Positions 1 through 59,734 of a stretch of DNA of 59,734 bases are shown here, piece after piece; positions within the stretch are counted from its first letter, which is position 1; each line of letters begins with the position of its first letter. A model generated the notes under the pieces. That model was not told the DNA's origin. It searched no databases and saw only the letters and a program-made list of their open reading frames with translations. Made by a program: the position numbers and the translations under genes. This DNA comes from Candidatus Xenobia bacterium. Its GTDB lineage: Bacteria; Vulcanimicrobiota; Xenobia; Xenobiales; QWHO01. The stretch is taken from positions 1-59,734 of the forward strand of contig BTUM01000048.1 of the NCBI GenBank assembly GCA_045863235.1, given 5' to 3'.

Positions 1-81
1 CGGCTGTGAGCCCATTGCTTACGAGGCCATCAAGGATTGGCCCTGGAGGGAAGGCCGGGAGGGACACGGAAACTGACAGCG

Positions 82-570
82 ATGTCCGCTGGCCAGGCCC
101 CTCCATCTTTGCCCCGCTTGACCTGGTGGCAGCTGGTCTTCGTTGTCGGAGTGCCGCTCTTTCTGGTCACCAGCACCTGCTATCGAGCACCTGGGCCCAG
201 GACGTTCGCTTCCGCCAGCCCGGTGGTGACGGTCGAGACGGCCGCTCCCGAGGTGGTGGCCCAGAGCTTCTTGCAGATCCTGCGCATGGAGAACCTCAAG
301 CTCTCGTACGGCTATCTGTCAGCGGGAGCGAAGAAGAAGCTTAGCGAGGGCGCCTTTCAGAAGCAGCTGCTCGAGCGATTGAAGGACCAGGACCTGCAGT
401 GGGAGCTGCCCTATCGGCAGATCCGACCCGGGGTGGCGAATGGAAAACAGGTCCGGGTCGAAGTACTGCCACCCGAGCAGGGCAACCGACCCACCTGGCA
501 GTGGGAGCTGGTCAAAGAAAGCACTGGCTGGAAGATTGACCGAATGCACGGCGGACCGGTGGAGCTGTAA
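82..570 (+). CDS. Hypothetical membrane-anchored protein
   Basis: One N-terminal hydrophobic helix (WWQLVFVVGVPLFLV) and an NTF2-like-looking C-terminus (WELVKESTGWKID). Start uncertain (ATG 82 or TTG 37). Confidence 0.6.
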   Translation: MSAGQAPPSLPRLTWWQLVFVVGVPLFLVTSTCYRAPGPRTFASASPVVTVETAAPEVVAQSFLQILRMENLKLSYGYLSAGAKKKLSEGAFQKQLLERLKDQDLQWELPYRQIRPGVANGKQVRVEVLPPEQGNRPTWQWELVKESTGWKIDRMHGGPVEL

Positions 571-639
571 GTTGCGGGGAGCATAAGCCTTGCAGATGGC
601 GATTCCTCACATGCTGGGCGGGCACGGAGTGGATAAGTC

Positions 640-3633
640 TTGCAGCTAGCGATTCTGGCACTGTTCTTCGGCTCGGGCTTCAGCAGCCTGGTGTATGAGG
701 TCCTCTGGACGCGCCGACTCAGCCTGACTCTCGGGCACACGGTGTGGGCGCTCAGCCTGGTGGTGACCGCCTTCATGCTGGGACTGGCAGCAGGCAGCTT
801 GATCGGCGGGCGCTGGGCCGACCGCGCGACCACCCGGGGCGAGTGTCTGAAGGCATATGGACAGCTCGAGCTGGCCATCGGAGGCTGGGCGCTGGTCTCC
901 CCCTTCCTGCTGTCTCTGGTTGAGAACCTCCACTACAGCCACGGCTTCTGGTTTGGAGCGGCGGGGGCGGTGCTGGTGCTGCTCCCTCCCACCGCGGCCA
1001 TGGGGGCCACCTTGCCGATCATGAGCCGGATGCTGGCCGACGAGCCCGAATCGGTGGGGGTAGGCCTGTCGCACCTCTACGGCTCCAACACGCTGGGCGC
1101 CTGTGCCGGAGCCTGCGCGGCCGGTTGGTGGATGCTGCCCGCGCTGGGGATGGGTATCGCGCTGGGAGCCACAGCCTTTCTGAGCCTGTCGCTGGGAGTA
1201 CTGGCCTGGGCCCTGTCAGTGTTTTTGCCCGAGCCACTGGCCGAGCCGGAGGAGGAGCCCGCCCCGCCGATCCGGGCGGTGCGGCTCAGCCTGGCCATGG
1301 GCCTGGCGGGGGCCGGCTCGATGGGGCTTCAACTATCCTGGACCCGGTCGCTGGCGCTGGTAATGGGCTCCTCCACCTACGCCTTCTCGACCACCCTGGC
1401 CGTCTTTCTGGCCGGCCTGGGCTCAGGGAGCGCGTTGCTAGGCTGGTTTCGATTCGCTCGCGCGCCTCGCCGAGGCCACCTTGGAGGGATGTTGCTCGTG
1501 ACCGGACTGTTGGCGGCTTTGAGCTACCAGACCCTGAGCTTCATGCCACTTGTAGCAGAAGAGGTGAAGCCAATGCACGCGCCGAGCCTTTTGGCCATGC
1601 TCTCCACCGCAGCCATGCTGGCGGCCACGGTCATCTTGCCGGCCACGCTGTTGATGGGAGCAACCCTGCCCCTGGCCAGCACACTCCAGGTGCGCCAGCT
1701 CGGCCCGATTGGGCGCTCGCTGGCCAGTGTCTACAGCGCTAATACGGCCGGCTGCATCCTGGGAGCGGCCCTGGCCGGGCTGGTGCTGATGCCCGGGCTG
1801 GGCGTGCAGCTCACGCTCAAGCTTTCAGCCGGGCTCTACCTGGTGGCCGCCCTCCTGGTGACGCTGCGCCCTCTGGCCCTGCTGGGAGCCCTGGCCCTCG
1901 GCCTGGGGATCGCCTGGCTCCCCCCCTGGAACCTGGCTCGCCTGCAGTCGGGCCCGGGCCTGTATGACAAGGCGGGCCTCCCTGATGCGCCGGCCTTCTA
2001 CCGCGATGGGCTGTCCTCCACGGTGAGCGTGGAGGTGGACGCGGAAGGGGTGATGAGCCTGCGCGTCAACGGTAAAGTTGACGCCTCGCTCCATCCGCTC
2101 GACCTGGGCACCCAGAACCTGCTGGGCTATGTGCCCGGCTTCCTGCACAAGAACCCCCGTCGGGTCGCCGTGATCGGGCTGGGTACAGGGCTGACGGTGC
2201 GGGCCCTGGCCAACTTTCCCGAGGTCGAGCAACTGGAAGTCGTGGAACTCGAGCCGGCCGTGGTGGAAGCCGGCAAGTTGTGGGCCGGATATAACGGTCG
2301 GGTGCTGGAGGATCCTCGGGTGCGGCTGCACCTCTGCGACGGGCGCAACTTCATCCATACCAGCGAGGGGAAGCTCGATCTGATCGTCAGCGAGCCGTCC
2401 AATCCCTGGATCGCCGGGGTGGGCAGCCTGTACACGCTGGAGTTCTACCGCGCCTGCCGCGACCGCCTCGAGCCGGACGGGATCATGGCTCAGTGGTTCC
2501 ACCTCTACGGGATCTCCGAAACCGAGCTGGCCCGGGTGCTCTCCACTTTCTACGCGGTCTTTCCCGAAGGGGGAGTCTGGGAGACCGGACCGGGGGACAT
2601 CCTGCTGATCGGCTCCCAGAAGCCTGTCACGCTCGACCTGGACAGAGTGCGCGCGGTGCTGAGCGGCTCGCACGACGCGCGCCGGTCGCTGACCAACCTC
2701 GAGCTGTTTGCCCCGGAATCGGTGGCGGGCCTGTATCTGCTCGACCGCGGCGCCGCTCTGTCGCTGCTTCGCACCGACCCGCTCAACACCGACGACCGCC
2801 CCATGCTGGAGTTCATGGCCCCGCTGAGCTTCGGACGGCCCGGCCTGGACAGCCTCAACCGCGAGCTCCTGCTGACCGTGCGCGGCACCGAGCCATTGCT
2901 CGCGCCCGGAGTGGAGCGCACCCCCGCCAACCTGACCCGGGCCGCCCAGGCCTGGGTCCGCATGCAGCGCCACGCCGACGCCTTTCGAGCCTTGGCGCCC
3001 CTCAAGGATGAGCCCGGGGCTCGCCTGGCCATGGCCCGCTCGGCCGACCTCCAGTCCGACCCACGAGCGGAGCAACTCTACAAGCAAGCCCTGGAAGACG
3101 CTCCCCGGGACCCGGCCACCCTGTGGCAGGTCTCGCGCTACTTGATGAGTCGCGGCATGCACGGGGCGGCTGAGCCTATCCTGGCTCGGTTGGCCGAAAT
3201 CGGGATGGCGGGCTTCGATGAGCAGGTTCTGGTAGAGCACGCCCGGGTTTTGAGCGAGTTGGGCCGGAACCTGGAAGCGCTGGCCAGGCTCGAGCAGGCA
3301 ATCCGCCTGCCGACCGCCAGCCACATCTCCTGGCTGTCGAAGGGCAACCTGGAACGCCACCTGGGACGATCCAAGGAGGCACTGACCAGCCTGGAGCGAG
3401 CTCTGGAGCTCAACTCGGCCTCGCTGGGAGCGCGCCTTGCCCGGGCCGAGACCCTGACCTCGCTCAAGCTCTGGGGAGAGGCGGCCAGAGCCTGGGAGGG
3501 GGCGCTCGAGCTCAAGCCCGATCAGGCTGCGGGCTGGAACCAGCTGGCCCGGTGCCTGCGGGAGCTCGGTAGGGAGGACGAAGCCCGAAAGGCCCTCCAG
3601 CAGGTCCGAATGTTGCAGCCCGAGCATCCTTGA
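640..3633 (+). CDS. Fused membrane/spermidine-synthase-like protein with C-terminal TPRs
   Basis: Multi-TM N-half (SGFSSLVYEVLWTRRL), SAM-binding VIGLGTG, DGRNF, DLIVSEPSNPW, TDDRPMLEF, then TPR-like helices. Confidence 0.9.
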   Translation: MQLAILALFFGSGFSSLVYEVLWTRRLSLTLGHTVWALSLVVTAFMLGLAAGSLIGGRWADRATTRGECLKAYGQLELAIGGWALVSPFLLSLVENLHYSHGFWFGAAGAVLVLLPPTAAMGATLPIMSRMLADEPESVGVGLSHLYGSNTLGACAGACAAGWWMLPALGMGIALGATAFLSLSLGVLAWALSVFLPEPLAEPEEEPAPPIRAVRLSLAMGLAGAGSMGLQLSWTRSLALVMGSSTYAFSTTLAVFLAGLGSGSALLGWFRFARAPRRGHLGGMLLVTGLLAALSYQTLSFMPLVAEEVKPMHAPSLLAMLSTAAMLAATVILPATLLMGATLPLASTLQVRQLGPIGRSLASVYSANTAGCILGAALAGLVLMPGLGVQLTLKLSAGLYLVAALLVTLRPLALLGALALGLGIAWLPPWNLARLQSGPGLYDKAGLPDAPAFYRDGLSSTVSVEVDAEGVMSLRVNGKVDASLHPLDLGTQNLLGYVPGFLHKNPRRVAVIGLGTGLTVRALANFPEVEQLEVVELEPAVVEAGKLWAGYNGRVLEDPRVRLHLCDGRNFIHTSEGKLDLIVSEPSNPWIAGVGSLYTLEFYRACRDRLEPDGIMAQWFHLYGISETELARVLSTFYAVFPEGGVWETGPGDILLIGSQKPVTLDLDRVRAVLSGSHDARRSLTNLELFAPESVAGLYLLDRGAALSLLRTDPLNTDDRPMLEFMAPLSFGRPGLDSLNRELLLTVRGTEPLLAPGVERTPANLTRAAQAWVRMQRHADAFRALAPLKDEPGARLAMARSADLQSDPRAEQLYKQALEDAPRDPATLWQVSRYLMSRGMHGAAEPILARLAEIGMAGFDEQVLVEHARVLSELGRNLEALARLEQAIRLPTASHISWLSKGNLERHLGRSKEALTSLERALELNSASLGARLARAETLTSLKLWGEAARAWEGALELKPDQAAGWNQLARCLRELGREDEARKALQQVRMLQPEHP

Positions 3634-3693
3634 GGACACCAGCAACCGGCACCCCCGGTTGAATATCAGATGCTTGTCTGGTACAGTGCAGTC

Positions 3694-4095
3694 ATGCGCC
3701 AGTCCCTCAGGCAGGGCGTCAGTCTTTTGCTCGAAGTCGTCTTCGGCTTGGGTCTGTTTGCCATCTCGGTGCTGCTCCTGTTCGGGATCTTTCCCAACTC
3801 GCACCGCGCCACCACTCAGGCCAAGAACACGTCCCTGGCCACCAACCTGGCTCGCGAGCTTCTTGAGTCGGATATCTCCCGGGGCTATGACAATGTTCCC
3901 CTGGGCGCGACCAATAACGTGGTGCCCGTGGCCTCGATCGTGAACGGCACTCCCGTCACTGTAAGCTTCAACACGACCGTGGCGGTGACCGCTCATGCCC
4001 AGCCCGAGATACGAGTGGTGACAGTCACTGTGGCCTGGAGCGAGGGCCCCATCAACCGACAGGTGCGCCTGGTGGGCTACGTGGGGGACTTTTGA
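3694..4095 (+). CDS. Minor pilin/pseudopilin (PilV-like)
   Basis: RQG|VSLLLEVVFG hydrophobic prepilin-like N-terminus; C-terminal VTVTVAWSE; TACAGT 6 nt before ATG 3694. Confidence 0.7.
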   Translation: MRQSLRQGVSLLLEVVFGLGLFAISVLLLFGIFPNSHRATTQAKNTSLATNLARELLESDISRGYDNVPLGATNNVVPVASIVNGTPVTVSFNTTVAVTAHAQPEIRVVTVTVAWSEGPINRQVRLVGYVGDF

Positions 4096-4724
4096 GCAGA
4101 CGCGGGAGCACCATCGTGGAGGTCATGGTGGCCTCCTCCATCCTGCTCTTGATGCTGGGAGTGCTCTACCTGTTGATGGTGGGCGGCCTGCGCTATTTCC
4201 AGCAGGCCCGCGCCTACCAGAACGTGCAGCACGAGTCGGCCCTCGGCCTGAGGAAGATCCTGGGCGAGCTTCAGGACTCGCGGGCCAGCACGGTGGTCTA
4301 TCGACAGAACCCTACCAGCCACGTGGTCTTTCTTTCTGCCAGCCTCCCCCATCCCAACGCCGGGCCGGTGGTGCACGCTCCCGATGGCCACGTTCAATGG
4401 CAGAAATGGGTCTGCTACCGCGCCAACGGGTCCAATCTCGAGCGCGACGAGCTGCCGTTGGGCGCTCCGACCACCACGCCCCCGACCCCCGCTCCGGCCT
4501 ACGCTGCCTTCAACTTCAGCGGTCCCGACTTCAAAGTGGTCGCGCGCAACCTGAAGACGCCCGAGGACCTCACCTTGACCCCCCTCAACCGCAGCCTGCG
4601 GGTGTGGGGCGGTCCTACTGCCGACTGCATGAGGGTGCAGCTCATTTTTTCGGAGAATACCAGTTCGACCCAGGTGACCGAGCTTCGAGCCCAGGGTCAG
4701 GTCCACATGTACAACCGGTTCTGA
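4092..4724 (+). CDS. Minor pilin/pseudopilin (PilW-like)
   Basis: RRG|STIVEVMV class III signal with E5; start overlaps previous stop (TTGA). Confidence 0.75.
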   Translation: MSRRGSTIVEVMVASSILLLMLGVLYLLMVGGLRYFQQARAYQNVQHESALGLRKILGELQDSRASTVVYRQNPTSHVVFLSASLPHPNAGPVVHAPDGHVQWQKWVCYRANGSNLERDELPLGAPTTTPPTPAPAYAAFNFSGPDFKVVARNLKTPEDLTLTPLNRSLRVWGGPTADCMRVQLIFSENTSSTQVTELRAQGQVHMYNRF

Positions 4725-4736
4725 GAGGATGAACGG

Positions 4737-6068
4737 ATGAGCAAGACAAGAGAGCAAGGCGTAGCCATCGTGATCGTGCTGCTGGTGCTCTCGATCCTGA
4801 CAGTGGTGGCCGCCGCGGTGGTGATGCTGGGCACGGGCAACCTGGCCCTGGCGGGCCGCCATGTGTTCAACGAGCGGGCCTACTATGCAGCCGAAGCTGG
4901 GGTCACGATCACTTTAGTGCGGTTGAAGGCGAATCCTGCTTATGCAGGCGCCGCAGGCACCGTGACGGGGACGAACGACACCTATGCCACCCAGGTCTTT
5001 CAGGCTCCGGCCGTGGCTCCCAACGGCGTTCCCCTGCCCTCGTCCGACCACCGTTACATCCTCTCCACCGGCACGGCCTCCAACGGTACTCAGCGCCAGG
5101 TGGGGATGCTGGTACGGCTCTCGAGCGGCCTCTACGACTATGCCATCTTTGCTCGCGAGACCATCAACATCGAGAACAACAGCACCATCACCTGGTACAG
5201 CTCCGCCACGGGAACGCTCGAGCCGGCCGGCGGTCGCGGTAACATTGGCACCAACCTCGACACCAAAGGTGCCATCACCGTCGAGACCCTCTCCAACGTC
5301 AAAGGAGCCGCCTTCCTGGGCCCTGGAGCGGCCAAGAGCGCGCTCCAGGTCAAAGCCGGCGCGGTGGTCGAAGATGGCCAGAAGACCATGCTGAGCGATC
5401 GGGAGTTGGCCCCGGTCGTGCTGCCTCCCCCCCGAGGCCCGGCCACCCCGCCGCCCGACGCGGTGGTGATGCCAGCCGATCCCGAGCTGGGGGCCGACCT
5501 GAACCTCTCCCCTGGCTTCGACCTGGGACTGGGCGTGAATGTGCTGCCCCCCGGGAACTACAAGAACGTGGTGCTGAACGGGGGCGTGGAGGTCACTTTC
5601 GTGAACGGTGGAGCCGGCTACTACAATTTCAAGAGTCTGAGCCTGGTGGACGGCTCCATCCAGGTGCTCGACCCGGCCACGGATCCGGTTCTGGGCGTCA
5701 GCAATCCTGTGCCCGTCTACATCGAGACCACCTTCAACATGGGCAATGGGGCCACCATCAACTACACCGGCAAGCCCCCAATGTTCGACATCTCAGTTAT
5801 GACCGGCCCGGTCAACCTCAAAACCGCCAAGAAGGCCGATGGAACGACTTCGGGCTACTTCACCCTCTACGCTCCCGACGCAGACGTCAAGCTCGAGGGC
5901 AAGTTCGATGCCAGCAAGGGCATCGTGGAGCCTTCCGAGGTGTGGGGCTCGATCATCGGTAAGAACATCACCATCAAGAATGCCTCCAAAGTGGTCTACG
6001 ACCTGGAGCTCAACAGCAACACCACGGGGGCCAGCAACATCGAAGTGCTCTCGCACCAACGACTCTAA
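4737..6068 (+). CDS. PilX/GspK-like minor pilin with beta-rich C-terminal domain
   Basis: EQG|VAIVIVLL without E5 and AYYAAEAGV, typical of PilX N-termini. Confidence 0.8.
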   Translation: MSKTREQGVAIVIVLLVLSILTVVAAAVVMLGTGNLALAGRHVFNERAYYAAEAGVTITLVRLKANPAYAGAAGTVTGTNDTYATQVFQAPAVAPNGVPLPSSDHRYILSTGTASNGTQRQVGMLVRLSSGLYDYAIFARETINIENNSTITWYSSATGTLEPAGGRGNIGTNLDTKGAITVETLSNVKGAAFLGPGAAKSALQVKAGAVVEDGQKTMLSDRELAPVVLPPPRGPATPPPDAVVMPADPELGADLNLSPGFDLGLGVNVLPPGNYKNVVLNGGVEVTFVNGGAGYYNFKSLSLVDGSIQVLDPATDPVLGVSNPVPVYIETTFNMGNGATINYTGKPPMFDISVMTGPVNLKTAKKADGTTSGYFTLYAPDADVKLEGKFDASKGIVEPSEVWGSIIGKNITIKNASKVVYDLELNSNTTGASNIEVLSHQRL

Positions 6069-6256
6069 AGGTCATCAGCCTGGTCTGATGTCCGTCCCCG
6101 CCCTTTTGGAACCAGGAGCACCCTTTCTTGTTCTCGGGCACCCCGAGTTCGCGCACGGTCCGGGTCCGGGTTCTCGGCTGACATTAAGTCAAACTCTCAA
6201 AGGGGCCGGCATCGTCTGGTCGCTTACGCCTGCCCAAGCATCGCGCTGGCCGCGCC

Positions 6257-6895
6257 CTAAGGCTCGAATCGATTCCAAGGAGAGCCTTCTGGAGTGCAGC
6301 GAGCCTCGAGCTCCTGGCCGCTGAACGGATGGCGCAACCGGAGGCGACTGGCAAAGAGAGCGATACTGCGGTCATTGAGAGGCTTTCTGGCCCCGTAGCG
6401 AGTGTCTCCCAGGATGGGACAGCCGATGGCCGCCAGTTGGGCCCGAATCTGGTGGGGGCGCCCGGTGTGGGGAACGACCTCGAGCAGGGCCAGGGGCCCG
6501 GCCGTCCTGATCGTTCGGTAGGTCAGCTCACCCGGGCGGCCGCTCGGGCTAACTCGGGCCAGGTTACGCCGGCGGTCGTGCGCGAGCAAGTGGCGCAGTT
6601 CTCCCTCGGATGGCTCGGGTGCCGGCCGGGTGACGGCCAGATAGGTCTTCTGGACTTCCCGGTTAGCGAACTGGCGGGACAGCCGGCGCACGCTCTCGGG
6701 GTCGAGACCAAAAACCATGATGCCACCCACCGGACGGTCGAGCCGGTGCACCGGGTCGCACCTGTGGCCTTGCCGGGCCAGCCAGTCCAGTAAGGAGGGC
6801 TGGCCGTCTCGATCAGCCTGAGAGGCCACCCCGGCCGGCTTGAGCAGGAAGAGAAGCCGCTCGTCCTGCCACAGGATGCGCGGCTCCTCAGGCAC
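6257..6895 (-). CDS. RluA-family pseudouridine synthase
   Basis: KPAG, HRLDRPVGG (catalytic Asp), TGRPHQIR, PILGDTRYG. Confidence 0.92.
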   Translation of the reverse strand: MPEEPRILWQDERLLFLLKPAGVASQADRDGQPSLLDWLARQGHRCDPVHRLDRPVGGIMVFGLDPESVRRLSRQFANREVQKTYLAVTRPAPEPSEGELRHLLAHDRRRNLARVSPSGRPGELTYRTIRTAGPLALLEVVPHTGRPHQIRAQLAAIGCPILGDTRYGARKPLNDRSIALFASRLRLRHPFSGQELEARCTPEGSPWNRFEP

Positions 6896-7175
6896 AGAGG
6901 GGTCGAGTCGGGCGGGCGGGCGGGAGCAGCAGGATCACGATCAGAACCAGTTCGGGCACATACACTGGCTGAATTGGATTGCAGGCCAGGGCCGCGCCCA
7001 GCCAGGCGAAGCCCACCGGGTCGAAACGCCGACTCAGGGTATCCAGAGCGCCGGTCAAGCCGGCCAGGACCACCACCAGGTTGGCCGCCTCTCGGTAGCT
7101 GGGGGCGTTCACTGTGACTGCTCCCCACAGCAAGATAAGCGCGGCGACCAGACGCAAAAGGACCGGAAATGGCAT
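6888..7175 (-). CDS. Small membrane protein
   Basis: Three hydrophobic segments and NPIQPV; overlaps the RluA-family start. Confidence 0.6.
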   Translation of the reverse strand: MPFPVLLRLVAALILLWGAVTVNAPSYREAANLVVVLAGLTGALDTLSRRFDPVGFAWLGAALACNPIQPVYVPELVLIVILLLPPARPTRPLCA

Positions 7176-7783
7176 CTTGGGTCAGGTCTTCCAGGCGGGG
7201 GCGTTGAAGACCTCTCAAGGAACGGGCCGCCCGGGTAATTCGGGCTCGCTCGGCGGCTCTGCGGCGCATCGCCCATGTGCTGGCCCTGCACGCCAGGCAG
7301 ACCCGTGGTCGGATGTGCCGTGGCCTGTCTGCTCAGGCGACGGGTCGACGAGGGAGAGATGCCCAGGCTCGCTCGAGGACAGGGGCTCGGGCAGCAGGCC
7401 GGTCGACAGCAAGAAGCACGGTCTCCTGTCTCGATTCGGTTGTCGGCCCAGCTGCATCAGTTCAGAATTAGAAGGCGCGGGAATGTAGACAGCCCCGCGC
7501 CAGGAAGCGTTCAACGCGGCCCTTAAGTGCAAGCTCTGGTCTTACGCCTTTGCACGCGCCGGAACGACGTTCCAGCCTGTGCTGCACCAAACCGAAGTGC
7601 GAGCGCATTACTGTAGACGGCTGGACAGAGCTGAGTTGCTGTCACGGACCGGCACCCATCTTTCCCGACCTGGTGCGAGCCATGCCCGACGCAGCCCGCT
7701 TCCCCCCCCGCACCAGCCTGGCCTGCCCAGCCGGTTGGTCCCCTGGACGCGCCGCATCTCATCGGTTGCCGGGCAACAGGTTT

Positions 7784-7830
7784 CGAACAAGCGCTCGATA
7801 CCGCCGGTATAAAAAACGAGCACGTATTCG
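7784..7830 (+). promoter_or_regulatory. Putative SOS-type promoter: two LexA-like boxes around a palindrome and a -10
   Basis: CGAACAAGCGCTCG (7784-7797) and CGAGCACGTATTCG (7817-7830) resemble CGAAC-N4-GTTCG. ATACCGCCGGTAT and TATAAA lie between them. The 28-bp core is identical to 47294-47321 on the minus strand. Confidence 0.6.
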
Positions 7831-7933
7831 CCAGGAGCCCTGATAAGTTTAACGAAAAGCAATCCTGCATCCGGATACTTTCCGAAGCCCCTTCTTCCTC
7901 TTCCAAGAAATCGACCAACTACGAGGTGTCTCT

Positions 7934-9253
7934 ATGTCCTTTTCCCTGTCTCATTATGTCCATCACAGTCCCAAAGAGATGTTCCTGGCTGCGGCCAGAG
8001 CCGCGCATCGTGTGAGCGAAAGCGAGTGGGAGTTGGGAGCCTGGTTGCTGGCAATCGAGCGAACCCGAGCCTACGAGTCCTTGGGATTTCGAAGCACCAT
8101 CGGCTATGCCGTGGCAAGCCTGGGTCTCGAAGCTCAGAAAGCGGGCAATCTGCTTCGGATCATGGGAGTGCTTGAGGAGCTTCCTCGCTTGAGCAGCGCC
8201 TTCAAAACAGGCGAGATCGGTTATGCCAAGGTTCGAGAAGTCACGCGAGTGGTCACCCAAGAGACCGAGGGTGCCTGGCTGGAGTTTGCCCGCAGCCACA
8301 CAACCGACCAGGTACGCCAGCGGGTGGTCACCAGCCCGGCGGCCTTTGAGCGGCGGTTTCGCTCGATCCGGAACCAGGCCGACAGCCTTTTCTCTCGAGG
8401 GGAGGCGAGCCGCGTGGAGGTGCCCGACAGTACAAGTGACTTGCACCAGCCCGGGCCAGCGCAGAGCCTGGCAATGGGGAGCTCCGCGGAGCCAATCGGC
8501 AAGGCGAGGAGCAAGGGCTCCCAAAGCACGCCGAGTGAGAGCGCCAAAACCCTGCCCCTGGAGGCTGCCGGCATTGTCTCTGACCGGGAGCAAACCCTCG
8601 TCAGTATCCAGGAGGACGGCCTGCCGGCTCCCCAGAGAGTGCGTCTGGTCGTGGAGCTCAGCGCCGAAGAGTACGCTGAATGGGGAGCCACAGTTGAGCG
8701 GGTGTCCCGCCAGCTCGGGCGCCGAGCGAGTTCCCGGGAGGTGATCTTAGAGTTGGCTCGTCGCCACGTTGCCAGCACAGGTGGCTGCTCGTTACAGCGC
8801 AACCCGGTCGTGGTTCGCCTGGAACCGGACGGGTCGGGGTTCGTTCAGACCGACCGCGGACCCATGGCCATTTCTCACCAGAGCTCGGAGGACTACCTTG
8901 CCCGGGCCGACTCGATCGTGGTCCCGGGCGCTCAGGTCTCCGTGCTCCCCCTGGGAGGGCGACGTCGCAAGAGGCTTCCGTCCCAGGTGCTGCAGGCACT
9001 GGTAGCCCGATCAGCGGGGTGCTGCGAGTGCTGTTCACAGCGCGGTCTGCTGCACATTCACCACATCCGTCCGCTCTCGCGTGGGGGAACGAATGAACTG
9101 GAAAACCTCCGTCTGCTCTGCTCGAACTGTCACAGCCGAGAGCACGACCAGGACTTCAAGCCAGGGAGTCCCTGGGAGCGGGCCCGGGATCGACGCCGGC
9201 GGCGTCGCAATCTGGCCGGTCGCCAGGCCCGGGCCAGGGGCTCGGACCCTTAG
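7934..9253 (+). CDS. HNH endonuclease with DUF222-like N-terminal region
   Basis: C-terminal CECC...HIHHIRPLSRGGTNELENLRLLCSNCH; N-terminal LPRLSSAFKTGEIGYAKVREV as in DUF222/13E12-type proteins; GAGG SD. Confidence 0.85.
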   Translation: MSFSLSHYVHHSPKEMFLAAARAAHRVSESEWELGAWLLAIERTRAYESLGFRSTIGYAVASLGLEAQKAGNLLRIMGVLEELPRLSSAFKTGEIGYAKVREVTRVVTQETEGAWLEFARSHTTDQVRQRVVTSPAAFERRFRSIRNQADSLFSRGEASRVEVPDSTSDLHQPGPAQSLAMGSSAEPIGKARSKGSQSTPSESAKTLPLEAAGIVSDREQTLVSIQEDGLPAPQRVRLVVELSAEEYAEWGATVERVSRQLGRRASSREVILELARRHVASTGGCSLQRNPVVVRLEPDGSGFVQTDRGPMAISHQSSEDYLARADSIVVPGAQVSVLPLGGRRRKRLPSQVLQALVARSAGCCECCSQRGLLHIHHIRPLSRGGTNELENLRLLCSNCHSREHDQDFKPGSPWERARDRRRRRRNLAGRQARARGSDP

Positions 9254-9313
9254 TCGACCAAAACGGGGCTTGCACCCCTCACTGGTTGCCTACGAGGCTC
9301 CCGGAAGAGGTTG

Positions 9314-11974
9314 TTACTGCCAGTCGCCGATCAGCTCGAAGGCGGCCCATTGGAACGGGGTGGAGCCGGGCTGACGAATCAGCTTGATTTGCGCCAGACG
9401 CAGGGCTTCGGCCTTGCTCTTTCCGGCCAGCAGCTGGGTGTAGAACTCCACCATGAGCTGGGCGGTGGCGCTGTCGCTTACCTTCCAGAGGCTGGCCAGA
9501 ATGCTGCGGCTGCCGGCGATGCTGAAGGCCTGGGCCATGGTGGCCACATCGTTGCCCGAGAGTGGGTCGCGCTGGCCCAGGTTGGTCTGGCATGCTGACA
9601 GCGTGACCAGCGACACGCCCTGGAAATCGAGCCCGTAGATCTCGCCGTTGGTCAGCTTGTTGTCGGCCCCGGCCAGCACAAGGTAGCTCTCGTTGACGTC
9701 ACGAGAGTTCAAGACGCCGTGGGTAGCCAGGTGGACCACGGCCACCCGACCGGGAGCGCTGAGCCGTTCCCGGGTCGCCTGGTCTTCGTAATAGGTGGCC
9801 TTCTGGGCAAAGAGAGGTGCCAGGCCCTCAACTTCCTGGCGAGCTCCGGGCAGGCTGCGGTCGGGATTGGCCAGGGCCAGCAGGCTGCCCGGCTTGCTGG
9901 CGGCACTCTGGACAGCCAGGTTGAGGATTTCGGCCGAGGTGGCGACCACCACCGCTTTGCGCTCGACCAGAAAGCCCTCCTGATTCTTCAGGGCGGCAAA
10001 GGGAAGGTAGAAAAGCGAGCCGTTGGGCACCACGACCAGGGTTGACTTGTCAGCCAGGTCTTGCTCGAGCGGCCCGATCAGGGTCTGATAGAGCTCCGCA
10101 AGGGGGGTCAGGTCGCCCTGCTCGATGAGGGCGGTGCGAGCGCGACGCACGCCTTGCTCGAGCTCCTGGCGACCGACCGGAGACTGATAGATCTTCAGGT
10201 CACGGGCGGTGGCCACGAAGAGGGTCAACTCCTTCTCGCCGGGAGCATACTGCACCAGCAAGGAGTCGGTCGGTAGGCGGGCCTGCAACGAGGCGAAACT
10301 GGCCGGCTTGACGCTGACCAGGCGCTCGAGCTCGGGGTCGTTAGCGCGCAGGGTGTTGATGGCCCGATAGAACTCGGCCTTGTTGTTGGCCAGCCTGGTC
10401 TGCAGCTGTGCCACTCGGGGCCGGTCGCCCTGAGCCTCGGCGGCCCGCAGTTCGGCCAGGATCTCCTCACCCCGGGTGCGGCTCTGCTCGATCTCGCGCA
10501 GCGCCCTGTCGGCCTTCGGGTCACGGCTCTTGACGCGGGACAGATCCAGGCCGGAGACCTGGCTCTGGCTGCTCGTCTGGGCGATGACCTCCATGGCCTG
10601 GGCTCGCTTGCCTTGCTTGAGCAGCACCTGGACCAGGGTGTCAACGAAGAGCCGGGTCTCAGGCTTGGCCAGCAACTCCTGCTTGCCCCGAAAGCTGGCC
10701 CCGGACTCGGCCAGCCAGCTGCTCACTTCTTGCAGGGACCGCTGAAGCAGCGTCTCGGCCTGGGGAAGACGGCCCCGCTCGGCTTCCAGACAGCCCAGGA
10801 AGCCGGTGGCCCAGAACCGTCCCGCCGGGTAGGGCAGCTTCTCGGTCAGCTCTTCGGCCTTGCGCAGAGACTGCTCGACGCGGGCTCGGTCCATTTGCAC
10901 GCTCGGGGTCAGGAAGGCATGGTAGCCGACCTCCACCAGCACATCGATCTCGTCCACCGGATTGCGGGCTCGGGCGAAGTCGGCGGCGGCCCGCTCGAAC
11001 TCGCTCAGGGCCCGGGGCACCTGGCCGTGCAACAGGTGGTAGCGAGCCATCCCCCGGTGGTGCTGTCCGCGAATCTGCTCCTGACCCAGAAAGACGACCG
11101 AGGCGGGAAACTTCTTCAACTCACCATCAATGGCGTCGAGCAGGCGCTGGTCCTCGTCGATCCAGGCCTCCACGCCGGGTAGCAGGGCGAAGTGGTTGGC
11201 CCGCTCGGTGCGCAGGCGCAGGCTCAAGTAGAGGAACTCGGGCTCCATCCCGTTGGAGGCCTGGTATGCCTGGTCGGCGAGCAAGATGGCCTGGGAGAAA
11301 ATTCCCACCGACAGCCCGGCCCAGGCATCGCGCGAGGGAATGCGTCCCTCGCGGTGGTCGAAGAAGCTGAACTCCCAGGCCTGCCAGCCCCAGAGGAAAG
11401 TCCACTGGCCGGCCCGGGTGATGTCCAGGGGCCAGTAAGGGTCTGTTGCCGTGGGAGCGGCTTTCTTGGTCGTCTCGAGCGTTCGCTGGCAGGCCCGAGC
11501 ATACTCGTCAGGGGTGGGAGCGCCCTCACGGTCGAGGCGAGCCTGAAACTCGAAGCTCTCGCACTCGGACAGGGCCAGGGCGGCCCCGGCGCTATTTCGT
11601 TGGGAAGCGAGCTCGCGGGCGCGGCTGAAGGCCCGGGTGGCCCGGGCCAGGTTGGCGGTGCGGTAGGCGACCGCCCCCTCGATGAGGTGGACGCGGAGCT
11701 CGATCTCGGGCTCAAGGGGTTCCTCTTTCTTGAGCTCGTCGGCCAGTTGAAAGACCACCCCTACGTCGTTTCGAAGCTGGGCCACGGCCAGGCGCCGAAG
11801 CTGGAGCAGGCGCCGTTCGGCCGGGTCCCGAGTCTGCAGCAGGGCCTCGCGATAGCGCCGGTCTGCCTCGTCATAGGCGCCCATCTTGGCCAGCAGGTCG
11901 GCCTCAACCGGGACGGGCCGGGCCGGGAGGGCGAGCAGGCAGAGCAGGGTCAGCATGAGACTCAGAGCACGCAC
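9314..11974 (-). CDS. CHAT-domain (caspase-like) protein with TPR-like region and signal peptide
   Basis: VHLATHG and LVTLSACQT catalytic motifs, ASLWKVSD, PFQWAAF; hydrophobic N-terminus. Confidence 0.92.
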   Translation of the reverse strand: MRALSLMLTLLCLLALPARPVPVEADLLAKMGAYDEADRRYREALLQTRDPAERRLLQLRRLAVAQLRNDVGVVFQLADELKKEEPLEPEIELRVHLIEGAVAYRTANLARATRAFSRARELASQRNSAGAALALSECESFEFQARLDREGAPTPDEYARACQRTLETTKKAAPTATDPYWPLDITRAGQWTFLWGWQAWEFSFFDHREGRIPSRDAWAGLSVGIFSQAILLADQAYQASNGMEPEFLYLSLRLRTERANHFALLPGVEAWIDEDQRLLDAIDGELKKFPASVVFLGQEQIRGQHHRGMARYHLLHGQVPRALSEFERAAADFARARNPVDEIDVLVEVGYHAFLTPSVQMDRARVEQSLRKAEELTEKLPYPAGRFWATGFLGCLEAERGRLPQAETLLQRSLQEVSSWLAESGASFRGKQELLAKPETRLFVDTLVQVLLKQGKRAQAMEVIAQTSSQSQVSGLDLSRVKSRDPKADRALREIEQSRTRGEEILAELRAAEAQGDRPRVAQLQTRLANNKAEFYRAINTLRANDPELERLVSVKPASFASLQARLPTDSLLVQYAPGEKELTLFVATARDLKIYQSPVGRQELEQGVRRARTALIEQGDLTPLAELYQTLIGPLEQDLADKSTLVVVPNGSLFYLPFAALKNQEGFLVERKAVVVATSAEILNLAVQSAASKPGSLLALANPDRSLPGARQEVEGLAPLFAQKATYYEDQATRERLSAPGRVAVVHLATHGVLNSRDVNESYLVLAGADNKLTNGEIYGLDFQGVSLVTLSACQTNLGQRDPLSGNDVATMAQAFSIAGSRSILASLWKVSDSATAQLMVEFYTQLLAGKSKAEALRLAQIKLIRQPGSTPFQWAAFELIGDWQ

Positions 11975-12054
11975 TGAAGGGTCGGTTTCCCCGCTGGCCG
12001 GGACGGGGCCTGCTCTTCAGTGCCTGTCCGTGGACCGGCCTGACATGGGCTGGA

Positions 12055-12506
12055 AACTGGGCGCCCCTATCAGGGGTGGCGTGGATTGTAAGCCGGGCGC
12101 CTCTCGGGCGTGGCCATGGACTTCACTGAACTGGGCGCCCCTCTCGGGAGTGGCCGTGGACTGTGAACTGGGCGCCCCTCTCGGCGTGGCCGTGGACTTC
12201 ACTGAACTGGGCGCCCCTCTCGGGCGTGGCCGCGGACTGCACTGAACTGGGCGCCCCTCTCGGGAGTGGCCGTGGACTGTGAACTGGGCGCCCCTCTCGG
12301 CGTGGCCGTGGACTTCACTGAACTGGGCGCCCCTCTCGGGAGTGGCCGTGGACTGTGAACTGGGCGCCCCTCTCGGCGTGGCCGTGGACTTCACTGAACT
12401 GGGCGCCCCTCTCGGGCGTGGCCGCGGACTGCACTGAACTGGGCGCCCCTCTCGGGCGTGGCCGTGGACTGCACTGAACTGGGCGCCCTCCTGAGGAGTG
12501 GCCATG
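12055..12506. repeat. Intergenic tandem array, about 12 units of 37-40 bp
   Basis: AACTGGGCGCCCCTCTCGG(G)(A/C)GTGGCCG(T/C)GGACT.. starts at 12129, 12166, 12205, 12245, 12282, 12321, 12358, 12397, 12437 and 12477, plus two degenerate units upstream. Confidence 0.95.
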
Positions 12507-12576
12507 AACCGCCCCGTACAGGGAGGAGGGCTGCGCTGAGTGGGCCCTTTCGGTGCTGGGTGCCCTGTGGGAGGCC

Positions 12577-13098
12577 TTACCGGGAGAAGCCGCGCCAGGC
12601 AATTTCCATGCTCTCCCAGTAGAGCTTCTCGAACTGGGCGGCCGTGCTGAAAGGGCGGTGCGCCTCGAGCAGGTCGTACTGGCCCAGGTAGACCCAATCC
12701 CACAAGATGGCGTTGTGGCAGAGCATGCGCGTCTGAACCCGGCGCCGCAGGGCGGCGATCTCGTGATCGTCGAATCCGCAGAGGTGCAGGCGCTCGAGGC
12801 AGGCGGCCTGCCATTCGGGCGAGTGCTGGGTATCCAAGAAAGGCTCGAGTAGCAAGGACCAGACGTCCTCGGGAGCGACCGGGGCGACTGCGTGGCCCTG
12901 GCACCAGCTTTCAAGTTCGGCCTTCTGGCTGGCAGGCACGAACATGATCTCCCGGCTGCACAGAACCAGGCTGGGAGGGTTCGTGGTGGGCCAGAATCCC
13001 AGCAGGTCTGTGGGACCCAACGTGCGGCGGCGGCCGGGGGCGAAGGGATAGCGATGGAAGCGGATCTGACCGGGCTCGCAGTCGACCTGGTAACTCAC
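12577..13098 (-). CDS. Hypothetical protein
   Basis: 173-aa ORF with globular-looking, aromatic-containing sequence. Confidence 0.7.
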   Translation of the reverse strand: MSYQVDCEPGQIRFHRYPFAPGRRRTLGPTDLLGFWPTTNPPSLVLCSREIMFVPASQKAELESWCQGHAVAPVAPEDVWSLLLEPFLDTQHSPEWQAACLERLHLCGFDDHEIAALRRRVQTRMLCHNAILWDWVYLGQYDLLEAHRPFSTAAQFEKLYWESMEIAWRGFSR

Positions 13099-13352
13099 CC
13101 GATAGGTTTAGGCGCCTCAGGTCCGGGTCCCTGGCCTCGCTGCGCGACCGAACTGCGACCGGAACGCCGCCCCGAGCAGGCACCTGCAACGACGTCAGTG
13201 TTCATTGGGCGAGGTGACTTCTGGCCCCGCCGGCCGAGCAGGCCAATGACAAGTCCGACCGGACAGGGAGAGCAGCCCGGCGGCGCCGTTCAACAGATTC
13301 CTCTGACGGGAGCAGGCAGGCACGTGCCAGCCATGGGGTCGAATCGGTCAGG

Positions 13353-13616
13353 ATGAGCCAGCCCGTTGACGACGAGATCAGCGTGCAGGGGATCAGACCC
13401 GGGCAAACCCGCTCGGATGTTCTCAGCCTTCTGGGGCCGCCGCTGGGAGACGGGCTCCCGGGCGAGCTGCCCCGTGTTCTCCGTCCTAACCGGGAGAGTG
13501 CACCGGTGTGGCGTTACGAAGGGTTGGCCGTGTTCTTCGACCAGGACACGGTTCTGGCAGGTTCTGGGCAGCCGCTTGCCGAGCAACCGACCCATCACCC
13601 AGAACGCGCTGGATGA
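13353..13616 (+). CDS. Small hypothetical protein (BamE/SmpA-like motif)
   Basis: IRPGQTRSDVLSLLGPP...WRYEGLAVFF pattern. Confidence 0.5.
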   Translation: MSQPVDDEISVQGIRPGQTRSDVLSLLGPPLGDGLPGELPRVLRPNRESAPVWRYEGLAVFFDQDTVLAGSGQPLAEQPTHHPERAG

Positions 13617-13641
13617 AGGTCTCCATTCTCCAGCAGCCGGG

Positions 13642-14742
13642 GTGTTCTTCAGCCCCGAGGGCGGTTACCCCGTCCAACTTCGAAGGTCTTACTCCTGGCA
13701 GCAACCTGGCCCACCCGGCCTGGTGCGGCTGCGTCTGGCCGAAGACCTCGGGCTCACCCTGCATCGCTCGGTCTCCACGCTCTTTGACCTGGAAGCGTGC
13801 CGGGATGAGCCCCGTACCCTCGACCACCCGGCCGCCCGGCTGGAACGATTGGCCCCGGGACGATGGGGCCTGAGCTTTACCCCCCTCGGCCTCTGGTCGG
13901 CTCTGCAGGACGCGCTCGACGCAAAGGCGAGCTACGGTCAGGAGCTGGTGCAGCCGGCGGACGTGGTCGCGGAGGGGCATCCCGAGCGGCTGACGAGCCT
14001 TCTGGTCCACGCCCGGGCCCTGGCGGCGATGCAAGGTAGCCAGCTGGTGACCACCAGCGAGGTCAGCGAAGAGGCCTGCCACCACTTCCTGCAAGAGCTG
14101 GCCGTGCTCGGCCGCCTCGAGTGCGTCGGAGAGGAGTTGCTCTGGCGCCGCGAAGGGGAAATCCAGCCGGTGGTGGTGCTGGACGCCGAGGGCCGGGCCA
14201 CTTCGGCGCTGCGCCAGGCCACCCTGGAGGGTCAGGCCTTCCGCCGGGGTCGATTCCCCCGGCACCTGCACTCGTCTCAGCACCTGATTCTCTACGAGCT
14301 GAACCGTTGTTACGGGCGCAAACGCCTCGGCGTCTCGCTTCCCTCCACCGATCTGACCGGTCAGAAAGATAGCGAGGAGCTGCGCCTGCGGATGCTGCAG
14401 CGTGGCCCTCAGCCCACCGCCTACCCGGCCATCGTCCAGGCCCGCGAGGCCCTCAAGCAGTGTTGCGAGCGAGCCTGGCAGGTCGGCACCCAGAGCGACC
14501 CCGACCCCCTCGAGCGGGAGTTGCTTCTGCTGGTGGAGGACTTCCCCTACACGGTCGCTCGACTGGAGCCGCACCGGGTGGTGACCCACGCCGTGCGGGT
14601 GGCGCGAGGGCTCATCAGCTACCTGCAGAACGCCCAGCCACGTCCGCCCCTGGTGACCGGCGCCGAGCTGGTTCTGCGGCGCTGCCTGGAGCTGCTGGCC
14701 GTCACTCCAGCGAGTGAAGATAAGCCCGCGACGGGCGGCTGA
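13642..14742 (+). CDS. Degenerate arginyl-tRNA-synthetase-like protein (DALR anticodon-binding-like C-terminus)
   Basis: ERELLLLVEDFPYTVARLEPHRV...VLRRCLELLAV resembles DALR; VVLDAEGRATSALRQ resembles VLxKSDGxxTY; no HIGH motif visible. Start uncertain. Confidence 0.6.
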   Translation: MFFSPEGGYPVQLRRSYSWQQPGPPGLVRLRLAEDLGLTLHRSVSTLFDLEACRDEPRTLDHPAARLERLAPGRWGLSFTPLGLWSALQDALDAKASYGQELVQPADVVAEGHPERLTSLLVHARALAAMQGSQLVTTSEVSEEACHHFLQELAVLGRLECVGEELLWRREGEIQPVVVLDAEGRATSALRQATLEGQAFRRGRFPRHLHSSQHLILYELNRCYGRKRLGVSLPSTDLTGQKDSEELRLRMLQRGPQPTAYPAIVQAREALKQCCERAWQVGTQSDPDPLERELLLLVEDFPYTVARLEPHRVVTHAVRVARGLISYLQNAQPRPPLVTGAELVLRRCLELLAVTPASEDKPATGG

Positions 14743-15790
14743 AGTCGTAGCCGGCCTGCCAGCTCGCGGGCAGGCTCTCGCGGGGCACCTGGACAAAGCC
14801 CAGGCGCTCGAAGAACTCGGCCACATAATCTTGCACGGTCAGGGCGAAGACGGCCCTCTTGCCGTCCTGGCGGGCCTTCTCGAGGATGGCGCGGACCAGC
14901 TCGCGAGCCCGGCCCCGGGCCTGGTAGCGCGGCAGGGTGCACAGCTTGCCCAGCTCGTAGCAGTCTTCGTATGCGAGCACGGCGGCGGCGGCCACGATCT
15001 GGTCGTTGACCGAGTAGACCATGAACTGGCGCACCATCTCCAGCAGCTCTTCCTCGGTGATGGGCTTGAGGGTGCCTTCGTCGACGTAGGGCTGCATGAG
15101 GGCGAAGATGTCGCGCACGTCGGTCTCGGCGGCGGCTCGCAGCACGTTGGGATACTCACGGGTGAAGAGCGTGCCCGAGCCCGAGTGGGTGAAGACCTCC
15201 TCGAAGATGGCTCCGCGCCGAGCCTGCACCAGCACGAGATCGACCCGGTGCAGCTCCTGCTGCTCGAGCAGAAAACGCAAGCGCTCTTCGGGCAGATTGA
15301 GGGGGACGTGGTCGGCCAGGGCCTGCTCGAGCTCGGCCACGGTGGGATAGGAGCGAAAGCGGCCCGCCAGCTCGAGGCCGGCCAGCGAGCCGGGGAAGAA
15401 GACCTTTCGGGCCCCCAGGGCCACGGCGCAGTGGAGGACTGCACGCTCGAGCCCGGGCTCGGCCAGAGCCACCAGGGGCACGTTGCCGGCCGAAAGCTCG
15501 GTCTGCAGGCGGCCGATGAAGGCGGCCGTGGTGAGGTCGGCTTCCCGGGCCGGAACGATCAGGAAGCGCTCCCCGGAGCGGTTCCACAGCTTGAGCTTGC
15601 GCTCCAGGCGGGGGTCGGCGGCGCAGAAGAGCACTTGGCGGATGCGGGCGGCATTGAGCACGCGCAGGTCGAGCAAAAGCTCGTCACAGTCCTCCGAGCG
15701 CTCGAAGCAGAAGGCGAACAGGGTGTCGCGAAAGCGCTGGCAGTAGTGCAAGAGCTCGAGGGTGGACAGCATCTGGGCGTCGACGGCCAT
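14702..15790 (-). CDS. argA: Amino-acid N-acetyltransferase (N-acetylglutamate synthase), shortened kinase-like domain plus GNAT
   Basis: GAIFEEVFTHSGSGTLF, LRAAAETDVRDIFALMQPYVDEGTL, FFERLGF, YDFSRPSR match ArgA. Confidence 0.8.
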   Translation of the reverse strand: MAVDAQMLSTLELLHYCQRFRDTLFAFCFERSEDCDELLLDLRVLNAARIRQVLFCAADPRLERKLKLWNRSGERFLIVPAREADLTTAAFIGRLQTELSAGNVPLVALAEPGLERAVLHCAVALGARKVFFPGSLAGLELAGRFRSYPTVAELEQALADHVPLNLPEERLRFLLEQQELHRVDLVLVQARRGAIFEEVFTHSGSGTLFTREYPNVLRAAAETDVRDIFALMQPYVDEGTLKPITEEELLEMVRQFMVYSVNDQIVAAAAVLAYEDCYELGKLCTLPRYQARGRARELVRAILEKARQDGKRAVFALTVQDYVAEFFERLGFVQVPRESLPASWQAGYDFSRPSRAYLHSLE

Positions 15791-15888
15791 GGGGAAAGGG
15801 GGTTTGCGCCGAGCCGGCCTTCACCTGCCGGGACTGGTTTCATTGCAGGGCTCGGTTGAGCGGGTGCGCAGGAACAAATGCCTGCGCT

Positions 15889-16117
15889 GGCCGACCCGAC
15901 ACGGGGGGGCTAGATGCGCAGAAACGGCCGACACGACATGTCCCACAAGCGGGTCCTGGATGCGCAGGAACGGCCGACCCGACACGGTCCCCCACGAGCG
16001 GGTCCTGGATGCGCAAGAACGGCCGACCCGACAAGGCCCCCCCACGATCGGGTCCTGGATGCGCAGGAACGGCCGACCCGACACGTCCCCCGGAGCGGGG
16101 CCTGGATGCGCCGGAAC
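15889..16117. repeat. Tandem array of a 35-bp hairpin unit with 11-15 bp C-rich linkers
   Basis: CGGGTCCTGGATGCGCA(G/A)GAACGGCCGACCCGACA at 15950, 15999 and 16049, plus partial flanking copies. Confidence 0.9.
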
Positions 16118-16242
16118 CAGGCCATCGGTGTTGGATCGTCTGGTCGAGCCGCCCCAACGGTCCGCGGCCTTCATCGTGAAACCAGGGAAGGATTTTGCCC
16201 TCTTCCCCCAAACCCCGCTCGAGCAATCTGCAGGGAGGGCCA

Positions 16243-18573
16243 GTGGCACCAGGGCGACTTCTTCTCACACTGTTACTCATGCTGCTGGCCGGGTGCTCGG
16301 GCGGAACGCGCCCGGACGGCACGCCGGCTCCTCCGCCCGGCCCTTCGGGCACCGCCTCTCTCACACTCAAGGTGGACGTGCGGCCGCTGGCTGCCTCGCG
16401 GCGCGGGATCCCCACCACGCTCATCATCCGGGTGGTGGACGCCCAGGAGATCGAGCGCGACGTCATCGCTCCCGTTTCCATCCCACTGGGGAACGACCCG
16501 CTGGTGCTGCACACGATGACCGGCATACCGCTCGGGATGCGCGTCGTCCGGTTGCAGGTCCTCGACGACGAGCAGTCCCTGTTGGGGGGCGCCATCTCGG
16601 CCCCCCTGATGATCGTGGCCGGTCCCAACACCCCGCTCACGCTGCAGGTGCAGTTCGCCCCTCTTCTTCGCTTTCGCACCGAGCCCGGCAATACGCTGGC
16701 CAACCAGCCCTTCGCTCCGCCCGTTCAGGTCGAGCTGCTCGATCCCAGCGGCCAGCTGCTCACGACGACCCGGGATGCGGTCACTCTCAATCTGGCCAAT
16801 AACCCCGGAGGGGCCAGTCTGAGCGGCACGCTGACGGTGCAGGCGAGCAACGGCGTGGCCACTTTCCCGGGAGTAGCCCTGGATCAGCCCGGGACCGGTT
16901 ACCAGCTGCAGGCTTCGGCCGCCGGTTTTGGCTCCGCCCGCAGCCAGTCGTTCGATGTGGCCGCCACTGTGGGTCCGCCGGCCCGGCTGGTCTTTTTCAC
17001 TCAGCCCCCGGCCGCTCTGGCCGGCCAGGCTCTCGCCCCCCCGATCCAGGTGGTGGTGCAGGACGCAGCCGGAGTCACGGTGCCCTCCGCCTCCGACCCG
17101 GTCGTGGTGTCGCTCGGCTCCAATCCGGGCGCAACCGTGCTCAACGGCACCCTGAGCGTCCAGCCGGTCAACGGCGCCGCCACCTTTTCCGACCTGCACC
17201 TCAATGTGCCCGGAACGGGCTATACCCTGGTGGCCTCTTCGGCCGCGCTCCCCGCGGTGACAAGTAGCCCGTTCAACATCACCACCGTCGCCTCCCAACT
17301 GGTCTTTGGCACCCAGCCCTCCAACGGTCAGGCCCGCGAGATCATGACCCCCCTGACCGTGGAGGTGCAGGATGTCTTCGGCAACGTGGTGCCCGGAGCC
17401 AGCGACACGATCACGTTGACCCTCAACAGCCCGGCTCCCCCCACCCTGAGCGGCACCACCACCGTGAACGCAGTGAACGGAGTGGCCAGCTTCAACGACC
17501 TGGTGGTCAGCATGTCGGGCGCCGGCTACACCCTGCAGGCGACCGCGCCGGGGCTGACGACGGCCCTGAGCGCACCCTTCGATCAGAGCTTTCCCCGCGG
17601 ATACCTCTTGCCCATCGCCGGCTTGCCACTGGGCGGACTCACCTCACCGGCGCGAGGCGCCATGAGCCAGAACGGGGATTTCCTCTACATCGGGGAGTTC
17701 AATACTCCCGGCCGTGTGGTGGGGTATTCCGTGAATGCGGTGAGCGGAGCGCTGGCCGTGCTCGGAACCTCTCCCTTCGGGACCCTGGGGGACCTGGTGG
17801 GCGGGGTGGCCGTGACTCCCGACGATTCCCAGGTCGTGGTCACGAACGCGGCCACCGGGAACGTCGTCCACCTGGCCCTGGACAACACCACCGGCGCTCT
17901 GAGCGGAGGCACCGCCGCCATTACCGACCCCCAACCCCTGGGAGTGGTGGTCCGTCCCGGAACGCCCCAGTACGCCTACGTGATGAGCAACTTCTCCGCC
18001 AGCGTGACCGGCTTCGATCTGACCACCATGCTGACGGTGCCAGGCTCGGGATTCATCACGGCGCCTGGCATTACCCAGACCGCAGTGCTCCACCCCAACA
18101 ACAACTTCCTGTTCGTGACCTCGGGGGATGTCCTGGCGATCAACCCGGTGAACGGCGGCATAAGTCCTGTCCTCGGCTCGCCCTTTGCGACCGCCAGCGG
18201 CCGCTCCCAGGCTCTCGATCCCACGGGTTCGTTTCTCTACACGACGCAGGTCAACCAGATCGCGGTCCACTCGGTCAACCCCGCCAGCGGGGCGCTGAAC
18301 CCCATTCCCGGCTCCCCCTTTCCCGTGCCGGGCGATCTGACCTCGGCCCGCATCGTGCTGAACGGGGAGTTTCTCTACACCTACGTGGTGGGCAGCAGCG
18401 ACATCCTCATCTTTGCGCTGGATCCGGTGACGGGGGTCCCCACGGCCATCGACGACAGCCCTGTGACAGCCGGAAACGTCGCCTTCGAGCTCATCACCGA
18501 TCCGCTGGGGCGCTTTCTCTACGCCGCCGACAACGCGGCCGGACAGGTCTTCGGGTTCAGCATCGTGCCCTGA
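16243..18573 (+). CDS. Lipoprotein with repeated Ig-like domains and a C-terminal lactonase-type beta-propeller
   Basis: Lipobox LLAGC after GGGAGG SD; three repeats of F..QP...V...D..G....NGVATF..L...G.GY.L; DPTGSFLY/DPLGRFLY blades. Confidence 0.85.
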   Translation: MAPGRLLLTLLLMLLAGCSGGTRPDGTPAPPPGPSGTASLTLKVDVRPLAASRRGIPTTLIIRVVDAQEIERDVIAPVSIPLGNDPLVLHTMTGIPLGMRVVRLQVLDDEQSLLGGAISAPLMIVAGPNTPLTLQVQFAPLLRFRTEPGNTLANQPFAPPVQVELLDPSGQLLTTTRDAVTLNLANNPGGASLSGTLTVQASNGVATFPGVALDQPGTGYQLQASAAGFGSARSQSFDVAATVGPPARLVFFTQPPAALAGQALAPPIQVVVQDAAGVTVPSASDPVVVSLGSNPGATVLNGTLSVQPVNGAATFSDLHLNVPGTGYTLVASSAALPAVTSSPFNITTVASQLVFGTQPSNGQAREIMTPLTVEVQDVFGNVVPGASDTITLTLNSPAPPTLSGTTTVNAVNGVASFNDLVVSMSGAGYTLQATAPGLTTALSAPFDQSFPRGYLLPIAGLPLGGLTSPARGAMSQNGDFLYIGEFNTPGRVVGYSVNAVSGALAVLGTSPFGTLGDLVGGVAVTPDDSQVVVTNAATGNVVHLALDNTTGALSGGTAAITDPQPLGVVVRPGTPQYAYVMSNFSASVTGFDLTTMLTVPGSGFITAPGITQTAVLHPNNNFLFVTSGDVLAINPVNGGISPVLGSPFATASGRSQALDPTGSFLYTTQVNQIAVHSVNPASGALNPIPGSPFPVPGDLTSARIVLNGEFLYTYVVGSSDILIFALDPVTGVPTAIDDSPVTAGNVAFELITDPLGRFLYAADNAAGQVFGFSIVP

Positions 18574-18691
18574 TTCGGGTGGGACCTGCACCTACGGGCC
18601 TGAGCCATGAAAGAAGGCGCCCCGGGGAAGCGGGGCGCCCAATTGGGACGAAGACCCGGGCCGACCGCGGGAAGAGCGGCCGGTTCCGAGC

Positions 18692-19036
18692 CTATTCCTC
18701 AGCCTTCTCCTCGGCAGCCTCTTCAGCTGCGGCCTCCTCGGCTGCGGGCTCCTCGGCGGCGGCTTCCTCGGCAGCGGGCTCCTCGGCGACGGCTTCCTCG
18801 GCAGCGGGCTCCTCGGCGGCGGCTTCCTCGGCCGCAGGCTCCTCGGCGGCAGCTTCCTCGGCAGCGGGCTCCTCGGCGGCGGCCTCCTCGGCAGCGGGCT
18901 CCTCGGCGGCGGCCTCCTCGGCAGCAGGCTCTTCAGCGGCTGCCTCCTCGGCAGCAGGCTCCTGGGTCTCTTCGGTAGCGGTCTCCTCGGCGGCAGCTTC
19001 GGTCGCTTCCGGGGTGGTTTCGGTCTCGTCGGACAT
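18692..19036 (-). CDS. Highly acidic low-complexity protein (EEPAAEEAAA repeats)
   Basis: AAGGAG SD before ATG 19036; about eight 30-bp repeats with synonymous third-position variation. Confidence 0.75.
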   Translation of the reverse strand: MSDETETTPEATEAAAEETATEETQEPAAEEAAAEEPAAEEAAAEEPAAEEAAAEEPAAEEAAAEEPAAEEAAAEEPAAEEAVAEEPAAEEAAAEEPAAEEAAAEEAAEEKAEE

Positions 19037-19354
19037 GAGTACAGTGCTCCTTTCTTGGGCAATGCGGTAGCAAGAGGGTCGCTGCGCGAACAAAGTCGCG
19101 CAGGGCAATAGCGGTAGCTGGGTGGGTGCAGTGGAAACGACAGACAGCAAGAACCCGAGCACGCTCACCAGTCGTCTTCCCTCGGCTGGCGGGGCTCCCT
19201 GGCTCTTGGAACATTATAGGCTAGATCCGGTGGGAAACGCAAGAGCCAGAGCAGGGATTTTTCCCGGTTTCATGCCGATCCAATCCTCGATCAAACGTTC
19301 GATTGCCAGGCCTGACAGAGGCCCGTGGCGGGCCGGTTGCGAAGCAAGGGCCTT

Positions 19355-21403
19355 ATGGTAGATGACAAAGCCTTTGTGGGCCTGCGATGGATCCCCACTC
19401 CGGCCGGACTCGACCGGATCCGCTGGGACGTGTTCCAGGCACCCGCCGAAGGGCCTGGAGGGCCCATCGCGGAGTGCTGGCAGAAGGCGCGCGAGTCGGG
19501 CCGGGCCGGAGACTATCGAGCGGCCCTGGCCCACGAACCCCCTCAACCGGGGACCTTCGAGCTGACGTTCTGGCACTGGTCGCAGCTCGGGCTTTCGCGG
19601 CAGACCGATGGCAAGCCCGCCTGGGAGGCCCTCATGGTCGCCTTTGGACCCGAGTGCGACGGGCCGCGCCTGGCTCCGGTGGCTTTCGCAGCCGAGTGGG
19701 TGGAGCGGCTGGGCGAACTGGCTCCCGCCCACAACGCCTGGTATGTGCTGGCCCCGGCCCTGCTTTTCTTGTTCGAGCTGACCCATAAGGCGGGGCCGCT
19801 GCAGGGCCACCCGGCCGCCGTGGCCGCCTGGGAGCGGGTGAAGGCTCTGCGCGAGGCCTGCTTCGAGCACCTGAGCGGCGATCAGGCAGCCGAGTTCGCC
19901 GAGGAGGTCTGCGACCACTTCTCACTGGCCCGGGACGAAACCGGGCTCTCGCTGTGGGAAGCTCGGGCCGAAGCTGCCGGGCGCGACTCCGACGACGAGG
20001 AGGGCCCCTGGCGGCTGGGCCTGGAGGCGAGCTGGCCCGAGCCGTTGCGCATCGAGGTGAAGCTGCACGAGGAGGATCCGCTCGACCTCTCCCGCGCCGG
20101 ACCTGCCCTGCAGGCCTTCGAGCAGGCGGCCGCGCTGTGCGACCGGGATTCTCTCGATGAGGGGCTGGCCGCTTACGAGTCCGCCCTGGGGCGCTTTCAG
20201 CCTCATAACGAGGAGAGCGCGCTGCTGCAGCACATGATGCGCTGGGGACAGGCCTCCTGCCTGGACCGCATGGGCCGGCTGGATGAGGCCTGGCAGAGCC
20301 TTTCAACTATCTTCGCACCCGGCCAGACGATCCGCGTGCCGCTGCGCTTCTTCCTGACCTGGCTGCGCTCTTCGGTGATCGTGGCTGCCCGCACGCGACG
20401 CACCGACGAACTGGGCGTGCTGCTCTCGCTGCTCTTGGGACTGGCTTCCCAGCACCTGCCGCAGGCCCACGAGACGCTGCGCGAGCAGTTCGTGGAGCTG
20501 CTGGAAGGGGCCTTCGAGGAACTCTCAAACCCTCACGCCGAGGCCGCTCTGGAATGGCTGGATGCCAACCGTCGCCGCTTCGAGCCCGAGGGCACCCTGC
20601 TCTTGCCGCTCCGGACGCTGCGATTCCAGGCCCTGACCCACCTGCTGCGCCAGGAGCAAGCCGAGGCCGAGGCCCGGGCGGTGCTGGCCTGGGCCGAGTC
20701 CGAGGGCCTTCCGGACGTGTCCGAGGGCTGGAAGGAGATGCTTCTGCAGGCCCGGGAGAGCTTCCAGGACCCGTACAACCTGGCCCGGCTCAACCGCTCC
20801 CTGGAGCACCTGTCCGAGGTGGACGAGGTGGGCGAGATGGGCCGAACTGCACTGATGGGGGCGGCCGTCACGGGGAACCTGGAGCTGGCCCGGCGCTTGC
20901 TGGACCTGGGGGCGGATGTCAACGCCGAGGACCCCTACGACTGGACACCGCTCTTGCTGGCCGCCGACGAAGGGCATGCGCAGATGGTGCGCCTGCTGGC
21001 CGAGCGGGGGGCTGACCTGGAGGCGGTCACCGAGACCGACCAGAGCGCTCTGCACCTTTGCGCCTGGCAGAACCACCTGGAAGCGGCCCGAGCCTTGCTG
21101 GAGCTGGGCGTGGACCCGGTCGCCACCGACCAGGACGGCAATACGGCCCTGCACCTGGCCTGCACCGAGCCCGTGCCGGAGATGATCCGCCTGCTGGTCC
21201 GGGAGGCCGGGGTGGAGCTGCCCAACGACCAGAACGGAGCCACCCCGCTCATGGCCGCGGCGGCCAGCGGGCTGGTGGACAACCTGCGCTTGCTGCTCGA
21301 GCTGGGGGCCGATCGCAAGGCCAGGGACGAGGAGGGCGACACGGCCCTGGACTACGCTCGCCTCCACCGCCGACAGGAGGCGGTACGCTTCTTGCAGGGC
21401 TGA
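19355..21403 (+). CDS. Ankyrin-repeat protein with helical N-terminal region
   Basis: GRTALMGAA, WTPLLLAA, QSALHLCA, GNTALHLAC, GATPLMAAA, GDTALDYA. Confidence 0.88.
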   Translation: MVDDKAFVGLRWIPTPAGLDRIRWDVFQAPAEGPGGPIAECWQKARESGRAGDYRAALAHEPPQPGTFELTFWHWSQLGLSRQTDGKPAWEALMVAFGPECDGPRLAPVAFAAEWVERLGELAPAHNAWYVLAPALLFLFELTHKAGPLQGHPAAVAAWERVKALREACFEHLSGDQAAEFAEEVCDHFSLARDETGLSLWEARAEAAGRDSDDEEGPWRLGLEASWPEPLRIEVKLHEEDPLDLSRAGPALQAFEQAAALCDRDSLDEGLAAYESALGRFQPHNEESALLQHMMRWGQASCLDRMGRLDEAWQSLSTIFAPGQTIRVPLRFFLTWLRSSVIVAARTRRTDELGVLLSLLLGLASQHLPQAHETLREQFVELLEGAFEELSNPHAEAALEWLDANRRRFEPEGTLLLPLRTLRFQALTHLLRQEQAEAEARAVLAWAESEGLPDVSEGWKEMLLQARESFQDPYNLARLNRSLEHLSEVDEVGEMGRTALMGAAVTGNLELARRLLDLGADVNAEDPYDWTPLLLAADEGHAQMVRLLAERGADLEAVTETDQSALHLCAWQNHLEAARALLELGVDPVATDQDGNTALHLACTEPVPEMIRLLVREAGVELPNDQNGATPLMAAAASGLVDNLRLLLELGADRKARDEEGDTALDYARLHRRQEAVRFLQG

Positions 21404-21444
21404 GCATGGCCCTGGTGCTTTCTTCATCCAGTGTCGGGGCAAGA

Positions 21445-22731
21445 CTACTGCGCGGGGTGTCGCTTGCGCACCGAGAACCCACCCACGAAGACTCGACCCG
21501 CGGTCTCGTGGATCCGCCCATCCCGGGGGAGGTCGGGAGAAAGGGCCGGCGGAGCCTGGCCCTGGACCGGCGTGGCGGCATCGCCGCCGGAATCGGTGGA
21601 ACCCGGCTGGTCGGGGGGAGCTCCGGCCGCCGCTCCTCCCCCGGCGGCAGGCAGACCGGGGGCCTGATCCAGCGGAAGACCGCTGGCTGCCTTCCCCTCG
21701 GCCATGGTGTCGGGTCTGGAGGTCGCCCCACCGGAGGACCGGGACTTCATCCGCAGCAGCTTCTCCAGACTGTTCCAATCGCGCTGGCGGGTCAGCTCGA
21801 GCAGATGGGGTAGCTCGGCCTGGGAGATCGGAGCCCGGGTGGAACGCTCCAAGAGCGAGGGAACGAAGCTCCCGCTGGACGGGTCGAGCTCCTCGGCCAG
21901 CGCCGAAGCCAGGGTGCCCTGGGCCTCGGTCAATTGCGAGGCCTGGCAGATCCGGGTCACCAGGCCGCTGGCGCGGTGCGCCAGCTCGGAGCGGCCCAGG
22001 GCCGGTGCCAGACTTTGAAGCACTCCGACCTGGGGCGAGGTAAGGCTTTGTTTCAGGACCTGGGTGGTGGCCACCCGGGCCCAGTGGGACTCGGGCCCAG
22101 ACAGGGCGGGCAACAGCCGACGCACGACCTCGGCCTCGGACGGACTGACCTGGCTCCGGCTCAAGAGGTCTGAGGCCACCGAGCACGTTTCGTGCTGGGG
22201 AAGCCTGGCCTGGAAGAGCTCCTGCAGCAACTGGCTTTGAGTCGTGGTCAGATCGGGCCCATCGGCCAACTGGCAGGCCAGGTCGGCCCAGCGGGTCTCG
22301 TCCTTCTCGGGCCAGGCCTTGACCAGGTCGGTCAGGGCTGCAGAGTGGGCTTCGCTGAAGCGGGGGTTGGCCGCCACGTGGCGGGCAACCCCGACCCGCA
22401 GGTGCAGGTTCCCCCGGGCTTTGAGCAGGTCGAGCACGGCTCGGGCACTCACCTCACCGATGTCCCCCCGGGCCCGCACGTCGTCTCGCAGGATCAAGAG
22501 CCAGTCGGAGGGGATCTCGCGCAGCGGTTTGCCATCCAGGGACTGAAAGAGGGCCTCCAGGGCGGCTTGAGGCGAATCCTTGGGATAGGTCTGCGAACCG
22601 CTGAACCCGATCCTCTGGTCGTGAGGGTCCTGGGCCTCCTGGGAAGGGGCTGGCACCCCCGAGGCCGAGACCTGCGGGACGAGCCCGCCCTGGTTGCCCA
22701 GAACGGTCGGGACGTTCGAGGGAATCAGCAT
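21445..22731 (-). CDS. Hypothetical helical protein with shared C-terminal motif
   Basis: Low-complexity N-leader (MLIPSNVP..), helical core, ends IHETAGRVFVGGFSVRKRHPAQ. Start inferred. Confidence 0.75.
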   Translation of the reverse strand: MLIPSNVPTVLGNQGGLVPQVSASGVPAPSQEAQDPHDQRIGFSGSQTYPKDSPQAALEALFQSLDGKPLREIPSDWLLILRDDVRARGDIGEVSARAVLDLLKARGNLHLRVGVARHVAANPRFSEAHSAALTDLVKAWPEKDETRWADLACQLADGPDLTTTQSQLLQELFQARLPQHETCSVASDLLSRSQVSPSEAEVVRRLLPALSGPESHWARVATTQVLKQSLTSPQVGVLQSLAPALGRSELAHRASGLVTRICQASQLTEAQGTLASALAEELDPSSGSFVPSLLERSTRAPISQAELPHLLELTRQRDWNSLEKLLRMKSRSSGGATSRPDTMAEGKAASGLPLDQAPGLPAAGGGAAAGAPPDQPGSTDSGGDAATPVQGQAPPALSPDLPRDGRIHETAGRVFVGGFSVRKRHPAQ

Positions 22732-22887
22732 TCCCGGGAATTTCTCAGTGGATTGTTGGCGCTCCTTCTGGCTTCGATTCTGCCGCAACCGGCTCGGATC
22801 CCTATCCTACGGCCTGCGACGAGCCAGCAGTACGGCTCGGCCAACCTCGCCGGTAGGAGAAATTCCACCGAAGGATAACTGCCCGGC

Positions 22888-23340
22888 GTGCAGGCCTACA
22901 TGTTCGCCCACCGGGTTTTCCCGCGCTGGTTCTTCGAGGACCCGGCGGCGGTGGCCCAGGTGCTCTCAGGGCCGGAAGCCCTCCCCCACCTGATCGCGCT
23001 CTGGAAAGAGGTCGGGATGGCTTGCCAGGAGAGCCTGGCCAGCGACGGACTCGCCCTGGAGCCGGTGCGGCTCGACGACTGGCAGGGGGTCCTGATCCGG
23101 CTACCTCCGCCCGGCGAGGTGCCGGAAGCCCACTTCCTGTGCCTGGTCTGGCCCTCGTCGAAGGGGCCCGAGGCGGCCCGCATCGTCACCCTGGAGCACT
23201 CGCTCGATCTGCAGGGGGAGAAGCGCACGGTATTGGGAGAGTGGCGCTCGGACGGGGCCCACCTGAACTTCGGCTCGGGTCCTGAGGCGCAGAGCAAGCC
23301 CTTTCTGGAGGCGGTGCAGCGCATCATCGGCAAAGGTTAG
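22888..23340 (+). CDS. Hypothetical protein
   Basis: 150-aa globular-looking ORF (YMFAHRVFP...TVLGEW...HLNFG). Confidence 0.75.
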   Translation: MQAYMFAHRVFPRWFFEDPAAVAQVLSGPEALPHLIALWKEVGMACQESLASDGLALEPVRLDDWQGVLIRLPPPGEVPEAHFLCLVWPSSKGPEAARIVTLEHSLDLQGEKRTVLGEWRSDGAHLNFGSGPEAQSKPFLEAVQRIIGKG

Positions 23341-23537
23341 CCCATCGGAGCCCAGAGGTGGGCCCGCCTGTAGCTCGCCTGTCGAGCGATACGCGCCCCT
23401 GACTGCGTTGATCGGGAATGGCGCGGCGCTGTTCAACAGGTCAAGGCGCGGGAGTAGAGACGGATTTAACATTTCTGCAATGTCCCTGGCGGTGCCAGGA
23501 GCTAGACTCATAGCAGACCAACCTGCAGGAGGTCCTC

Positions 23538-23957
23538 ATGAAGCGATTGATGATTCTGGCGGCACTGCTGTGCTGCCTGGCCATGCCGGCGCCCGCCCAG
23601 ACCGGCATCTCGGTGCAGATCGGCGTAGGCAATGGGTATCCCACCTACCCCGTGTATCAGAGCTACCCGGTGTACTACCAGCCGGGCTATGTGTACTACC
23701 AGCCGGGCTACAGCTACCCGGTTCAGCAGCCCTACTACTACAACACGGGCTGCTATCCCAACGGCTACAACCCGGGCCCCGGCTACTCTTATCCCAACGG
23801 CTACAACCAGGGCTACTCGTATCCCAGCGGCGGTTACAACAACGGCTCTTGCGCCCCCCGTCCCACCTATCACAACAACTCCCGGCCTTACAACAACGGT
23901 CGCGCTCGGCCCGGTCAGGCTGCTCCCGTGTATCGAGCCGGGCGGGTGGTGCGCTGA
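23538..23957 (+). CDS. Secreted Tyr/Pro/Gly-rich low-complexity protein
   Basis: AGGAGG SD, Sec signal (..PAPA|Q), repeated YYQPGY and YPNGYN. Confidence 0.8.
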   Translation: MKRLMILAALLCCLAMPAPAQTGISVQIGVGNGYPTYPVYQSYPVYYQPGYVYYQPGYSYPVQQPYYYNTGCYPNGYNPGPGYSYPNGYNQGYSYPSGGYNNGSCAPRPTYHNNSRPYNNGRARPGQAAPVYRAGRVVR

Positions 23958-24029
23958 GCCCAGCGTTTGCACTCCATGACCTGACATGCTCTGGCACAGG
24001 TCCGGCTTCTGGCGTATAATACCGGCACC

Positions 24030-24509
24030 GTGAGAAGCTTCATCCTCTTTCTTCTGCTGGGCTGCATCGCGCTGGCTCAGCCCGCTGCCGTACCCGAGGC
24101 CGACCAGGCAGCCGCCCGGGCACTGCTCAAGGAGCTCTACGCCGCCTACGAGTCGCGCCAGGTGGACAAGGTCATGGCCCTCATCGCACCGGCCGTGGAG
24201 GCCTCGGCCCAGAGCGACGCGCAGGGACGTGCCCAGGCGATCCGCGATGCCTTTCGGGCCTTCCACGAAGACCTGCTCAGCCATCCCGACTTCCGGCTCG
24301 AGCCCTTCAACGACCACTTCCTGGGCTTTGAACCGCAAAAGGACGGCGCGTTCCGGGTGATCTCCTCGGTGCCTGTCATCCTGTCCGACAGCCTGGTCTT
24401 CAAGGAATCCGACGGCACCCCCACGGCTCCCATCCGGCTGCGGCTGGGGGCTTTCACCATGCAGCGCGACAAGGGCGGCACGCTGCGCATCACGGGGATG
24501 GACCTGTGA
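24030..24509 (+). CDS. Secreted hypothetical protein (NTF2-like)
   Basis: Signal peptide (..IALA|Q); TATAAT 9 nt upstream; stop overlaps the rlmN start. Confidence 0.75.
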   Translation: MRSFILFLLLGCIALAQPAAVPEADQAAARALLKELYAAYESRQVDKVMALIAPAVEASAQSDAQGRAQAIRDAFRAFHEDLLSHPDFRLEPFNDHFLGFEPQKDGAFRVISSVPVILSDSLVFKESDGTPTAPIRLRLGAFTMQRDKGGTLRITGMDL

Positions 24510-25567
24510 GCAAAGTCAACCTCAAGGACCTCACTCCCGACGAACTGGTGGCCTTCGTGCGCGAGCTGGGCGAGCCGGCCTTCCGGGCCCGCCAGCTGCT
24601 GCGCTGGATCTACACCGCCCGGGAGACCGACTTCGAGCGCATGACCAACCTGTCGCTCAAGCTGCGCTCGCGCCTGCAAGAGAAGGCCGAGATCCCCGAG
24701 CTTGCGCTCAAACAGGAGCGCCACTCCGAGCAGGAGACCACCAAGTACCTCTTTACCCTGCCCGACGGCGAGGTCATCGAGAGCGTGCGCATGCACTACC
24801 TGGGCGATGACGTGGGCCCGGGGCGGGTGGCGGTGTGCATCTCCACCCAGGTGGGCTGCGCTATGGCCTGCGACTTCTGCGCCTCGGGCAAGCTGGGGCT
24901 CCGGCGCAACCTGGCCACCTGGGAGATCGTCGACCAGGTGCTGCAGATCCAAAAACGCCTGGACGAGCAGGGCGAGCGGGTGGCCAACGTGGTCTTCATG
25001 GGCATCGGCGAGCCGCTGCACAACTACCGCAACACCCTGCGGGCGGTGCGCATGATCAACTCCCCCGAGGGACTGGGGATCGGCATGCGCCACCTCACCA
25101 TCTCCACGGCGGGGTTGGTGCCGCGCATCCGCGAGCTGGCCGCCGAGAAGCTGCCCCTGCGCCTGGCCATCTCGCTGCACGCCACCAACGACGAGCTGCG
25201 CGAGAAGATCATGCCGATCAACCGCAAGTGGAAGCTGGCCTCTTTGCTGGAGGCCTGCCGCGACTACCAGGAGGCCACCTCTCGCCGGGTGACCTTCGAG
25301 TACGTGCTGCTCGACGGCATCAACGACTCGGTCGAGGAAGCGCACGAGCTGGTGCGCCTGCTTTCGGGGACGCACTCACTGGTCAACTTGATTCCCTGGA
25401 ACCCGATCGAGGGGGTGCCCTACAAGCGCAGCCGCCCGGCCCGGGTGCGGGCCTTCCAGGAAGTGGTGGAAAAAAGCGGGATCAAGTGCACGGTCCGCCA
25501 GGAGAAAGGCAGCGACATCGCGGCCGCCTGCGGCCAGCTGCGCTTGAGCGATCTCAAGCCGGCATGA
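24506..25567 (+). CDS. rlmN: 23S rRNA m2A2503/tRNA methyltransferase RlmN
   Basis: CISTQVGCAMACDFC radical-SAM motif, FMGIGEPL, AISLHA, DIAAACGQL. Confidence 0.97.
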   Translation: MSKVNLKDLTPDELVAFVRELGEPAFRARQLLRWIYTARETDFERMTNLSLKLRSRLQEKAEIPELALKQERHSEQETTKYLFTLPDGEVIESVRMHYLGDDVGPGRVAVCISTQVGCAMACDFCASGKLGLRRNLATWEIVDQVLQIQKRLDEQGERVANVVFMGIGEPLHNYRNTLRAVRMINSPEGLGIGMRHLTISTAGLVPRIRELAAEKLPLRLAISLHATNDELREKIMPINRKWKLASLLEACRDYQEATSRRVTFEYVLLDGINDSVEEAHELVRLLSGTHSLVNLIPWNPIEGVPYKRSRPARVRAFQEVVEKSGIKCTVRQEKGSDIAAACGQLRLSDLKPA

Positions 25568-26187
25568 GCTGGCTGCGCGAGCTGGAGAAGGCCCTCGAGG
25601 AGACCATCGAGGGCCGCACCGAGGGCAGCCACCGCCTGGAGGTAGCACACCTGTTGATGCGGCTGATGTTGGACAGCCGTCTGGTGCTGAAGAACAAGAC
25701 CGAGCTGGCCCCTAACTCGTTTCGCATCTGGTGCGCCGAGGCCCTGAGCCGAGACGATCAGGAGTGGCTGCGCGAGAACCTGGCCCGCGAGGCAGCCGAG
25801 CGGGGCTGGGTACTGGCCGGTCCGTGCGAGTTCTTCTTCGAGCCCGGCCGCGAGCTGGCCGCCGCGGCCAGTTTCGCGCTGCAGGGCGAGCCGGTGGTGG
25901 CCATGGTGGACAACTGCGGGGCCATGCGCGAGCGCGGCTTCGTCACCCGACGCGGGCTGGTGCTGGGGCGGGGCCGGGGAGCCGAGCTGCGGCTCACCGA
26001 CCCGCGCCTGTCGCGCCGCCACGCCCGGCTCTACCCGGCGGTGGGGATGCTGTGCCTGGAAGACCTGGGCAGCCGCGCCGGCACGCGCCTGGAAGGGGCG
26101 CGCGTAGGGCGGGTGCCCTCGGAGGTCAAGGACGGCAACCGCATCCGGGTGGGCGACACCGAGTTGCAGGTGTGGCTGCTGCCTTAA
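25564..26187 (+). CDS. FHA-domain protein (FhaA-like)
   Basis: C-terminal LGRG...DPRLSRRHA...EDLGSRAGT; ATG overlaps the rlmN stop. Confidence 0.85.
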   Translation: MSWLRELEKALEETIEGRTEGSHRLEVAHLLMRLMLDSRLVLKNKTELAPNSFRIWCAEALSRDDQEWLRENLAREAAERGWVLAGPCEFFFEPGRELAAAASFALQGEPVVAMVDNCGAMRERGFVTRRGLVLGRGRGAELRLTDPRLSRRHARLYPAVGMLCLEDLGSRAGTRLEGARVGRVPSEVKDGNRIRVGDTELQVWLLP

Positions 26188-26197
26188 GTCCCGCGCC

Positions 26198-26599
26198 TTA
26201 GCGCTCGGTCAAGCCGTTCGTGGAGTCGTAGCGGGGATGGTTGGCGGGAACCTGGGCGGCTTTGTGGGCCTGACCCTGGCAGCAGTACTCGTAGGCGTCG
26301 GGTTCGGTGGACATCCGGTAGCTCGCGGAGTAGGTGTCCTGGCCCGCAGCCGGGCAGACGGGAATGATCCTCAGGTAGTTCGGCGTCAGGCTGCCGAGTT
26401 GCGTGGGATAGTAACCTGAATTGTCGGTCGAGTACATCTCCAGACCGAGGCCAATGGTCTTGAGGTTGGATTTACACGAAGTCAGATCCCGGGTGCCCAC
26501 CGACGGTGGCTGGTCCTCGGCCAGACCGGGGACGAGCATGAGCGCGCCCACTACGGCGCCGGCGAGAAGATGGTAACGGTTCAACTCTGGTTCCCCCAT
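26198..26599 (-). CDS. Pilin/GspG-like protein lacking a canonical prepilin motif
   Basis: CKSNLKTIGLGLEMYSTDNSGYYP..LTPNYL..IP.CP.A..DTYS; paralogous to 54489-55070. Confidence 0.75.
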   Translation of the reverse strand: MGEPELNRYHLLAGAVVGALMLVPGLAEDQPPSVGTRDLTSCKSNLKTIGLGLEMYSTDNSGYYPTQLGSLTPNYLRIIPVCPAAGQDTYSASYRMSTEPDAYEYCCQGQAHKAAQVPANHPRYDSTNGLTER

Positions 26600-26649
26600 C
26601 AGATTGATGCAGGCTCGTTCGAACCGGACCGGATGCTTCCCTCCGGGCG

Positions 26650-26691
26650 GCCGGTCAGGGTCCTTTCAGACAATATGGCTAGACTCAGAGC
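26650..26691 (+). promoter_or_regulatory. Shared direct-repeat/-10 leaderless promoter (copy 1)
   Basis: GCCGGTCAG-N2-TCCTTTCAG-N10-TAGACT-N6-GTG. Confidence 0.7.
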
Positions 26692-28533
26692 GTGATCACC
26701 TCGATCGGCTCCGGCTGGCAGCTCGCCTGGAAACCCGGGCCCCTGGCCGCATCCGGCCCGGGGCCAGAAGCGGTGGATGTCTTCAGCCCTTCCGCGCCGG
26801 TCGCCTCAGAGCCTTCGGAGGCCGGCCCGGCCGTGCCGGCCAGCCTGATCGCATCCGGTAAGGAAGCGCTCAAGCGCTTCGACTTCATCTCCAGCGAGCG
26901 CATCGACCTCAACGCCTTCCCTCGTCCCCAGCGCACCATCGAGTTCCTCAACGGCGAGAGCGAGTACTCGATTCGAGACAAGAAGCTGAACCCGGTCAAC
27001 AACCCCCTGCAACTGGTCCGCCCCTACGCCCTGCACAGCTGCAGCTCGCTCTATTACGAGATCAACCCGGGCATGTCCGGGCCCAACATCTATCGAACCG
27101 AGCGTGGTTGGGGCGAGGACGGCCGGAAGGAAGAGGGTTACCTCAAGCTGGTCAAGGCCTTCGAGACCTTCTCGGTGAAGCTGCTCGAGAGCCTGAACGT
27201 GGAGGACGCCGAAACCCGTCGCGCGCAGGTCAAGACAGCGCTGGACGAGGAGTTCGGGGGCAAGAAGGTCAGCCAGTACCTCACTCCCGAGGACGCGCGC
27301 AAGATCTCCCCCGACCAGAGCCCGGAGAGCTGGCTGGTTTACGGGATGCTGAACGTCCTCTTGCACCCCTCCCCCGAAGTGTCGGCCCGGGCCCGGCTCC
27401 GCTCGCTCGAACTCCTCAGTCTGTTTACTCCGCAGGCCATGACGGATGGCTTTCGCAGCGAGAAACAGCGCTATCACAACGGCTACGACCGCATCAGCCC
27501 ACCCCGGCTGCCCGAGCGCATCGCCACCCGCGAGGAGCGGCTGGCCACCGACAAGGTGGAGTGGACGCGCAACCCGTTCATGCAAGACCTTCTGGTGCGC
27601 GACCAGAACCGCCGCCTGGACACCCGAGCGGTCACCTCGCGGCTCCTGGAGGAGTCGCCCGACCTGGCCGTCTCGGTGGGGCTGCTGATGCTGCACGGCG
27701 CTGATACCACCGAGGCCGGCCTGGCCCTGTTGCAGGCCATCCCCCGCCTGGACGAGCAGACCCTTGAGAAAGTGATGGGTCCCGAGGCCTCCTACCTCAC
27801 CGATCGCTTCGGCCCCGCGGGCGCGACGGGTCAGGTGGTGCAGGGGCTGGGGCTGGCCTCCTCGCGTCCCACGGCCACGGCGGCCGAGCTGCAACAGCAG
27901 CTGTTGCGCAAAGAGAGCTACGCCAACCACCTCAAGGAAGAGCTCTCCCGCACCCAGGTCCAGCTGGCCGCGGCCCAGACCTCTCTGCAGGAGTCCCAGG
28001 CCCGGGTGCAATCCCTGGAAAACTGGAGCGTCCGGGCCCAGAAGTTCATGCAGGAAAACGAGCAGCGCACGACCGCGCTGGTGGAGACCGTGCTGGAGCT
28101 GTCGGGCCAGCCAGCCAGGCAACGCCTGGAGGGCCTGGAAACCCTGCTCTCAGGCGGGAGACTGTCGGAGCTGGAGCTGCCCCTGGTGGTCAGGAGCCGC
28201 GATCAGGCGCTGGCTCAGGCGGCCCGGGAAGCGAGCGATCTGGGCGCTCTGGGCCAGGTCGCCGCCACAGCCAGCAACTGCCTGCAGCCCACCGCCCTGG
28301 AGCTGGTGGACCGGGCTCTGAGCATGGTGGTGGGTCCCCTGGGAGGCCCGCTCGGGAACCTGCGCGAGGAGGTGGCCTCAGGAGCCACCCCTCCCGGCGA
28401 AGCCCTGCGCACCCTGAAGGAGGTGGGGGAGGACTACGCCCGCCTCAGCGCCACCCGCGAGGGGATGGCGGGCGTCCGGGTGGGCGACGGTCACGTGCAG
28501 GTGGGAGCGGTTCGCGTTCAGCAGCGGCGCTGA
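26692..28533 (+). CDS. Hypothetical protein with coiled coil and shared C-terminal motif
   Basis: Pro/Ala/Ser-rich leader, coiled-coil segment, ends VRVGDGHVQVGAVRVQQRR. Confidence 0.85.
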   Translation: MITSIGSGWQLAWKPGPLAASGPGPEAVDVFSPSAPVASEPSEAGPAVPASLIASGKEALKRFDFISSERIDLNAFPRPQRTIEFLNGESEYSIRDKKLNPVNNPLQLVRPYALHSCSSLYYEINPGMSGPNIYRTERGWGEDGRKEEGYLKLVKAFETFSVKLLESLNVEDAETRRAQVKTALDEEFGGKKVSQYLTPEDARKISPDQSPESWLVYGMLNVLLHPSPEVSARARLRSLELLSLFTPQAMTDGFRSEKQRYHNGYDRISPPRLPERIATREERLATDKVEWTRNPFMQDLLVRDQNRRLDTRAVTSRLLEESPDLAVSVGLLMLHGADTTEAGLALLQAIPRLDEQTLEKVMGPEASYLTDRFGPAGATGQVVQGLGLASSRPTATAAELQQQLLRKESYANHLKEELSRTQVQLAAAQTSLQESQARVQSLENWSVRAQKFMQENEQRTTALVETVLELSGQPARQRLEGLETLLSGGRLSELELPLVVRSRDQALAQAAREASDLGALGQVAATASNCLQPTALELVDRALSMVVGPLGGPLGNLREEVASGATPPGEALRTLKEVGEDYARLSATREGMAGVRVGDGHVQVGAVRVQQRR

Positions 28534-28534
28534 A

Positions 28535-28576
28535 TCCTTTCAGGCCCCTTTCGGGGATCCGCGCTAAGCTGAGCGC
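28535..28576 (+). promoter_or_regulatory. Shared direct-repeat/-10 leaderless promoter (copy 2)
   Basis: TCCTTTCAG-N2-CCCTTTCGG-N10-TAAGCT-N6-ATG. Confidence 0.7.
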
Positions 28577-30802
28577 ATGCTGATCCAGCCCCCCCGATCC
28601 TACACGATGCGCGACGGAGCCCGCGGCGGGCTGTCCGTGCGCCATCTGATGGCCGAGGGTGAGGAGTACCGAGTAGCCCGGCGCAGCCATCCCTCCCAGA
28701 CCTGGGAGCTCACGACCGGGCCGATCTCGCGGGAGGGCGGCGAGCTGACCGGGGAGGAATGGCGCACCCTCAATCCGGGCGACCAGGTGCGCGAGCTGGC
28801 CATCGGCCAGGGGCGAGCTTACTACACCACGTTCAACCTGGTGCACTCGGTCGACCCGGCCACCGGCCAGAATCGCGGGATCGCTCTCTCCAGGAATCCC
28901 CCCAAGGACCTGGCGGTGGCCTCGAACGGCAGCCTGCTGGGACTGAGCGACAACAGGCTCGAGGTCTATGCGCCCGACATGCGCGAGCGCAAGACCATCA
29001 AACTGCCAGGCAATCCCTACGCCATGGCCCACCACGGCCCGGTGGGGCTGATCAGCCTGCGGGCCGCCGACAAGCTCCACCGGGTGGTAAGCGAGGACGG
29101 CACCCTGCGCGCCGAGCTCGAGGGCGAGCCGGTCACCCCGGGCCACGTGGGCAACGACGGGGCTCTGTGGCAGGTGCTGCCCGGCCAGGTGGCCCGCCTC
29201 AACGCCCAGGGAGAGCTGACCACCTTCCCGGTGCCTGAGAGCGCCTGCCTGGCCCTGGGCCAGGCCGACGGCTCCTTTACGCTGGTGCTCGAGGGCGAGT
29301 TGCAGCAGCGCTCGGCCAGCGGTGAGCTGCTCAGCTCGACCCCGCTCGAGCAGGCTCCCGCCCAGCTCTCGCTCGATCGGGAGGGCGGGCTGTGGCTGGC
29401 GGGCAAGGGACAGGTGAGCCGCTATCACCAGGGTCGGCTGACCAGCGTGGACAGCCCCGAGGGACCCTTCGCCCTGGGTGTGCTGGCCGACGGCCAGGCG
29501 CTCGTGGTGGAGCCCCACCAGACCCGCAAGCTCGGCCCCGCGGGCGAGCTGATCAAGAGCTATCCTGACCCCTGGTTGGCCCGCGAGACAGACGGGGGTG
29601 AGCTGCTCACGCCGGTGGCCCTGCGCACCGCCTACGGCCCCGAGGAGCAGGGCTGGACTCTCTTTCTCAATCAGGTGGCCCGGGGTCTGGGCCGGCCCGA
29701 GTCGCTGCCGACCCCCGGGGCGCTGCGCCCGCTGGGCGGCATCATGGAGCGTGTCCAGAGCCAGAGCATCTCACGCCAGGCCCTGCTCTCGCGTCAGGCG
29801 GTGGCCACCGCCCTGGAGGCCTCCGCCCCGGTGGCCTCGGTCGCGGTTGTGCTGCTGAGGGGCAAGCCCGAGCTGCTGGCCGTCTGGGAGGACGAGCAGT
29901 CGGTGCAGCTCTGCGCAAGCAACGGCTGGACCCGGGGGGCGGCCAGTCTGCAGGCTCCGCTGCAGGGATTGAGCCTGGACCACCTGGGGGCGGTGGGAGC
30001 CGACCAGCGGGGCAACCTGGTCATGCTGGACCTGGAGGAGGCCCTGCCCGGCCCGGCCCTCAGCGCCGCCGAGACTGCTCGGCTGGCCCTGGGCCTGGTC
30101 AAGGAGGCCGACCTGAAGGCGCTGGACGGCGTGCTGGCCCACCTCAAGACCTATCCCGAGCTCTCGTCGGCGGTGAGCTACCTGGAGACCACCTTGAGCG
30201 AGGCGGGCAACGCCAGGGGGGTGCGCATCGCCCTGGAAACGGTGCTCAAGGATCCTCAGGCCGGCTCGGGCGCCTGGACGGATGCGTTGCTGGGCGACCG
30301 GAGCGAGCTCTGGCACCGCGACCCGGGCATGGCGGGACGGATGCGCATCAACCAGCTCGAGCCCGAGCTGGGTGAGATGACCCGCCTGTCGGTGAGCGCT
30401 CTGCCCGTCAACCAGTGGATCTGGACGCTGCGCCGGCTGCCCGAGCAGGGGCCCGGCCCCAGCGAGTCGCCCCGCGAGCGTCCTCTGGACCTGGCCGCCT
30501 TCTTCTATGACCAGCTCGACCCGGCCAGGAAGGGCGAGTGGATCGGCTCGGTTGTAGAGAAGTGGCGCCAGGACGAGCGCTTTGCCTACCCGGGGGCGCA
30601 GGCGATCTTGAGCCGGCCAGATATGAAGGACTTCGTGCACGACCTGCTCGAGCCACTACGCCAGAACCTGCGCACCGAAGGCGAGGTGCGCTCGCTGGTC
30701 TCGGCACCGGCCCAGAGCGGGGTGGAGAACGTGGGCGACTACACCCGCGTGGGCGCGGTGCGGCTCAAGCGGCGGGTGGTGTTTCCAGGCGAGGAGAGCT
30801 AG
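28577..30802 (+). CDS. Beta-propeller-like hypothetical protein with shared C-terminal motif
   Basis: Blade-like repeats (LAVASNGSLL, GNDGALW, LSLDREGGLW), helical tail, ends VENVGDYTRVGAVRLKRRVVFPGEES. Confidence 0.85.
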   Translation: MLIQPPRSYTMRDGARGGLSVRHLMAEGEEYRVARRSHPSQTWELTTGPISREGGELTGEEWRTLNPGDQVRELAIGQGRAYYTTFNLVHSVDPATGQNRGIALSRNPPKDLAVASNGSLLGLSDNRLEVYAPDMRERKTIKLPGNPYAMAHHGPVGLISLRAADKLHRVVSEDGTLRAELEGEPVTPGHVGNDGALWQVLPGQVARLNAQGELTTFPVPESACLALGQADGSFTLVLEGELQQRSASGELLSSTPLEQAPAQLSLDREGGLWLAGKGQVSRYHQGRLTSVDSPEGPFALGVLADGQALVVEPHQTRKLGPAGELIKSYPDPWLARETDGGELLTPVALRTAYGPEEQGWTLFLNQVARGLGRPESLPTPGALRPLGGIMERVQSQSISRQALLSRQAVATALEASAPVASVAVVLLRGKPELLAVWEDEQSVQLCASNGWTRGAASLQAPLQGLSLDHLGAVGADQRGNLVMLDLEEALPGPALSAAETARLALGLVKEADLKALDGVLAHLKTYPELSSAVSYLETTLSEAGNARGVRIALETVLKDPQAGSGAWTDALLGDRSELWHRDPGMAGRMRINQLEPELGEMTRLSVSALPVNQWIWTLRRLPEQGPGPSESPRERPLDLAAFFYDQLDPARKGEWIGSVVEKWRQDERFAYPGAQAILSRPDMKDFVHDLLEPLRQNLRTEGEVRSLVSAPAQSGVENVGDYTRVGAVRLKRRVVFPGEES

Positions 30803-30870
30803 AAGTCCGGCCGCAAACCCCCATGGGAACCTCCGCCACCACAAGATGTTGTAGGCGGCCCGACTTCTAG
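30799..30870. mobile_element. REP/MITE-like element with CTAG at both ends
   Basis: CTAG-AAGTCCGGCCGC...GCGGCCCGACTT-CTAG (11/12 inverted repeat); related ends at 30924, 36311, 43168 and 48387. Confidence 0.65.
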
Positions 30871-30945
30871 CACAGTCGCGCAGCCGGAAAACGTGTCAAG
30901 GGGGTTTCCGCCTGCGCTCCGAGGAAGTCCGGCCGCAAACCCTCG

Positions 30946-31722
30946 TCAAAGGGGGTTCCGGCTGCGATGCAAAGAGTCCAAGGAGGGAACTGTAGTTTTG
31001 GAGTGGCCGGGCTCTGCTTGGACACCACGACCGGACTGCCAGGGGAGCTTGTCCAGCACCCAGTCGATGGCCTGATCGGCCCGGGCCCGGAAGCCCTCGT
31101 GGTTCATGTAAAGCATCTGGGTGGGTCCGAGGACGGCGTTGGCCACCAGGGCCGGTCCGATCAACACTCCCGAGCGCAGCAGTCCGCTCGACACGGCGCC
31201 TGCGGCGTCGAACAGAGTCTTCATCTTCTGGATGCGGCTATACTCTTCGGGGGTCTTGAGCACCAGGTAGGCCTTGCCGGCCGATGCCGCCAGGCTCAGT
31301 CCCAGCCCGACCAGGGGAGCGCCAGCGGCCATGGCGGCGCTGGAGGCGCCCGAGGTCAGGTCGGCCACGCCCATCAGGCGCAGGTAGCGGTCGTTGTTCT
31401 TGATGCCGTGGTAGAGCTCCAGGCCCCCTACCAGGCCGTCCGTGGCGGCCCGCAGCCCCAGCCCGCTCTTGTAAACCAGGCCAGCCACCCCATCGGGAGT
31501 CATGGCCCGGTCCACCAGCTCGCTGACTTCGCGTCCTGCTTCGCCGATATCGCCCCGGAAGGCGGAGCTGGCGATGAGGCGCAACGACTCGAGGTTCTCC
31601 ATGGGGTTGCTGACCAGCCCCAGCGTGATGCCGGCTGGCTCGACCAGCCCCACCAGAGTGGAGCGCTGCTTGATCTTGTCGGCCAGGCTGCGGCCCTCGG
31701 CGACTTGCGAGCTGATCTGCAC
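30946..31722 (-). CDS. Gly/Ala-rich membrane protein
   Basis: Several hydrophobic Gly/Ala helices; start inferred at GTG (VQISSQ). Confidence 0.7.
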   Translation of the reverse strand: MQISSQVAEGRSLADKIKQRSTLVGLVEPAGITLGLVSNPMENLESLRLIASSAFRGDIGEAGREVSELVDRAMTPDGVAGLVYKSGLGLRAATDGLVGGLELYHGIKNNDRYLRLMGVADLTSGASSAAMAAGAPLVGLGLSLAASAGKAYLVLKTPEEYSRIQKMKTLFDAAGAVSSGLLRSGVLIGPALVANAVLGPTQMLYMNHEGFRARADQAIDWVLDKLPWQSGRGVQAEPGHSKTTVPSLDSLHRSRNPL

Positions 31723-31980
31723 GAAGAACAGATAACCCGATGGAGCCTTCCGGCGCTGCTCTGGCCTGGTTAACTTTTTACGAACGTCAGGTGAGAGCCC
31801 TCTCGGAAACGGTCGCCGGGATGAGCTGCCCGTGAAGACGGGAATCCGAAAGCCCAGCATCAACCGTCTTACGCCGCTGAGAGAAGCCGCGTGGGAGAGC
31901 AAACGAGCCCACCTCCCGGATAATCATGAACCGCGCAAAACCGCCAGGGATTCGCCGCTCTGACCCGGAATGCCGCGCTC

Positions 31981-33174
31981 ATGGGCGATCTCGCCGACGG
32001 CGAATCGATCGAGGTCAAAGGCTCGGCGGCCACCCCCTACGTGCTGCGCAACGTGGGCGGGGTCTACTCGTGCAGCTGCCCGGCCTGGCGCAACCAGAAC
32101 CGTCCCCCCGAGAGCCGCACCTGCAAGCACCTCAAAGCCCTGCGCGGAGCGGCGGTGGAGGAGGAGCGCGTGGGCTCGCCCCCCTCCCCCACGCCGAGTG
32201 GCTCCTCCACGAGCAGTGCGAGCTCGAGCGAAGCCAAGGCCCCTCCCCTGCTGCTGGCCCACAGCTGGGACAACCAGGCCGACCTGAGCGGCTGGTGGAT
32301 GAGCGAGAAGCTGGACGGAGTGCGGGCCTATTGGGACGGCAAGCAGCTCTGGTCGCGCCTGGGCAACCCCTTCCTGGCTCCCGACTGGTTCCTGGAAGGG
32401 CTCCCCCCTATCCCGCTGGATGGCGAGCTGTGGGGTGGACGCCGACAGTTCCAGCGCACCGTCAGCATCGTGCGCCGGCAAGACCGCGGACCCCACTGGC
32501 GGGAGATCCGCTTCGTGGTCTTCGACGCACCCGGCGAGGCCAGCGGCTTCGAGGCCCGGCAACAGCTGCTGGCCGCCAACCTGCAGGGTTCCCCCGATCA
32601 CCTCGAGCTACATCCCCAGGAGCTGTGCCAGGGCCTGGAGCACCTCAAGAGCGAGCTCCGACGCGTCGAAGGGCTGGGGGGCGAGGGGTTGATGCTGCGC
32701 CAGCCCGGCTCGCGCTATGAGGTGGGGCGCTCGCATACCCTGCTCAAGGTGAAGAGCTTCTTCGACGGCGAGGCCCGGGTGGTGGGCCACCAGCCCGGGG
32801 CCGGGCGCCACGCCGGCCGACTGGGAGCGCTGCTGGTGGAGTTGGTGGACGGCAAGCGCTTCTCGGTCGGCACCGGCCTCTCGGACGCCGAGCGCCACAG
32901 CCCCCCTCCGGTGGGCAGCCTGATCACCTTCCGCTACCAAGAGCTCTCCAACGCCGGCATCCCGCGCTTTCCCTCCTATGTGGGCGTGCGCACCGACCTG
33001 GCCGAGCTCACCCCCCTGCAGGCCGTCTGCTGCTTCTGCCGGGCAGTGATGACAGTCGACTCGAAAAGCTCGGTCAGCATCCAGCTTACCCACGAGGGTA
33101 ACGAGCAGAGCTGGCAGGCGCATCCGGAGTGCTGGTTGAGCCAGCTGGGGCTCTCCCAGGAGCAAGCAACCTGA
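31981..33174 (+). CDS. ATP-dependent DNA ligase with N-terminal SWIM zinc finger
   Basis: SEKLDGVR (KxDGxR), LDGELW, FVVFD, EGLMLR, LLKVK, PRFP; N-terminal YSCSCPAW...CKHL. Confidence 0.93.
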   Translation: MGDLADGESIEVKGSAATPYVLRNVGGVYSCSCPAWRNQNRPPESRTCKHLKALRGAAVEEERVGSPPSPTPSGSSTSSASSSEAKAPPLLLAHSWDNQADLSGWWMSEKLDGVRAYWDGKQLWSRLGNPFLAPDWFLEGLPPIPLDGELWGGRRQFQRTVSIVRRQDRGPHWREIRFVVFDAPGEASGFEARQQLLAANLQGSPDHLELHPQELCQGLEHLKSELRRVEGLGGEGLMLRQPGSRYEVGRSHTLLKVKSFFDGEARVVGHQPGAGRHAGRLGALLVELVDGKRFSVGTGLSDAERHSPPPVGSLITFRYQELSNAGIPRFPSYVGVRTDLAELTPLQAVCCFCRAVMTVDSKSSVSIQLTHEGNEQSWQAHPECWLSQLGLSQEQAT

Positions 33175-33219
33175 GCAGGTATAGAGGGTCAGCCTCAGCC
33201 CCCTGCGAAGCGCCAAGTC

Positions 33220-36200
33220 GTGGCAAGCGAGTTCGAGCCGGGCCAGATGCTGGCCGGACGCTATCGGCTGACCGAGCCCCTGGGCGCGGGCCGCATCGGC
33301 ACCGTCTGGCTGGCCCATGACCGCAAGCTGGATCAGGACGTAGCGGTCAAGATCCCCCATCCCTGGCAGGGTCGCAACCCCGAGTTCATGGCCCGATTTC
33401 GTCGCGAGCTGCTGACGGGAATGCGGCTGCACCATCCGGCCGTAGTGCGCAGCCTGGATACCGGCCAGCACGAAGGTCTCCCCTACCTGGTGATGGAGCT
33501 GGTGCAGGGGGCTCCCATCCACCTCTGGTTCGAAGCCCACGCCCGGCGTGACTTCGAGGCCCTCTCCGAGGTACTCGAGGAGATCCTGGATGCGCTGAGC
33601 TACGCTCACGGACAGCGCCTGATCCACCAGGACCTCAAGCCCGACAACATCATGGTGGACGAGGGCGGCCAGGTGCACATCACCGACTTCGGCCTGGCCG
33701 GCCGTCTGGAGGATCAAACCCGCACCGACGACACCGGGGCCATGATGGCCGATCTCGCCTACCTCAGCCCCGAGCAGGCCATGGGCGAGCGCGGCGGGGT
33801 GCGCTCCGACCTTTACTCGCTGGGGGCGGTGCTCTACCACGTGCTGACCGGTCGCCCGCCGGTGGAGGCCCGCGACCCGGCCCAGTTCCTGCTGGCTATC
33901 CTCAACCAGAGTCCCCAGTCCCCCCATCGGCTGCGGGGGGACATCCCCGCCTGGCTGACCCGTCTGACCATGCGGCTGATGGCCCGCCAGCCGGAGGACC
34001 GGCCCGCCTCGGCCGCCGAGGTAGCCCGGCTGGTGCAGCGTCAGGGAAGCCGCCAGAGCGATCCCATGCCGGCCGGCAAGCGTCGTAACCTGCTCGGCCG
34101 CGATGAGGAACTGAGCCAGCTGCGCGGGTATCTGCAAGAGCTGAAGGGCGGGCGAGGCACCGTGGTGCGTGTCACCGGCACGGCCGGCTCGGGCAAGACC
34201 AGCCTGGTGGAGGAATTCCTGCGCCGGGCCCGACCGGTGGCCCACTGCAAGGTTCAGTCCAGCGCCATGCAACCGCTTCATTGCGGATTGCTGGAAAGGG
34301 CGCTGGGGGGACAGGGTACCCTGGCCGAGCGCCTGCGGCAGCGGCTGGCCCAGGGTCCGCTCATCCTGGTGGTGGAGTGGGCGCACGAGGCGACCCCCGA
34401 GCTGGTGGAGCGACTGCGCGCCCTGCTGGCCGACCAGCCCCCCGTGCTCTTGATCTTGATCGACCGGCCCGGCAAGGCCCGCTTCGAGGGCACCACCCAG
34501 TGGCTCAACGAGGCCCGGCACCGCCTGGTGGTGCGAGGCCTGACGCGCGATTTCTGCGCCCGCTACGTGGAAGAGCACCTGTGGGCGGCTCCCCCCGACG
34601 CGGCGGTCTCCTGGTTGATGCGAATGACCCACGGCAACCCGCTCCACCTGGGCCTGCTGCTGCGTCAGCTGGAGGGCACGGCGCTGCAGCTCTCGGGCGT
34701 TGTAGCCACCTGGGAGGAGCCGCGGGATGTGCCTCGCACCCTGACCGACCTTCTCAACTGGGTGCTCGAGCGCCAGGGTCCCGACGCCAGCGCCATCATG
34801 TCCATGGCCGCCAGCCTGGAGGAGCGCTTCGAACTGGGCCTGCTGCAATCGGTGGTAACCTACGAGGAGCGGGTGCTGGAGGACACGCTGGATGGCCTGG
34901 TGCGTGCCGGCCTGCTGGACGAGCAGTGGGAGGGGGGGGTGCAGCAGTTTCTCTTCGCCCACGAGCCCATCTGGCGGGTAGCCCTGCACCGCATTCCCGA
35001 GCGGCGCCAGCGCCGACTCTGCCTGCTGGCCGGCAACCTCACCGCCGGGGTCGATCCCGAGCGGGCGGCTCGCTTCTTCGCGCGGGCTCTCAATGCTCCC
35101 CGGGCAGTGGAGCAGCTGCTGCTGGCGGCCGAACGCGATTTCGAGACCGGTTTACCCGAGTGCGCTGCCTTTCTGAGCGGCCAGGCCGAGCGCCTGGCCT
35201 CAGAGGACGGCCATCTTGCCGAAGAGCTGGTACGGGCGGTGCTGCTGAAAGCCAGGGCTCTAGCGGCAGGGGGCCATAACCAGGCCGCCCGCGAGGCTGC
35301 CCACCGCACTCTCAAGCTCAGCCCCAGCGCTGAGCAGGCCGACCAGGCGCGCACGCTCTTGCGCCGCACGCCTATCGAGCCGGGCAAGAAGCCGGCCGCC
35401 GTTGCCCCGGCCGCGAAGGCACGCTCCAGCCCGGCCCCTCCCGAACTGGCGCCCGAGCTGGCCCTCAGTCCGGCCGCCAAGCGCGCCGTGCTGGGAGCGC
35501 GCAAGAAGGGGGTGGCTCCGCCCGCTCCCCGGGTCGAGCCCGCCCGCGCGGGAAAGACCCCCGCTCCGGCTCTCACGCCACCCACTTCGGTTCCCAGGCG
35601 AACCGAGAAGCCCGTGGCTCCACAGCCGGCGGCCGCCCCGACCGCCGGAAGGACGCCCCAGCCCGTCAAGACGCCTACCAGGCCAGCAGCTGCACCGCGG
35701 GGAGGCACCTCCACCAGTGGTCCAGCTCGCACGGTTTCTCCCGCGGCCCGGGCCAGCTCAGAAGCTCAGGCAGTCGTGCCCGGCAGCTCCGCCCCGGTGG
35801 CTCCCCGGCCAGTCAAACTGCCCAGCCCTGTCCTGACGGCCCGGGTGCAGCCCCAGCTTCCCCCGGTCGTGCACCCCGCCCAGCGCGCCGAGCCAGATGA
35901 GCCGCTGGCTCCAGGGCGGCTCTCCGGTCCGATGGCAGCCGGGGTCCAGGCTCCCCAGCTGGTGCCACCGGCCCCAGCGACCGCTCCGCCTCCCAGCGCA
36001 CTTGCTGAGCCGCCGCGTCCCGAGCCTCCCCCGCCTTCGCCCGAGCGGGCCCAGCCCCAGGTCACCCAGGTGGCCCAGGAGCCTCCCGCTCCCCCGCCGG
36101 AGCAGATCCCTGAGTTCGTGGAGCCCCCCGAAATGGCCGCCCGCCGCCGTTACGAGACGGCCCGCGCGGCTGGAGACCGGGCCTCGGCCGCCCGCGCCGC

Positions 36201-36294
36201 CGAGGAGCTGGCCCGTCACTTCGAGGCCGCCCACGACCGCCAGAAGGCCTCTCTCTGGCGCCACCAGGCTCGCTTGCTCAGCAGCGCGCCCTGA
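33220..36294 (+). CDS. Ser/Thr kinase fused to a P-loop ATPase, helical region and Pro-rich tail
   Basis: VAVK, HQDLKPDN, DFG, YLSPE, SDLYSLG; Walker A GTAGSGKT; GNPL motif. Confidence 0.9.
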   Translation: MASEFEPGQMLAGRYRLTEPLGAGRIGTVWLAHDRKLDQDVAVKIPHPWQGRNPEFMARFRRELLTGMRLHHPAVVRSLDTGQHEGLPYLVMELVQGAPIHLWFEAHARRDFEALSEVLEEILDALSYAHGQRLIHQDLKPDNIMVDEGGQVHITDFGLAGRLEDQTRTDDTGAMMADLAYLSPEQAMGERGGVRSDLYSLGAVLYHVLTGRPPVEARDPAQFLLAILNQSPQSPHRLRGDIPAWLTRLTMRLMARQPEDRPASAAEVARLVQRQGSRQSDPMPAGKRRNLLGRDEELSQLRGYLQELKGGRGTVVRVTGTAGSGKTSLVEEFLRRARPVAHCKVQSSAMQPLHCGLLERALGGQGTLAERLRQRLAQGPLILVVEWAHEATPELVERLRALLADQPPVLLILIDRPGKARFEGTTQWLNEARHRLVVRGLTRDFCARYVEEHLWAAPPDAAVSWLMRMTHGNPLHLGLLLRQLEGTALQLSGVVATWEEPRDVPRTLTDLLNWVLERQGPDASAIMSMAASLEERFELGLLQSVVTYEERVLEDTLDGLVRAGLLDEQWEGGVQQFLFAHEPIWRVALHRIPERRQRRLCLLAGNLTAGVDPERAARFFARALNAPRAVEQLLLAAERDFETGLPECAAFLSGQAERLASEDGHLAEELVRAVLLKARALAAGGHNQAAREAAHRTLKLSPSAEQADQARTLLRRTPIEPGKKPAAVAPAAKARSSPAPPELAPELALSPAAKRAVLGARKKGVAPPAPRVEPARAGKTPAPALTPPTSVPRRTEKPVAPQPAAAPTAGRTPQPVKTPTRPAAAPRGGTSTSGPARTVSPAARASSEAQAVVPGSSAPVAPRPVKLPSPVLTARVQPQLPPVVHPAQRAEPDEPLAPGRLSGPMAAGVQAPQLVPPAPATAPPPSALAEPPRPEPPPPSPERAQPQVTQVAQEPPAPPPEQIPEFVEPPEMAARRRYETARAAGDRASAARAAEELARHFEAAHDRQKASLWRHQARLLSSAP

Positions 36295-36310
36295 CGGAAG
36301 TTGCCTCCGA

Positions 36311-36328
36311 GGGTTTGCGGCCGGACTT
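36311..36328 (-). repeat. REP/MITE family half-copy
   Basis: AAGTCCGGCCGCAAACCC on the minus strand, between convergent genes. Confidence 0.7.
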
Positions 36329-36362
36329 GTAAGCACTTCCACCGAGGATCGCTGCGCAGAAG

Positions 36363-37634
36363 TTACGAGCCCGACTTCTGCGCCTCGCTTGAGCGCAATC
36401 GCTCGCGCACCAGGTCCTGGAGGGGACCGTCCACCAGCTCGGCCAGGTCCTTGCCCGGGCAGGTGGTCTGGCCGGGCGCCTCGTCGCGATGGCCGCGGAT
36501 GGTGCCCGGGTCGAGGTTGTGGCGCAGGCAGAGGTAGACCAGGATCTGGATCAGGGCCTCGCGCTGCTCGGGGCTGACCTTCTCGGTCTCGAAGTCGCCG
36601 TCGAGCTCGACGTTGATCACGCCGTTCAGGTCGTACTTCGTGTTGCTCTCGGGGCGGTAGCGCACGTCGCGGCCCTCGAAGATGCGGCCGTCGAAAGCGA
36701 TCATGTAGTGGTAAGGCAGATCCGGCCAGGCCTTGTCCTTCTGGCCCCACAGCTGCATGGCCCGCACCTTCTCGGCCATGTCCACGTCGTGCTTGGTGGG
36801 CACTCCGGCGTGGTGCACGACCAGCCGATTGGGGACGTGCTCGAGCTCGGGTCCAAGCGGTTGGGGGACCGATCCCCACTCCTCGCGGCGCACCACCATG
36901 AGCGGCAGGGCATAGGTGTCGCAACGCTTGTGCCAGCCGGAGCGCCAGCGCTCCTCGCCCCGCCCGGGAGGGGAGTTGGCGATGCGGCGATCCAGGCAGC
37001 GTCTGGCCGCCTGCGAGAACTCATAGGCGGCTCTCGGGCCGGCGGGCACGTCCTTCATCTCCAGCAAGACCCAGAGAAGGCCCCAGCCGTGGCCCTGGTA
37101 GCGCTCGGCGGGGGCGATCCCCTCGCCCTTGAAGTTGACGTAGTCAATCAGGGCGTAGACGCCGTTGGGGGTAGCCAGCAGCTTGTCGAGATTGCGCTTC
37201 ACTCGCTCCGGGTCGGGGGCGGCCTCGACCAGCCGGGGCAAGCTCGCCTGCATCCGGGCCACCAGGAACTCGGTCTGCAGATCCACCGTGGCCGCCAGCC
37301 AGGTGCGAAGCTCCACCATCTGCTCGCTCTCCTGGGCCTGCTCGAACGCTTGCTTCGAGTCCCAGGGGCAGGCTGACTCGAGGGCCACACTGGGGGGCGT
37401 GGCCCCCCTCTCGCGGGCAAAGCGCACGAAGCTGGGGAAGCTCTCCACGAAAGGGCCCCTCAACCCCCGGGGATACCAGATGAAGTGGCCGATGCCCAGC
37501 GAGGGGAACTCCTCGCCCTCGTTCCAGCTCGTGAGACCGGCTACCGTGCCATGGCACTCGTTCTGCCAGACCTTGCGGCCGATCCAGCTCTGCTCGAAGG
37601 TGGTGAGGGTCAACAGGATGAGAAGGGCGATCAT
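36363..37634 (-). CDS. Secreted two-domain protein: unknown N-domain plus PGRP-type N-acetylmuramoyl-L-alanine amidase
   Basis: VVRREEWG, LVVHHAG, WPDLPYHYMI..DGRIFEGR, RGHRD...TCPG; short hydrophobic signal at ATG 37634. Confidence 0.85.
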   Translation of the reverse strand: MIALLILLTLTTFEQSWIGRKVWQNECHGTVAGLTSWNEGEEFPSLGIGHFIWYPRGLRGPFVESFPSFVRFARERGATPPSVALESACPWDSKQAFEQAQESEQMVELRTWLAATVDLQTEFLVARMQASLPRLVEAAPDPERVKRNLDKLLATPNGVYALIDYVNFKGEGIAPAERYQGHGWGLLWVLLEMKDVPAGPRAAYEFSQAARRCLDRRIANSPPGRGEERWRSGWHKRCDTYALPLMVVRREEWGSVPQPLGPELEHVPNRLVVHHAGVPTKHDVDMAEKVRAMQLWGQKDKAWPDLPYHYMIAFDGRIFEGRDVRYRPESNTKYDLNGVINVELDGDFETEKVSPEQREALIQILVYLCLRHNLDPGTIRGHRDEAPGQTTCPGKDLAELVDGPLQDLVRERLRSSEAQKSGS

Positions 37635-37704
37635 GGGGCGGTCGAGTTCGTTCTTAACAAGCGGTTCACCCGCTGGCAACCGGCGACCGGGTAGACTGGG
37701 TCCG

Positions 37705-39189
37705 ATGCTGATACGAGAGGCGCAGTCCGTTCTTTCCGCCCCGGCGCGCCCGCCCCGGGCCAGGGGCTCGGCCGATCCCACCGACCGGGTGGAGATCAGC
37801 GGCCAGACCGTGCCCGTGGCCCACCAGCGCGAGCTGCGCGGGGCCTGGGTGGCCAGCGTCTGGAACATCAACTTCCCAAGCGCCGCGGGCCTGCCGGCCG
37901 AGCAGCAGAAGTTCGAGCTGACGGCCATGCTCGATCGGCTCAAGGATTGCGGCTTCAACGCAGTCTTCTTCCAGGTGCGCCCCGAGGGAGACGCGCTCTA
38001 TCGCTCGGAGAACGAGCCCTGGAGCGCCTGGCTGACGGGAGAGCAGGGGCGGCCTCCGGGCTACGATCCCCTGGAATTCCTCATCCAGGAGGCCCATGCG
38101 CGCAACATCGAAGTGCACGCCTGGCTCAATCCCTACCGGGCCCAGTCGGGTCCGCAGGAGCGGGTAGCCCCGCACATCGCGGTGGAGGAGCCCGAGCAGG
38201 TCCATCCCTACGGTGCCCTCAAGTGGATGGACCCGGGCACCGAGATCGTGCGCGAGCGACTGGTGGACGTGGCCCAGGACCTGACCCGGCGCTACGACGT
38301 GGACGGGATCCACTTCGACGACTACTTCTACCCCTATCCCCTGAGCGGCGTGGACTTCCCGGACGAGAAGACCTACAGCGACTACCAGCTCTTCGGAGGC
38401 ACCCTGTCGCGGGCCGACTGGCGGCGCGAGAACGTCAACCAGGCCGTGCGCGAGACCGCCGAAGGGGTGAGGGCGACAAAAGATCACGTGCGCTTCGGCA
38501 TCTCGCCCTTCGGCCTTCCCGCCCCCGAGCGCCCCGAAGGGGTGAGTGGCTTCGACCAGTATGAGGGTCTCTACGCCGATACCCAGAAGTGGATGGACCG
38601 GGGCTGGGTGGACTACCTCGCTCCCCAGCTCTACTGGCCCACCAGCTCGACGCGGCAGCCCTACGAGACGTTGCTGAACTGGTGGACCGACCACGCCCGC
38701 GAGGGGCACTATGTCTTTGCGGGCAACGACCTCACCTCGCTGGGCAAGAATGAGCGCTGGACGGTGGATGAGTTCCGCCAGCAGGTGGAGATCTGCCGCT
38801 CGCGGGCCGAGCAGGGCTCGCAGGGCAACATCTGGTACAACGTGGGGCCGTTGATGGAGAACCGTCAGGGGATCGCGGACGTCTTCCAGGACGAGCTCTA
38901 CGCCCGGCCCGCCCTGACGCCGCCCCTGGCGGGGGCGGCCGGCCGCCCGGTGGCCGCTCCCAAGGTAGGGGTCGAAGGCGGAGTTCTGCAGCTCGAGCAC
39001 CGCGACGATGCGCCGCTGCGGGCCTGGACGGTGTACCGCCGCGAGGGCGAGGGATGGGAGCTCGACCGCGTTCTGCCCGGGGACAAGACCATTCTGGAGC
39101 TGCCCGCCGGGGAGTGGGCCATCGCGGCCGCCACCAAGCACGGCAACGAGAGCCAGGGGGTGGTGGTCACCACAGGCGGCTCTCGATAG
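37705..39189 (+). CDS. GHL10 (YddW/DigH-like) glycoside hydrolase
   Basis: ELRGAWVASV.NI.FPS, FFQVRPEGDALY, EVHAWLNPYR, YDVDGIHFDDYFYPY, FGISPFG, DYLAPQLYW; TAGACT 7 nt before ATG. Confidence 0.92.
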   Translation: MLIREAQSVLSAPARPPRARGSADPTDRVEISGQTVPVAHQRELRGAWVASVWNINFPSAAGLPAEQQKFELTAMLDRLKDCGFNAVFFQVRPEGDALYRSENEPWSAWLTGEQGRPPGYDPLEFLIQEAHARNIEVHAWLNPYRAQSGPQERVAPHIAVEEPEQVHPYGALKWMDPGTEIVRERLVDVAQDLTRRYDVDGIHFDDYFYPYPLSGVDFPDEKTYSDYQLFGGTLSRADWRRENVNQAVRETAEGVRATKDHVRFGISPFGLPAPERPEGVSGFDQYEGLYADTQKWMDRGWVDYLAPQLYWPTSSTRQPYETLLNWWTDHAREGHYVFAGNDLTSLGKNERWTVDEFRQQVEICRSRAEQGSQGNIWYNVGPLMENRQGIADVFQDELYARPALTPPLAGAAGRPVAAPKVGVEGGVLQLEHRDDAPLRAWTVYRREGEGWELDRVLPGDKTILELPAGEWAIAAATKHGNESQGVVVTTGGSR

Positions 39190-39354
39190 AGGCTTCGACC
39201 ATCGTGATCATCTCGCGAGGTGACGGGAACGATGGTCGGTCAGAGTCGGGGAAACCCTGCTCCGAATGGTGGGCGCAGGGCACTCAACCCGCCGGCGCAA
39301 TCGAGCGAGTGCTCGTGGGCAGTTGCTCCGTGGAACCACTATCCCCAAGCCTGG

Positions 39355-40029
39355 TTAGATGTCTGTCGAGGGAGCCTCAGGCTCGGCCTTCTTCTTTCTC
39401 AGGACCACGCCGCCGATCTGAACCTGCTGGCCGTCCTCGCGCACATCCGACTCGGGCAGAGCCTGGCGTGTCTCGGCCGCGACCTGCCGGTCCTTATGGT
39501 AGGCCTGGAGCTCGGACTGGTGCAGGCTGACTTTGGCCCTCAGGCCGCTGGCCAGGGACTTCACCTGGACCGCGGCCAGGGCGCTCCCGCCCCACAGTGC
39601 CGCCCCCGCCAGGGGGCGAACCCACTCGGGGGCTGCCGTCAGGGCTACGCCGATCAGCTTCATGGGCAAAAAGACGCCGGCCAGAGAGCCAGCCGCGGCG
39701 GCGGCGCAGGCCAGCGCGATGGTCGCCTTCATACCCAGGCCCTTTTTGTGATGGGCCATCAGCGCCAGGGCCGTCCCGACCACGACTCCGGTCAGGCCGC
39801 CCACCATGGCCGGAGCAAAAGAGATCAAGCTGGGAACCAGGAGGCCTACGGCGGCCCCAGCCGCGGTGGCACCCACCAGGGTCAGGGCGCTCTTGCGCCG
39901 GAAACTGGCCACCTCGGGCGGCTCTGCGGGAGGGGCCGGCTCGAGCAGGTCCTGGGGCACCTCGGGACGGACCGCGGCTGCCGAGCGAACGGACACTGTT
40001 GAGCCGGGGATGGTTTGCTGGACGATCAT
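39355..40029 (-). CDS. Multi-TM hypothetical protein with shared C-terminal motif
   Basis: Low-complexity leader, about four Gly/Ala-rich hydrophobic helices, ends VREDGQQVQIGGVVLRKKKAEPEAPSTDI. Confidence 0.8.
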   Translation of the reverse strand: MIVQQTIPGSTVSVRSAAAVRPEVPQDLLEPAPPAEPPEVASFRRKSALTLVGATAAGAAVGLLVPSLISFAPAMVGGLTGVVVGTALALMAHHKKGLGMKATIALACAAAAAGSLAGVFLPMKLIGVALTAAPEWVRPLAGAALWGGSALAAVQVKSLASGLRAKVSLHQSELQAYHKDRQVAAETRQALPESDVREDGQQVQIGGVVLRKKKAEPEAPSTDI

Positions 40030-40062
40030 ACCTTGCCAGGGTAGCCGCAGAGGCTTAAAGAA
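40030..40062 (-). promoter_or_regulatory. Shared promoter (copy 3)
   Basis: TTCTTTAAG-N10-TACCCT-N8-ATG on the minus strand; upstream partner box weak. Confidence 0.6.
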
Positions 40063-40096
40063 TCCTACCCGAGCGGTCACTCCCGGCATCGGTGCG

Positions 40097-40318
40097 CCAC
40101 CGACCTCGAGCGGTGGGTCTCCGGCGCCACCAACCTCAAGCTGGCATTCTCGGGTGGGGCACACACCGGTCTCCGCCACCAACCTCGAGCTGGCATTCTC
40201 GGGTGGGCACGCGTCTCCGCCACCAACCTCGAGCTGGCATTCTCGGGTGGGGCACGCACCCGGTCTCCGCCACCAACCTCGAGTTGGCTACTCTCGGGTG
40301 CGGGCACACACCGGTCTC
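40097..40318. repeat. Tandem array, 4 units of 44-50 bp plus a partial unit
   Basis: CCACCAACCTCGAGCTGGCATTCTCGGGTGGGGCAC..GTCTCCG at 40127, 40176, 40220 and 40270. Confidence 0.9.
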
Positions 40319-40443
40319 TTGCGCCAGCAGGGCGGGTCCATACCCCGGGCGCTCCTCCACCCGGGCGCCAGGCGCGGAGGATGAGAACGCGGGCGAGGGG
40401 TCATTGATCGCGTGTGATGACCCGGCAGATGGCGGTGTCAAGC

Positions 40444-41688
40444 TCAGGGAGGGAAGCTGCCGCGCACCAGTCCTTTGTCGCCTGCCACCAGGTAGTCGCC
40501 CTGGTTGTTCAGACCCACGCCCATGCCGCTTTCTGAGTAGCCCACATCGAGCCGCTCGCCCGAGGGAGTGGTCAGGTACTCCCAGCGAGCCTGGCCGTCG
40601 GCGATCTGGCCCCGGATGACCCCTTTGTCCCCGGCCACGACGAACTGGCCACGCTCGTTCACAGAGACGCCCAGGCCGCTCTCGGAGTAGCCCAGGTCGA
40701 GGCGCTCGGTGCCTTCCTGCAAGAACTGGTAACCCTGGCCCAGGCGACCAAAGATGACTCCCTTGTCGCCCGCCACCATGAACTGGCCGGAGTTGTTCAG
40801 GGCCGCGCCAAGACCGCTCTCGGAGTAGCCCAGGTCGAGCCGCTCGCGTCCTTCCTGGAGGTATTGGAAGGTGGGATTGCCCTCGTTCAGGTCGCCGTGC
40901 ACGATGCCCCGATCGCCCGCCACCAGGAACTGCCCGTGGTCGTTCAGGGCCGCGCCCAGGCCGCTCTCGGAGTAGCCCAGGTCGAGACGCTCTCCGCCCT
41001 GCATCAGGTAGCGGAAACTGGCACTGCCGTCCTCGCCGAGCTGTCCGTGCACGATGCCCCTGTCACCCGCCACCAGGAACTGCCCGTTCTCGTTCAGGGC
41101 GGCTCCCAGGCCGCTCTCGGAATAGCCCAGGTCGAGGGCCTGGCTGCCTTCCATGAGGTAGCTGGCCACCGGTCCGTCGGGAGTCAGACGGCCCACCAGG
41201 ATGCCCCTGTCGCCGGCGATCACGAACTGGCCCTTCTCATTCAGGGCGGCCCCCAGGCCACTCTCGGAGTAGCCCAGGTCCACCAGATTGCCGGCGGCAT
41301 CGCGCAAGAGCTCGCCGTTGATCAGGATGCCCCTGTCGCCGGCCGCGATGAAGTCGCCCCGGTCGTTGAGGGCGGCGGCCAGGCCGCTCTCCGAGTAACC
41401 CAGGTCCACAACCTGGTTGTTCTGGCACACGAGCACCTGGCACTCCGCGGGAGGCGTGGCAGGGGTCGAGGGACCGCAGCCGGCCAGGCCGAGCACGCCC
41501 ACCAGGGAGAGGGCGGCGAACAGGCCCGTCTGCCAGCGGCCGAACTGACGCGGCGCCTCTTGTGAGGTGCGGGGCTGCGAGAGAATAACGGACTCGGTGG
41601 GAGCCTCGTCGGGGGACACCAGCGAGCGCGCGCCGGGTGGTGGGCGGTGGGCCAGGCCGGAGGCCGCCAGAGGGCGGATGGTCAGCAT
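40444..41688 (-). CDS. Putative lipoprotein with 7 near-identical repeats (symmetric beta-propeller)
   Basis: Seven copies of (L/V)D(L/V)GYSESG.....N..G.(F/Y)..AGD(R/K)G; hydrophobic stretch ending LGLAGC after a ~50-aa leader. Confidence 0.85.
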   Translation of the reverse strand: MLTIRPLAASGLAHRPPPGARSLVSPDEAPTESVILSQPRTSQEAPRQFGRWQTGLFAALSLVGVLGLAGCGPSTPATPPAECQVLVCQNNQVVDLGYSESGLAAALNDRGDFIAAGDRGILINGELLRDAAGNLVDLGYSESGLGAALNEKGQFVIAGDRGILVGRLTPDGPVASYLMEGSQALDLGYSESGLGAALNENGQFLVAGDRGIVHGQLGEDGSASFRYLMQGGERLDLGYSESGLGAALNDHGQFLVAGDRGIVHGDLNEGNPTFQYLQEGRERLDLGYSESGLGAALNNSGQFMVAGDKGVIFGRLGQGYQFLQEGTERLDLGYSESGLGVSVNERGQFVVAGDKGVIRGQIADGQARWEYLTTPSGERLDVGYSESGMGVGLNNQGDYLVAGDKGLVRGSFPP

Positions 41689-41730
41689 GGCTCCAGAGTG
41701 CCGCAGCGACCTGAAAGGAGGCTGAACGGC
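41689..41730 (-). promoter_or_regulatory. Shared promoter (copy 4)
   Basis: GCCGTTCAG-N2-TCCTTTCAG-N10-CACTCT-N6-ATG on the minus strand. Confidence 0.7.
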
Positions 41731-41753
41731 GGGGGCGGGGAAAGCTGGCCGGC

Positions 41754-42443
41754 ATGTACAGCCGCTCTGCCCGTTTCTACGACGCGATCTACGGTTTCAA
41801 AGATTACGAGGCCGAGTGCCGGCGGCTTGTCGAGCTCGTCGGTCCGGGTGGGAGCTTGCTGGACGTGGCCTGCGGGACAGGGCTGCACGCGCGCCAACTG
41901 ACCAGGAGCTTCCAGGTCACCGGTGTCGATCTCGATTCCGAGTTGCTCGAGGTGGCCCGGGCAAACGTGCCCCAGGCACAGTTTCTCCAGGCCGACATGC
42001 GCTCGTTTGACCTGGGACGCACCTTTCGGGTGGTCACCTGTCTGTTCAGCTCCATCGCCTACGTGAAGACCGAGCAGGCTCTGCACTCGGCCTGCGCGTG
42101 TCTGGCTCGTCACCTGGAGCCAGGCGGCAAGCTCTTGGTCGAGCCCTGGTTGCGGCGCGAGATGCTCAAGCCTGGCCATGTCGGCCTGGACACGGCCGAG
42201 TGCGATGGGGTTCGACTGGCCCGCATGAGCACGTTGGAGATCGTGGGCGAGCTGTCGGTGATCCACTTCCACTACCTGATCGGGTCAGCCGAGGGGATCG
42301 TCCACGAGACCGAGGACCACGAGCTGGCGTTGTTCACGCTGGAGCAGTACCGACAGGCGCTGGAGCAGGCCGGCCTGCAGGTGGAGTTCGAGCCGGAAGG
42401 TCTTTGTGGTCGCGGGCTCTTCACAGGGGTGCGCGTGGATTGA
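41754..42443 (+). CDS. Class I SAM-dependent methyltransferase (TylM1/DesVI-like)
   Basis: A.FYDAIY..KDY..E, LLDVACGTG.H, ADMRSFDLG, TCLFSSIAY, HLEPGG.LLVEPW. Confidence 0.9.
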   Translation: MYSRSARFYDAIYGFKDYEAECRRLVELVGPGGSLLDVACGTGLHARQLTRSFQVTGVDLDSELLEVARANVPQAQFLQADMRSFDLGRTFRVVTCLFSSIAYVKTEQALHSACACLARHLEPGGKLLVEPWLRREMLKPGHVGLDTAECDGVRLARMSTLEIVGELSVIHFHYLIGSAEGIVHETEDHELALFTLEQYRQALEQAGLQVEFEPEGLCGRGLFTGVRVD

Positions 42444-42484
42444 CCTTCAGCTTGCTTTAAGCCCCGCGACGTATCCTCGAGCCG
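42442..42484 (+). promoter_or_regulatory. Shared promoter (copy 5)
   Basis: GACCTTCAG-N2-TGCTTTAAG-N10-TATCCT-N7-ATG. Confidence 0.7.
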
Positions 42485-43006
42485 ATGACGATTCAAGGAC
42501 TGCCCGATTGGGCCAAAACCTCCTACGCGTGCGTCGAGCGCAAGCTGGTCAAGCCTGAGGTGGCCTGGAAGTTCGACTGGAACTTCCCCCACTTCGACAA
42601 CAAGTATTCCAGCCAGTGTGAGTCCTATCTGGGACTGGACGAGACCCTGGCCGATCAGGCCCTGGATCAGCCCGACTTCGTGAAGCTCAAGAACCAGAAC
42701 GGGACCGAGGTGACGGCTTCCGGGGACGCCAAATCCGGCTACTACGTCGAAGCTGCCACTGAGAAATGCGTGGTGGCACGTTTCTCCGAGAACGCGGTAG
42801 ACCACTTCACCCTGAGCCCCGACGGCGGCTGCGAGTGGATGCACGTCGACCGCAAGAACACGGGCCGCAGCTTCCAGCTCCTGTTCCAGGTGGACCCCAC
42901 GCGGCTCGAGGTGGAGTCGCTCACCTCCGACCCCCGCGGCCAGGGCGTCTCCGAGCGCGACGGTGCTGTCGTGGTGGGCGGAACCGCAGTCCGCAAGCGC
43001 TCCTGA
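42485..43006 (+). CDS. Hypothetical protein with shared C-terminal motif
   Basis: 173 aa; ends VSERDGAVVVGGTAVRKRS. Confidence 0.8.
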   Translation: MTIQGLPDWAKTSYACVERKLVKPEVAWKFDWNFPHFDNKYSSQCESYLGLDETLADQALDQPDFVKLKNQNGTEVTASGDAKSGYYVEAATEKCVVARFSENAVDHFTLSPDGGCEWMHVDRKNTGRSFQLLFQVDPTRLEVESLTSDPRGQGVSERDGAVVVGGTAVRKRS

Positions 43007-43129
43007 CCTTTGATGACGCAGGTTCGCACGCGGGCCGCGTCGTCTGCTCGGGCGCAGCATTCTGGCCGGCTGATTCGCTTGCGAAGCGGGGCACCATCAC
43101 TCTGTCAGGAGCTGCGCGACGCCCAACAT

Positions 43130-43188
43130 CCAACATTCTCGTGGTGGCGGCCCCTGAGAGCGGAGCCGGTTTGCGGCCGGACTTCTAG
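43130..43188 (-). repeat. REP/MITE family copy overlapping a stop codon
   Basis: CTAGAAGTCCGGCCGCAAACC...CCGCCACCACGAGAATGTTG; its TAG is the stop of 43185-44021. Confidence 0.7.
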
Positions 43189-44021
43189 CCCAGGTCTTTC
43201 TCATAGCGCCAGAAGACCCGCTCGATGAAAGCGCCGCAGGCGCGGGCGTAGAAGCGGAAGGGCCCCACCCAGGGGATGGTGCAGCGCTCCAGGCCCTGAG
43301 CCTGGAAGTCCTGCAGGCAGCGAGCGAGCAGCACTCCGCCCAGGCCGGCGCCGCGGTGCTCTGGGCTGGTGCCCATGGGGCCGAACCATCCCGTGCCGCG
43401 GTTGTTGGCGTCGTAGCCGGCAAAGCCGAGCAGCTCGGGGCCCGAGAAGGCAAGGTGCAGGCTGATGGGGCGGTTGCTCAGCATCACCTCCACCTCGGCC
43501 TGCCAGGGGGCAAAGTGCTGCTGCAAGAACTCCATGACCACCAGTCGGTCCTCACCGGTTGCCCGGCGTACCTCGAAGCCCTCCGGGGCAGGGCGGGCAA
43601 AATCGCGCCCGGTCAGCTCGCAGCACAGGTTGTAGCACTCGCCGAACTTGTGGTAGCCGTGCTTTTCGAAGAACACAATGGCCTCGGTGTAGCGCACGTC
43701 CAGACCGGGCAAGAGGTAGTTGGGCACGCTCTCGATGGCGCGCAGCTTTTTGGCACGGAGCGCACGCTCCACGGCCTGCAAGAGCTCTGATCCGATCCCC
43801 CGGCGTCGGTGCTCGGGAGCAACCGCGATCAGCTTGATGGATCCGCGCGGCACTCCGTGGCAGAAGCCGAGCAGTCCGTCCTCCTCCCACACCAGGGTGG
43901 TGCCGGGGTCTTCGTGCACCTTCTCGCGCAAGAGCGGGGCGGTGAGGGTGTCAAAGCGCAGACTGCGCTGCAACAGCTCGAGCAGAGCCGGCTCGTCTTG
44001 CTCTTGGAATGCTCGAATCAC
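43185..44021 (-). CDS. Tandem GNAT-family acetyltransferase
   Basis: Two acetyl-CoA motifs: VAPEHRRRGIGSEL and TSPEHRGAGLGGVL. Confidence 0.88.
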   Translation of the reverse strand: MIRAFQEQDEPALLELLQRSLRFDTLTAPLLREKVHEDPGTTLVWEEDGLLGFCHGVPRGSIKLIAVAPEHRRRGIGSELLQAVERALRAKKLRAIESVPNYLLPGLDVRYTEAIVFFEKHGYHKFGECYNLCCELTGRDFARPAPEGFEVRRATGEDRLVVMEFLQQHFAPWQAEVEVMLSNRPISLHLAFSGPELLGFAGYDANNRGTGWFGPMGTSPEHRGAGLGGVLLARCLQDFQAQGLERCTIPWVGPFRFYARACGAFIERVFWRYEKDLG

Positions 44022-45274
44022 TTGTCCGAGAACGTGGCGATGAACTCGCGGTCGCGCCAGGCCAGCCAGGCTACCCAGAAGCTTGGCAGCGTGCAGATCA
44101 GGATGTAGAGGAAGAATCCCTGAAAGCCCAGGGCCGTCTTGACGTATCCGGAGACCATCTGGGGCAGCATCAGGCTCAGCGCCATGAAGCCGGTGCAGAT
44201 GGCGTAGTGGGACGTCTGGCGATCGCCCCTGGAGAAGTACATCAGATAGAGCATATAAGCGGTGAAGCCGAAGCCGTAGCCGAACTGCTCCAGAAACAGG
44301 AAGGCACTGATGAGCACCAGGTTGTCAGGCTGGGCCACGGCCAGGTAGAGGAAGGCCGCATTGGGCACGTGCATGGTCACGATCAGGATCCAGAAGAGCT
44401 TTCTCAGGCCGAAGCGAGCCACCAGAAATCCAGCCAGGATGCCCCCGCAGATGATGCCCAGCACGCCGTAAGTGCCATAGGCGATGCCCACCTGCTCGGT
44501 GCTCAGGGCCAGGCCGCCCTTGGCGTGGGGGCCGGTCAGGAAGGGGGCTACCATGGCCAGCAGCTGGGCCTCGGCGAAGCGGAACAAGAGCATGAAGGCG
44601 ATGGCCGTCTGAATGGCGGGCCTGGCGAAGAAGGTGCGGAAGCTCTCCAGGTAGCCGGCGAAGAAGTTCTCCTCGCGCACCGGCTGGTCGGCAGGGGGTC
44701 GGGGCAGCACCACCAGGTGGTAGACGGCCACGGCCACGAAGGCTGCCGCCGGAATGCAGAGCACGGTGGACCAGCCCTGCAGCTTGCCCATCGAGAGGGT
44801 GAGCCGCCCGGCGGCGGCCACCATGAACCCCTTGGCGCACAGCATGGCCAGCCGGTAGGCGGTGGCCCGGACGCCTGTGAACTGAGCCTGATCGCGCTCT
44901 TCCAACCCCAGCATGTAAAAGCCGTCGGCGGCGATGTCGTGGGTGGCCGAGGTGAAGGCCATGACCCAGAGCACGGCGGCGCTCAAAAAGAGCCAGTTAG
45001 GCAAGTGCAAGGTGGCGGCCAGGGTAAAGAAGCAGGCCGCCAGCACCAGCTGCATGGCGACGATCCACCAGCGCTTGGTCTTGACCAGGTCGACCATGGG
45101 GCTCCAGAGTGGCTTGAGCACCCAGGGCAGGTACATCGAGCCGGTGATCAGGCCGAGTTGAATGGCGTCCACGCCCAGGTCGTTGTAGAGGAACTTGGCC
45201 GTGTCCGAGACCACCGCGTTGGGGATACTCTCGGCGAAATACAGGGTGGGCACCCACAGCCAGGCTCGCTTCAC
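44018..45274 (-). CDS. AmpG-like MFS permease
   Basis: WVPTLYFAE..P, LPWVLKPLWSPMVD, SATHDIAADGFY, TSHYAICTGFMAL; start inferred at GTG 45274. Confidence 0.88.
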   Translation of the reverse strand: MKRAWLWVPTLYFAESIPNAVVSDTAKFLYNDLGVDAIQLGLITGSMYLPWVLKPLWSPMVDLVKTKRWWIVAMQLVLAACFFTLAATLHLPNWLFLSAAVLWVMAFTSATHDIAADGFYMLGLEERDQAQFTGVRATAYRLAMLCAKGFMVAAAGRLTLSMGKLQGWSTVLCIPAAAFVAVAVYHLVVLPRPPADQPVREENFFAGYLESFRTFFARPAIQTAIAFMLLFRFAEAQLLAMVAPFLTGPHAKGGLALSTEQVGIAYGTYGVLGIICGGILAGFLVARFGLRKLFWILIVTMHVPNAAFLYLAVAQPDNLVLISAFLFLEQFGYGFGFTAYMLYLMYFSRGDRQTSHYAICTGFMALSLMLPQMVSGYVKTALGFQGFFLYILICTLPSFWVAWLAWRDREFIATFSDK

Positions 45275-45391
45275 CCGCCCCGGTTCCGCGCCGGGGGGAG
45301 GTCCCCTGCCTGGGCAGGCCACGCTCCTCGAGCAATTCTCGATGCAAACGCTCTCAGTCCCGGGACGGTGTAGCTGACCAGAACCCCTGGC

Positions 45392-45534
45392 CGGGTCCCG
45401 AGCCTGAAGGGCGAGTTTGCCAGGTTCAGGCTGGCGAGAACCCAGACGCGTTCGGGTCCCGAGCCTGAAGGGCGAGTTTGCCAGGTTCAGGCTGGCGAGA
45501 AACCCAGACGCGTTCGGGTCTCGAGCCTGAAGGG
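45392..45534. repeat. Tandem repeat of 61-62 bp, about 2.3 copies
   Basis: CGGGTC(C/T)CGAGCCTGAAGGG.. at 45392, 45453 and 45515; internal AGCCTGAA/TTCAGGCT inverted repeat. Confidence 0.9.
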
Positions 45535-45555
45535 TTGCTGACAGCCGACTGAGCT

Positions 45556-46857
45556 TCAGCCGCGCCGGAATAGCTTGCGCAGCATCTCGAGAGTGTCCTC
45601 CCGGCTCTGACCGGTGTTCTCGTTGTGGCGCTGCCAGAAGGCGCCCCACCAGCCAGCTGGCTCGTTCTTGTCGCCGCTGTGCTCGGTGGGCCTTCCGGTC
45701 TCGCCTCCGGTCACCAGCGAGCCGACGTAGTCGGCTTGGGAGTAAACCTTGTCGATCTGTTTGGCCAGAGAGCCCATATCGTCGGCGGTGATCTTGCCGT
45801 CCGAGGTGGCCTGGTAAAACTGCACGGTGACGCGCACCGGGAAGCGCTCATCACGCTCGATGGCCAGGTTGTCCACCTCGGTGAAGGGTCCTTCGACCTC
45901 GCCGTGACCGATCACGGCTTGCTCCATGCCGCGGTAGCCCATGCTCTTGGCGGGGGGCGCGGCTTCGCAGCAGGCGTCCCCCATCGGTTGCATTCGCAAG
46001 GGGTTCTTTTGCTTGAGAGGCACCTGGATGAGCAACACCATGTTGAGCCCTTCCTGCTCGGCCAGGCGCACGGAGGGGTGAGAGGCTCCCTGGGAGGCCA
46101 CGAAGTCGCTCTTGCGCTCGCCGGTCAGGCTGGCGCGCTGGCCGTTCTGGTTGAAGAACAGGCGCTGGCCCCAGGTAGCTCCGGCGTCGAAGCCGTCGCG
46201 CTTGTTGTCGATGACGGTCATGCTGGTGCCCTCGCGGGTCACCAGGATGCTGAGCACACCCGGGTCGCCTGCATACGAGCTATAGTTGAATAGGACCGGG
46301 TTGAAGGTGCACTTGCCCTGCTCGGGGATGGGTAGGAAGCAGGCCTGGGCGCTCACCAGCACGTGCGAGTCGCGGCTGGCCAGCATGCTGGCATGGTCGC
46401 CCTTGAAGGTCTCGGGGTGGGTCATGTAGGCCCGGGGATCGCCCAGAAACTGAGTCAGGGTAATCTTGCGCAGGGACTTGCCGGCTTCATTGCCAACCAG
46501 CACGAAGAACCTGTCCGGGTCGATGTCGGCGGTCTTGTCGGAGAAGTTCGGAAAGCGAATGACGGGCAGGCAGGTCAACTGGCGTTGGCCTCGGGAGTTC
46601 TCGGTCTCGACCTGGAGCGTCATGTCGGAGATGTTGGGGCCGACGCTGGACCCCTTGTAGCGCCCCGTGTCTTCCCAGGTCACGTTGACCAGGTCGAGGC
46701 CGTACTTGCTGGCCAACTGTCGCACATTCGAGTCGCCCACCATGTTGGCGGTGCGCTGCACCGTCTCGAGATAGCGTGAGTCGGTCTCTTTGGCCGAGAC
46801 GTTCGGGGCGCTGAGCAGCAGGGCAGTCAGGATGGCGGCGGCGATTGGCCTGTTCAT
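45556..46857 (-). CDS. Secreted hypothetical protein
   Basis: GGAGG SD, signal peptide (..NVSA|K), motif-rich globular body (WEDTGRYKGSSVGPNISDMTL). Confidence 0.85.
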   Translation of the reverse strand: MNRPIAAAILTALLLSAPNVSAKETDSRYLETVQRTANMVGDSNVRQLASKYGLDLVNVTWEDTGRYKGSSVGPNISDMTLQVETENSRGQRQLTCLPVIRFPNFSDKTADIDPDRFFVLVGNEAGKSLRKITLTQFLGDPRAYMTHPETFKGDHASMLASRDSHVLVSAQACFLPIPEQGKCTFNPVLFNYSSYAGDPGVLSILVTREGTSMTVIDNKRDGFDAGATWGQRLFFNQNGQRASLTGERKSDFVASQGASHPSVRLAEQEGLNMVLLIQVPLKQKNPLRMQPMGDACCEAAPPAKSMGYRGMEQAVIGHGEVEGPFTEVDNLAIERDERFPVRVTVQFYQATSDGKITADDMGSLAKQIDKVYSQADYVGSLVTGGETGRPTEHSGDKNEPAGWWGAFWQRHNENTGQSREDTLEMLRKLFRRG

Positions 46858-47284
46858 TGGGACCTCCCGGGCTTCTTGCGAGATGCTGGTGAAGTCGCGG
46901 GGCCAGGTGGGGTTATTTCATCTGGTCGATTCTCAGGCTGTCAGAGAGGTTCCAGCGATACCCTCGGTCGGCCTTGCCTGAGCTCAGAATCGAGGATGGG
47001 GGAAGTCCGCACGTCGCCTGCTCTGCTGGGGGCGGGGAACCGGCCCAGGATTCCTCAAAACGCCGACGACCCACAGGAGCTGAGTGGCAGGAACTTTTTC
47101 AGTTATGGCCTCACTCGCACGTCGGGCAACGGAAGGGCCCGGGCCGCTGCTCAGGCTCCCTGGCGCTGCGGCTGGGTGGTCGACTTCTGCGAAGTTTCAT
47201 CGGATCGCCCCGAGCCAGGCAGGTCTGGATCGAGCGCCTGGGACAGCTCGGCGAGGTGGTTGCTTACGCTGCGCAATCAACACT

Positions 47285-47331
47285 CGAACAAACGCTCGTT
47301 TTTTATACCGGCGGTATCGAGACTCTGTTCG
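47285..47331 (-). promoter_or_regulatory. Second copy of the double-SOS-box cassette (orphan)
   Basis: Minus strand CGAACAGAGTCTCG-ATACCGCCGGTATAAAAAA-CGAGCGTTTGTTCG; 28 bp identical to 7794-7821. Confidence 0.6.
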
Positions 47332-47651
47332 ATTGTGTTCCTGATGTCTCCCTCGCGTCCCGGCTCGAGGGCAGATCTACGCCCTGGTGGTCGTGGTCTC
47401 GCTCCCTCTGCTGTTGAGCCTCTCTCAGGGCGCCTTCGGGTCAGGGAACGCCGCCATGTCAACAGGTCTCGACCGGCAGGCGTTGCTGGACATCACGTCG
47501 GCAAGGTCCCGGCCTGTTCGGCGACAACCTACTGCAACTGGGAGGCCGATGGGCCGCGGCGCGTCCAGGTCGATCTGGGTGTGACCTGGCCCACATTCGA
47601 GCTGTAAGCGCGATTACGGTGCCAACCAGCAGTTGGGACTAGACTACGGCT

Positions 47652-48161
47652 ATGTTGAGCACCTTCCGACCCGAAGCCTTCCGACCCCGCCCGGAGGAGA
47701 AGAAGCCCGACCCACGGCCTGAGCCGGCCCGCATCCCCGAGCCGCTGTGCAAAGCGACTTTTGAGCTAGGCGCAGTGCTGCTGCGCTGGGGCGCCTCCAC
47801 CCTGATCCAGCGAGTGGCCCGACGCCAGAGGCTGGAGGGCCACTTGCTGAAGCTGGCCCGCCAGCGCCTGGGCATTGTGAGCGTGGCCGACGCGACCAGC
47901 GAGCTGAAGGCCAGTTGGAGCGACTGCGAGGCAGTCCTGAGCAGCCTGGCCAGGCGTGGAGTCTGCTACAAGCACGAGCAGGCCTACATCTTCGAGCAAC
48001 ACCTGCCGCGCCTGTGGTACTGCGATTACTGCGACGCAGTGCACAATGAGGGCACGATCTGCTGCAACTGCGGCGCCGAGCTGGTGGAGCGCACCTGTCA
48101 GGTGGTGGGGCGGTCGCCCTGGATCACGGACCAGTCTCTCCGAGCACCCGGCGCTCCGTGA
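47652..48161 (+). CDS. Hypothetical protein with winged-helix-like region and zinc ribbon
   Basis: CDYC...CCNCG; TAGACT 6 nt before ATG. Confidence 0.7.
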   Translation: MLSTFRPEAFRPRPEEKKPDPRPEPARIPEPLCKATFELGAVLLRWGASTLIQRVARRQRLEGHLLKLARQRLGIVSVADATSELKASWSDCEAVLSSLARRGVCYKHEQAYIFEQHLPRLWYCDYCDAVHNEGTICCNCGAELVERTCQVVGRSPWITDQSLRAPGAP

Positions 48162-48386
48162 GAAACTCTGCCTGAGATGCGGTGTTGCTCTTGGCAGCCA
48201 GAGCGCAGCCCGACCCTCCGGTTGCCGGCTTGGCGACAGGCTCAACAGCTTGCAGGTTCGGCATCTTTGTGGTGGCCCGAGAGCGCAGTGCTCGTCCCAC
48301 CCCCTTTTCGAGCCTCGCGCGGCCAGATTCTTGTCCACGACCGCGAAGAGCGGATGGACGATGCAGTGCTGCGTTGCCACCACAGT

Positions 48387-48408
48387 GGGTTTGCAGCCGG
48401 ACTTCTAG
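48387..48408 (-). repeat. REP/MITE family copy overlapping the fmt stop
   Basis: CTAGAAGTCCGGCTGCAAACCC; its TAG is the fmt stop codon. Confidence 0.7.
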
Positions 48409-49352
48409 GTAGCAGCGGGAACGGGGCGGCTCTCGAACAGATCGCCCGGAGTGAACGGGTTGCCCTGCAGGTAGGCCCAGGCATCCATCCAGCCTTTGCC
48501 CGGGGGCTTGAGCTGGCGAATCAGAACAGCCCCCTCGCCGCAGGCCACCACCGGGCCCTGTCCCTTCTCCACCCCCAGCACGCTGCCGGGAGGGCCGCTG
48601 CCGTTGGTCAAGCTGGCCCGACCCAGCTTGAGCTGGTTGGCTTTGAAGGCGGTGGTGGCGCCCGGTTCGTGGGCCAGGGCGCGCACGAAGTTGCTCACCT
48701 CTGCAGCGGGACGCGTCCAATCCACCCACAGGTCTTCCTTCTTGAGAACCTTGCTGTAGTTGGCCCCCTCGGCCGGCTGGACAAGGCGCGGAGCAGTGCC
48801 GCTGGCCAGGGCCGTCAGGGTCTCGGAGAGTACCTCGGCGCCCAGCGCGGCCATGCGCGCGGACAGCTCCTCCCCCGTCTCCTCTGGACCGATCTCGGTG
48901 CGCCGGCACAAGATCAGATCGCCTGTGTCGTAGCCCTCGTCCATGAAGAAGGTCCACACGCCCGTCTCGCGATCGCCTGCCATGATGGAAGCCTGGATGG
49001 GGATGGCTCCCCGATGGCGCGGCAGGAGCGAGGGGTGGACGTTGATGCAGCCGTGGCGAGGCAGGTCGAGGATGGTTTTGGGGATGAGCTTGGCGTAGGC
49101 CACCACCACGATGACCTCGGGCTCAAAGGCCTTGAGCTCGGCCAGCACCGCCTCATCGCGCAGCTTGAGGGGCTGCAGCACCGGGATACCCAGCTCCAGG
49201 GCGCGGGCTTTGACAGGCGGAGGGGTGATTTTGTTGCCGCGTCCGCGGGGCTTGTCGGGCTGGCTGTACACTGCCTTGAGGTCGCACTGGCGGGCTACCA
49301 CCTCGAGGCTGGCCAGCGCGAACTCGGGGGTACCCATGAAGACCGCCTTCAT
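48405..49352 (-). CDS. fmt: Methionyl-tRNA formyltransferase
   Basis: FMGTPEFA, QPDKPRGRG, INVHPSLLPRHRGA.PI, DTGD. Confidence 0.97.
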   Translation of the reverse strand: MKAVFMGTPEFALASLEVVARQCDLKAVYSQPDKPRGRGNKITPPPVKARALELGIPVLQPLKLRDEAVLAELKAFEPEVIVVVAYAKLIPKTILDLPRHGCINVHPSLLPRHRGAIPIQASIMAGDRETGVWTFFMDEGYDTGDLILCRRTEIGPEETGEELSARMAALGAEVLSETLTALASGTAPRLVQPAEGANYSKVLKKEDLWVDWTRPAAEVSNFVRALAHEPGATTAFKANQLKLGRASLTNGSGPPGSVLGVEKGQGPVVACGEGAVLIRQLKPPGKGWMDAWAYLQGNPFTPGDLFESRPVPAAT

Positions 49353-49846
49353 GCCTCGACCTCCTCTTCTTCCTCCTCTTCCTGGCCCTGACGGGTGCCG
49401 TCGCGGATGTCGCTGGCCAGGTCGGTGAAGAGGCGTCCGTCCAGGTGATCCACCTCGTGCTGGAAGACGCGGGCGAGCAGGCCCTCGGCGGGGATCCGCA
49501 CCTTGCGGCCCTGCTCGTCCACTCCCCGGGCCACCAGCTTGGCGGCTCGCTTGACCTCACCCTGCACTCCGGGGATGCTCAGGCAGCCCTCGGGCCCGAC
49601 CTCCTCGCCCTCCAACTCGTCGAGCTTGGGGTTGATCAGGCAGATTGGGCCATCGCCGATGTCCACCACGATGACCCGCTTTGAGATACCCACCTGAGGC
49701 GCCGCCAGGCCAATGCCGCGCGCTTCGTACATGGTCTCGATCATGTCTTCGAGCAGACGCAGCAAGATCATGTCGATGCGTTCCACGGGGCGGGCCTTCT
49801 GACGAAGGACCGCCTCGGGAACGAATCGGATGGGGAGAACGGCCAC
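49349..49846 (-). CDS. def: Peptide deformylase
   Basis: GIGLAAPQVG, EGCLSIPG, QHEVDHLDG; start inferred at GTG 49846. Confidence 0.96.
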   Translation of the reverse strand: MAVLPIRFVPEAVLRQKARPVERIDMILLRLLEDMIETMYEARGIGLAAPQVGISKRVIVVDIGDGPICLINPKLDELEGEEVGPEGCLSIPGVQGEVKRAAKLVARGVDEQGRKVRIPAEGLLARVFQHEVDHLDGRLFTDLASDIRDGTRQGQEEEEEEEVEA

Positions 49847-49853
49847 GGCGGAC

Positions 49854-50426
49854 TTAGTAACCGGGCGGGTTGGTGCGGGTGGCCGTGGGCCTCGGCGTCG
49901 GCGTGCGGGGGGTGAAGGTAGGCGTGGGGCTGGCCGGAGCCGCCGTCGGCTGGGAGCCACCGGGACTGGCAGCACCCGGGCTGGGGCTGGTGTCGTCGGG
50001 AGGCACCTCGTGCTCCACCATCACCTTGGGCTGGACCTGGATCTTCTGGTAGTTGTACCAGATGGGCGGGTCGGGCGTGAAGCTGAAGGACTGGCCCGGC
50101 TTCAGGGTTCCCACCGGCTTTTTCCACTCCATCACGGTCTGGCCAGCCAGGTTGAGCAGGCGCAGGTTCAGGGTCACCTTGCTCAAGGCCTTGTCCTTGG
50201 AGGTGTTCTGAATGGTGCAACTGGTGCGCACCTCGCCCACAAAGGTGGCCCCGGGGGTGGTGCTGTCGGAGAAGTCGAGCTTGGTGACCTTGATGGGCGA
50301 CTTCTTATTGGTGCCATCGGTCTGGATCATCTGACCGGGCTGCTGAGCCTGGACGTTCCAGGCAGCCAACAGCATCCAGCAGGCAGCCAGCATCATCGCA
50401 CCCGTGCGGATTAGATTCTTTTTCAT
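49854..50426 (-). CDS. Secreted hypothetical protein with Pro/Thr-rich tail
   Basis: Signal peptide (..VQA|Q) and Ig-like beta region. Confidence 0.8.
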   Translation of the reverse strand: MKKNLIRTGAMMLAACWMLLAAWNVQAQQPGQMIQTDGTNKKSPIKVTKLDFSDSTTPGATFVGEVRTSCTIQNTSKDKALSKVTLNLRLLNLAGQTVMEWKKPVGTLKPGQSFSFTPDPPIWYNYQKIQVQPKVMVEHEVPPDDTSPSPGAASPGGSQPTAAPASPTPTFTPRTPTPRPTATRTNPPGY

Positions 50427-50507
50427 ACAGAGAGCCTCTCTAGTCTGTTGAGCGTTCCGTGGTGAAGGTCTGCCTATCCTTCGGCTGCATAACCTTCATC
50501 ACTCCAC

Positions 50508-52505
50508 TTAAAGCAGGTCCTGGGGATCGGGATCGACGCTCCATTGCAAGTCGGAGCGCGGATTGTTCGCTTTCTGGTCGAAATAGGTTCTCGCCCCTTG
50601 AACGAGTTCCTGCACTTTGGCGGTTCGCCCCAACAGGTGCCAGCGCCAGCGCCCGCGCACTTTTTCAAGTGGACACGGGGCCGGCCCCAGCAGCTCGGCC
50701 TGGGGCACCCGAGCGGACAGAATTCTGGCTACATCCAGCGCTTCATGCTCCACCTCCTCGGCTTGAGTACCACTCACGACCAGACGCACCAGCCGGCAGA
50801 AGGGCGGATAGCCCACCTGACGCCGAAGCTCCAGCTCGCGGGCGTAAAAACCGGCGTAATCGTGCTGCGCCGCCGATAGCAAACAGGGGTTCTCGGGGTC
50901 CAGCGTCTGGACCAGCACGTGGCCCTCGAGATGGCCCCGCCCGGCCCGGCCGGCCACCTGGGTGAGCAGTTGGAAGGTGCGCTCGGAGGCCCGAAAGTCG
51001 GGCAGGTTGAGCCCTCCGTCGGCATTGATCACGCCCACCAGGGTGACGTCGGGGAAGTCGAGCCCCTTGGCCACCATCTGGGTGCCCAGCAAGACGCGCG
51101 CCTCCTTGCGGGCGAAACGGCCCAGGATCTCGGCGTGACCCCCGGCGCGCGAGGTGGTATCGCGGTCGAGACGGGCCACCTCCACCCCGGGCAGCGCGGT
51201 AGCCAGCTCCGACTCCAGACGCTCGGTGCCACCCCCACGATAGCTCAGCTCGGGCGAGGAGCAAGACTGGCACAGCTCGGGCGGGGCGGTGGTGTGGCCG
51301 CAATAGTGGCAGCGCAGGTGACGGGCCTGCTTGTGAAAGGTGAGCGAGATGCTGCAGTGGGGGCACTTGTGCACATGTCCGCACAGCCCGCACTGAAGAT
51401 AGTTCGAAAAACCGCGACGGTTGAGCAGCAGCACCACCTGCTCGTCTCGGGCCAGGGTCTCGCGCATGCGCTCGACCAAAGGCTGGGACAGGAGCTGGCG
51501 TGGCCTTCGGCGCATGTCCACCAGCTCCACCGGAGGCGGTTTTCGTCCGGTGACCCGGGCGGACAGCTCCAGCAGCTTGTAGTAGCCGGTCTGGGCCAGA
51601 TAGAAGCTCTCCAGGCTGGGGGTCGCGCTGCCCAGCACCACAGCGGCACCCGTCTGGGCGGCCCTCCTGACGGCCACCTGGCGGGCGTGGTAGCGCGGGG
51701 CCTGATCCTGCTTGTAAGAGTGGTCGTGTTCTTCGTCCAGGATGATGAGGGCGGGGTCTTCCAGGGGAGCGAAAACGGCCGAGCGGGTTCCCAGAGCCAC
51801 CGAGAGCTCTCCTCGGCGCAGCCGCCACCAATGCTCGCGGCGCTCGGCGGCGGTCAGGCCAGAGTGCAGCACCCCCACCGTGTCGCCCAGGCGGCCGCGG
51901 TAGCGCTCCACCGCCTGGGGGGTCAGGGCCACCTCGGGCACCATGACGATGGCCTGGCGGCCGGACTGGAGGGCCGCCTCCACGGCGTGCAGGTAAACTT
52001 CCGTCTTGCCGCTACCGGTGACGCCGTAAAGCAGAACTTTCTCCCCGGGACGGATGGACTTGAGGGCTTGACGCTGCTCGTCGAGCAGAGCAGGCGCGGG
52101 GTAATGGACGCTGGCCGGCAGGGTGCTGCGCCGGGGCCCGCGCGGCTTGCCGGGCCGCTGCACCTGGGCCAGTACCGGGGCGGGCACGACCGCGAACAGG
52201 GTGTCGCGCCAGGTGGCCCCGTAAAAGGATACCATCCACTCCACCAGCTTGAGCGTCTGGCGGCCAAAGAACGGCTCGGCCTCCAGCAGGCGGAGGATGT
52301 CTTTGACCCGGCTCTCCTCGCAGCCCGGCAAGGCGGTGAGCTCGAGCACGACCCCGGCCAGGGCCTTCTCGCGGAAGGGCACCTCCACCAGGCTGCCGGC
52401 CGCCACCTGACCGTGCAGGCAGTCCGGCACCCGGTAGGTGAAAGGGCGGTCGAGGCTGCGGGTGGCTTTGTCGACGATGACGCTGGCGAAGCGGGCCGTC
52501 GTCAG
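50508..52505 (-). CDS. priA: Primosomal protein N' (replication restart helicase)
   Basis: GVTGSGKTEVY, DEEHD, GSATPSLES, two CxxC pairs, GTQMVAKGLDFP, QVAGRAGR. Start probably CTG 52505. Confidence 0.96.
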   Translation of the reverse strand: MTTARFASVIVDKATRSLDRPFTYRVPDCLHGQVAAGSLVEVPFREKALAGVVLELTALPGCEESRVKDILRLLEAEPFFGRQTLKLVEWMVSFYGATWRDTLFAVVPAPVLAQVQRPGKPRGPRRSTLPASVHYPAPALLDEQRQALKSIRPGEKVLLYGVTGSGKTEVYLHAVEAALQSGRQAIVMVPEVALTPQAVERYRGRLGDTVGVLHSGLTAAERREHWWRLRRGELSVALGTRSAVFAPLEDPALIILDEEHDHSYKQDQAPRYHARQVAVRRAAQTGAAVVLGSATPSLESFYLAQTGYYKLLELSARVTGRKPPPVELVDMRRRPRQLLSQPLVERMRETLARDEQVVLLLNRRGFSNYLQCGLCGHVHKCPHCSISLTFHKQARHLRCHYCGHTTAPPELCQSCSSPELSYRGGGTERLESELATALPGVEVARLDRDTTSRAGGHAEILGRFARKEARVLLGTQMVAKGLDFPDVTLVGVINADGGLNLPDFRASERTFQLLTQVAGRAGRGHLEGHVLVQTLDPENPCLLSAAQHDYAGFYARELELRRQVGYPPFCRLVRLVVSGTQAEEVEHEALDVARILSARVPQAELLGPAPCPLEKVRGRWRWHLLGRTAKVQELVQGARTYFDQKANNPRSDLQWSVDPDPQDLL

Positions 52506-53236
52506 TCGCCGCCCCCGTCGACCAGGAACGCCTGTTGGAAGGACTGGGCCTTGAGCGCATCCACGGCGGTCAGGGCCTCCTGACGGTTGGCGAAGGGGCC
52601 GATTTGCACCTTGTAGACCGAGGCTCCCTCCTCCACTGCCGCCATGATGGTGGCCACGTGGCCCTTCTCGCGCAGTTTGGCCACCAGCTCCTCGGCGTTC
52701 TTGCGCTGGCCGAAGACGCCCAGCTGAATGCGCCAGCGGGCCTCGGGCTCGTCGGGGGACGGGCTTGCGCTGGGAGTGGCGCTGGGGCTCGGGCTGGGGC
52801 TGGGTGTGGCGGTCAGATCGACCCCCAGCATCTCCTGAGCCCGCTCGAGCAGCTCGGTGGCCGAGCGGGCCGGGTTGACCAGCCGGTCGATGCGGTAGAC
52901 GACCTTGCGGGGCACCTTCTTCTCCAGCTTGACGATGCCCACGAAAACCAGATCCTCCACCAGGATGTTCAGCTTCTGCTCGCAATAAGCGCGCTCTTTC
53001 TTCTTGTTGAAGTGGTAGCTGAAGACGGGGGGGCGCTTGTCGGCCGGCCAGGTCCGCAGCTGACGACGAACCTCCTCGATGAGCACGTTCTCCTGGCGCA
53101 TCATCTCGGCATTCTCCTCGGTGCCCACGATAAGAATGGCCAGCTCGTCGGGGGTGGAGGCCTCCTGGGCTTGCAAGGTGGCCAGGGCCAACATCGAAAT
53201 AGCGACGATCAGCGCCAGTTGCACGGTTTTTAGCAC
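52502..53236 (-). CDS. Secreted SPOR-domain protein
   Basis: WRIQLGVFGQRKNAE...YKVQIGPF after a Pro/Ser linker; GGGAGG SD and signal peptide. Confidence 0.88.
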   Translation of the reverse strand: MLKTVQLALIVAISMLALATLQAQEASTPDELAILIVGTEENAEMMRQENVLIEEVRRQLRTWPADKRPPVFSYHFNKKKERAYCEQKLNILVEDLVFVGIVKLEKKVPRKVVYRIDRLVNPARSATELLERAQEMLGVDLTATPSPSPSPSATPSASPSPDEPEARWRIQLGVFGQRKNAEELVAKLREKGHVATIMAAVEEGASVYKVQIGPFANRQEALTAVDALKAQSFQQAFLVDGGGD

Positions 53237-53410
53237 GCGGAGTCCTCCCACTGCCTTGCAAACAAGGCGCCGACAGGTTCTTGGACCGGGATGAAAATCC
53301 TTCGTCATGGTGCATCCAGGGGATGGAACCGGCTCGGTTGGGGAAAGTTGCTGGGCTGGGGAGGTCCGATCCGGGCTGGCTCGCCGGCAACTGCCGGCGG
53401 GTGGTTATCT

Positions 53411-53863
53411 TCAGCCTCCGCCGCTCGCGCTGCTGCCTCCGCTGCCGCTGAAGCTGGCTTTGCCGGCGGGAGGCCGAGAGCAAGGGATCTGGACCACCAG
53501 GTGATGAGGCGGGATGGCCGGACCCGGGCCGAAGCTGGCCTGCAGGGCGCGTCTCTGGGCGTTGCTCGTGGCCTGGGGCGGGGGCGGTCCGGCCGAGAGG
53601 AAGACCACCTGATCCCCCCTCTGGACGGAACAGGCGCTCAAAAGTCGGAGCATGCAGACGCTGCCAGCCTGCACCACACGGGCCTGAGAGAGCTCCATTC
53701 CCCCCCGCCGGATGGATACCAGGTCGTAGAGCTTGAGGGGACGGGCGTTGGAGCGGGCGACGCAGTACTGGCTTTCAACCGGATCGAGCACCAGACCGAC
53801 CACCTGGCCGCGGGCCGGAAGCATCAGCGAGAGAACGGCAAGACACCAGACGAGAACTCTCAT
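53411..53863 (-). CDS. Secreted hypothetical protein
   Basis: Signal-peptide-like N-terminus; C-terminal end uncertain. Confidence 0.55.
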   Translation of the reverse strand: MRVLVWCLAVLSLMLPARGQVVGLVLDPVESQYCVARSNARPLKLYDLVSIRRGGMELSQARVVQAGSVCMLRLLSACSVQRGDQVVFLSAGPPPPQATSNAQRRALQASFGPGPAIPPHHLVVQIPCSRPPAGKASFSGSGGSSASGGG

Positions 53864-53964
53864 CACTGAGAGAGTTCTCCTCTGGTGGTAGGGGTGCCTT
53901 TCGGCTCCTCGAGCTGAAGGCACCGCGTCGTTGGACGTTTCGGGCGTCCAACAGATGCGACCGC

Positions 53965-54261
53965 TTAGAAACCGAAGCCGCCGTAGTTGCCGTTCCAGCC
54001 GCCGTAGCCGGCCCAGCCGTATGACAGGCGCTGGCTGGCCCCAAACAGGTCGTTGTAATAGCCCATGAAGTTGGCGTTCTGAAAGCTCGCATTGCCCAGA
54101 ATCATCGAGCCGGCCCGCGAGTTGTCGGTCTGGAAGATGAAGGGCTGGTTCACCCGACCGATATCGTGGAAGAACGGGGGGGCGGGTGCAGTGAAGATGA
54201 AGGGCTGGGTGCTGGGCACTCCCGGGGTGAAAATGAACGGGAACCGAGATCCGAAAGCCAT
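53965..54261 (-). CDS. Small Phe/Gly/Tyr-rich protein with PFIF repeats
   Basis: AGGAGG SD, 98 aa, three PFIF copies, G/Y/W-rich tail. Confidence 0.75.
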   Translation of the reverse strand: MAFGSRFPFIFTPGVPSTQPFIFTAPAPPFFHDIGRVNQPFIFQTDNSRAGSMILGNASFQNANFMGYYNDLFGASQRLSYGWAGYGGWNGNYGGFGF

Positions 54262-54336
54262 CGTGCGCGTCCTCCTGGATTCAGAGAATAGGGCGGAGGA
54301 CTGAAAAAACTCTGATGACCTGGTCCGGAGCAACGC

Positions 54337-54352
54337 GCAAATCATGTGCCAG
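54337..54352 (-). promoter_or_regulatory. Sigma54 -24/-12 promoter
   Basis: CTGGCAC-ATGAT-TTGC matches TGGCAC-N5-TTGC, about 75 nt upstream of ATG 54261. Confidence 0.7.
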
Positions 54353-54488
54353 TGGCCCGACTGCAATGTCTTGAGGCGGGTGCTCCTCCCGACACCGCAA
54401 CAGTCCCACGCGTGGACGAATCGCTTTGGAAGCGGTTGGAAACGAGTTTCTCACCGCACGTTTCGTGGCACGATCAATGCGAGGAAGT

Positions 54489-55070
54489 TTAGTGATCTAA
54501 CAAACCCTGGTGGCTGGAGTACTTCGGGAAGTCAGAGGGAGTACCGCTCCCCATGTGGTTGTGCCCGGTGCACTGAAGCGTGAAACAGGACCGGATGAAG
54601 CTGTATTTCCCTCCCAGCGGGCAGGGCTGCTGCTGCTGGGAGGCCCGGCCCCAGGAGGATGCTCGAGCGACGGCCTGCAGCTCTTCGAGCCGCTTTTCGC
54701 ACTGCTTGTACTTGCTTGCATCCCTACCTTCGAAGCCGCCGTGACCGTGACTGCAGTGGACGACCCCGTCTTCGAGCTTGAGCTCGGCGCTGGCATAACC
54801 AGCCGAATAGGTATCGCGCTCGGCCCCAGGACAGTTCGGGATGGTCTTCAAGTAGTTCGGAGTCAGTGCTCGCAGGCTGGTCGGGTAGAAACCATCGTTG
54901 TCGGCGGCGTAAAACTTGAGCGACGTGGCCAGATCAAAGAGGCGACCGCGACAGTGCATGAGCTTGCTGCGGGATTTGGCCCGCATGTGGTTTGGGTACA
55001 GGATTGCTGCCAGAACCGCCACGATGGCCAGAGCGACCAGCAGCTCGATCAGGGTAATGCCTCGCTTCAA
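54489..55070 (-). CDS. Prepilin-type (GspG-like) protein
   Basis: KRG|ITLIELLVALAIVAVLAAILYP; Cys-rich body. Confidence 0.88.
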   Translation of the reverse strand: MKRGITLIELLVALAIVAVLAAILYPNHMRAKSRSKLMHCRGRLFDLATSLKFYAADNDGFYPTSLRALTPNYLKTIPNCPGAERDTYSAGYASAELKLEDGVVHCSHGHGGFEGRDASKYKQCEKRLEELQAVARASSWGRASQQQQPCPLGGKYSFIRSCFTLQCTGHNHMGSGTPSDFPKYSSHQGLLDH

Positions 55071-55669
55071 GCGCGCTCCTTTCTGAGCCAGAGCTCGGCG
55101 GTCAGCAGGCTGATCAGCCAGCCGGACCAGCTCAACACCGGGTAGATGGTCTCGAACTCAAGACCTGCTTGCTGCAGGCCGTTGAGCAGCAGGCGGAAGA
55201 CCACCGCTCCGTAGGTCAACCCGTAGTTGCGCACCATCCAGGCGCGGTGGGCGGCAAAGTGCCGCAAGCGGGCCTGACGTAAGGCCTGCCAGGCGGTGGC
55301 CAGCCAGGCCAGGGCGAGGGCCAGGAAGCTAAGCTTTGAGACGGCGCCGCCCTCGGCCATGAGGGCCATGGGGAGGGCAGTGGTGGCCGCGCCCACGACT
55401 GCAAGCAGGTAGGCCTGGCCCAGCCAGCGGTGCAGGCGGGGCAGCTTGCGCAGCCAGGGCCAGAACTGGAACGGGCCCAGGCAAAGGGCCAGCGAGGCGG
55501 TCAGGCCGTGCACCACGATGAGGCCCAGGTGGCGGGTGTACTTGTCCCGGAAGAGGGGGTCGAAGTCGCGCGGGTCGCCGGTGACGTAGGGCACGGCGTA
55601 GCCGGCCGCCTGGAAAGCAAAGAAGAGCAGGGCTGCCCAGATCACCGCGCGCTGTGTCCGATCCCCCAT
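55067..55669 (-). CDS. DUF2306-like membrane protein
   Basis: H......LGPFQF..LR..P.LHRWLG..Y and AHRAWMVRNY motifs. Confidence 0.85.
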   Translation of the reverse strand: MGDRTQRAVIWAALLFFAFQAAGYAVPYVTGDPRDFDPLFRDKYTRHLGLIVVHGLTASLALCLGPFQFWPWLRKLPRLHRWLGQAYLLAVVGAATTALPMALMAEGGAVSKLSFLALALAWLATAWQALRQARLRHFAAHRAWMVRNYGLTYGAVVFRLLLNGLQQAGLEFETIYPVLSWSGWLISLLTAELWLRKERA

Positions 55670-55930
55670 CGCAGGAAGGTTCGCTGTGGCGGGGGGGGGA
55701 GCCTGCGGCCCGCCCGGGTGCCACGGGTCAATGAGCGGCCAGCTCGCGCTCAGGGCGCACTCGATCGGGGATGTTGCCTTTGGGTCGTTCTCGAGGTTGG
55801 ATTGCCCACCCGGGCGCCTGGAGTCCTGGGTCCGAGCTGACCTCCGGGAATCTTCCGCTACCCCTAGACGACTCGGGGTGCTCCTGGTATAAGTAACTTC
55901 CCCAAGGCCAATCCTCTGGGACTGAAACTG

Positions 55931-56140
55931 ATGAATCAGATGCAGTCCGAGGCGGAGACCGAGCCCGAGTTGACCGGTGAGCAGATCGAGCAGTTGGCCG
56001 AGGAGAGGGCGGTGCGAGCCGACCAGATCGCCAATGAGCTGCACGCGCTGGCCGAGGTGCCGGGCGACGCTCCCCCGCCAGGGAGCATGTTTGAGAAGTG
56101 GTCCAAGTGGGCCCAGGAGAACCCGGAGGAGGGGCGGTAG
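55931..56140 (+). CDS. Small acidic hypothetical protein
   Basis: 69-aa ORF followed by a terminator hairpin. Confidence 0.55.
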   Translation: MNQMQSEAETEPELTGEQIEQLAEERAVRADQIANELHALAEVPGDAPPPGSMFEKWSKWAQENPEEGR

Positions 56141-56158
56141 CGCCTCTGACCCCCGCCG

Positions 56159-56193
56159 AAAAAAGCCGAGAGCATCCAGCTCTCGGCTTTTTT
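56159..56193. terminator. Bidirectional intrinsic terminator
   Basis: AAAAAAGCCGAGAGC-ATCCA-GCTCTCGGCTTTTTT between convergent genes. Confidence 0.85.
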
Positions 56194-56200
56194 CTTCGGG

Positions 56201-59200
56201 TCAGTAAGCGGCCAGCTCGCGCTCGAGGCGGGCGAGGTAGCTCTTGAGGTCGGGCAGCTCGCGATCGGGGGCGCGCTCGATGGCCTGACGCAGGGTCTTC
56301 ACCGCATCGGGGATGTTGCCCAGCTTGTGGCAGGTCGTGCCCAGATCGCGGTAGATGGTCCAGTTGTTGGGGTCGTGCTCGAGGGCGCGGCGGAAGATGT
56401 GGGCCGCCTGGCCCAGGTTGCCCACGCGGGCGTGCACGCGGCCCTCCATCCAGTAGAAGGAGGCGGCCCGCTCGGGGAAGATGCCGGCGGCGCGTCGGAA
56501 GGTCTCGATGGCCTCCTCGGGCTGGTCGGCCTTGCGCTGGGAGCGTCCGAGCCGCTCGTACAGGTCGGGGCGGGTGGGGGCGTGGCTGATGGCCTGGCGC
56601 AAGATCTCGGAGGCCTCGCCGAAGCGACCCTCTTCCCCCGCCAGGTCGGCCAGGGTGGCCAGAAAGTCGGCATTGCGAGGCTCGGAGCTCAGGGCCTTGA
56701 GCACCAGCTCGCGGGCTTTGGGCAGCTGGTGGCGGGCCAGGTGCACCCGGCCCAGGCCGTGCAGCGCCCGGGCGTCGCGCGGGTCTTTCTGCAGGGCGGC
56801 GCTGAACACTTCGGCGGCGCGGGCAGGCTGGTGGGAGGCCAGGTAGCTCATGCCCATCTCGACGTAGGCCTCGCTCATCAGGCGGGTGTCTTCCAGCATT
56901 CCCAGCTTGCTGCCCAGCTTGCGGAAGGAGTTGACCGCGTCCTGGTGGCGTCCGGCCTGGGCGTAGGCCCGAGCCAGGTAGAGGTGCATCAAGTGCAGGT
57001 TAGGATCGAGATCCAGCGCCTTCTGATAGGACGAGATGGCCATGTTCGAGAGACCCTGGCGGGCGAAGGCCTGGCCCAGCATGCCGTGAGCCTGGGGGTC
57101 GCCGGGCTTCTTGGCGATGGCCAGCTTGAGGCAGGCCACGGCGGTCTCGTTGTCGCCCAGCTCGAACTTGAGCATGCCCATGGCCTTGGGATAGTCCGGG
57201 TTCTGCCCGTCGAGCAGGGCGGCCTTGCGCAGCTCCTCGGCGGCCAGATCATACTTCTTGGCGCAATAGTAGGCCATGGCCAGGTCTTCGCGGTACTCGG
57301 GGTCGACCTTGTGCAGCTCGACGGCGCGCTGGTACTCCTCGATGGAGCGGTCGGTGTAGTTCTTCTTGAGATAGAGCCGGCCCAGCCGGTTGTGCATGGC
57401 AGCCGAGGCCGGGTCGAGGCGCACCACCTCCTCGAAGTGGGCCAGGGCGCGGTCGAGGTCCTGGGTCTGCAGGTAGAGCTCACCCAGGCGCCGGTGAATC
57501 TGCAGGTCTTGAGGATGAAAGTCGAGCGCCTTCTCCAGCTCGCGCAGGGCTCGGGGCAAGCTGCCGTGGCGCTCGTAGACAGCGGCCAGGCAGACGCGGG
57601 CGTCGCGATTGCCCTGATCGAGCTCGAGGGCCCGGGAGAGCTCGTTGATGGCCAGGTCCTCCCGGCCCTGGGCCTGATAGAGGGCTCCAAGGTCGGCGTA
57701 GAGCGAGGCGTTGTCCTGGTTGTGGGCGATGGCAGAGCGAAGAATCTGCTGGGCGCGATCGGCCTTGCGGGCCTTCTGGTAAAGCCGGGCCAGCAGCGAA
57801 GCGGTGTGGGCGTCCTCAGGATCGGCCTCGCAGGCCATCTCGAGATAGGGGATGGCCTCCTCGGGACGTTCGCCCCCGGCCAGCATCAGGCCGTACTGGC
57901 GGTTGGCCTGCAGATTGCGCGAATCGGTGCGCAGCACGCGGCGGTACTGATCGACCGCTTCGGCCACCCGCCCCTGCTCTTGCAGCAGGAAGGCCAGCCG
58001 GCAGCGAGAGTCGGCGTCGGCGGGGGTGCGGCGGAGCACCTCTTGCAGGCAGGCGATGACCTCCCCGAAGAGCTCCTGACGCTGGAACAGGTCGGCCAGA
58101 GCAAGGTAGGGCTCGTTGGAGTCGACCATGACCTCGATGGAGCGCTGCAGGGCGGTGTGGGCGGAATCATACTCGGCCAGCTCGGTGAAGGCCCGGCCCA
58201 GGTGGAGGTGGGCCTCGCCCAACTCGGGATTGCGGCTCAGGGCCTGCTGCAGGTCGAAGACGGCCTGCTGGAAGCGGCCCGCTTCCAGGGCCTTGAGGCC
58301 GGCCGCCAGGTGGGTCTTGGCCTCCTGGTCGATCTTGAAGTAGGACTTTTGCTGCAGCTCCATGCCGCAGGTCTGGCACAGCTCGGCCCCGCTCTGGTTC
58401 TCGGCCCCGCAGCGCGAGCAGATGACGGCCGCCACCGGGGCGGCAGGAATGTCGACCGGACGGGGCGGCTCCACCTTCTGGTAGAGCGGGCCCTGGTTCT
58501 CCTTGGCCTCCAGCAGCCAGGAATCGGAAGCGACCGCTGGCGACTGGCCGAACTTGACGAAGTTGGAGGGCGGCATGAAAGCCAGCGGGCTCTCCTGCTC
58601 GGCCACCGGGGGCTGGGGCTCGAGCGAGCGGAAGTCGATGGCCCGCGAGACGGGGGGAGCGCCGTCGGCGAAGGTGGCCCCAGGCGGGGGCGACCAGGGG
58701 GCGATAGTGGGCTCGGCGGGTTTGACGGGGGGCTTGTCGGGCTCACCCTTCAAGAAGAGCTCGAGTTCGGCGATCATTTCGTCCACGGTGGCGTAGCGAG
58801 CCTCGGGCTGCTTGCGAAGACACCGGCTGACCATCAGCTCCAGGGCCGGGGCCAGGGTGGGGACGACCTCGCGAGGATTCCGAGGGGGAGCATCGATCAC
58901 TTTGCGGATCATCTCGGCCGGATGGTTGGCCATGATGGGCAGCTCGCCGGTCAAAAGCTCGAACAAGATGACACCCAGAGAGTAGATGTCGGTGCGGTGG
59001 TCGGCAGGAGAGCCCATGGCCTGCTCGGGAGAAAGATAGGCCGGGGTGCCCATGGTCTGGCCGGCATCGGTGAGCGAATGGCTGTCCTCAAAAAAGGCCA
59101 GGCCGAAGTCCATGACCTTGACGACCCCTTCGGGGGTGACCATGACGTTGTCAGGCTTGAGGTCGCGGTGCACCACCCCGCGCGAGTGGGCGTACTTGAT

Positions 59201-59584
59201 CCCCTCGAGCACCTGCAAGAACAGCCGCAAACGTTTCTCGAGCTCGGCCTGATTGGCGGGTGCGCCCTGCAGGAACTCGCCCAGAGTGCGCCCGGCCACG
59301 AACTCCATGACGATGAAGTGGACGGTGATGGGCTTGCCCAGGTAGGTCTCGGGCTGCTGCTCGATGGTGTGGATGCGCACGATGTGCGGGCTGTCGAGCT
59401 TGGCGGCGGTGCGAGCCTCGCGCAGGAACCGGTCGATGGCCTGCTGGGTCAGCCGGGCGGGGTGCAGCGTCTTGATGGCCACGGGACGCTCGAGCAGAGG
59501 GTCGAGGCCGTGGAAGACGATGCCCATCCCGCCGCTGCCCAACTGGTCGATGACCTGATAGCGGCCGTAGTAGAGATCAGACAC
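56201..59584 (-). CDS. Ser/Thr kinase with zinc ribbon and long TPR array
   Basis: LGSGGMG, VAIK, HRDLKPDN, DFG, GTPAYLSPE; CSRC...CQTC; many TPRs. Confidence 0.95.
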   Translation of the reverse strand: MSDLYYGRYQVIDQLGSGGMGIVFHGLDPLLERPVAIKTLHPARLTQQAIDRFLREARTAAKLDSPHIVRIHTIEQQPETYLGKPITVHFIVMEFVAGRTLGEFLQGAPANQAELEKRLRLFLQVLEGIKYAHSRGVVHRDLKPDNVMVTPEGVVKVMDFGLAFFEDSHSLTDAGQTMGTPAYLSPEQAMGSPADHRTDIYSLGVILFELLTGELPIMANHPAEMIRKVIDAPPRNPREVVPTLAPALELMVSRCLRKQPEARYATVDEMIAELELFLKGEPDKPPVKPAEPTIAPWSPPPGATFADGAPPVSRAIDFRSLEPQPPVAEQESPLAFMPPSNFVKFGQSPAVASDSWLLEAKENQGPLYQKVEPPRPVDIPAAPVAAVICSRCGAENQSGAELCQTCGMELQQKSYFKIDQEAKTHLAAGLKALEAGRFQQAVFDLQQALSRNPELGEAHLHLGRAFTELAEYDSAHTALQRSIEVMVDSNEPYLALADLFQRQELFGEVIACLQEVLRRTPADADSRCRLAFLLQEQGRVAEAVDQYRRVLRTDSRNLQANRQYGLMLAGGERPEEAIPYLEMACEADPEDAHTASLLARLYQKARKADRAQQILRSAIAHNQDNASLYADLGALYQAQGREDLAINELSRALELDQGNRDARVCLAAVYERHGSLPRALRELEKALDFHPQDLQIHRRLGELYLQTQDLDRALAHFEEVVRLDPASAAMHNRLGRLYLKKNYTDRSIEEYQRAVELHKVDPEYREDLAMAYYCAKKYDLAAEELRKAALLDGQNPDYPKAMGMLKFELGDNETAVACLKLAIAKKPGDPQAHGMLGQAFARQGLSNMAISSYQKALDLDPNLHLMHLYLARAYAQAGRHQDAVNSFRKLGSKLGMLEDTRLMSEAYVEMGMSYLASHQPARAAEVFSAALQKDPRDARALHGLGRVHLARHQLPKARELVLKALSSEPRNADFLATLADLAGEEGRFGEASEILRQAISHAPTRPDLYERLGRSQRKADQPEEAIETFRRAAGIFPERAASFYWMEGRVHARVGNLGQAAHIFRRALEHDPNNWTIYRDLGTTCHKLGNIPDAVKTLRQAIERAPDRELPDLKSYLARLERELAAY

Positions 59585-59646
59585 GCAGGGTTTCTTTCCA
59601 CGCCGAGCAGTCTTTACCCCTGTCAGGAAGGGCCGCTCTCCCTACG

Positions 59647-59734
59647 AAAAGAGCGCGGCCCTGGGGCCGTTCCCCAAGTAAAAGAGCGCGGCCCTGGGGC
59701 CGTTCCCCAAGTAAAAGAGCGCGGCCCTGGGGCC
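59647..59734. repeat. Perfect 33-bp tandem repeat running off the window edge
   Basis: AAAAGAGCGCGGCCCTGGGGCCGTTCCCCAAGT at 59647, 59680 and 59713 (partial). Confidence 0.9.

Follow-up and report, generated by a model that had tools for sequence, protein, structure and literature searches.

We found that an 18-residue C-terminal tail (hereafter, the tag) recurs on about 175 to 200 proteins in the genome of a Candidatus Xenobia bacterium (GCA_045863235.1, labelled G000), on otherwise unrelated bodies that carry no Sec-like signal. Our tentative reading, to which we give a little less than an even chance, is that these proteins form a co-regulated class of cargo, with the N-terminus as the candidate export signal and the tail as a second module for docking. 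The tail may be a docking label on cargo of the lineage's flagellum-derived, flagellin-less type III machine.

A C-terminal tag on unrelated proteins

The analysis started from five tails within positions 21,445..43,006 of contig BTUM01000048.1 (positions 1..59,734; this whole stretch of 59,734 nt is called the window). All five are in frame and gap-free and translate exactly as the sequence-only reading had claimed, and they end 1-11 residues from the stop, within the proposed limit of about 12 aa. The fourth tail, described as running "to 39444", is present on the minus strand, but 39444 is the high end of its coordinates (Table 1). The starting strict consensus, [VI]-x6-[VT]-x-[VI]-G-[GA]-x2-[VL]-[RKQ]-[KRQ]-[RK], matched at 21 places when all 73,495 six-frame ORFs of the genome were searched, and 19 of the matches fell within 15 aa of the stop. 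When the five tails were used to seed an ungapped, iterated PSSM that was blind to position, it detected 175 copies at ≥20 bits on 174 of the 7,151 called genes of the whole genome, so that 2.4% of the proteome is reached from a single 18-residue profile; about 25 more copies are weaker. The C-terminal position holds for 168 of the 175 copies, which lie within 30 aa of the stop (a zone with 9.4% of all positions), at a median distance of 4 aa, but not for the seven internal copies, at 173-321 aa from the C-terminus. Residues C-terminal to the motif are free in both length and sequence. The profile scan proposed earlier therefore gave many, nearly all C-terminal matches, far above the controls, as five shuffled proteomes and the reversed proteome had none. 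Neither of the outcomes named beforehand as fatal, matches away from C-termini or at shuffle level and identity with a known Pfam/TIGRFAM domain, was what we found. These controls and the position near stops practically dismiss a chance pattern, a reading-frame artefact and a repeated DNA element, as do the facts that all 174 tagged ORFs are called genes, that the tag is kept in five families and that synonymous codons are scrambled among the copies, which places the conservation at the protein level. Genomic clustering of the tagged genes is mild, with 12 adjacent pairs, where 300 random draws averaged 4.3 and reached 12 at most.

Table 1. Tags, tagged genes and predicted promoters in the window
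Feature	Position	Strand	Description
Tag 1	21460-21513	-	31.8 bits; ends 4 aa before stop
Tagged orphan protein (tag 1)	21445..22731	-	428 aa, most likely start ATG 22731
Predicted regulon promoter	26652..26691	+	TTTCAG box, -10-like TAGACT, then start codon; score 26
Tagged orphan protein (tag 2)	26692..28533	+	613 aa; type-III-like S/P/A-rich leader
Tag 2	28474-28527	+	23.6 bits; ends 1 aa before stop
Predicted regulon promoter	28534..28576	+	two TTTC(A/G)G boxes 11 bp apart, -10-like TAAGCT, ATG; score 22
Tagged protein (tag 3)	28577..30802	+	741 aa
Tag 3	30722-30775	+	26.7 bits; ends 8 aa before stop
Tag 4	39391-39444	-	39.0 bits; ends 11 aa before stop
Tagged protein (tag 4)	39355..40029	-	224 aa, most likely start ATG 40029; leader and hydrophobic segments
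Predicted regulon promoter	40030..40075	-	TTTAAGCC box, TACCCT, ATG; score 27
Untagged member of same predicted regulon	40444..41688	-	414 aa; leader and repeat protein; promoter score 23
Predicted regulon promoter	41689..41735	-	two TTCAG boxes 11 bp apart
Predicted regulon promoter	42440..42484	+	TTCAGC and TTAAGC 11 bp apart, TATCCT, ATG; score 25
Tagged orphan protein (tag 5)	42485..43006	+	173 aa
Tag 5	42947-43000	+	35.6 bits; ends 1 aa before stop

Within the window, the gene at 21445 has an alternative start at an upstream TTG, giving 447 aa; its product has no Pfam or NCBIfam match, and the regulon promoter was not found for it (promoter score -15). The promoter and start region at 26652..26691 has no Shine-Dalgarno, and the leader of the 26692 protein scores 4.1 (threshold 1.4). 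The 28577 protein has a weak, sub-cutoff Pfam match to a beta-propeller (Vgb lyase), and the 42485 protein keeps the tag in 4/4 homologues of 67-87% identity. A Rfam search of the window gave no match. The RNA-run contigs over 24000-43500 have a flat low depth that may be DNA and is uninformative on expression or start sites.

Tagged proteins as candidate cargo

BLAST sorted the bodies into 87 clusters, of which 71 have a single member, and a Sec-like signal was detected on 0/172 tagged proteins versus 16.9% of 6,514 others in a crude test; both the unrelatedness and the non-Sec character were thus borne out. Being non-Sec and diverse, the tagged set looks like an effector-like repertoire, as had been proposed. 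At a background of 5%, a classifier of type-III-like N-termini (leaders), which was trained only on untagged genes (AUC 0.865), recognised 83 of the 173 tagged proteins, and 25 of 60 among those whose starts did not come from the promoter model. Roughly half of the tagged set, with two of the five window proteins among it, scores below the threshold for a leader, and many proteins have the leader without the tail. By a crude hydropathy test, a single long hydrophobic hairpin is present in 28 of 67 tagged proteins of ≤400 aa, compared with 118 of 4,177 others. Six tagged proteins carry extracellular-type MAM domains without a signal peptide, and beta-propellers and coiled coils (the latter judged by eye) also occur. 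One tagged protein (C22:1469) seemed by eye to have a flagellin-like start, but it matched neither flagellin models nor the flagellins of relatives.

In AF2 models, the tail has three strands (E11-13, E17-20 and E23-26; pLDDT 86-88), and the same three strands appear in one full tagged protein after a linker of pLDDT <50, its N-terminal 40 aa being disordered. These models predict a small sheet of three strands, tethered by a flexible linker, in which one face is rich in valine, the first strand is acidic and the last is basic. The earlier proposal of a small beta-hairpin with a basic tail was right, by this prediction, about the beta structure and the basic end but not about the number of strands, three instead of two. 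A helix usually lies upstream of the linker (positions -20 to -10). When 67 tails were searched at E ≤ 10, the best NCBIfam values were 0.07-0.11, each on one member, and the best Pfam value was 0.034, on two members; no model covers the motif. The best PDB match had an E of 0.27, with no entry covering the motif, and the ESM Atlas gave no usable feature match to the tail. These searches support the claim that the tag is a family uncatalogued in Pfam, NCBIfam and PDB.

A flagellin-less export apparatus and the range of the tag

A flagellar-type export apparatus (FlhA/B, FliPQR, FliH/I/J and FliF) is present in the genome. Its contig C27 encodes FlhA/B, FliPQQR, FliO, two FliN, FliM, FliK and FliJ/I/H, and also two FliG, FliF, FliE and FlgC. 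FlhA, FlhB, FliR, FliP, FliI and FliF score above the flagellar model cut-offs, and the injectisome TIGR models SctV, SctU, SctT, SctR, SctN and SctJ stay below their own. Flagellin (PF00669) had no match in G000, which is 97.6% complete, and tblastn of this genome with relatives' FliC, FliD, FliS, FlgD and MotA-like proteins found nothing; one weak MotB-like match had 34% identity over 124 aa. The C27 FlhA lies outside a 9-row branch of flagellin- or FliD-linked FlhAs (SH-aLRT 99, quick tree). The apparatus represents a separate conserved FlhA lineage, with true flagella also present in relatives, and has its own 81-aa protein family, which served as a marker of the machine.

The tag ranges over 14 genomes in five families of Eremiobacterota/Vulcanimicrobiota and was found in 0/201 genomes of an unrelated phylum; in distant families, 29 of 30 fetched matches lie within 20 aa of the stop. 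A single match in f14 (G172, E 9.7e-4) was taken as noise, as it disappeared with a broader profile, and matches in G081 and G087 (E 0.005-0.008) were left out of the count. In the 221-genome set, all 12 solidly tagged genomes carry the 81-aa marker, and the tag was not detected in 35 of 47 marker-positive genomes, among which related genomes are not independent.

Tagged genes show no linkage to the export locus, and the fetched loci (L054-L126) have only two tags. Comparison of export loci and FlhA paralogue counts with the tag revealed no co-occurring candidate reader protein. Extra FlhA C-terminal-domain paralogues were rejected as tag readers, since their number is independent of the tag and the tag-negative family f3 has 5-19 matches. 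A four-helix protein adjoining the export locus, with no named relative in the Atlas, was rejected as a chaperone, since it is also in loci of tag-negative genomes. A search for CesT-type (class I) chaperones had 0 matches, as did its control. The sheath of T6SS/eCIS (VipB/PF05943, PF04984) had no match in G000.

A predicted SARP-type promoter shared by tagged genes

A SARP-type promoter, with predicted leaderless mRNAs, is common to 113 of 174 tagged genes, an in-sample count because tagged genes also served to train the promoter model. The promoter spacer is fixed in 113 of 116 training sites. In 184 of 247 genes, a second TTCAG (≤1 mismatch) stands upstream at a distance of exactly 11 bp, and any other offset from 8 to 25 accounts for at most 6. 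The layout is of SARP/OmpR type: the direct repeats are spaced by 11 bp, and 8 bp separate the 3' one from the -10 element. Passages of the literature on SARP-activated promoters such as afsS describe direct repeats 11 bp apart, 8 bp between the 3' repeat and the -10 element, and TTCAGC in the afsS -35 region (PMC10936776); repeat spacing, -10 distance and TTCAGC are all alike here. Unlike afsS, the promoter here precedes about 250 genes, scattered and predicted to be leaderless, whose products are effector-like. G000 encodes 25 BTAD proteins, none of which was singled out as the activator. The promoter is absent from the export genes tested, and the 81-aa genes were rejected as members (promoter scores 3, -9 and 0).

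Possible docking before export, or action of the tail elsewhere

In the mechanism that we favour, a SARP/OmpR-type activator would turn on about 250 leaderless genes together, and the disordered N-terminus would serve as the export signal. Either a chaperone common to the cargo or a component of the export apparatus would bind the exposed hydrophobic face of the tail, before export or in its course, by analogy with flagellar substrates, which are bound at their C-termini. The tail may mark cargo for delivery to target cells, and untagged leader proteins (subtilase-like enzymes) may go to the medium. For the docking module we counted the motif statistics, the missing Sec signal, the leader, the hairpins, the MAM domains, the flagellin-less apparatus and the co-occurrence with the marker, and also the predicted fold, the negative searches for T4SS, T1SS and sheath components, and the flagellar precedent. 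Against it we counted that the machine is far wider than the tag, that tagged genes are unlinked to the export locus, and that the export and 81-aa genes lack the regulon promoter. Also counted against it were the tagged proteins under the leader threshold, the T2SS and type IV pili also present in the genome, the FlhA paralogue number that does not track the tag, the CesT-type chaperone search that was blank along with its control, the in-sample promoter count, and the beta-sheet form of the tail, as known flagellar C-terminal signals are helical D0 regions. The original proposal that the tail itself is the secretion signal is probably too simple, considering the leader on about half of the tagged proteins, the many leader proteins without a tail, the marker-positive genomes without a tag and the internal copies. 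A wider reading, which we regard as doubtful, is that a duplicated flagellar export apparatus independently became an injection machine with the 81-aa protein as filament subunit, under a SARP-type switch, and that a universal folded C-terminal tag selects prey- or host-bound cargo. It would involve a single switch for hundreds of leaderless effector genes and a tag not known from any described type III system.

An unlikely but serious alternative is that the leader alone directs export and the tail acts only afterwards, binding a ligand shared by all tagged proteins, either on or inside the target cell or at the surface of the producer; an anionic lipid, LPS, a filament or a conserved host or prey protein are candidates. 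This would suit a basic tail on a flexible linker, membrane-hairpin and adhesin-type cargo, the tolerance of internal copies, the many machine-bearing genomes without the tag and the failure to find a co-occurring reader. On the other hand, about 87 unrelated bodies would all have to work with a single ligand, and the conserved tail face is hydrophobic, a better fit to a protein groove than to a polyanion.

It is improbable that the tail is the sole secretion signal of another one-step route (a T4SS-like basic signal, T1SS or an unknown machine). Translocation signals of VirB/D4 T4SS have a basic C-terminus, and the tag, which is also carried by non-Sec proteins, resembles them in its positive charge at the C-terminus; in addition, 14/14 tagged genomes have general membrane-fusion proteins. 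However, the tag has a conserved beta core, the coupling protein T4CP (PF02534) was found in 0/14 tagged genomes, VirB4 (PF03135) had no match in G000, HlyD of T1SS (TIGR01843) exceeded its cut-off in 0/14 genomes, and no RTX Pfam family matched among 112 tagged proteins scanned. Moreover, the common N-terminal leader would be left without explanation.

Equally hard to credit is a self-association knob, comparable to the foldon, that clamps coiled coils or joins cargo proteins. Its exposed hydrophobic face and the helix usually before the linker would fit, but one homotypic surface on about 200 proteins would cross-react, and several tagged propeller proteins have no helix before the tag. The predicted self-association of three tail copies scored 0.02, which counts as evidence neither way.

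Scarcely probable as well is a protease degron for the removal of cargo that is toxic or has not been exported. ClpX-type degrons with a basic C-terminal motif are known, and the basic end so near the stop, on cargo that could harm the producer, would agree with this; the seven internal copies, the free residues after the motif and a folded three-strand unit that exceeds a degron's needs argue against it.

To our knowledge, type III substrates share no conserved motif, and they are therefore hard to recognise. With the tag profile, candidate effectors can be listed at once for a lineage that is uncultured, possibly predatory and common in wastewater. If the export machine reads the tail, a flagellar exporter would have been re-tooled for hundreds of unrelated cargoes with its C-terminal targeting habit kept, and the transition from flagellum to injection would become testable in a second, independent case. 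If the tail acts after export, it would be a new portable targeting module. The tag, leader and promoter are all so short that each could be tested directly with reporters.

Comparison with known systems

Sortase, PEP-CTERM, GlyGly-CTERM and T9SS signals need a Sec signal and a TM helix or a domain of roughly 70 aa. The tag is like them in being a short C-terminal module with a basic end on many unrelated proteins of one genome, but it has no Sec signal, TM helix or domain of that size, and no NCBIfam or Pfam match. The Inc proteins of Chlamydia, in the parts of the source used here, are type III substrates with a long two-helix hydrophobic segment, coiled coils and an N-terminal type III signal (PMC3048545). 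The tagged proteins are similarly a large, sequence-diverse set with type-III-like leaders, predicted hydrophobic hairpins and putative coiled coils, but none matches Pfam IncA and the Inc shape occurs in only part of the set; the Inc machine is the injectisome, and those parts give no common C-terminal motif for Inc proteins (PMC3048545).

Flagellar substrates are described, in passages of Bryant et al. (2024; PMC10936197), as having N-terminal signals and an accessory C-terminal targeting signal whose loss can be bypassed, with chaperones of late subunits binding C-termini. Our scheme of a flagellar-type apparatus, N-terminal signal(s) and an accessory C-terminal targeting element is like that of early and late flagellar subunits, whose signals lie in D0 regions of a few structural subunits (PMC10936197, same passages). 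Unlike these, the tag is a single predicted beta mini-domain of conserved sequence, carried by about 200 proteins that are unrelated and non-structural. In flagellin-less Lysobacter enzymogenes OH11, flagellar export is co-opted for toxin secretion, according to sections of the report (PMC7688988). Flagellar export genes without flagellin are common to both cases, and the export of non-flagellar proteins, described for OH11 (PMC7688988), is predicted here. The present case differs in its large cargo set with a common tail, which those sections do not mention for OH11 (PMC7688988), and in its separate conserved FlhA lineage, found beside true flagella in relatives and with its own 81-aa family.

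Results

The C-terminal tail first noticed on five window proteins is a real, large and uncatalogued feature of this Candidatus Xenobia genome (8.36 Mb, 65.8% GC, 97.6% complete), in which the window is contig C48. The five 18-mers are in frame and lie 4, 1, 8, 11 and 1 residues from their stops, just as the sequence-only reading had them, and its strict pattern matched 21 times in 73,495 six-frame ORFs, 19 times within 15 aa of the stop. That reading expected a profile to hit almost exclusively C-termini, and to do so more often than in shuffled proteomes. An ungapped scoring matrix, seeded with the five tails, iterated without positional information and cut at 20 bits or more, converged at 175 matches in 174 ORFs, all of them called genes (7,151 in total by a simple hexamer gene finder); 168 of the 175 are no more than 30 aa from the stop, a zone holding 9.4% of positions, and no match came from the reversed proteome or from any of five shuffled ones. 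Another 29 proteins score 6-20 near the C-terminus, about 25 of which were judged by eye to be degenerate copies. Synonymous codons are scrambled across the copies, so selection acts at the peptide level. The motif was also rightly taken to be new to the catalogues: when 67 tails were compared with NCBIfam and Pfam, matches with E up to 10 were scattered and each fell on only one or two members, the best PDB match had E 0.27, and the ESM Atlas returned no usable feature match.

Columns 1-9 of the tag read V/I, x, E (61%), x, x, G/D, x, V (74%), x, and columns 10-18 V/I, G (89%), G (83%), V (78%), R (54%), V/L, R/K, R/K, R (74%). Upstream is a linker rich in P, G and S, usually but not always preceded by a helix. 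A small beta-hairpin with a basic end had been proposed; the beta structure and the basic end hold, while AlphaFold2 predicts three antiparallel strands instead of two (alignment of 69 tails, pLDDT 86-88). For one full tagged beta-propeller protein, residues 1-40 were modelled as disordered and were followed by the propeller and a short helix, then by a linker of pLDDT below 50 and the three strands at about 80. From the strand register, we infer that the conserved valines share one face and that this face needs a partner.

Seven of the 175 copies lie inside their proteins, where a linker and 173-321 further residues come after the tag, and one such protein bears a second, terminal copy. At C3:76161, C3:123379, C32:68044, C135:163 and C98:547 (C numbers are contigs of this genome), the internal tag precedes a C-terminal domain built from short tandem repeats; two types of repeat occur, both unannotated. 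The frame around a tag-like match at C71:29549-29617 (-) stays open for just 41 codons. Relatives have comparably tiny frames, and all of these are possibly stand-alone tag peptides or gene remnants.

The tagged bodies are diverse, forming 87 BLAST clusters with 71 singletons. A Pfam scan of 112 of the 174 found 17 PQQ-type beta-propellers, six proteins with InhA-like MAM domains (one also with CUB, F5/8 and reelin), one HD, one PD40, two sub-cutoff matches and 85 proteins without any. The earlier statement that they lack Sec signals survived a crude test, positive in 0 of 172 against 16.9% of 6,514 others. Most begin M-[QRN/ILE]-[IV], followed by a stretch rich in S, P, A and T, often with D-x-V-x-L-S. 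A classifier of such type-III-like leaders, trained on untagged genes only with its threshold at 5% background, recognised 83 of 173 tagged N-termini (AUC 0.865), including 25 of the 60 whose starts the promoter model had not chosen; the remaining half, with two of the five window proteins, fall below threshold. Among proteins of up to 400 aa, a single long hydrophobic hairpin occurs in 28 of 67 tagged and 118 of 4,177 others, and by eye coiled coils flank it on both sides in the tagged ones, the shape given for chlamydial Inc type III substrates (PMC3048545). The leader set is broader than the tag set. About 14 subtilase-plus-MAM-like proteins, recognised by eye, mostly carry a leader in place of a Sec signal, and both tag and promoter are missing from all of them.

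The hexamer TTTCAG is enriched upstream of tagged genes (77/174 vs 314/4,401). A two-box model (TTTCAGCC, 8 bp, TAnnCT, 6-7 bp, start codon) scored at least its cut-off of 14 at 113 of the 174 tagged genes (in-sample) and at 141 of 6,977 others; none of 1,769 decoy sets reached it. A second TTCAG stands exactly 11 bp upstream in 184 of 247 promoter-bearing genes and in at most 6 at any other offset, which confirms the model because this repeat was no part of it. The same leaders and hairpins are common among the 141 untagged genes; by eye, a few of these resemble enzymes of lipid or other metabolism and could be false positives. Between the -10 box and the start codon there are 6-7 bp, and Shine-Dalgarno-like words are rarer in regulon genes (8% vs 39%, partly by construction), so leaderless mRNAs are predicted, giving a predicted regulon of about 250 leaderless genes. 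The promoter is present at four of the five tagged window genes and at the untagged gene at 40444-41688. In SARP activators, as described in PMC10936776, repeats are 11 or 22 bp apart with 8 bp between the 3' repeat and the -10 element, and the afsS -35 region contains TTCAGC; the TTCAG repeats match this geometry. The genome encodes 25 BTAD proteins, candidate SARP-type activators, among which the activator could not be singled out.

The flagellar-type export locus on C27 has main components scoring above flagellar cut-offs and below the matching injectisome TIGR models. Flagellin was not found in this genome, nor were FliD, FliS, FlgD or a MotA-like protein when searched by tblastn with relatives' genes. 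Beside flhA are three copies of an unannotated 81-aa protein, whose family is conserved across 47 of the 221 genomes surveyed. A quick tree built from 26 FlhA proteins places those linked to flagellin or FliD in one 9-row branch (SH-aLRT 99) that contains no FlhA linked to the 81-aa protein, and several genomes have one FlhA of each kind. Judged from these separate branches and paired occurrences, the C27-type apparatus is a dedicated second apparatus. Its wider neighbourhood (C27:54348-79219; loci L004, L005) includes a conserved protein of 104 aa and another of 473 aa whose tail is similar. Paralogues of the FlhA cytoplasmic domain, five in number and either stand-alone or fused, lie on C80, C3, C1, C106 and C107 (L002, L003, L006-L010), and relatives have 1-19 FHIPEP matches each.

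Positions of predicted promoters, export genes and other listed features
Feature	Location	Strand	Content
Fourth tag	window 39391-39444	-	
Predicted regulon promoter	window 26652-26691		
Predicted regulon promoter	window 28534-28576		
Predicted regulon promoter	window 40030-40075		
Predicted regulon promoter	window 41689-41735		
Predicted regulon promoter	window 42440-42484		
Pilin-like and PilX-like genes	window 3694-6068; 26198-26599; 54489-55070	+; -; -	
Export locus	C27, 60.7-79.2 kb		FlhA, FlhB, FliR, FliQ x2, FliP, FliO, FliN x2, FliM
Export locus, continued	C27		rod/hook-like protein, FliK, lytic transglycosylase, FliJ, FliI, FliH, FliG x2, FliF, FliE, FlgC
Second small locus	C74:1-4124		sigma-28-like gene, rod proteins (by eye, BLAST)
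Subtilase-plus-MAM-like proteins	C5:152987-180501; C14, C29, C31, C32, C40, C41, C82, C94, C101		

Close homologues of a conserved marker protein of this genome are labelled Ca. Eremiobacterota, Xenobium, Bruticola or Vulcanimicrobiota, which points to class Xenobia. Tagged genomes total 14, spread over five families. In a class-level survey of 44 genomes, with at most 150 candidates scored in each, all five of the genome's own genus were tagged (at least 69-118 matches each), as were four genomes of family f2 (3-6 matches) and two of f4 (14 and 26), and the tag was found in 0 of 16 genomes of family f3 and 0 of 10 of genus g2. Three genomes of two families outside the class have 12, 14 and 17 matches at E<=0.01. 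In five distant genomes, 29 of 30 fetched matches end within 20 aa of the stop. One f4 genome has one strong promoter site. Leader and tag persist in the three genomes outside the class, but no promoter site scored in their loci. Phylum-wide, 13 of 221 genomes had a tag match at E<=0.001, one of which was dropped when its match vanished with a broader profile; the set includes G206 (family f14), flagged unpublished, on which alone no claim rests. The 81-aa protein is present in all 12 solidly tagged genomes of this set and in 35 without a tag match.

Out-of-phylum sampling is thin, comprising 201 genomes, 15 marker-locus genomes and 8,000 scored candidates. Homologues of the 81-aa protein occur in records labelled Desulfitobacterium (L119) and Blastocatellia (L122), at 47% over full length and 69% over 45 aa, and no tag was seen in the genomes of either record. 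Among 201 genomes from the phylum to which G225 belongs (locus labelled Blastocatellia), 0 had the tag, and the 15 genomes reached through marker loci added no tagged genome. From a 5.8-billion protein set, the 8,000 candidates gave 33 matches, mostly relatives of seed proteins; among 36 checked proteins (these matches and seed relatives), 33 carry the motif no further than 30 aa from their C-terminus.

Discussion

The tail, taken as a C-terminal tag for targeting or docking, is linked by indirect evidence to a flagellum-derived exporter that is itself undescribed. In our preferred reading, tentative and at somewhat under even chances, the leader would act as the export signal and the tail would serve as an accessory module for docking, recognised by a shared chaperone or apparatus part, on a co-regulated cargo class destined for a target cell. 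Flagellar export offers a precedent (PMC10936197): in early subunits a third targeting signal sits at the C-terminus, and overexpression makes up for its loss; the chaperones of late subunits also attach to C-termini. An accessory role agrees with tag loss in many machine-bearing genomes. Against docking, no reader of the tail was found, tagged genes are unlinked to the export locus, the export genes shown lie outside the regulon, and counts of FlhA-domain paralogues do not follow the tag. The strongest rival, that the tail works in binding after export, is less probable than docking, though worth serious consideration. That it is a self-association module is improbable.

A signal for another secretion route is improbable to the same degree. 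T4CP and above-cut-off T1SS HlyD were found in 0 of the 14 tagged genomes, and VirB4, VipB and sheath proteins were not found in this genome. T2SS and type IV pilus genes are present, with 23 matches to their ATPases in this genome; T2SS cargo needs Sec or Tat. A degron is marginally less likely still, and the internal copies indicate that the tag does not require a free C-terminus. The most far-reaching reading, in which an injection system with a universal cargo tag evolved independently, is less likely than not but clearly more than a remote possibility.

Full-text literature, mostly without subscription papers and bioRxiv supplements, yielded nothing on the motif or on the machine in Eremiobacterota. 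Predation has been proposed for the related Ca. Eudoremicrobiaceae in a paper whose available part lists TXSScan T3SS matches, at least one row being 'no_decision' (PMC9259500), and the available text of PMC11484240 does not mention secretion. The nearest functional precedent is flagellar export co-opted for toxins in the flagellin-less Lysobacter enzymogenes OH11 (PMC7688988).

The window holds several further elements. An intergenic stretch at 30801-30960 contains an inverted repeat of 17 nt and a direct repeat of 19 nt; it has 59 BLAST matches on 44 contigs of this genome and is a candidate REP/MITE-like repeat or small RNA. Four diverged 44-nt direct repeats (40095-40318; spacing 49, 44, 50) lie just upstream of a tagged gene's promoter and only on the window contig. 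The 40444-41688 gene (-) encodes a repeat protein with a leader and without a Pfam match, in which a hydrophobic stretch after the leader ends in a lipobox-like Cys well inside the protein. The small acidic protein at 18692-19036 (-) consists largely of Glu-Pro-Ala repeats.

Follow-up and report, generated by a model that had tools for sequence, protein, structure and literature searches.

A putative tandem-repeat promoter element before about 360 dispersed genes of a Candidatus Xenobia bacterium, and its candidate activators

The direct repeats originally seen before a few genes of a Candidatus Xenobia bacterium are a real repeated signal, which we confirmed and which extends far past the stretch of DNA where it was noticed. 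The element consists of two direct repeats with an 11-bp pitch, 10 nt, and then a -10 hexamer, so that the repeats stand in place of the -35 region; the genome-wide element analysis gave no third repeat. It is almost certainly the promoter of about 360 dispersed genes, judging from its sequence and position. The best explanation of the whole, which we hold to be probable, is a regulon of type III-exported cargo under a winged-helix activator of the SARP type. No description of this box was found in the literature searched.

The element in the window and in the genome

The window is the whole stretch analysed, 59,734 nt of contig BTUM01000048.1 (assembly GCA_045863235.1). The five promoter sites of the original prediction were all found in the sequence as quoted; four of them have the second box 11 bp upstream, which is degenerate before 40029, as had been stated. 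Four of the five C-terminally tagged genes of the window carry the box; the gene starting at 22731, for which none had been found, indeed has none (cross-validated score -7.5). An unanchored scan of the window at a score of at least 11 returned exactly the five quoted sites and one more (Table 1). This sixth site had been overlooked.

Table 1. Promoter elements and associated genes in the window
Feature	Position	Strand	Details
428-aa tagged gene without box	21445..22731	-	tag 21460-21528; upstream weakly sigma-H-promoter-like
promoter element	26650..26685	+	upstream repeat 26650-26658, downstream repeat 26661-26669, 10-nt spacer, -10 hexamer 26680-26685; start codon 26692, gap 6 nt after -10; score 28.0
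613-aa gene, predicted leaderless	26692..28533	+	Ser/Pro/Ala-rich N-terminus; C-terminal tag 28459-28530; no family in Pfam
promoter element	28535..28570	+	repeats 28535-28543, 28546-28554; -10 hexamer 28565-28570; start 28577, gap 6 nt; score 28.5
741-aa gene, predicted leaderless	28577..30802	+	tag 30707-30784
224-aa gene	39355..40029	-	tag 39385-39459
promoter element	40038..40073	-	weak upstream repeat 40065-40073, downstream repeat 40054-40062, -10 hexamer 40038-40043; start 40029, gap 8 nt; score 22.7
414-aa gene, internally repetitive	40444..41688	-	boxed, without tag; N-terminus of the same Ser/Pro/Ala-rich kind
promoter element	41695..41730	-	repeats 41722-41730, 41711-41719; -10 hexamer 41695-41700; start 41688, gap 6 nt; score 30.1
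promoter element	42442..42477	+	repeats 42442-42450, 42453-42461; -10 hexamer 42472-42477; start 42485, gap 7 nt; score 27.6
173-aa gene	42485..43006	+	tag 42932-43003
98-aa gene without tag, behind sixth site	53965..54261	-	boxed by 54285-54320
sixth promoter element, leadered class	54285..54320	-	start codon 23 nt past -10; score 28.9

Little could be learned from the window proteins by homology. Six of them were compared with Pfam and gave no family, searches of the Atlas with the tag and with the 613-aa protein returned nothing usable, and the single-sequence fold of the 173-aa tagged protein was unusable (mean pLDDT 34.6). The 741-aa gene has one paralogue, on contig C47, which is likewise boxed and tagged. 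For the 613-aa gene, the coding score and the Atlas put the start 47 codons further downstream.

In the 8.36 Mb genome 355 sites reach a score of at least 18, compared to 6 in the reversed genome; at a score of at least 20 the figures are 331 and 1. All but two of the 355 strong sites (353) are not deep within a called gene, and 343 have a same-strand start at most 130 nt away. The evidence on spacing comes from matrix tests. Pitch 11 with spacer 10 gives 356 matches; changing the spacer by 1-2 nt leaves 34-44, and changing the pitch by 1 leaves 84 and 100. These counts are biased toward the first geometry because the matrix had been trained on it. When each block was scored on its own, the spacer maximum lies at 10 (360 vs 156 expected; 97-216 for the other spacers of 4-20 nt) and the pitch maximum at 11 (357 vs 126 expected; 261 at pitch 12).

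Target genes and the export machine

The expected enrichment before C-terminally tagged genes was observed: the box precedes 118/201 tagged and 124/6879 untagged genes (odds ratio 77, p about 4e-131; 5-fold cross-validation by contig, the five window sites being seeded in each fold). The box would link the tagged genes into a regulon, as had been proposed, but this regulon is broader than the tag, 229 of the 361 boxed genes being untagged. The tag marks a subset, about 37% of the regulon, and would act as a second sorting or docking signal. Tagged genes without box number 57 of 201, and in family f2 no box was found at 7 of the 8 tagged ORFs read. A second, sigma-H-like promoter class for the 57 unboxed genes was rejected, the pattern being only weakly enriched before them (8/57 vs 344/6757, p 0.008; 0/57 at a stricter cut-off). 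The idea that the transcripts are leaderless stands for most boxed genes and fails for about a third, which have predicted leaders. Leaders of 18-70 nt with a purine-rich ribosome site were found at 90 strong sites. At the leadered sites, which had been left out of training, purines are enriched 6-8 nt past the -10, as expected for a start site.

The boxed proteins, tagged or untagged, have in common a Ser/Pro/Ala-rich N-terminus like that of type III substrates, and Sec signals are nearly absent: hydrophobic Sec-like N-termini occur in 9/241 leaderless targets and 6/100 leadered ones, vs 1572/7091 genes. A model of this N-terminus, trained on untagged boxed proteins only, gives a score of at least 3 to 64/119 proteins that are both boxed and tagged and to 43/98 leadered ones, vs 324/6521 others. 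FlgJ, a known flagellar export substrate, scores 5.1; only one of the nine scored axial or ruler proteins of known type reaches 3. A minority of boxed genes encode Sec signals or membrane-transport folds. The boxed genes of families f3 and f4 encode the same N-termini; among their products are hydrolases, phosphatases and lipid enzymes preceded by an N-terminal extension.

The core export apparatus is complete in the genome, and the one flagellar-type export cluster is located on contig C27 (FlhA, FlhB, FliPQR, FliI, FliF, FlgBC). Flagellin was not found in this genome. Within the class FlhA is present in 36 of 37 genomes and flagellin in 9, each with 2-3 FlhA copies. A non-flagellar type III (injectisome) core was rejected: the FlhA model is above cut-off and SctV below, and FlgB, FlgC and FliE are present. 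The cluster ends with 81-aa helical repeat genes, for which neither Pfam nor NCBIfam has a match. Whether the secretion-apparatus operons carry the box had also been raised as a check. They do not, the best score being 8.1, before flgB. These operons carry a different, separate repeat motif, and their control by this motif suggests a two-tier programme, machine first and cargo second.

From these sequence features, export of the cargo by the type III machine appears probable, and we lean slightly towards its use against prey or host cells. The absence of the box from the apparatus operons and the ordinary enzyme domains of many targets would also fit a stress or developmental programme, in which the promoter is real and the proteins are cytoplasmic with disordered N-termini. 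We regard such a programme as unlikely, since the positional N-terminal pattern is common to leaderless and leadered targets that nearly all lack Sec signals, a boxed small helical gene stands at the end of the export cluster, and this cluster is kept class-wide without flagellin. Searches for T6SS (11 queries) and T4SS (6 queries) gave no match save generic Clp and VirB11-like ATPases; this negative, obtained with single distant queries, is weak because one of two control queries also missed.

Candidate readers of the box

The geometry is, as originally claimed, that of OmpR-type winged-helix activators. A tandem dimer of such an activator, most likely a SARP, would bind the two repeats and recruit sigma-70-type holoenzyme, co-inducing the boxed genes. 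That a tandem winged-helix activator displaces sigma region 4 is very probable; for a SARP rather than a response regulator the balance tips only a little. A SARP-type activator is our first choice, with an OmpR response regulator second, because the register and core of the box match the Streptomyces afs box. Positions -38 to -34 hold the upstream core, and positions -27 and -26 the near-invariant thymines, a register that rests on an assumed start 7 nt past the -10. According to the available part of PMC10936776, the afsS promoter of S. coelicolor has two 11-bp repeats at -40 to -19, where AfsR reads T-38 and T-27. As here, the direct repeats overlap the -35 in the same register, the first five letters of the afsS hexamer (-38 to -33) are those of our upstream core, and the two critical thymines of AfsR are also present in the box (PMC10936776, in part). 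PhoB/PhoP/PmrA-type response regulators use this register as well.

SARPs (winged helix plus BTAD) are encoded in the genome, with 20 BTAD matches at E<=1e-8, and the profile of its BTAD proteins matches AfsR across the SARP domain (E 7e-31). The leads are C31:52020-54737, behind a boxed promoter, and SARPs on C101, C76 and C19. One SARP clade (24 rows, support 100/100) has a conserved recognition helix and was found in 15 of 37 class genomes, all of them among the 19 box-rich ones; none of the 18 box-poor genomes gave it. When three box-rich f3 genomes were retested and every candidate was scored, the clade was found in none of them (best match 33% identity). Its C31 member starts 14 nt after a boxed gene, and all 3 genus genomes retain that box (21.8, 21.6, 18.7). 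The clade has Asn and Gln at the base-reading Thr88 and Arg92 of AfsR, and most SARP paralogues here are without that pair. Unlike in AfsR, the SARP domain is mostly C-terminal, after receiver, HD, TPR, FHA or ATPase domains.

Three Xenobia families are rich in the box, with counts of 69-107 in f1, 10-104 in f3 and 11 in f4, compared to 0-7 in f2. BTAD counts (16-24, 8-30, 9 and 0-2, respectively) run in step with these, which counts for a SARP reader; against it, both quantities grow with genome size and the genomes are kin. The box-poor genome G080 has 8 BTAD matches. No single regulator followed the box cleanly across genomes, and several SARP paralogues, rather than one activator, could share it. 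Spread was patchy for the SARPs C79, C115 and C101 and for the response regulator C28. C79 (at least 9 of 37 genomes), the FHA-SARP C115 (at least 7 of 37) and C28 (3 of 20) were dropped as readers on this ground. None of 13 canonical OmpR genes has a full box at its own start, as autoregulation would give. In families f14 and f18 of the other large class, sites precede exported proteins or lipoproteins, and the 20 loci read contained no OmpR gene. In AT-rich genomes box matches are no more numerous than in their controls.

The same regulon might instead be read by a PmrA/PhoP-like response regulator, C4:32828-33514, activated by the adjacent membrane kinase. Its recognition helix is PmrA-like and retains the Asn, Val, Glu and Ser with which M. 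tuberculosis PhoP contacts DNA, it has close relatives across the class, and in the genus its operon is flanked by in-phase arrays of related half-sites, one of them ending 10 nt before a -10. The activation of about 40 dispersed effector genes by Legionella PmrA, described in the available part of PMC6989116, also counts for it. We nevertheless consider this regulator an unlikely reader: the half-sites near it are one flanking base off the regulon consensus, and its spread is wider than that of the box, since it also occurs in G080 and f2, in which boxes are few or were not found. In G032, moreover, box-like sites stand before signal-less proteins, yet the helix occurs in 0 of 4 recovered response-regulator domains. 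It is improbable that the hyper-conserved response regulator C4:205130-205825 reads both repeat motifs as a single master regulator. It is 72-100% identical across 13 further genomes and its recognition helix does not change, as expected for a regulator with many targets, and the box and the second motif have related half-sites at the same pitch; its closest solved relatives, however, are MtrA and WalR/VicR, whose sites we take to resemble the second motif. The export clusters of G080, G066, G056, G002 and G032 keep the second motif and not the box, and only 8 of 361 genes are common to the two.

A reading by an alternative sigma factor alone, sigma-28-like or other, is very improbable. Late flagellar substrates are normally under sigma-28, and the genome has 20 sigma-70 region-2 matches, FliA-like and SigH-like among them. 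Against this, the repeats sit 10 and 21 nt from the -10, neither at 16-18 nt, and a tandem repeat is unlike what one sigma region 4 reads; the box does not have the sigma-28 -35/-10 pair about 15 nt apart, and the canonical-looking sigma-28 site before flgB is distinct from it. A phosphate-starvation (Pho) box would account for the repeats in box register that precede 5 of the 17 pstS-family genes from other classes within the phylum, and for the nucleases and phosphodiesterases noticed by eye among the targets. This reading is largely refuted. As neither pstB nor PhoU was found in this genome (97.6% complete), the regulon is not a phosphate one; the PstS family is present in 0 of 12 class genomes, and the regulators linked to pst differ in their helix and are only about 50% identical to the nearest regulator of this genome.

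Relation to known systems and significance

A winged-helix regulator co-ordinating scattered effector genes, as proposed here, is known from Legionella pneumophila, where PmrA and CpxR do so and the box likewise serves for cargo discovery (PMC6989116, in part). Those two regulons comprise about 40 and 30 genes of a pathogen with a type IVB system, whereas here about 360 genes, a predicted flagellar-type type III route and mostly leaderless messages are concerned. Activation by tandem dimers of the PhoB/PhoP type, as far as covered by the available parts of PMC4832192 and PMC11825685, uses a half-site that differs from ours. Lysobacter enzymogenes OH11 also has flagellar export genes without flagellin, and there they export lytic proteins; three substrates have been shown, compared to hundreds predicted here (PMC7688988, in part). 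The cluster here, unlike that of Lysobacter, recurs in 36 of 37 genomes of the class, 9 of which have a second, flagellin-associated copy as well. Other flagellar exaptations exist (PMC3459982, in part).

Taken jointly, these results allow a broader reading, which we put forward tentatively: a flagellar basal body would have become a filament-less injection or export machine in Xenobia, independent of the known injectisomes and under two-tier control, a conserved regulator building the machine and SARP-type activators firing at least 350 cargo proteins from one box, while a new C-terminal tag would sort about 200 of them. If true, this would be among the largest effector regulons described, readable straight from DNA. 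SARP-type activators are known so far from antibiotic clusters, where they act on few biosynthetic promoters, as opposed to about 360 dispersed genes for predicted secreted cargo; if a SARP reads the box, the family would have a role far from its known one. In practical terms, a single promoter matrix yields about 360 candidates for secreted proteins in each genome, and most of these belong to no known family. It also corrects the start codons of boxed genes, where gene callers miss the N-terminal signal. The findings point to a class-wide, flagellin-less export machine, and the box gives a sequence-based handle on how this uncultured class of bacteria lives.

Box geometry and its overlap with the tag

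The box, i.e. two direct repeats at an 11-bp pitch followed by a 10-nt spacer and a -10 hexamer 5' of the start codon, was analyzed over the whole genome (8.36 Mb, 97.6% complete), of which the window is contig C48. The five sites of the original prediction are all present where it placed them in the window, four of them with the predicted second repeat 11 bp upstream, and a matrix scan of the window added only a sixth one. Using an unanchored matrix genome-wide, we identified 355 sites with a score of at least 18, vs 6 in the reversed genome; 353 of these strong sites are not deep within genes, and 343 have a same-strand start at most 130 nt away. The geometry is strict (pitch 11, spacer 10) in genome-wide matrix tests. 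Leaderless transcripts, as first proposed, are predicted by the geometry of 234 strong sites, located 5-10 nt before a start, but not of 90 others, which have leaders of 18-70 nt. Leadered sites, which were outside the training set, have a ribosome site rich in purines and show purines 6-8 nt past the -10. Boxed genes occur on about 100 contigs and are mildly clustered: 155 out of 339 have a boxed neighbour within 5 kb vs 104 at random.

The tag, a C-terminal protein motif, was searched in our own gene calls (7091 genes) with a profile seeded on five window tails and a cut-off score of 14. It is a real signal: 201 genes reach the cut-off vs 0 of 5522 mid-protein windows. Seven further proteins contain it internally; five of these are flagged as boxed, and in the other two a site precedes a start by 10 nt. 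The proposed enrichment of the box among tagged genes was clearly observed: with a start-anchored matrix and five-fold cross-validation by contig, the window sites being seeded in every fold, a score of at least 14 was obtained for 118/201 tagged vs 124/6879 untagged genes (odds ratio 77). Among the tagged genes, a leaderless box precedes 119 and a more distant upstream box 14; 10 follow a boxed gene, 57 lack the box, and 1 is located at the end of a contig. Boxed genes total 361 (132 tagged, 229 untagged). SigH-like factors are encoded in the genome, and a sigma-H-like pattern is weakly enriched among unboxed tagged genes.

Features of the window and of other contigs (contig label given) of the same genome
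Position	Strand	Feature	Score
22731-22775	-	Upstream region of the unboxed tagged gene; resembles a sigma-H promoter	
before 23538		Second motif	17.1
30820-30945		Short intergenic segment; in read data, its contig depth is high and it is joined to 43193, which suggests a dispersed repeat element	
before 37789		Second motif	14.7
40090-40310		Imperfect tandem array with several copies of a ~45-50 nt unit, between two boxed genes	
40444-41688	-	Boxed untagged protein, largely about eight near-identical 40-residue repeats; no Pfam match	
54285-54320		Sixth box site	
C4:205130-205825		Response regulator, likely candidate reader of the second motif	
C27:55986-57051 (L004)		81-aa helical genes in three identical copies, located at the export cluster end; last one boxed, first one with the second motif	
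C80:28012; C3:26973; C1:377631; C106:14866; C107:13658		Five proteins with the cytoplasmic part of FlhA alone	

Conservation and cargo

The strict box pattern has 92 matches in this genome (control 0), and 69 and 107 in its genus. Among other families of the class, it was found 10-104 times in all 14 genomes of f3 (controls 0-3), 11 times in each of two f4 genomes, 0-7 times in f2 (controls up to 3) and not at all in the single f5 genome; in the other large class (f14 and f18), 8 of 91 genomes contain 1-2 matches. Tag matches in a profile search number at least 134-149 in each genus genome, 11 and 29 in f4, 3-4 in 3/17 f2 genomes and 1 in 1/14 f3 genomes. By eye, 4 of the 23 boxed ORFs of genome G056 end in an acidic tag variant scoring below the cut-off. 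No box was present at the examined starts of 7/8 tagged ORFs in f2. Tag and box are therefore separable traits, yet strongly overlapping in f1, the family of this genus. The tag is also present in G032 (L315), a genome from another class of the phylum.

A hydrophobic Sec-like start is rare among boxed proteins (9/241 and 6/100) vs all genes (1572/7091). Their N-terminus consists of Met, a polar or aliphatic residue, Ile or Val, then a Ser/Pro/Ala-rich stretch. A model trained solely on untagged boxed proteins recognises 64/119 tagged and 43/98 leadered proteins vs 324/6521 others; since tagged and leadered proteins are also recognised, leaderless translation does not account for the pattern. 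FlgJ scores with this model and eight other axial or ruler proteins fail. The pattern would be a type III signal. Boxed genes of one f3 and two f4 genomes have N-termini mostly of the same kind, and their cargo includes deaminase, acyltransferase, deformylase, phospholipase D, tyrosine phosphatase and glycosyltransferase.

Candidate readers of the box

As originally suggested, the layout is OmpR-type, i.e. that of tandem winged helices overlapping the -35; such helices displace sigma region 4 (PMC4832192, PMC11825685). In both register and sequence, the box is closest to the afs box (PMC10936776). About 20 SARP domains are encoded in the genome, and their number climbs with that of boxes across families, as it also does with genome size. 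In a tree of the retrieved SARPs only, one clade with a conserved helix was found in 15/37 genomes, every one box-rich; in 3/3 genus genomes, one of its members is located downstream of a boxed promoter. The clade, predicted in four f3 genomes where it had been missed, was not found in the three retested; one of these, like G032, contains a paralogue whose helix is of the same Asn/Gln type. The SARP of contig C19 has 63% identity to f3 orthologues, its DNA-binding part being near-identical, and its helix is changed in box-poor G080. The main rival reading, in which the response regulator C4:32828 reads the box, is weakened, since this regulator also occurs in genomes with few boxes and is absent from G032. 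We infer the regulator, as we do the export route of the cargo.

Pho-box and sigma-28 readings of the box fail. Neither pstB nor PhoU was found in the genome, and the PstS family has no match in 12/12 Xenobia genomes (this one and 11 others) vs a presence in 11/12 genomes of other classes. At L243, L246, L236, L237 and L241, in other classes, pstS-family promoters contain 11-bp-pitch repeats in the same register, probably the Pho box of that lineage.

Second motif and export apparatus

A check of secretion-apparatus operons for the box had been proposed; the best score before flgB is 8.1. A de novo repeat search identified a second 11-bp-pitch motif, without fixed -10, at 249 genes vs 15 in reversed controls, and only 8/361 boxed genes have both. 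It precedes flgB, a rod/hook-like operon, a FliK-like gene, small helical subunits and a group-2 sigma, and five other genomes retain it at their export cluster. Its likely reader (table), whose nearest relatives are MtrA and WalR, has 72-100% identity in 13 other genomes with an unchanged recognition helix.

The genome contains one full FlhA, clustered with FlgB, FlgC, FliE, FliF, FliG, FliH, FliI, FliJ, FliK, FliM, FliN, FliO, FliP, FliQ, FliR and FlhB; no flagellin was found in it, nor T6SS or T4SS in single-query checks, which are weak. Over the class, FlhA was found in 36/37 genomes and flagellin in 9, each with a second or third FlhA. Flagellin-less flagellar systems as a secretion route have precedents (PMC7688988, PMC3459982). 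Two of the five stand-alone FlhA cytoplasmic parts are fused to a FliG N-terminal domain; all five proteins are possible substrate-sorting adaptors. The 81-aa helical proteins, which have further paralogues, may be a filament or needle subunit. Six genomes (G046, G084, G080, G074, G064, G092) have an extra FlhA/SctV-like gene whose score does not reach the FlhA cut-off; it may represent a third type III system.

In the accessible lineage literature, including passages of PMC9259500, PMC11484240 and PMC9758169, no description of the box, tag or regulon was found; the supplements of PMC9259500 hold secretion-system scans of related genomes, which may be relevant to the export cluster. Precedents for effector regulons controlled by a winged-helix regulator are those of Legionella PmrA and CpxR (PMC6989116). 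The box is a real, conserved promoter, its activator-type mechanism being well supported, and the regulon that it defines comprises about 360 proteins that are likely secreted.
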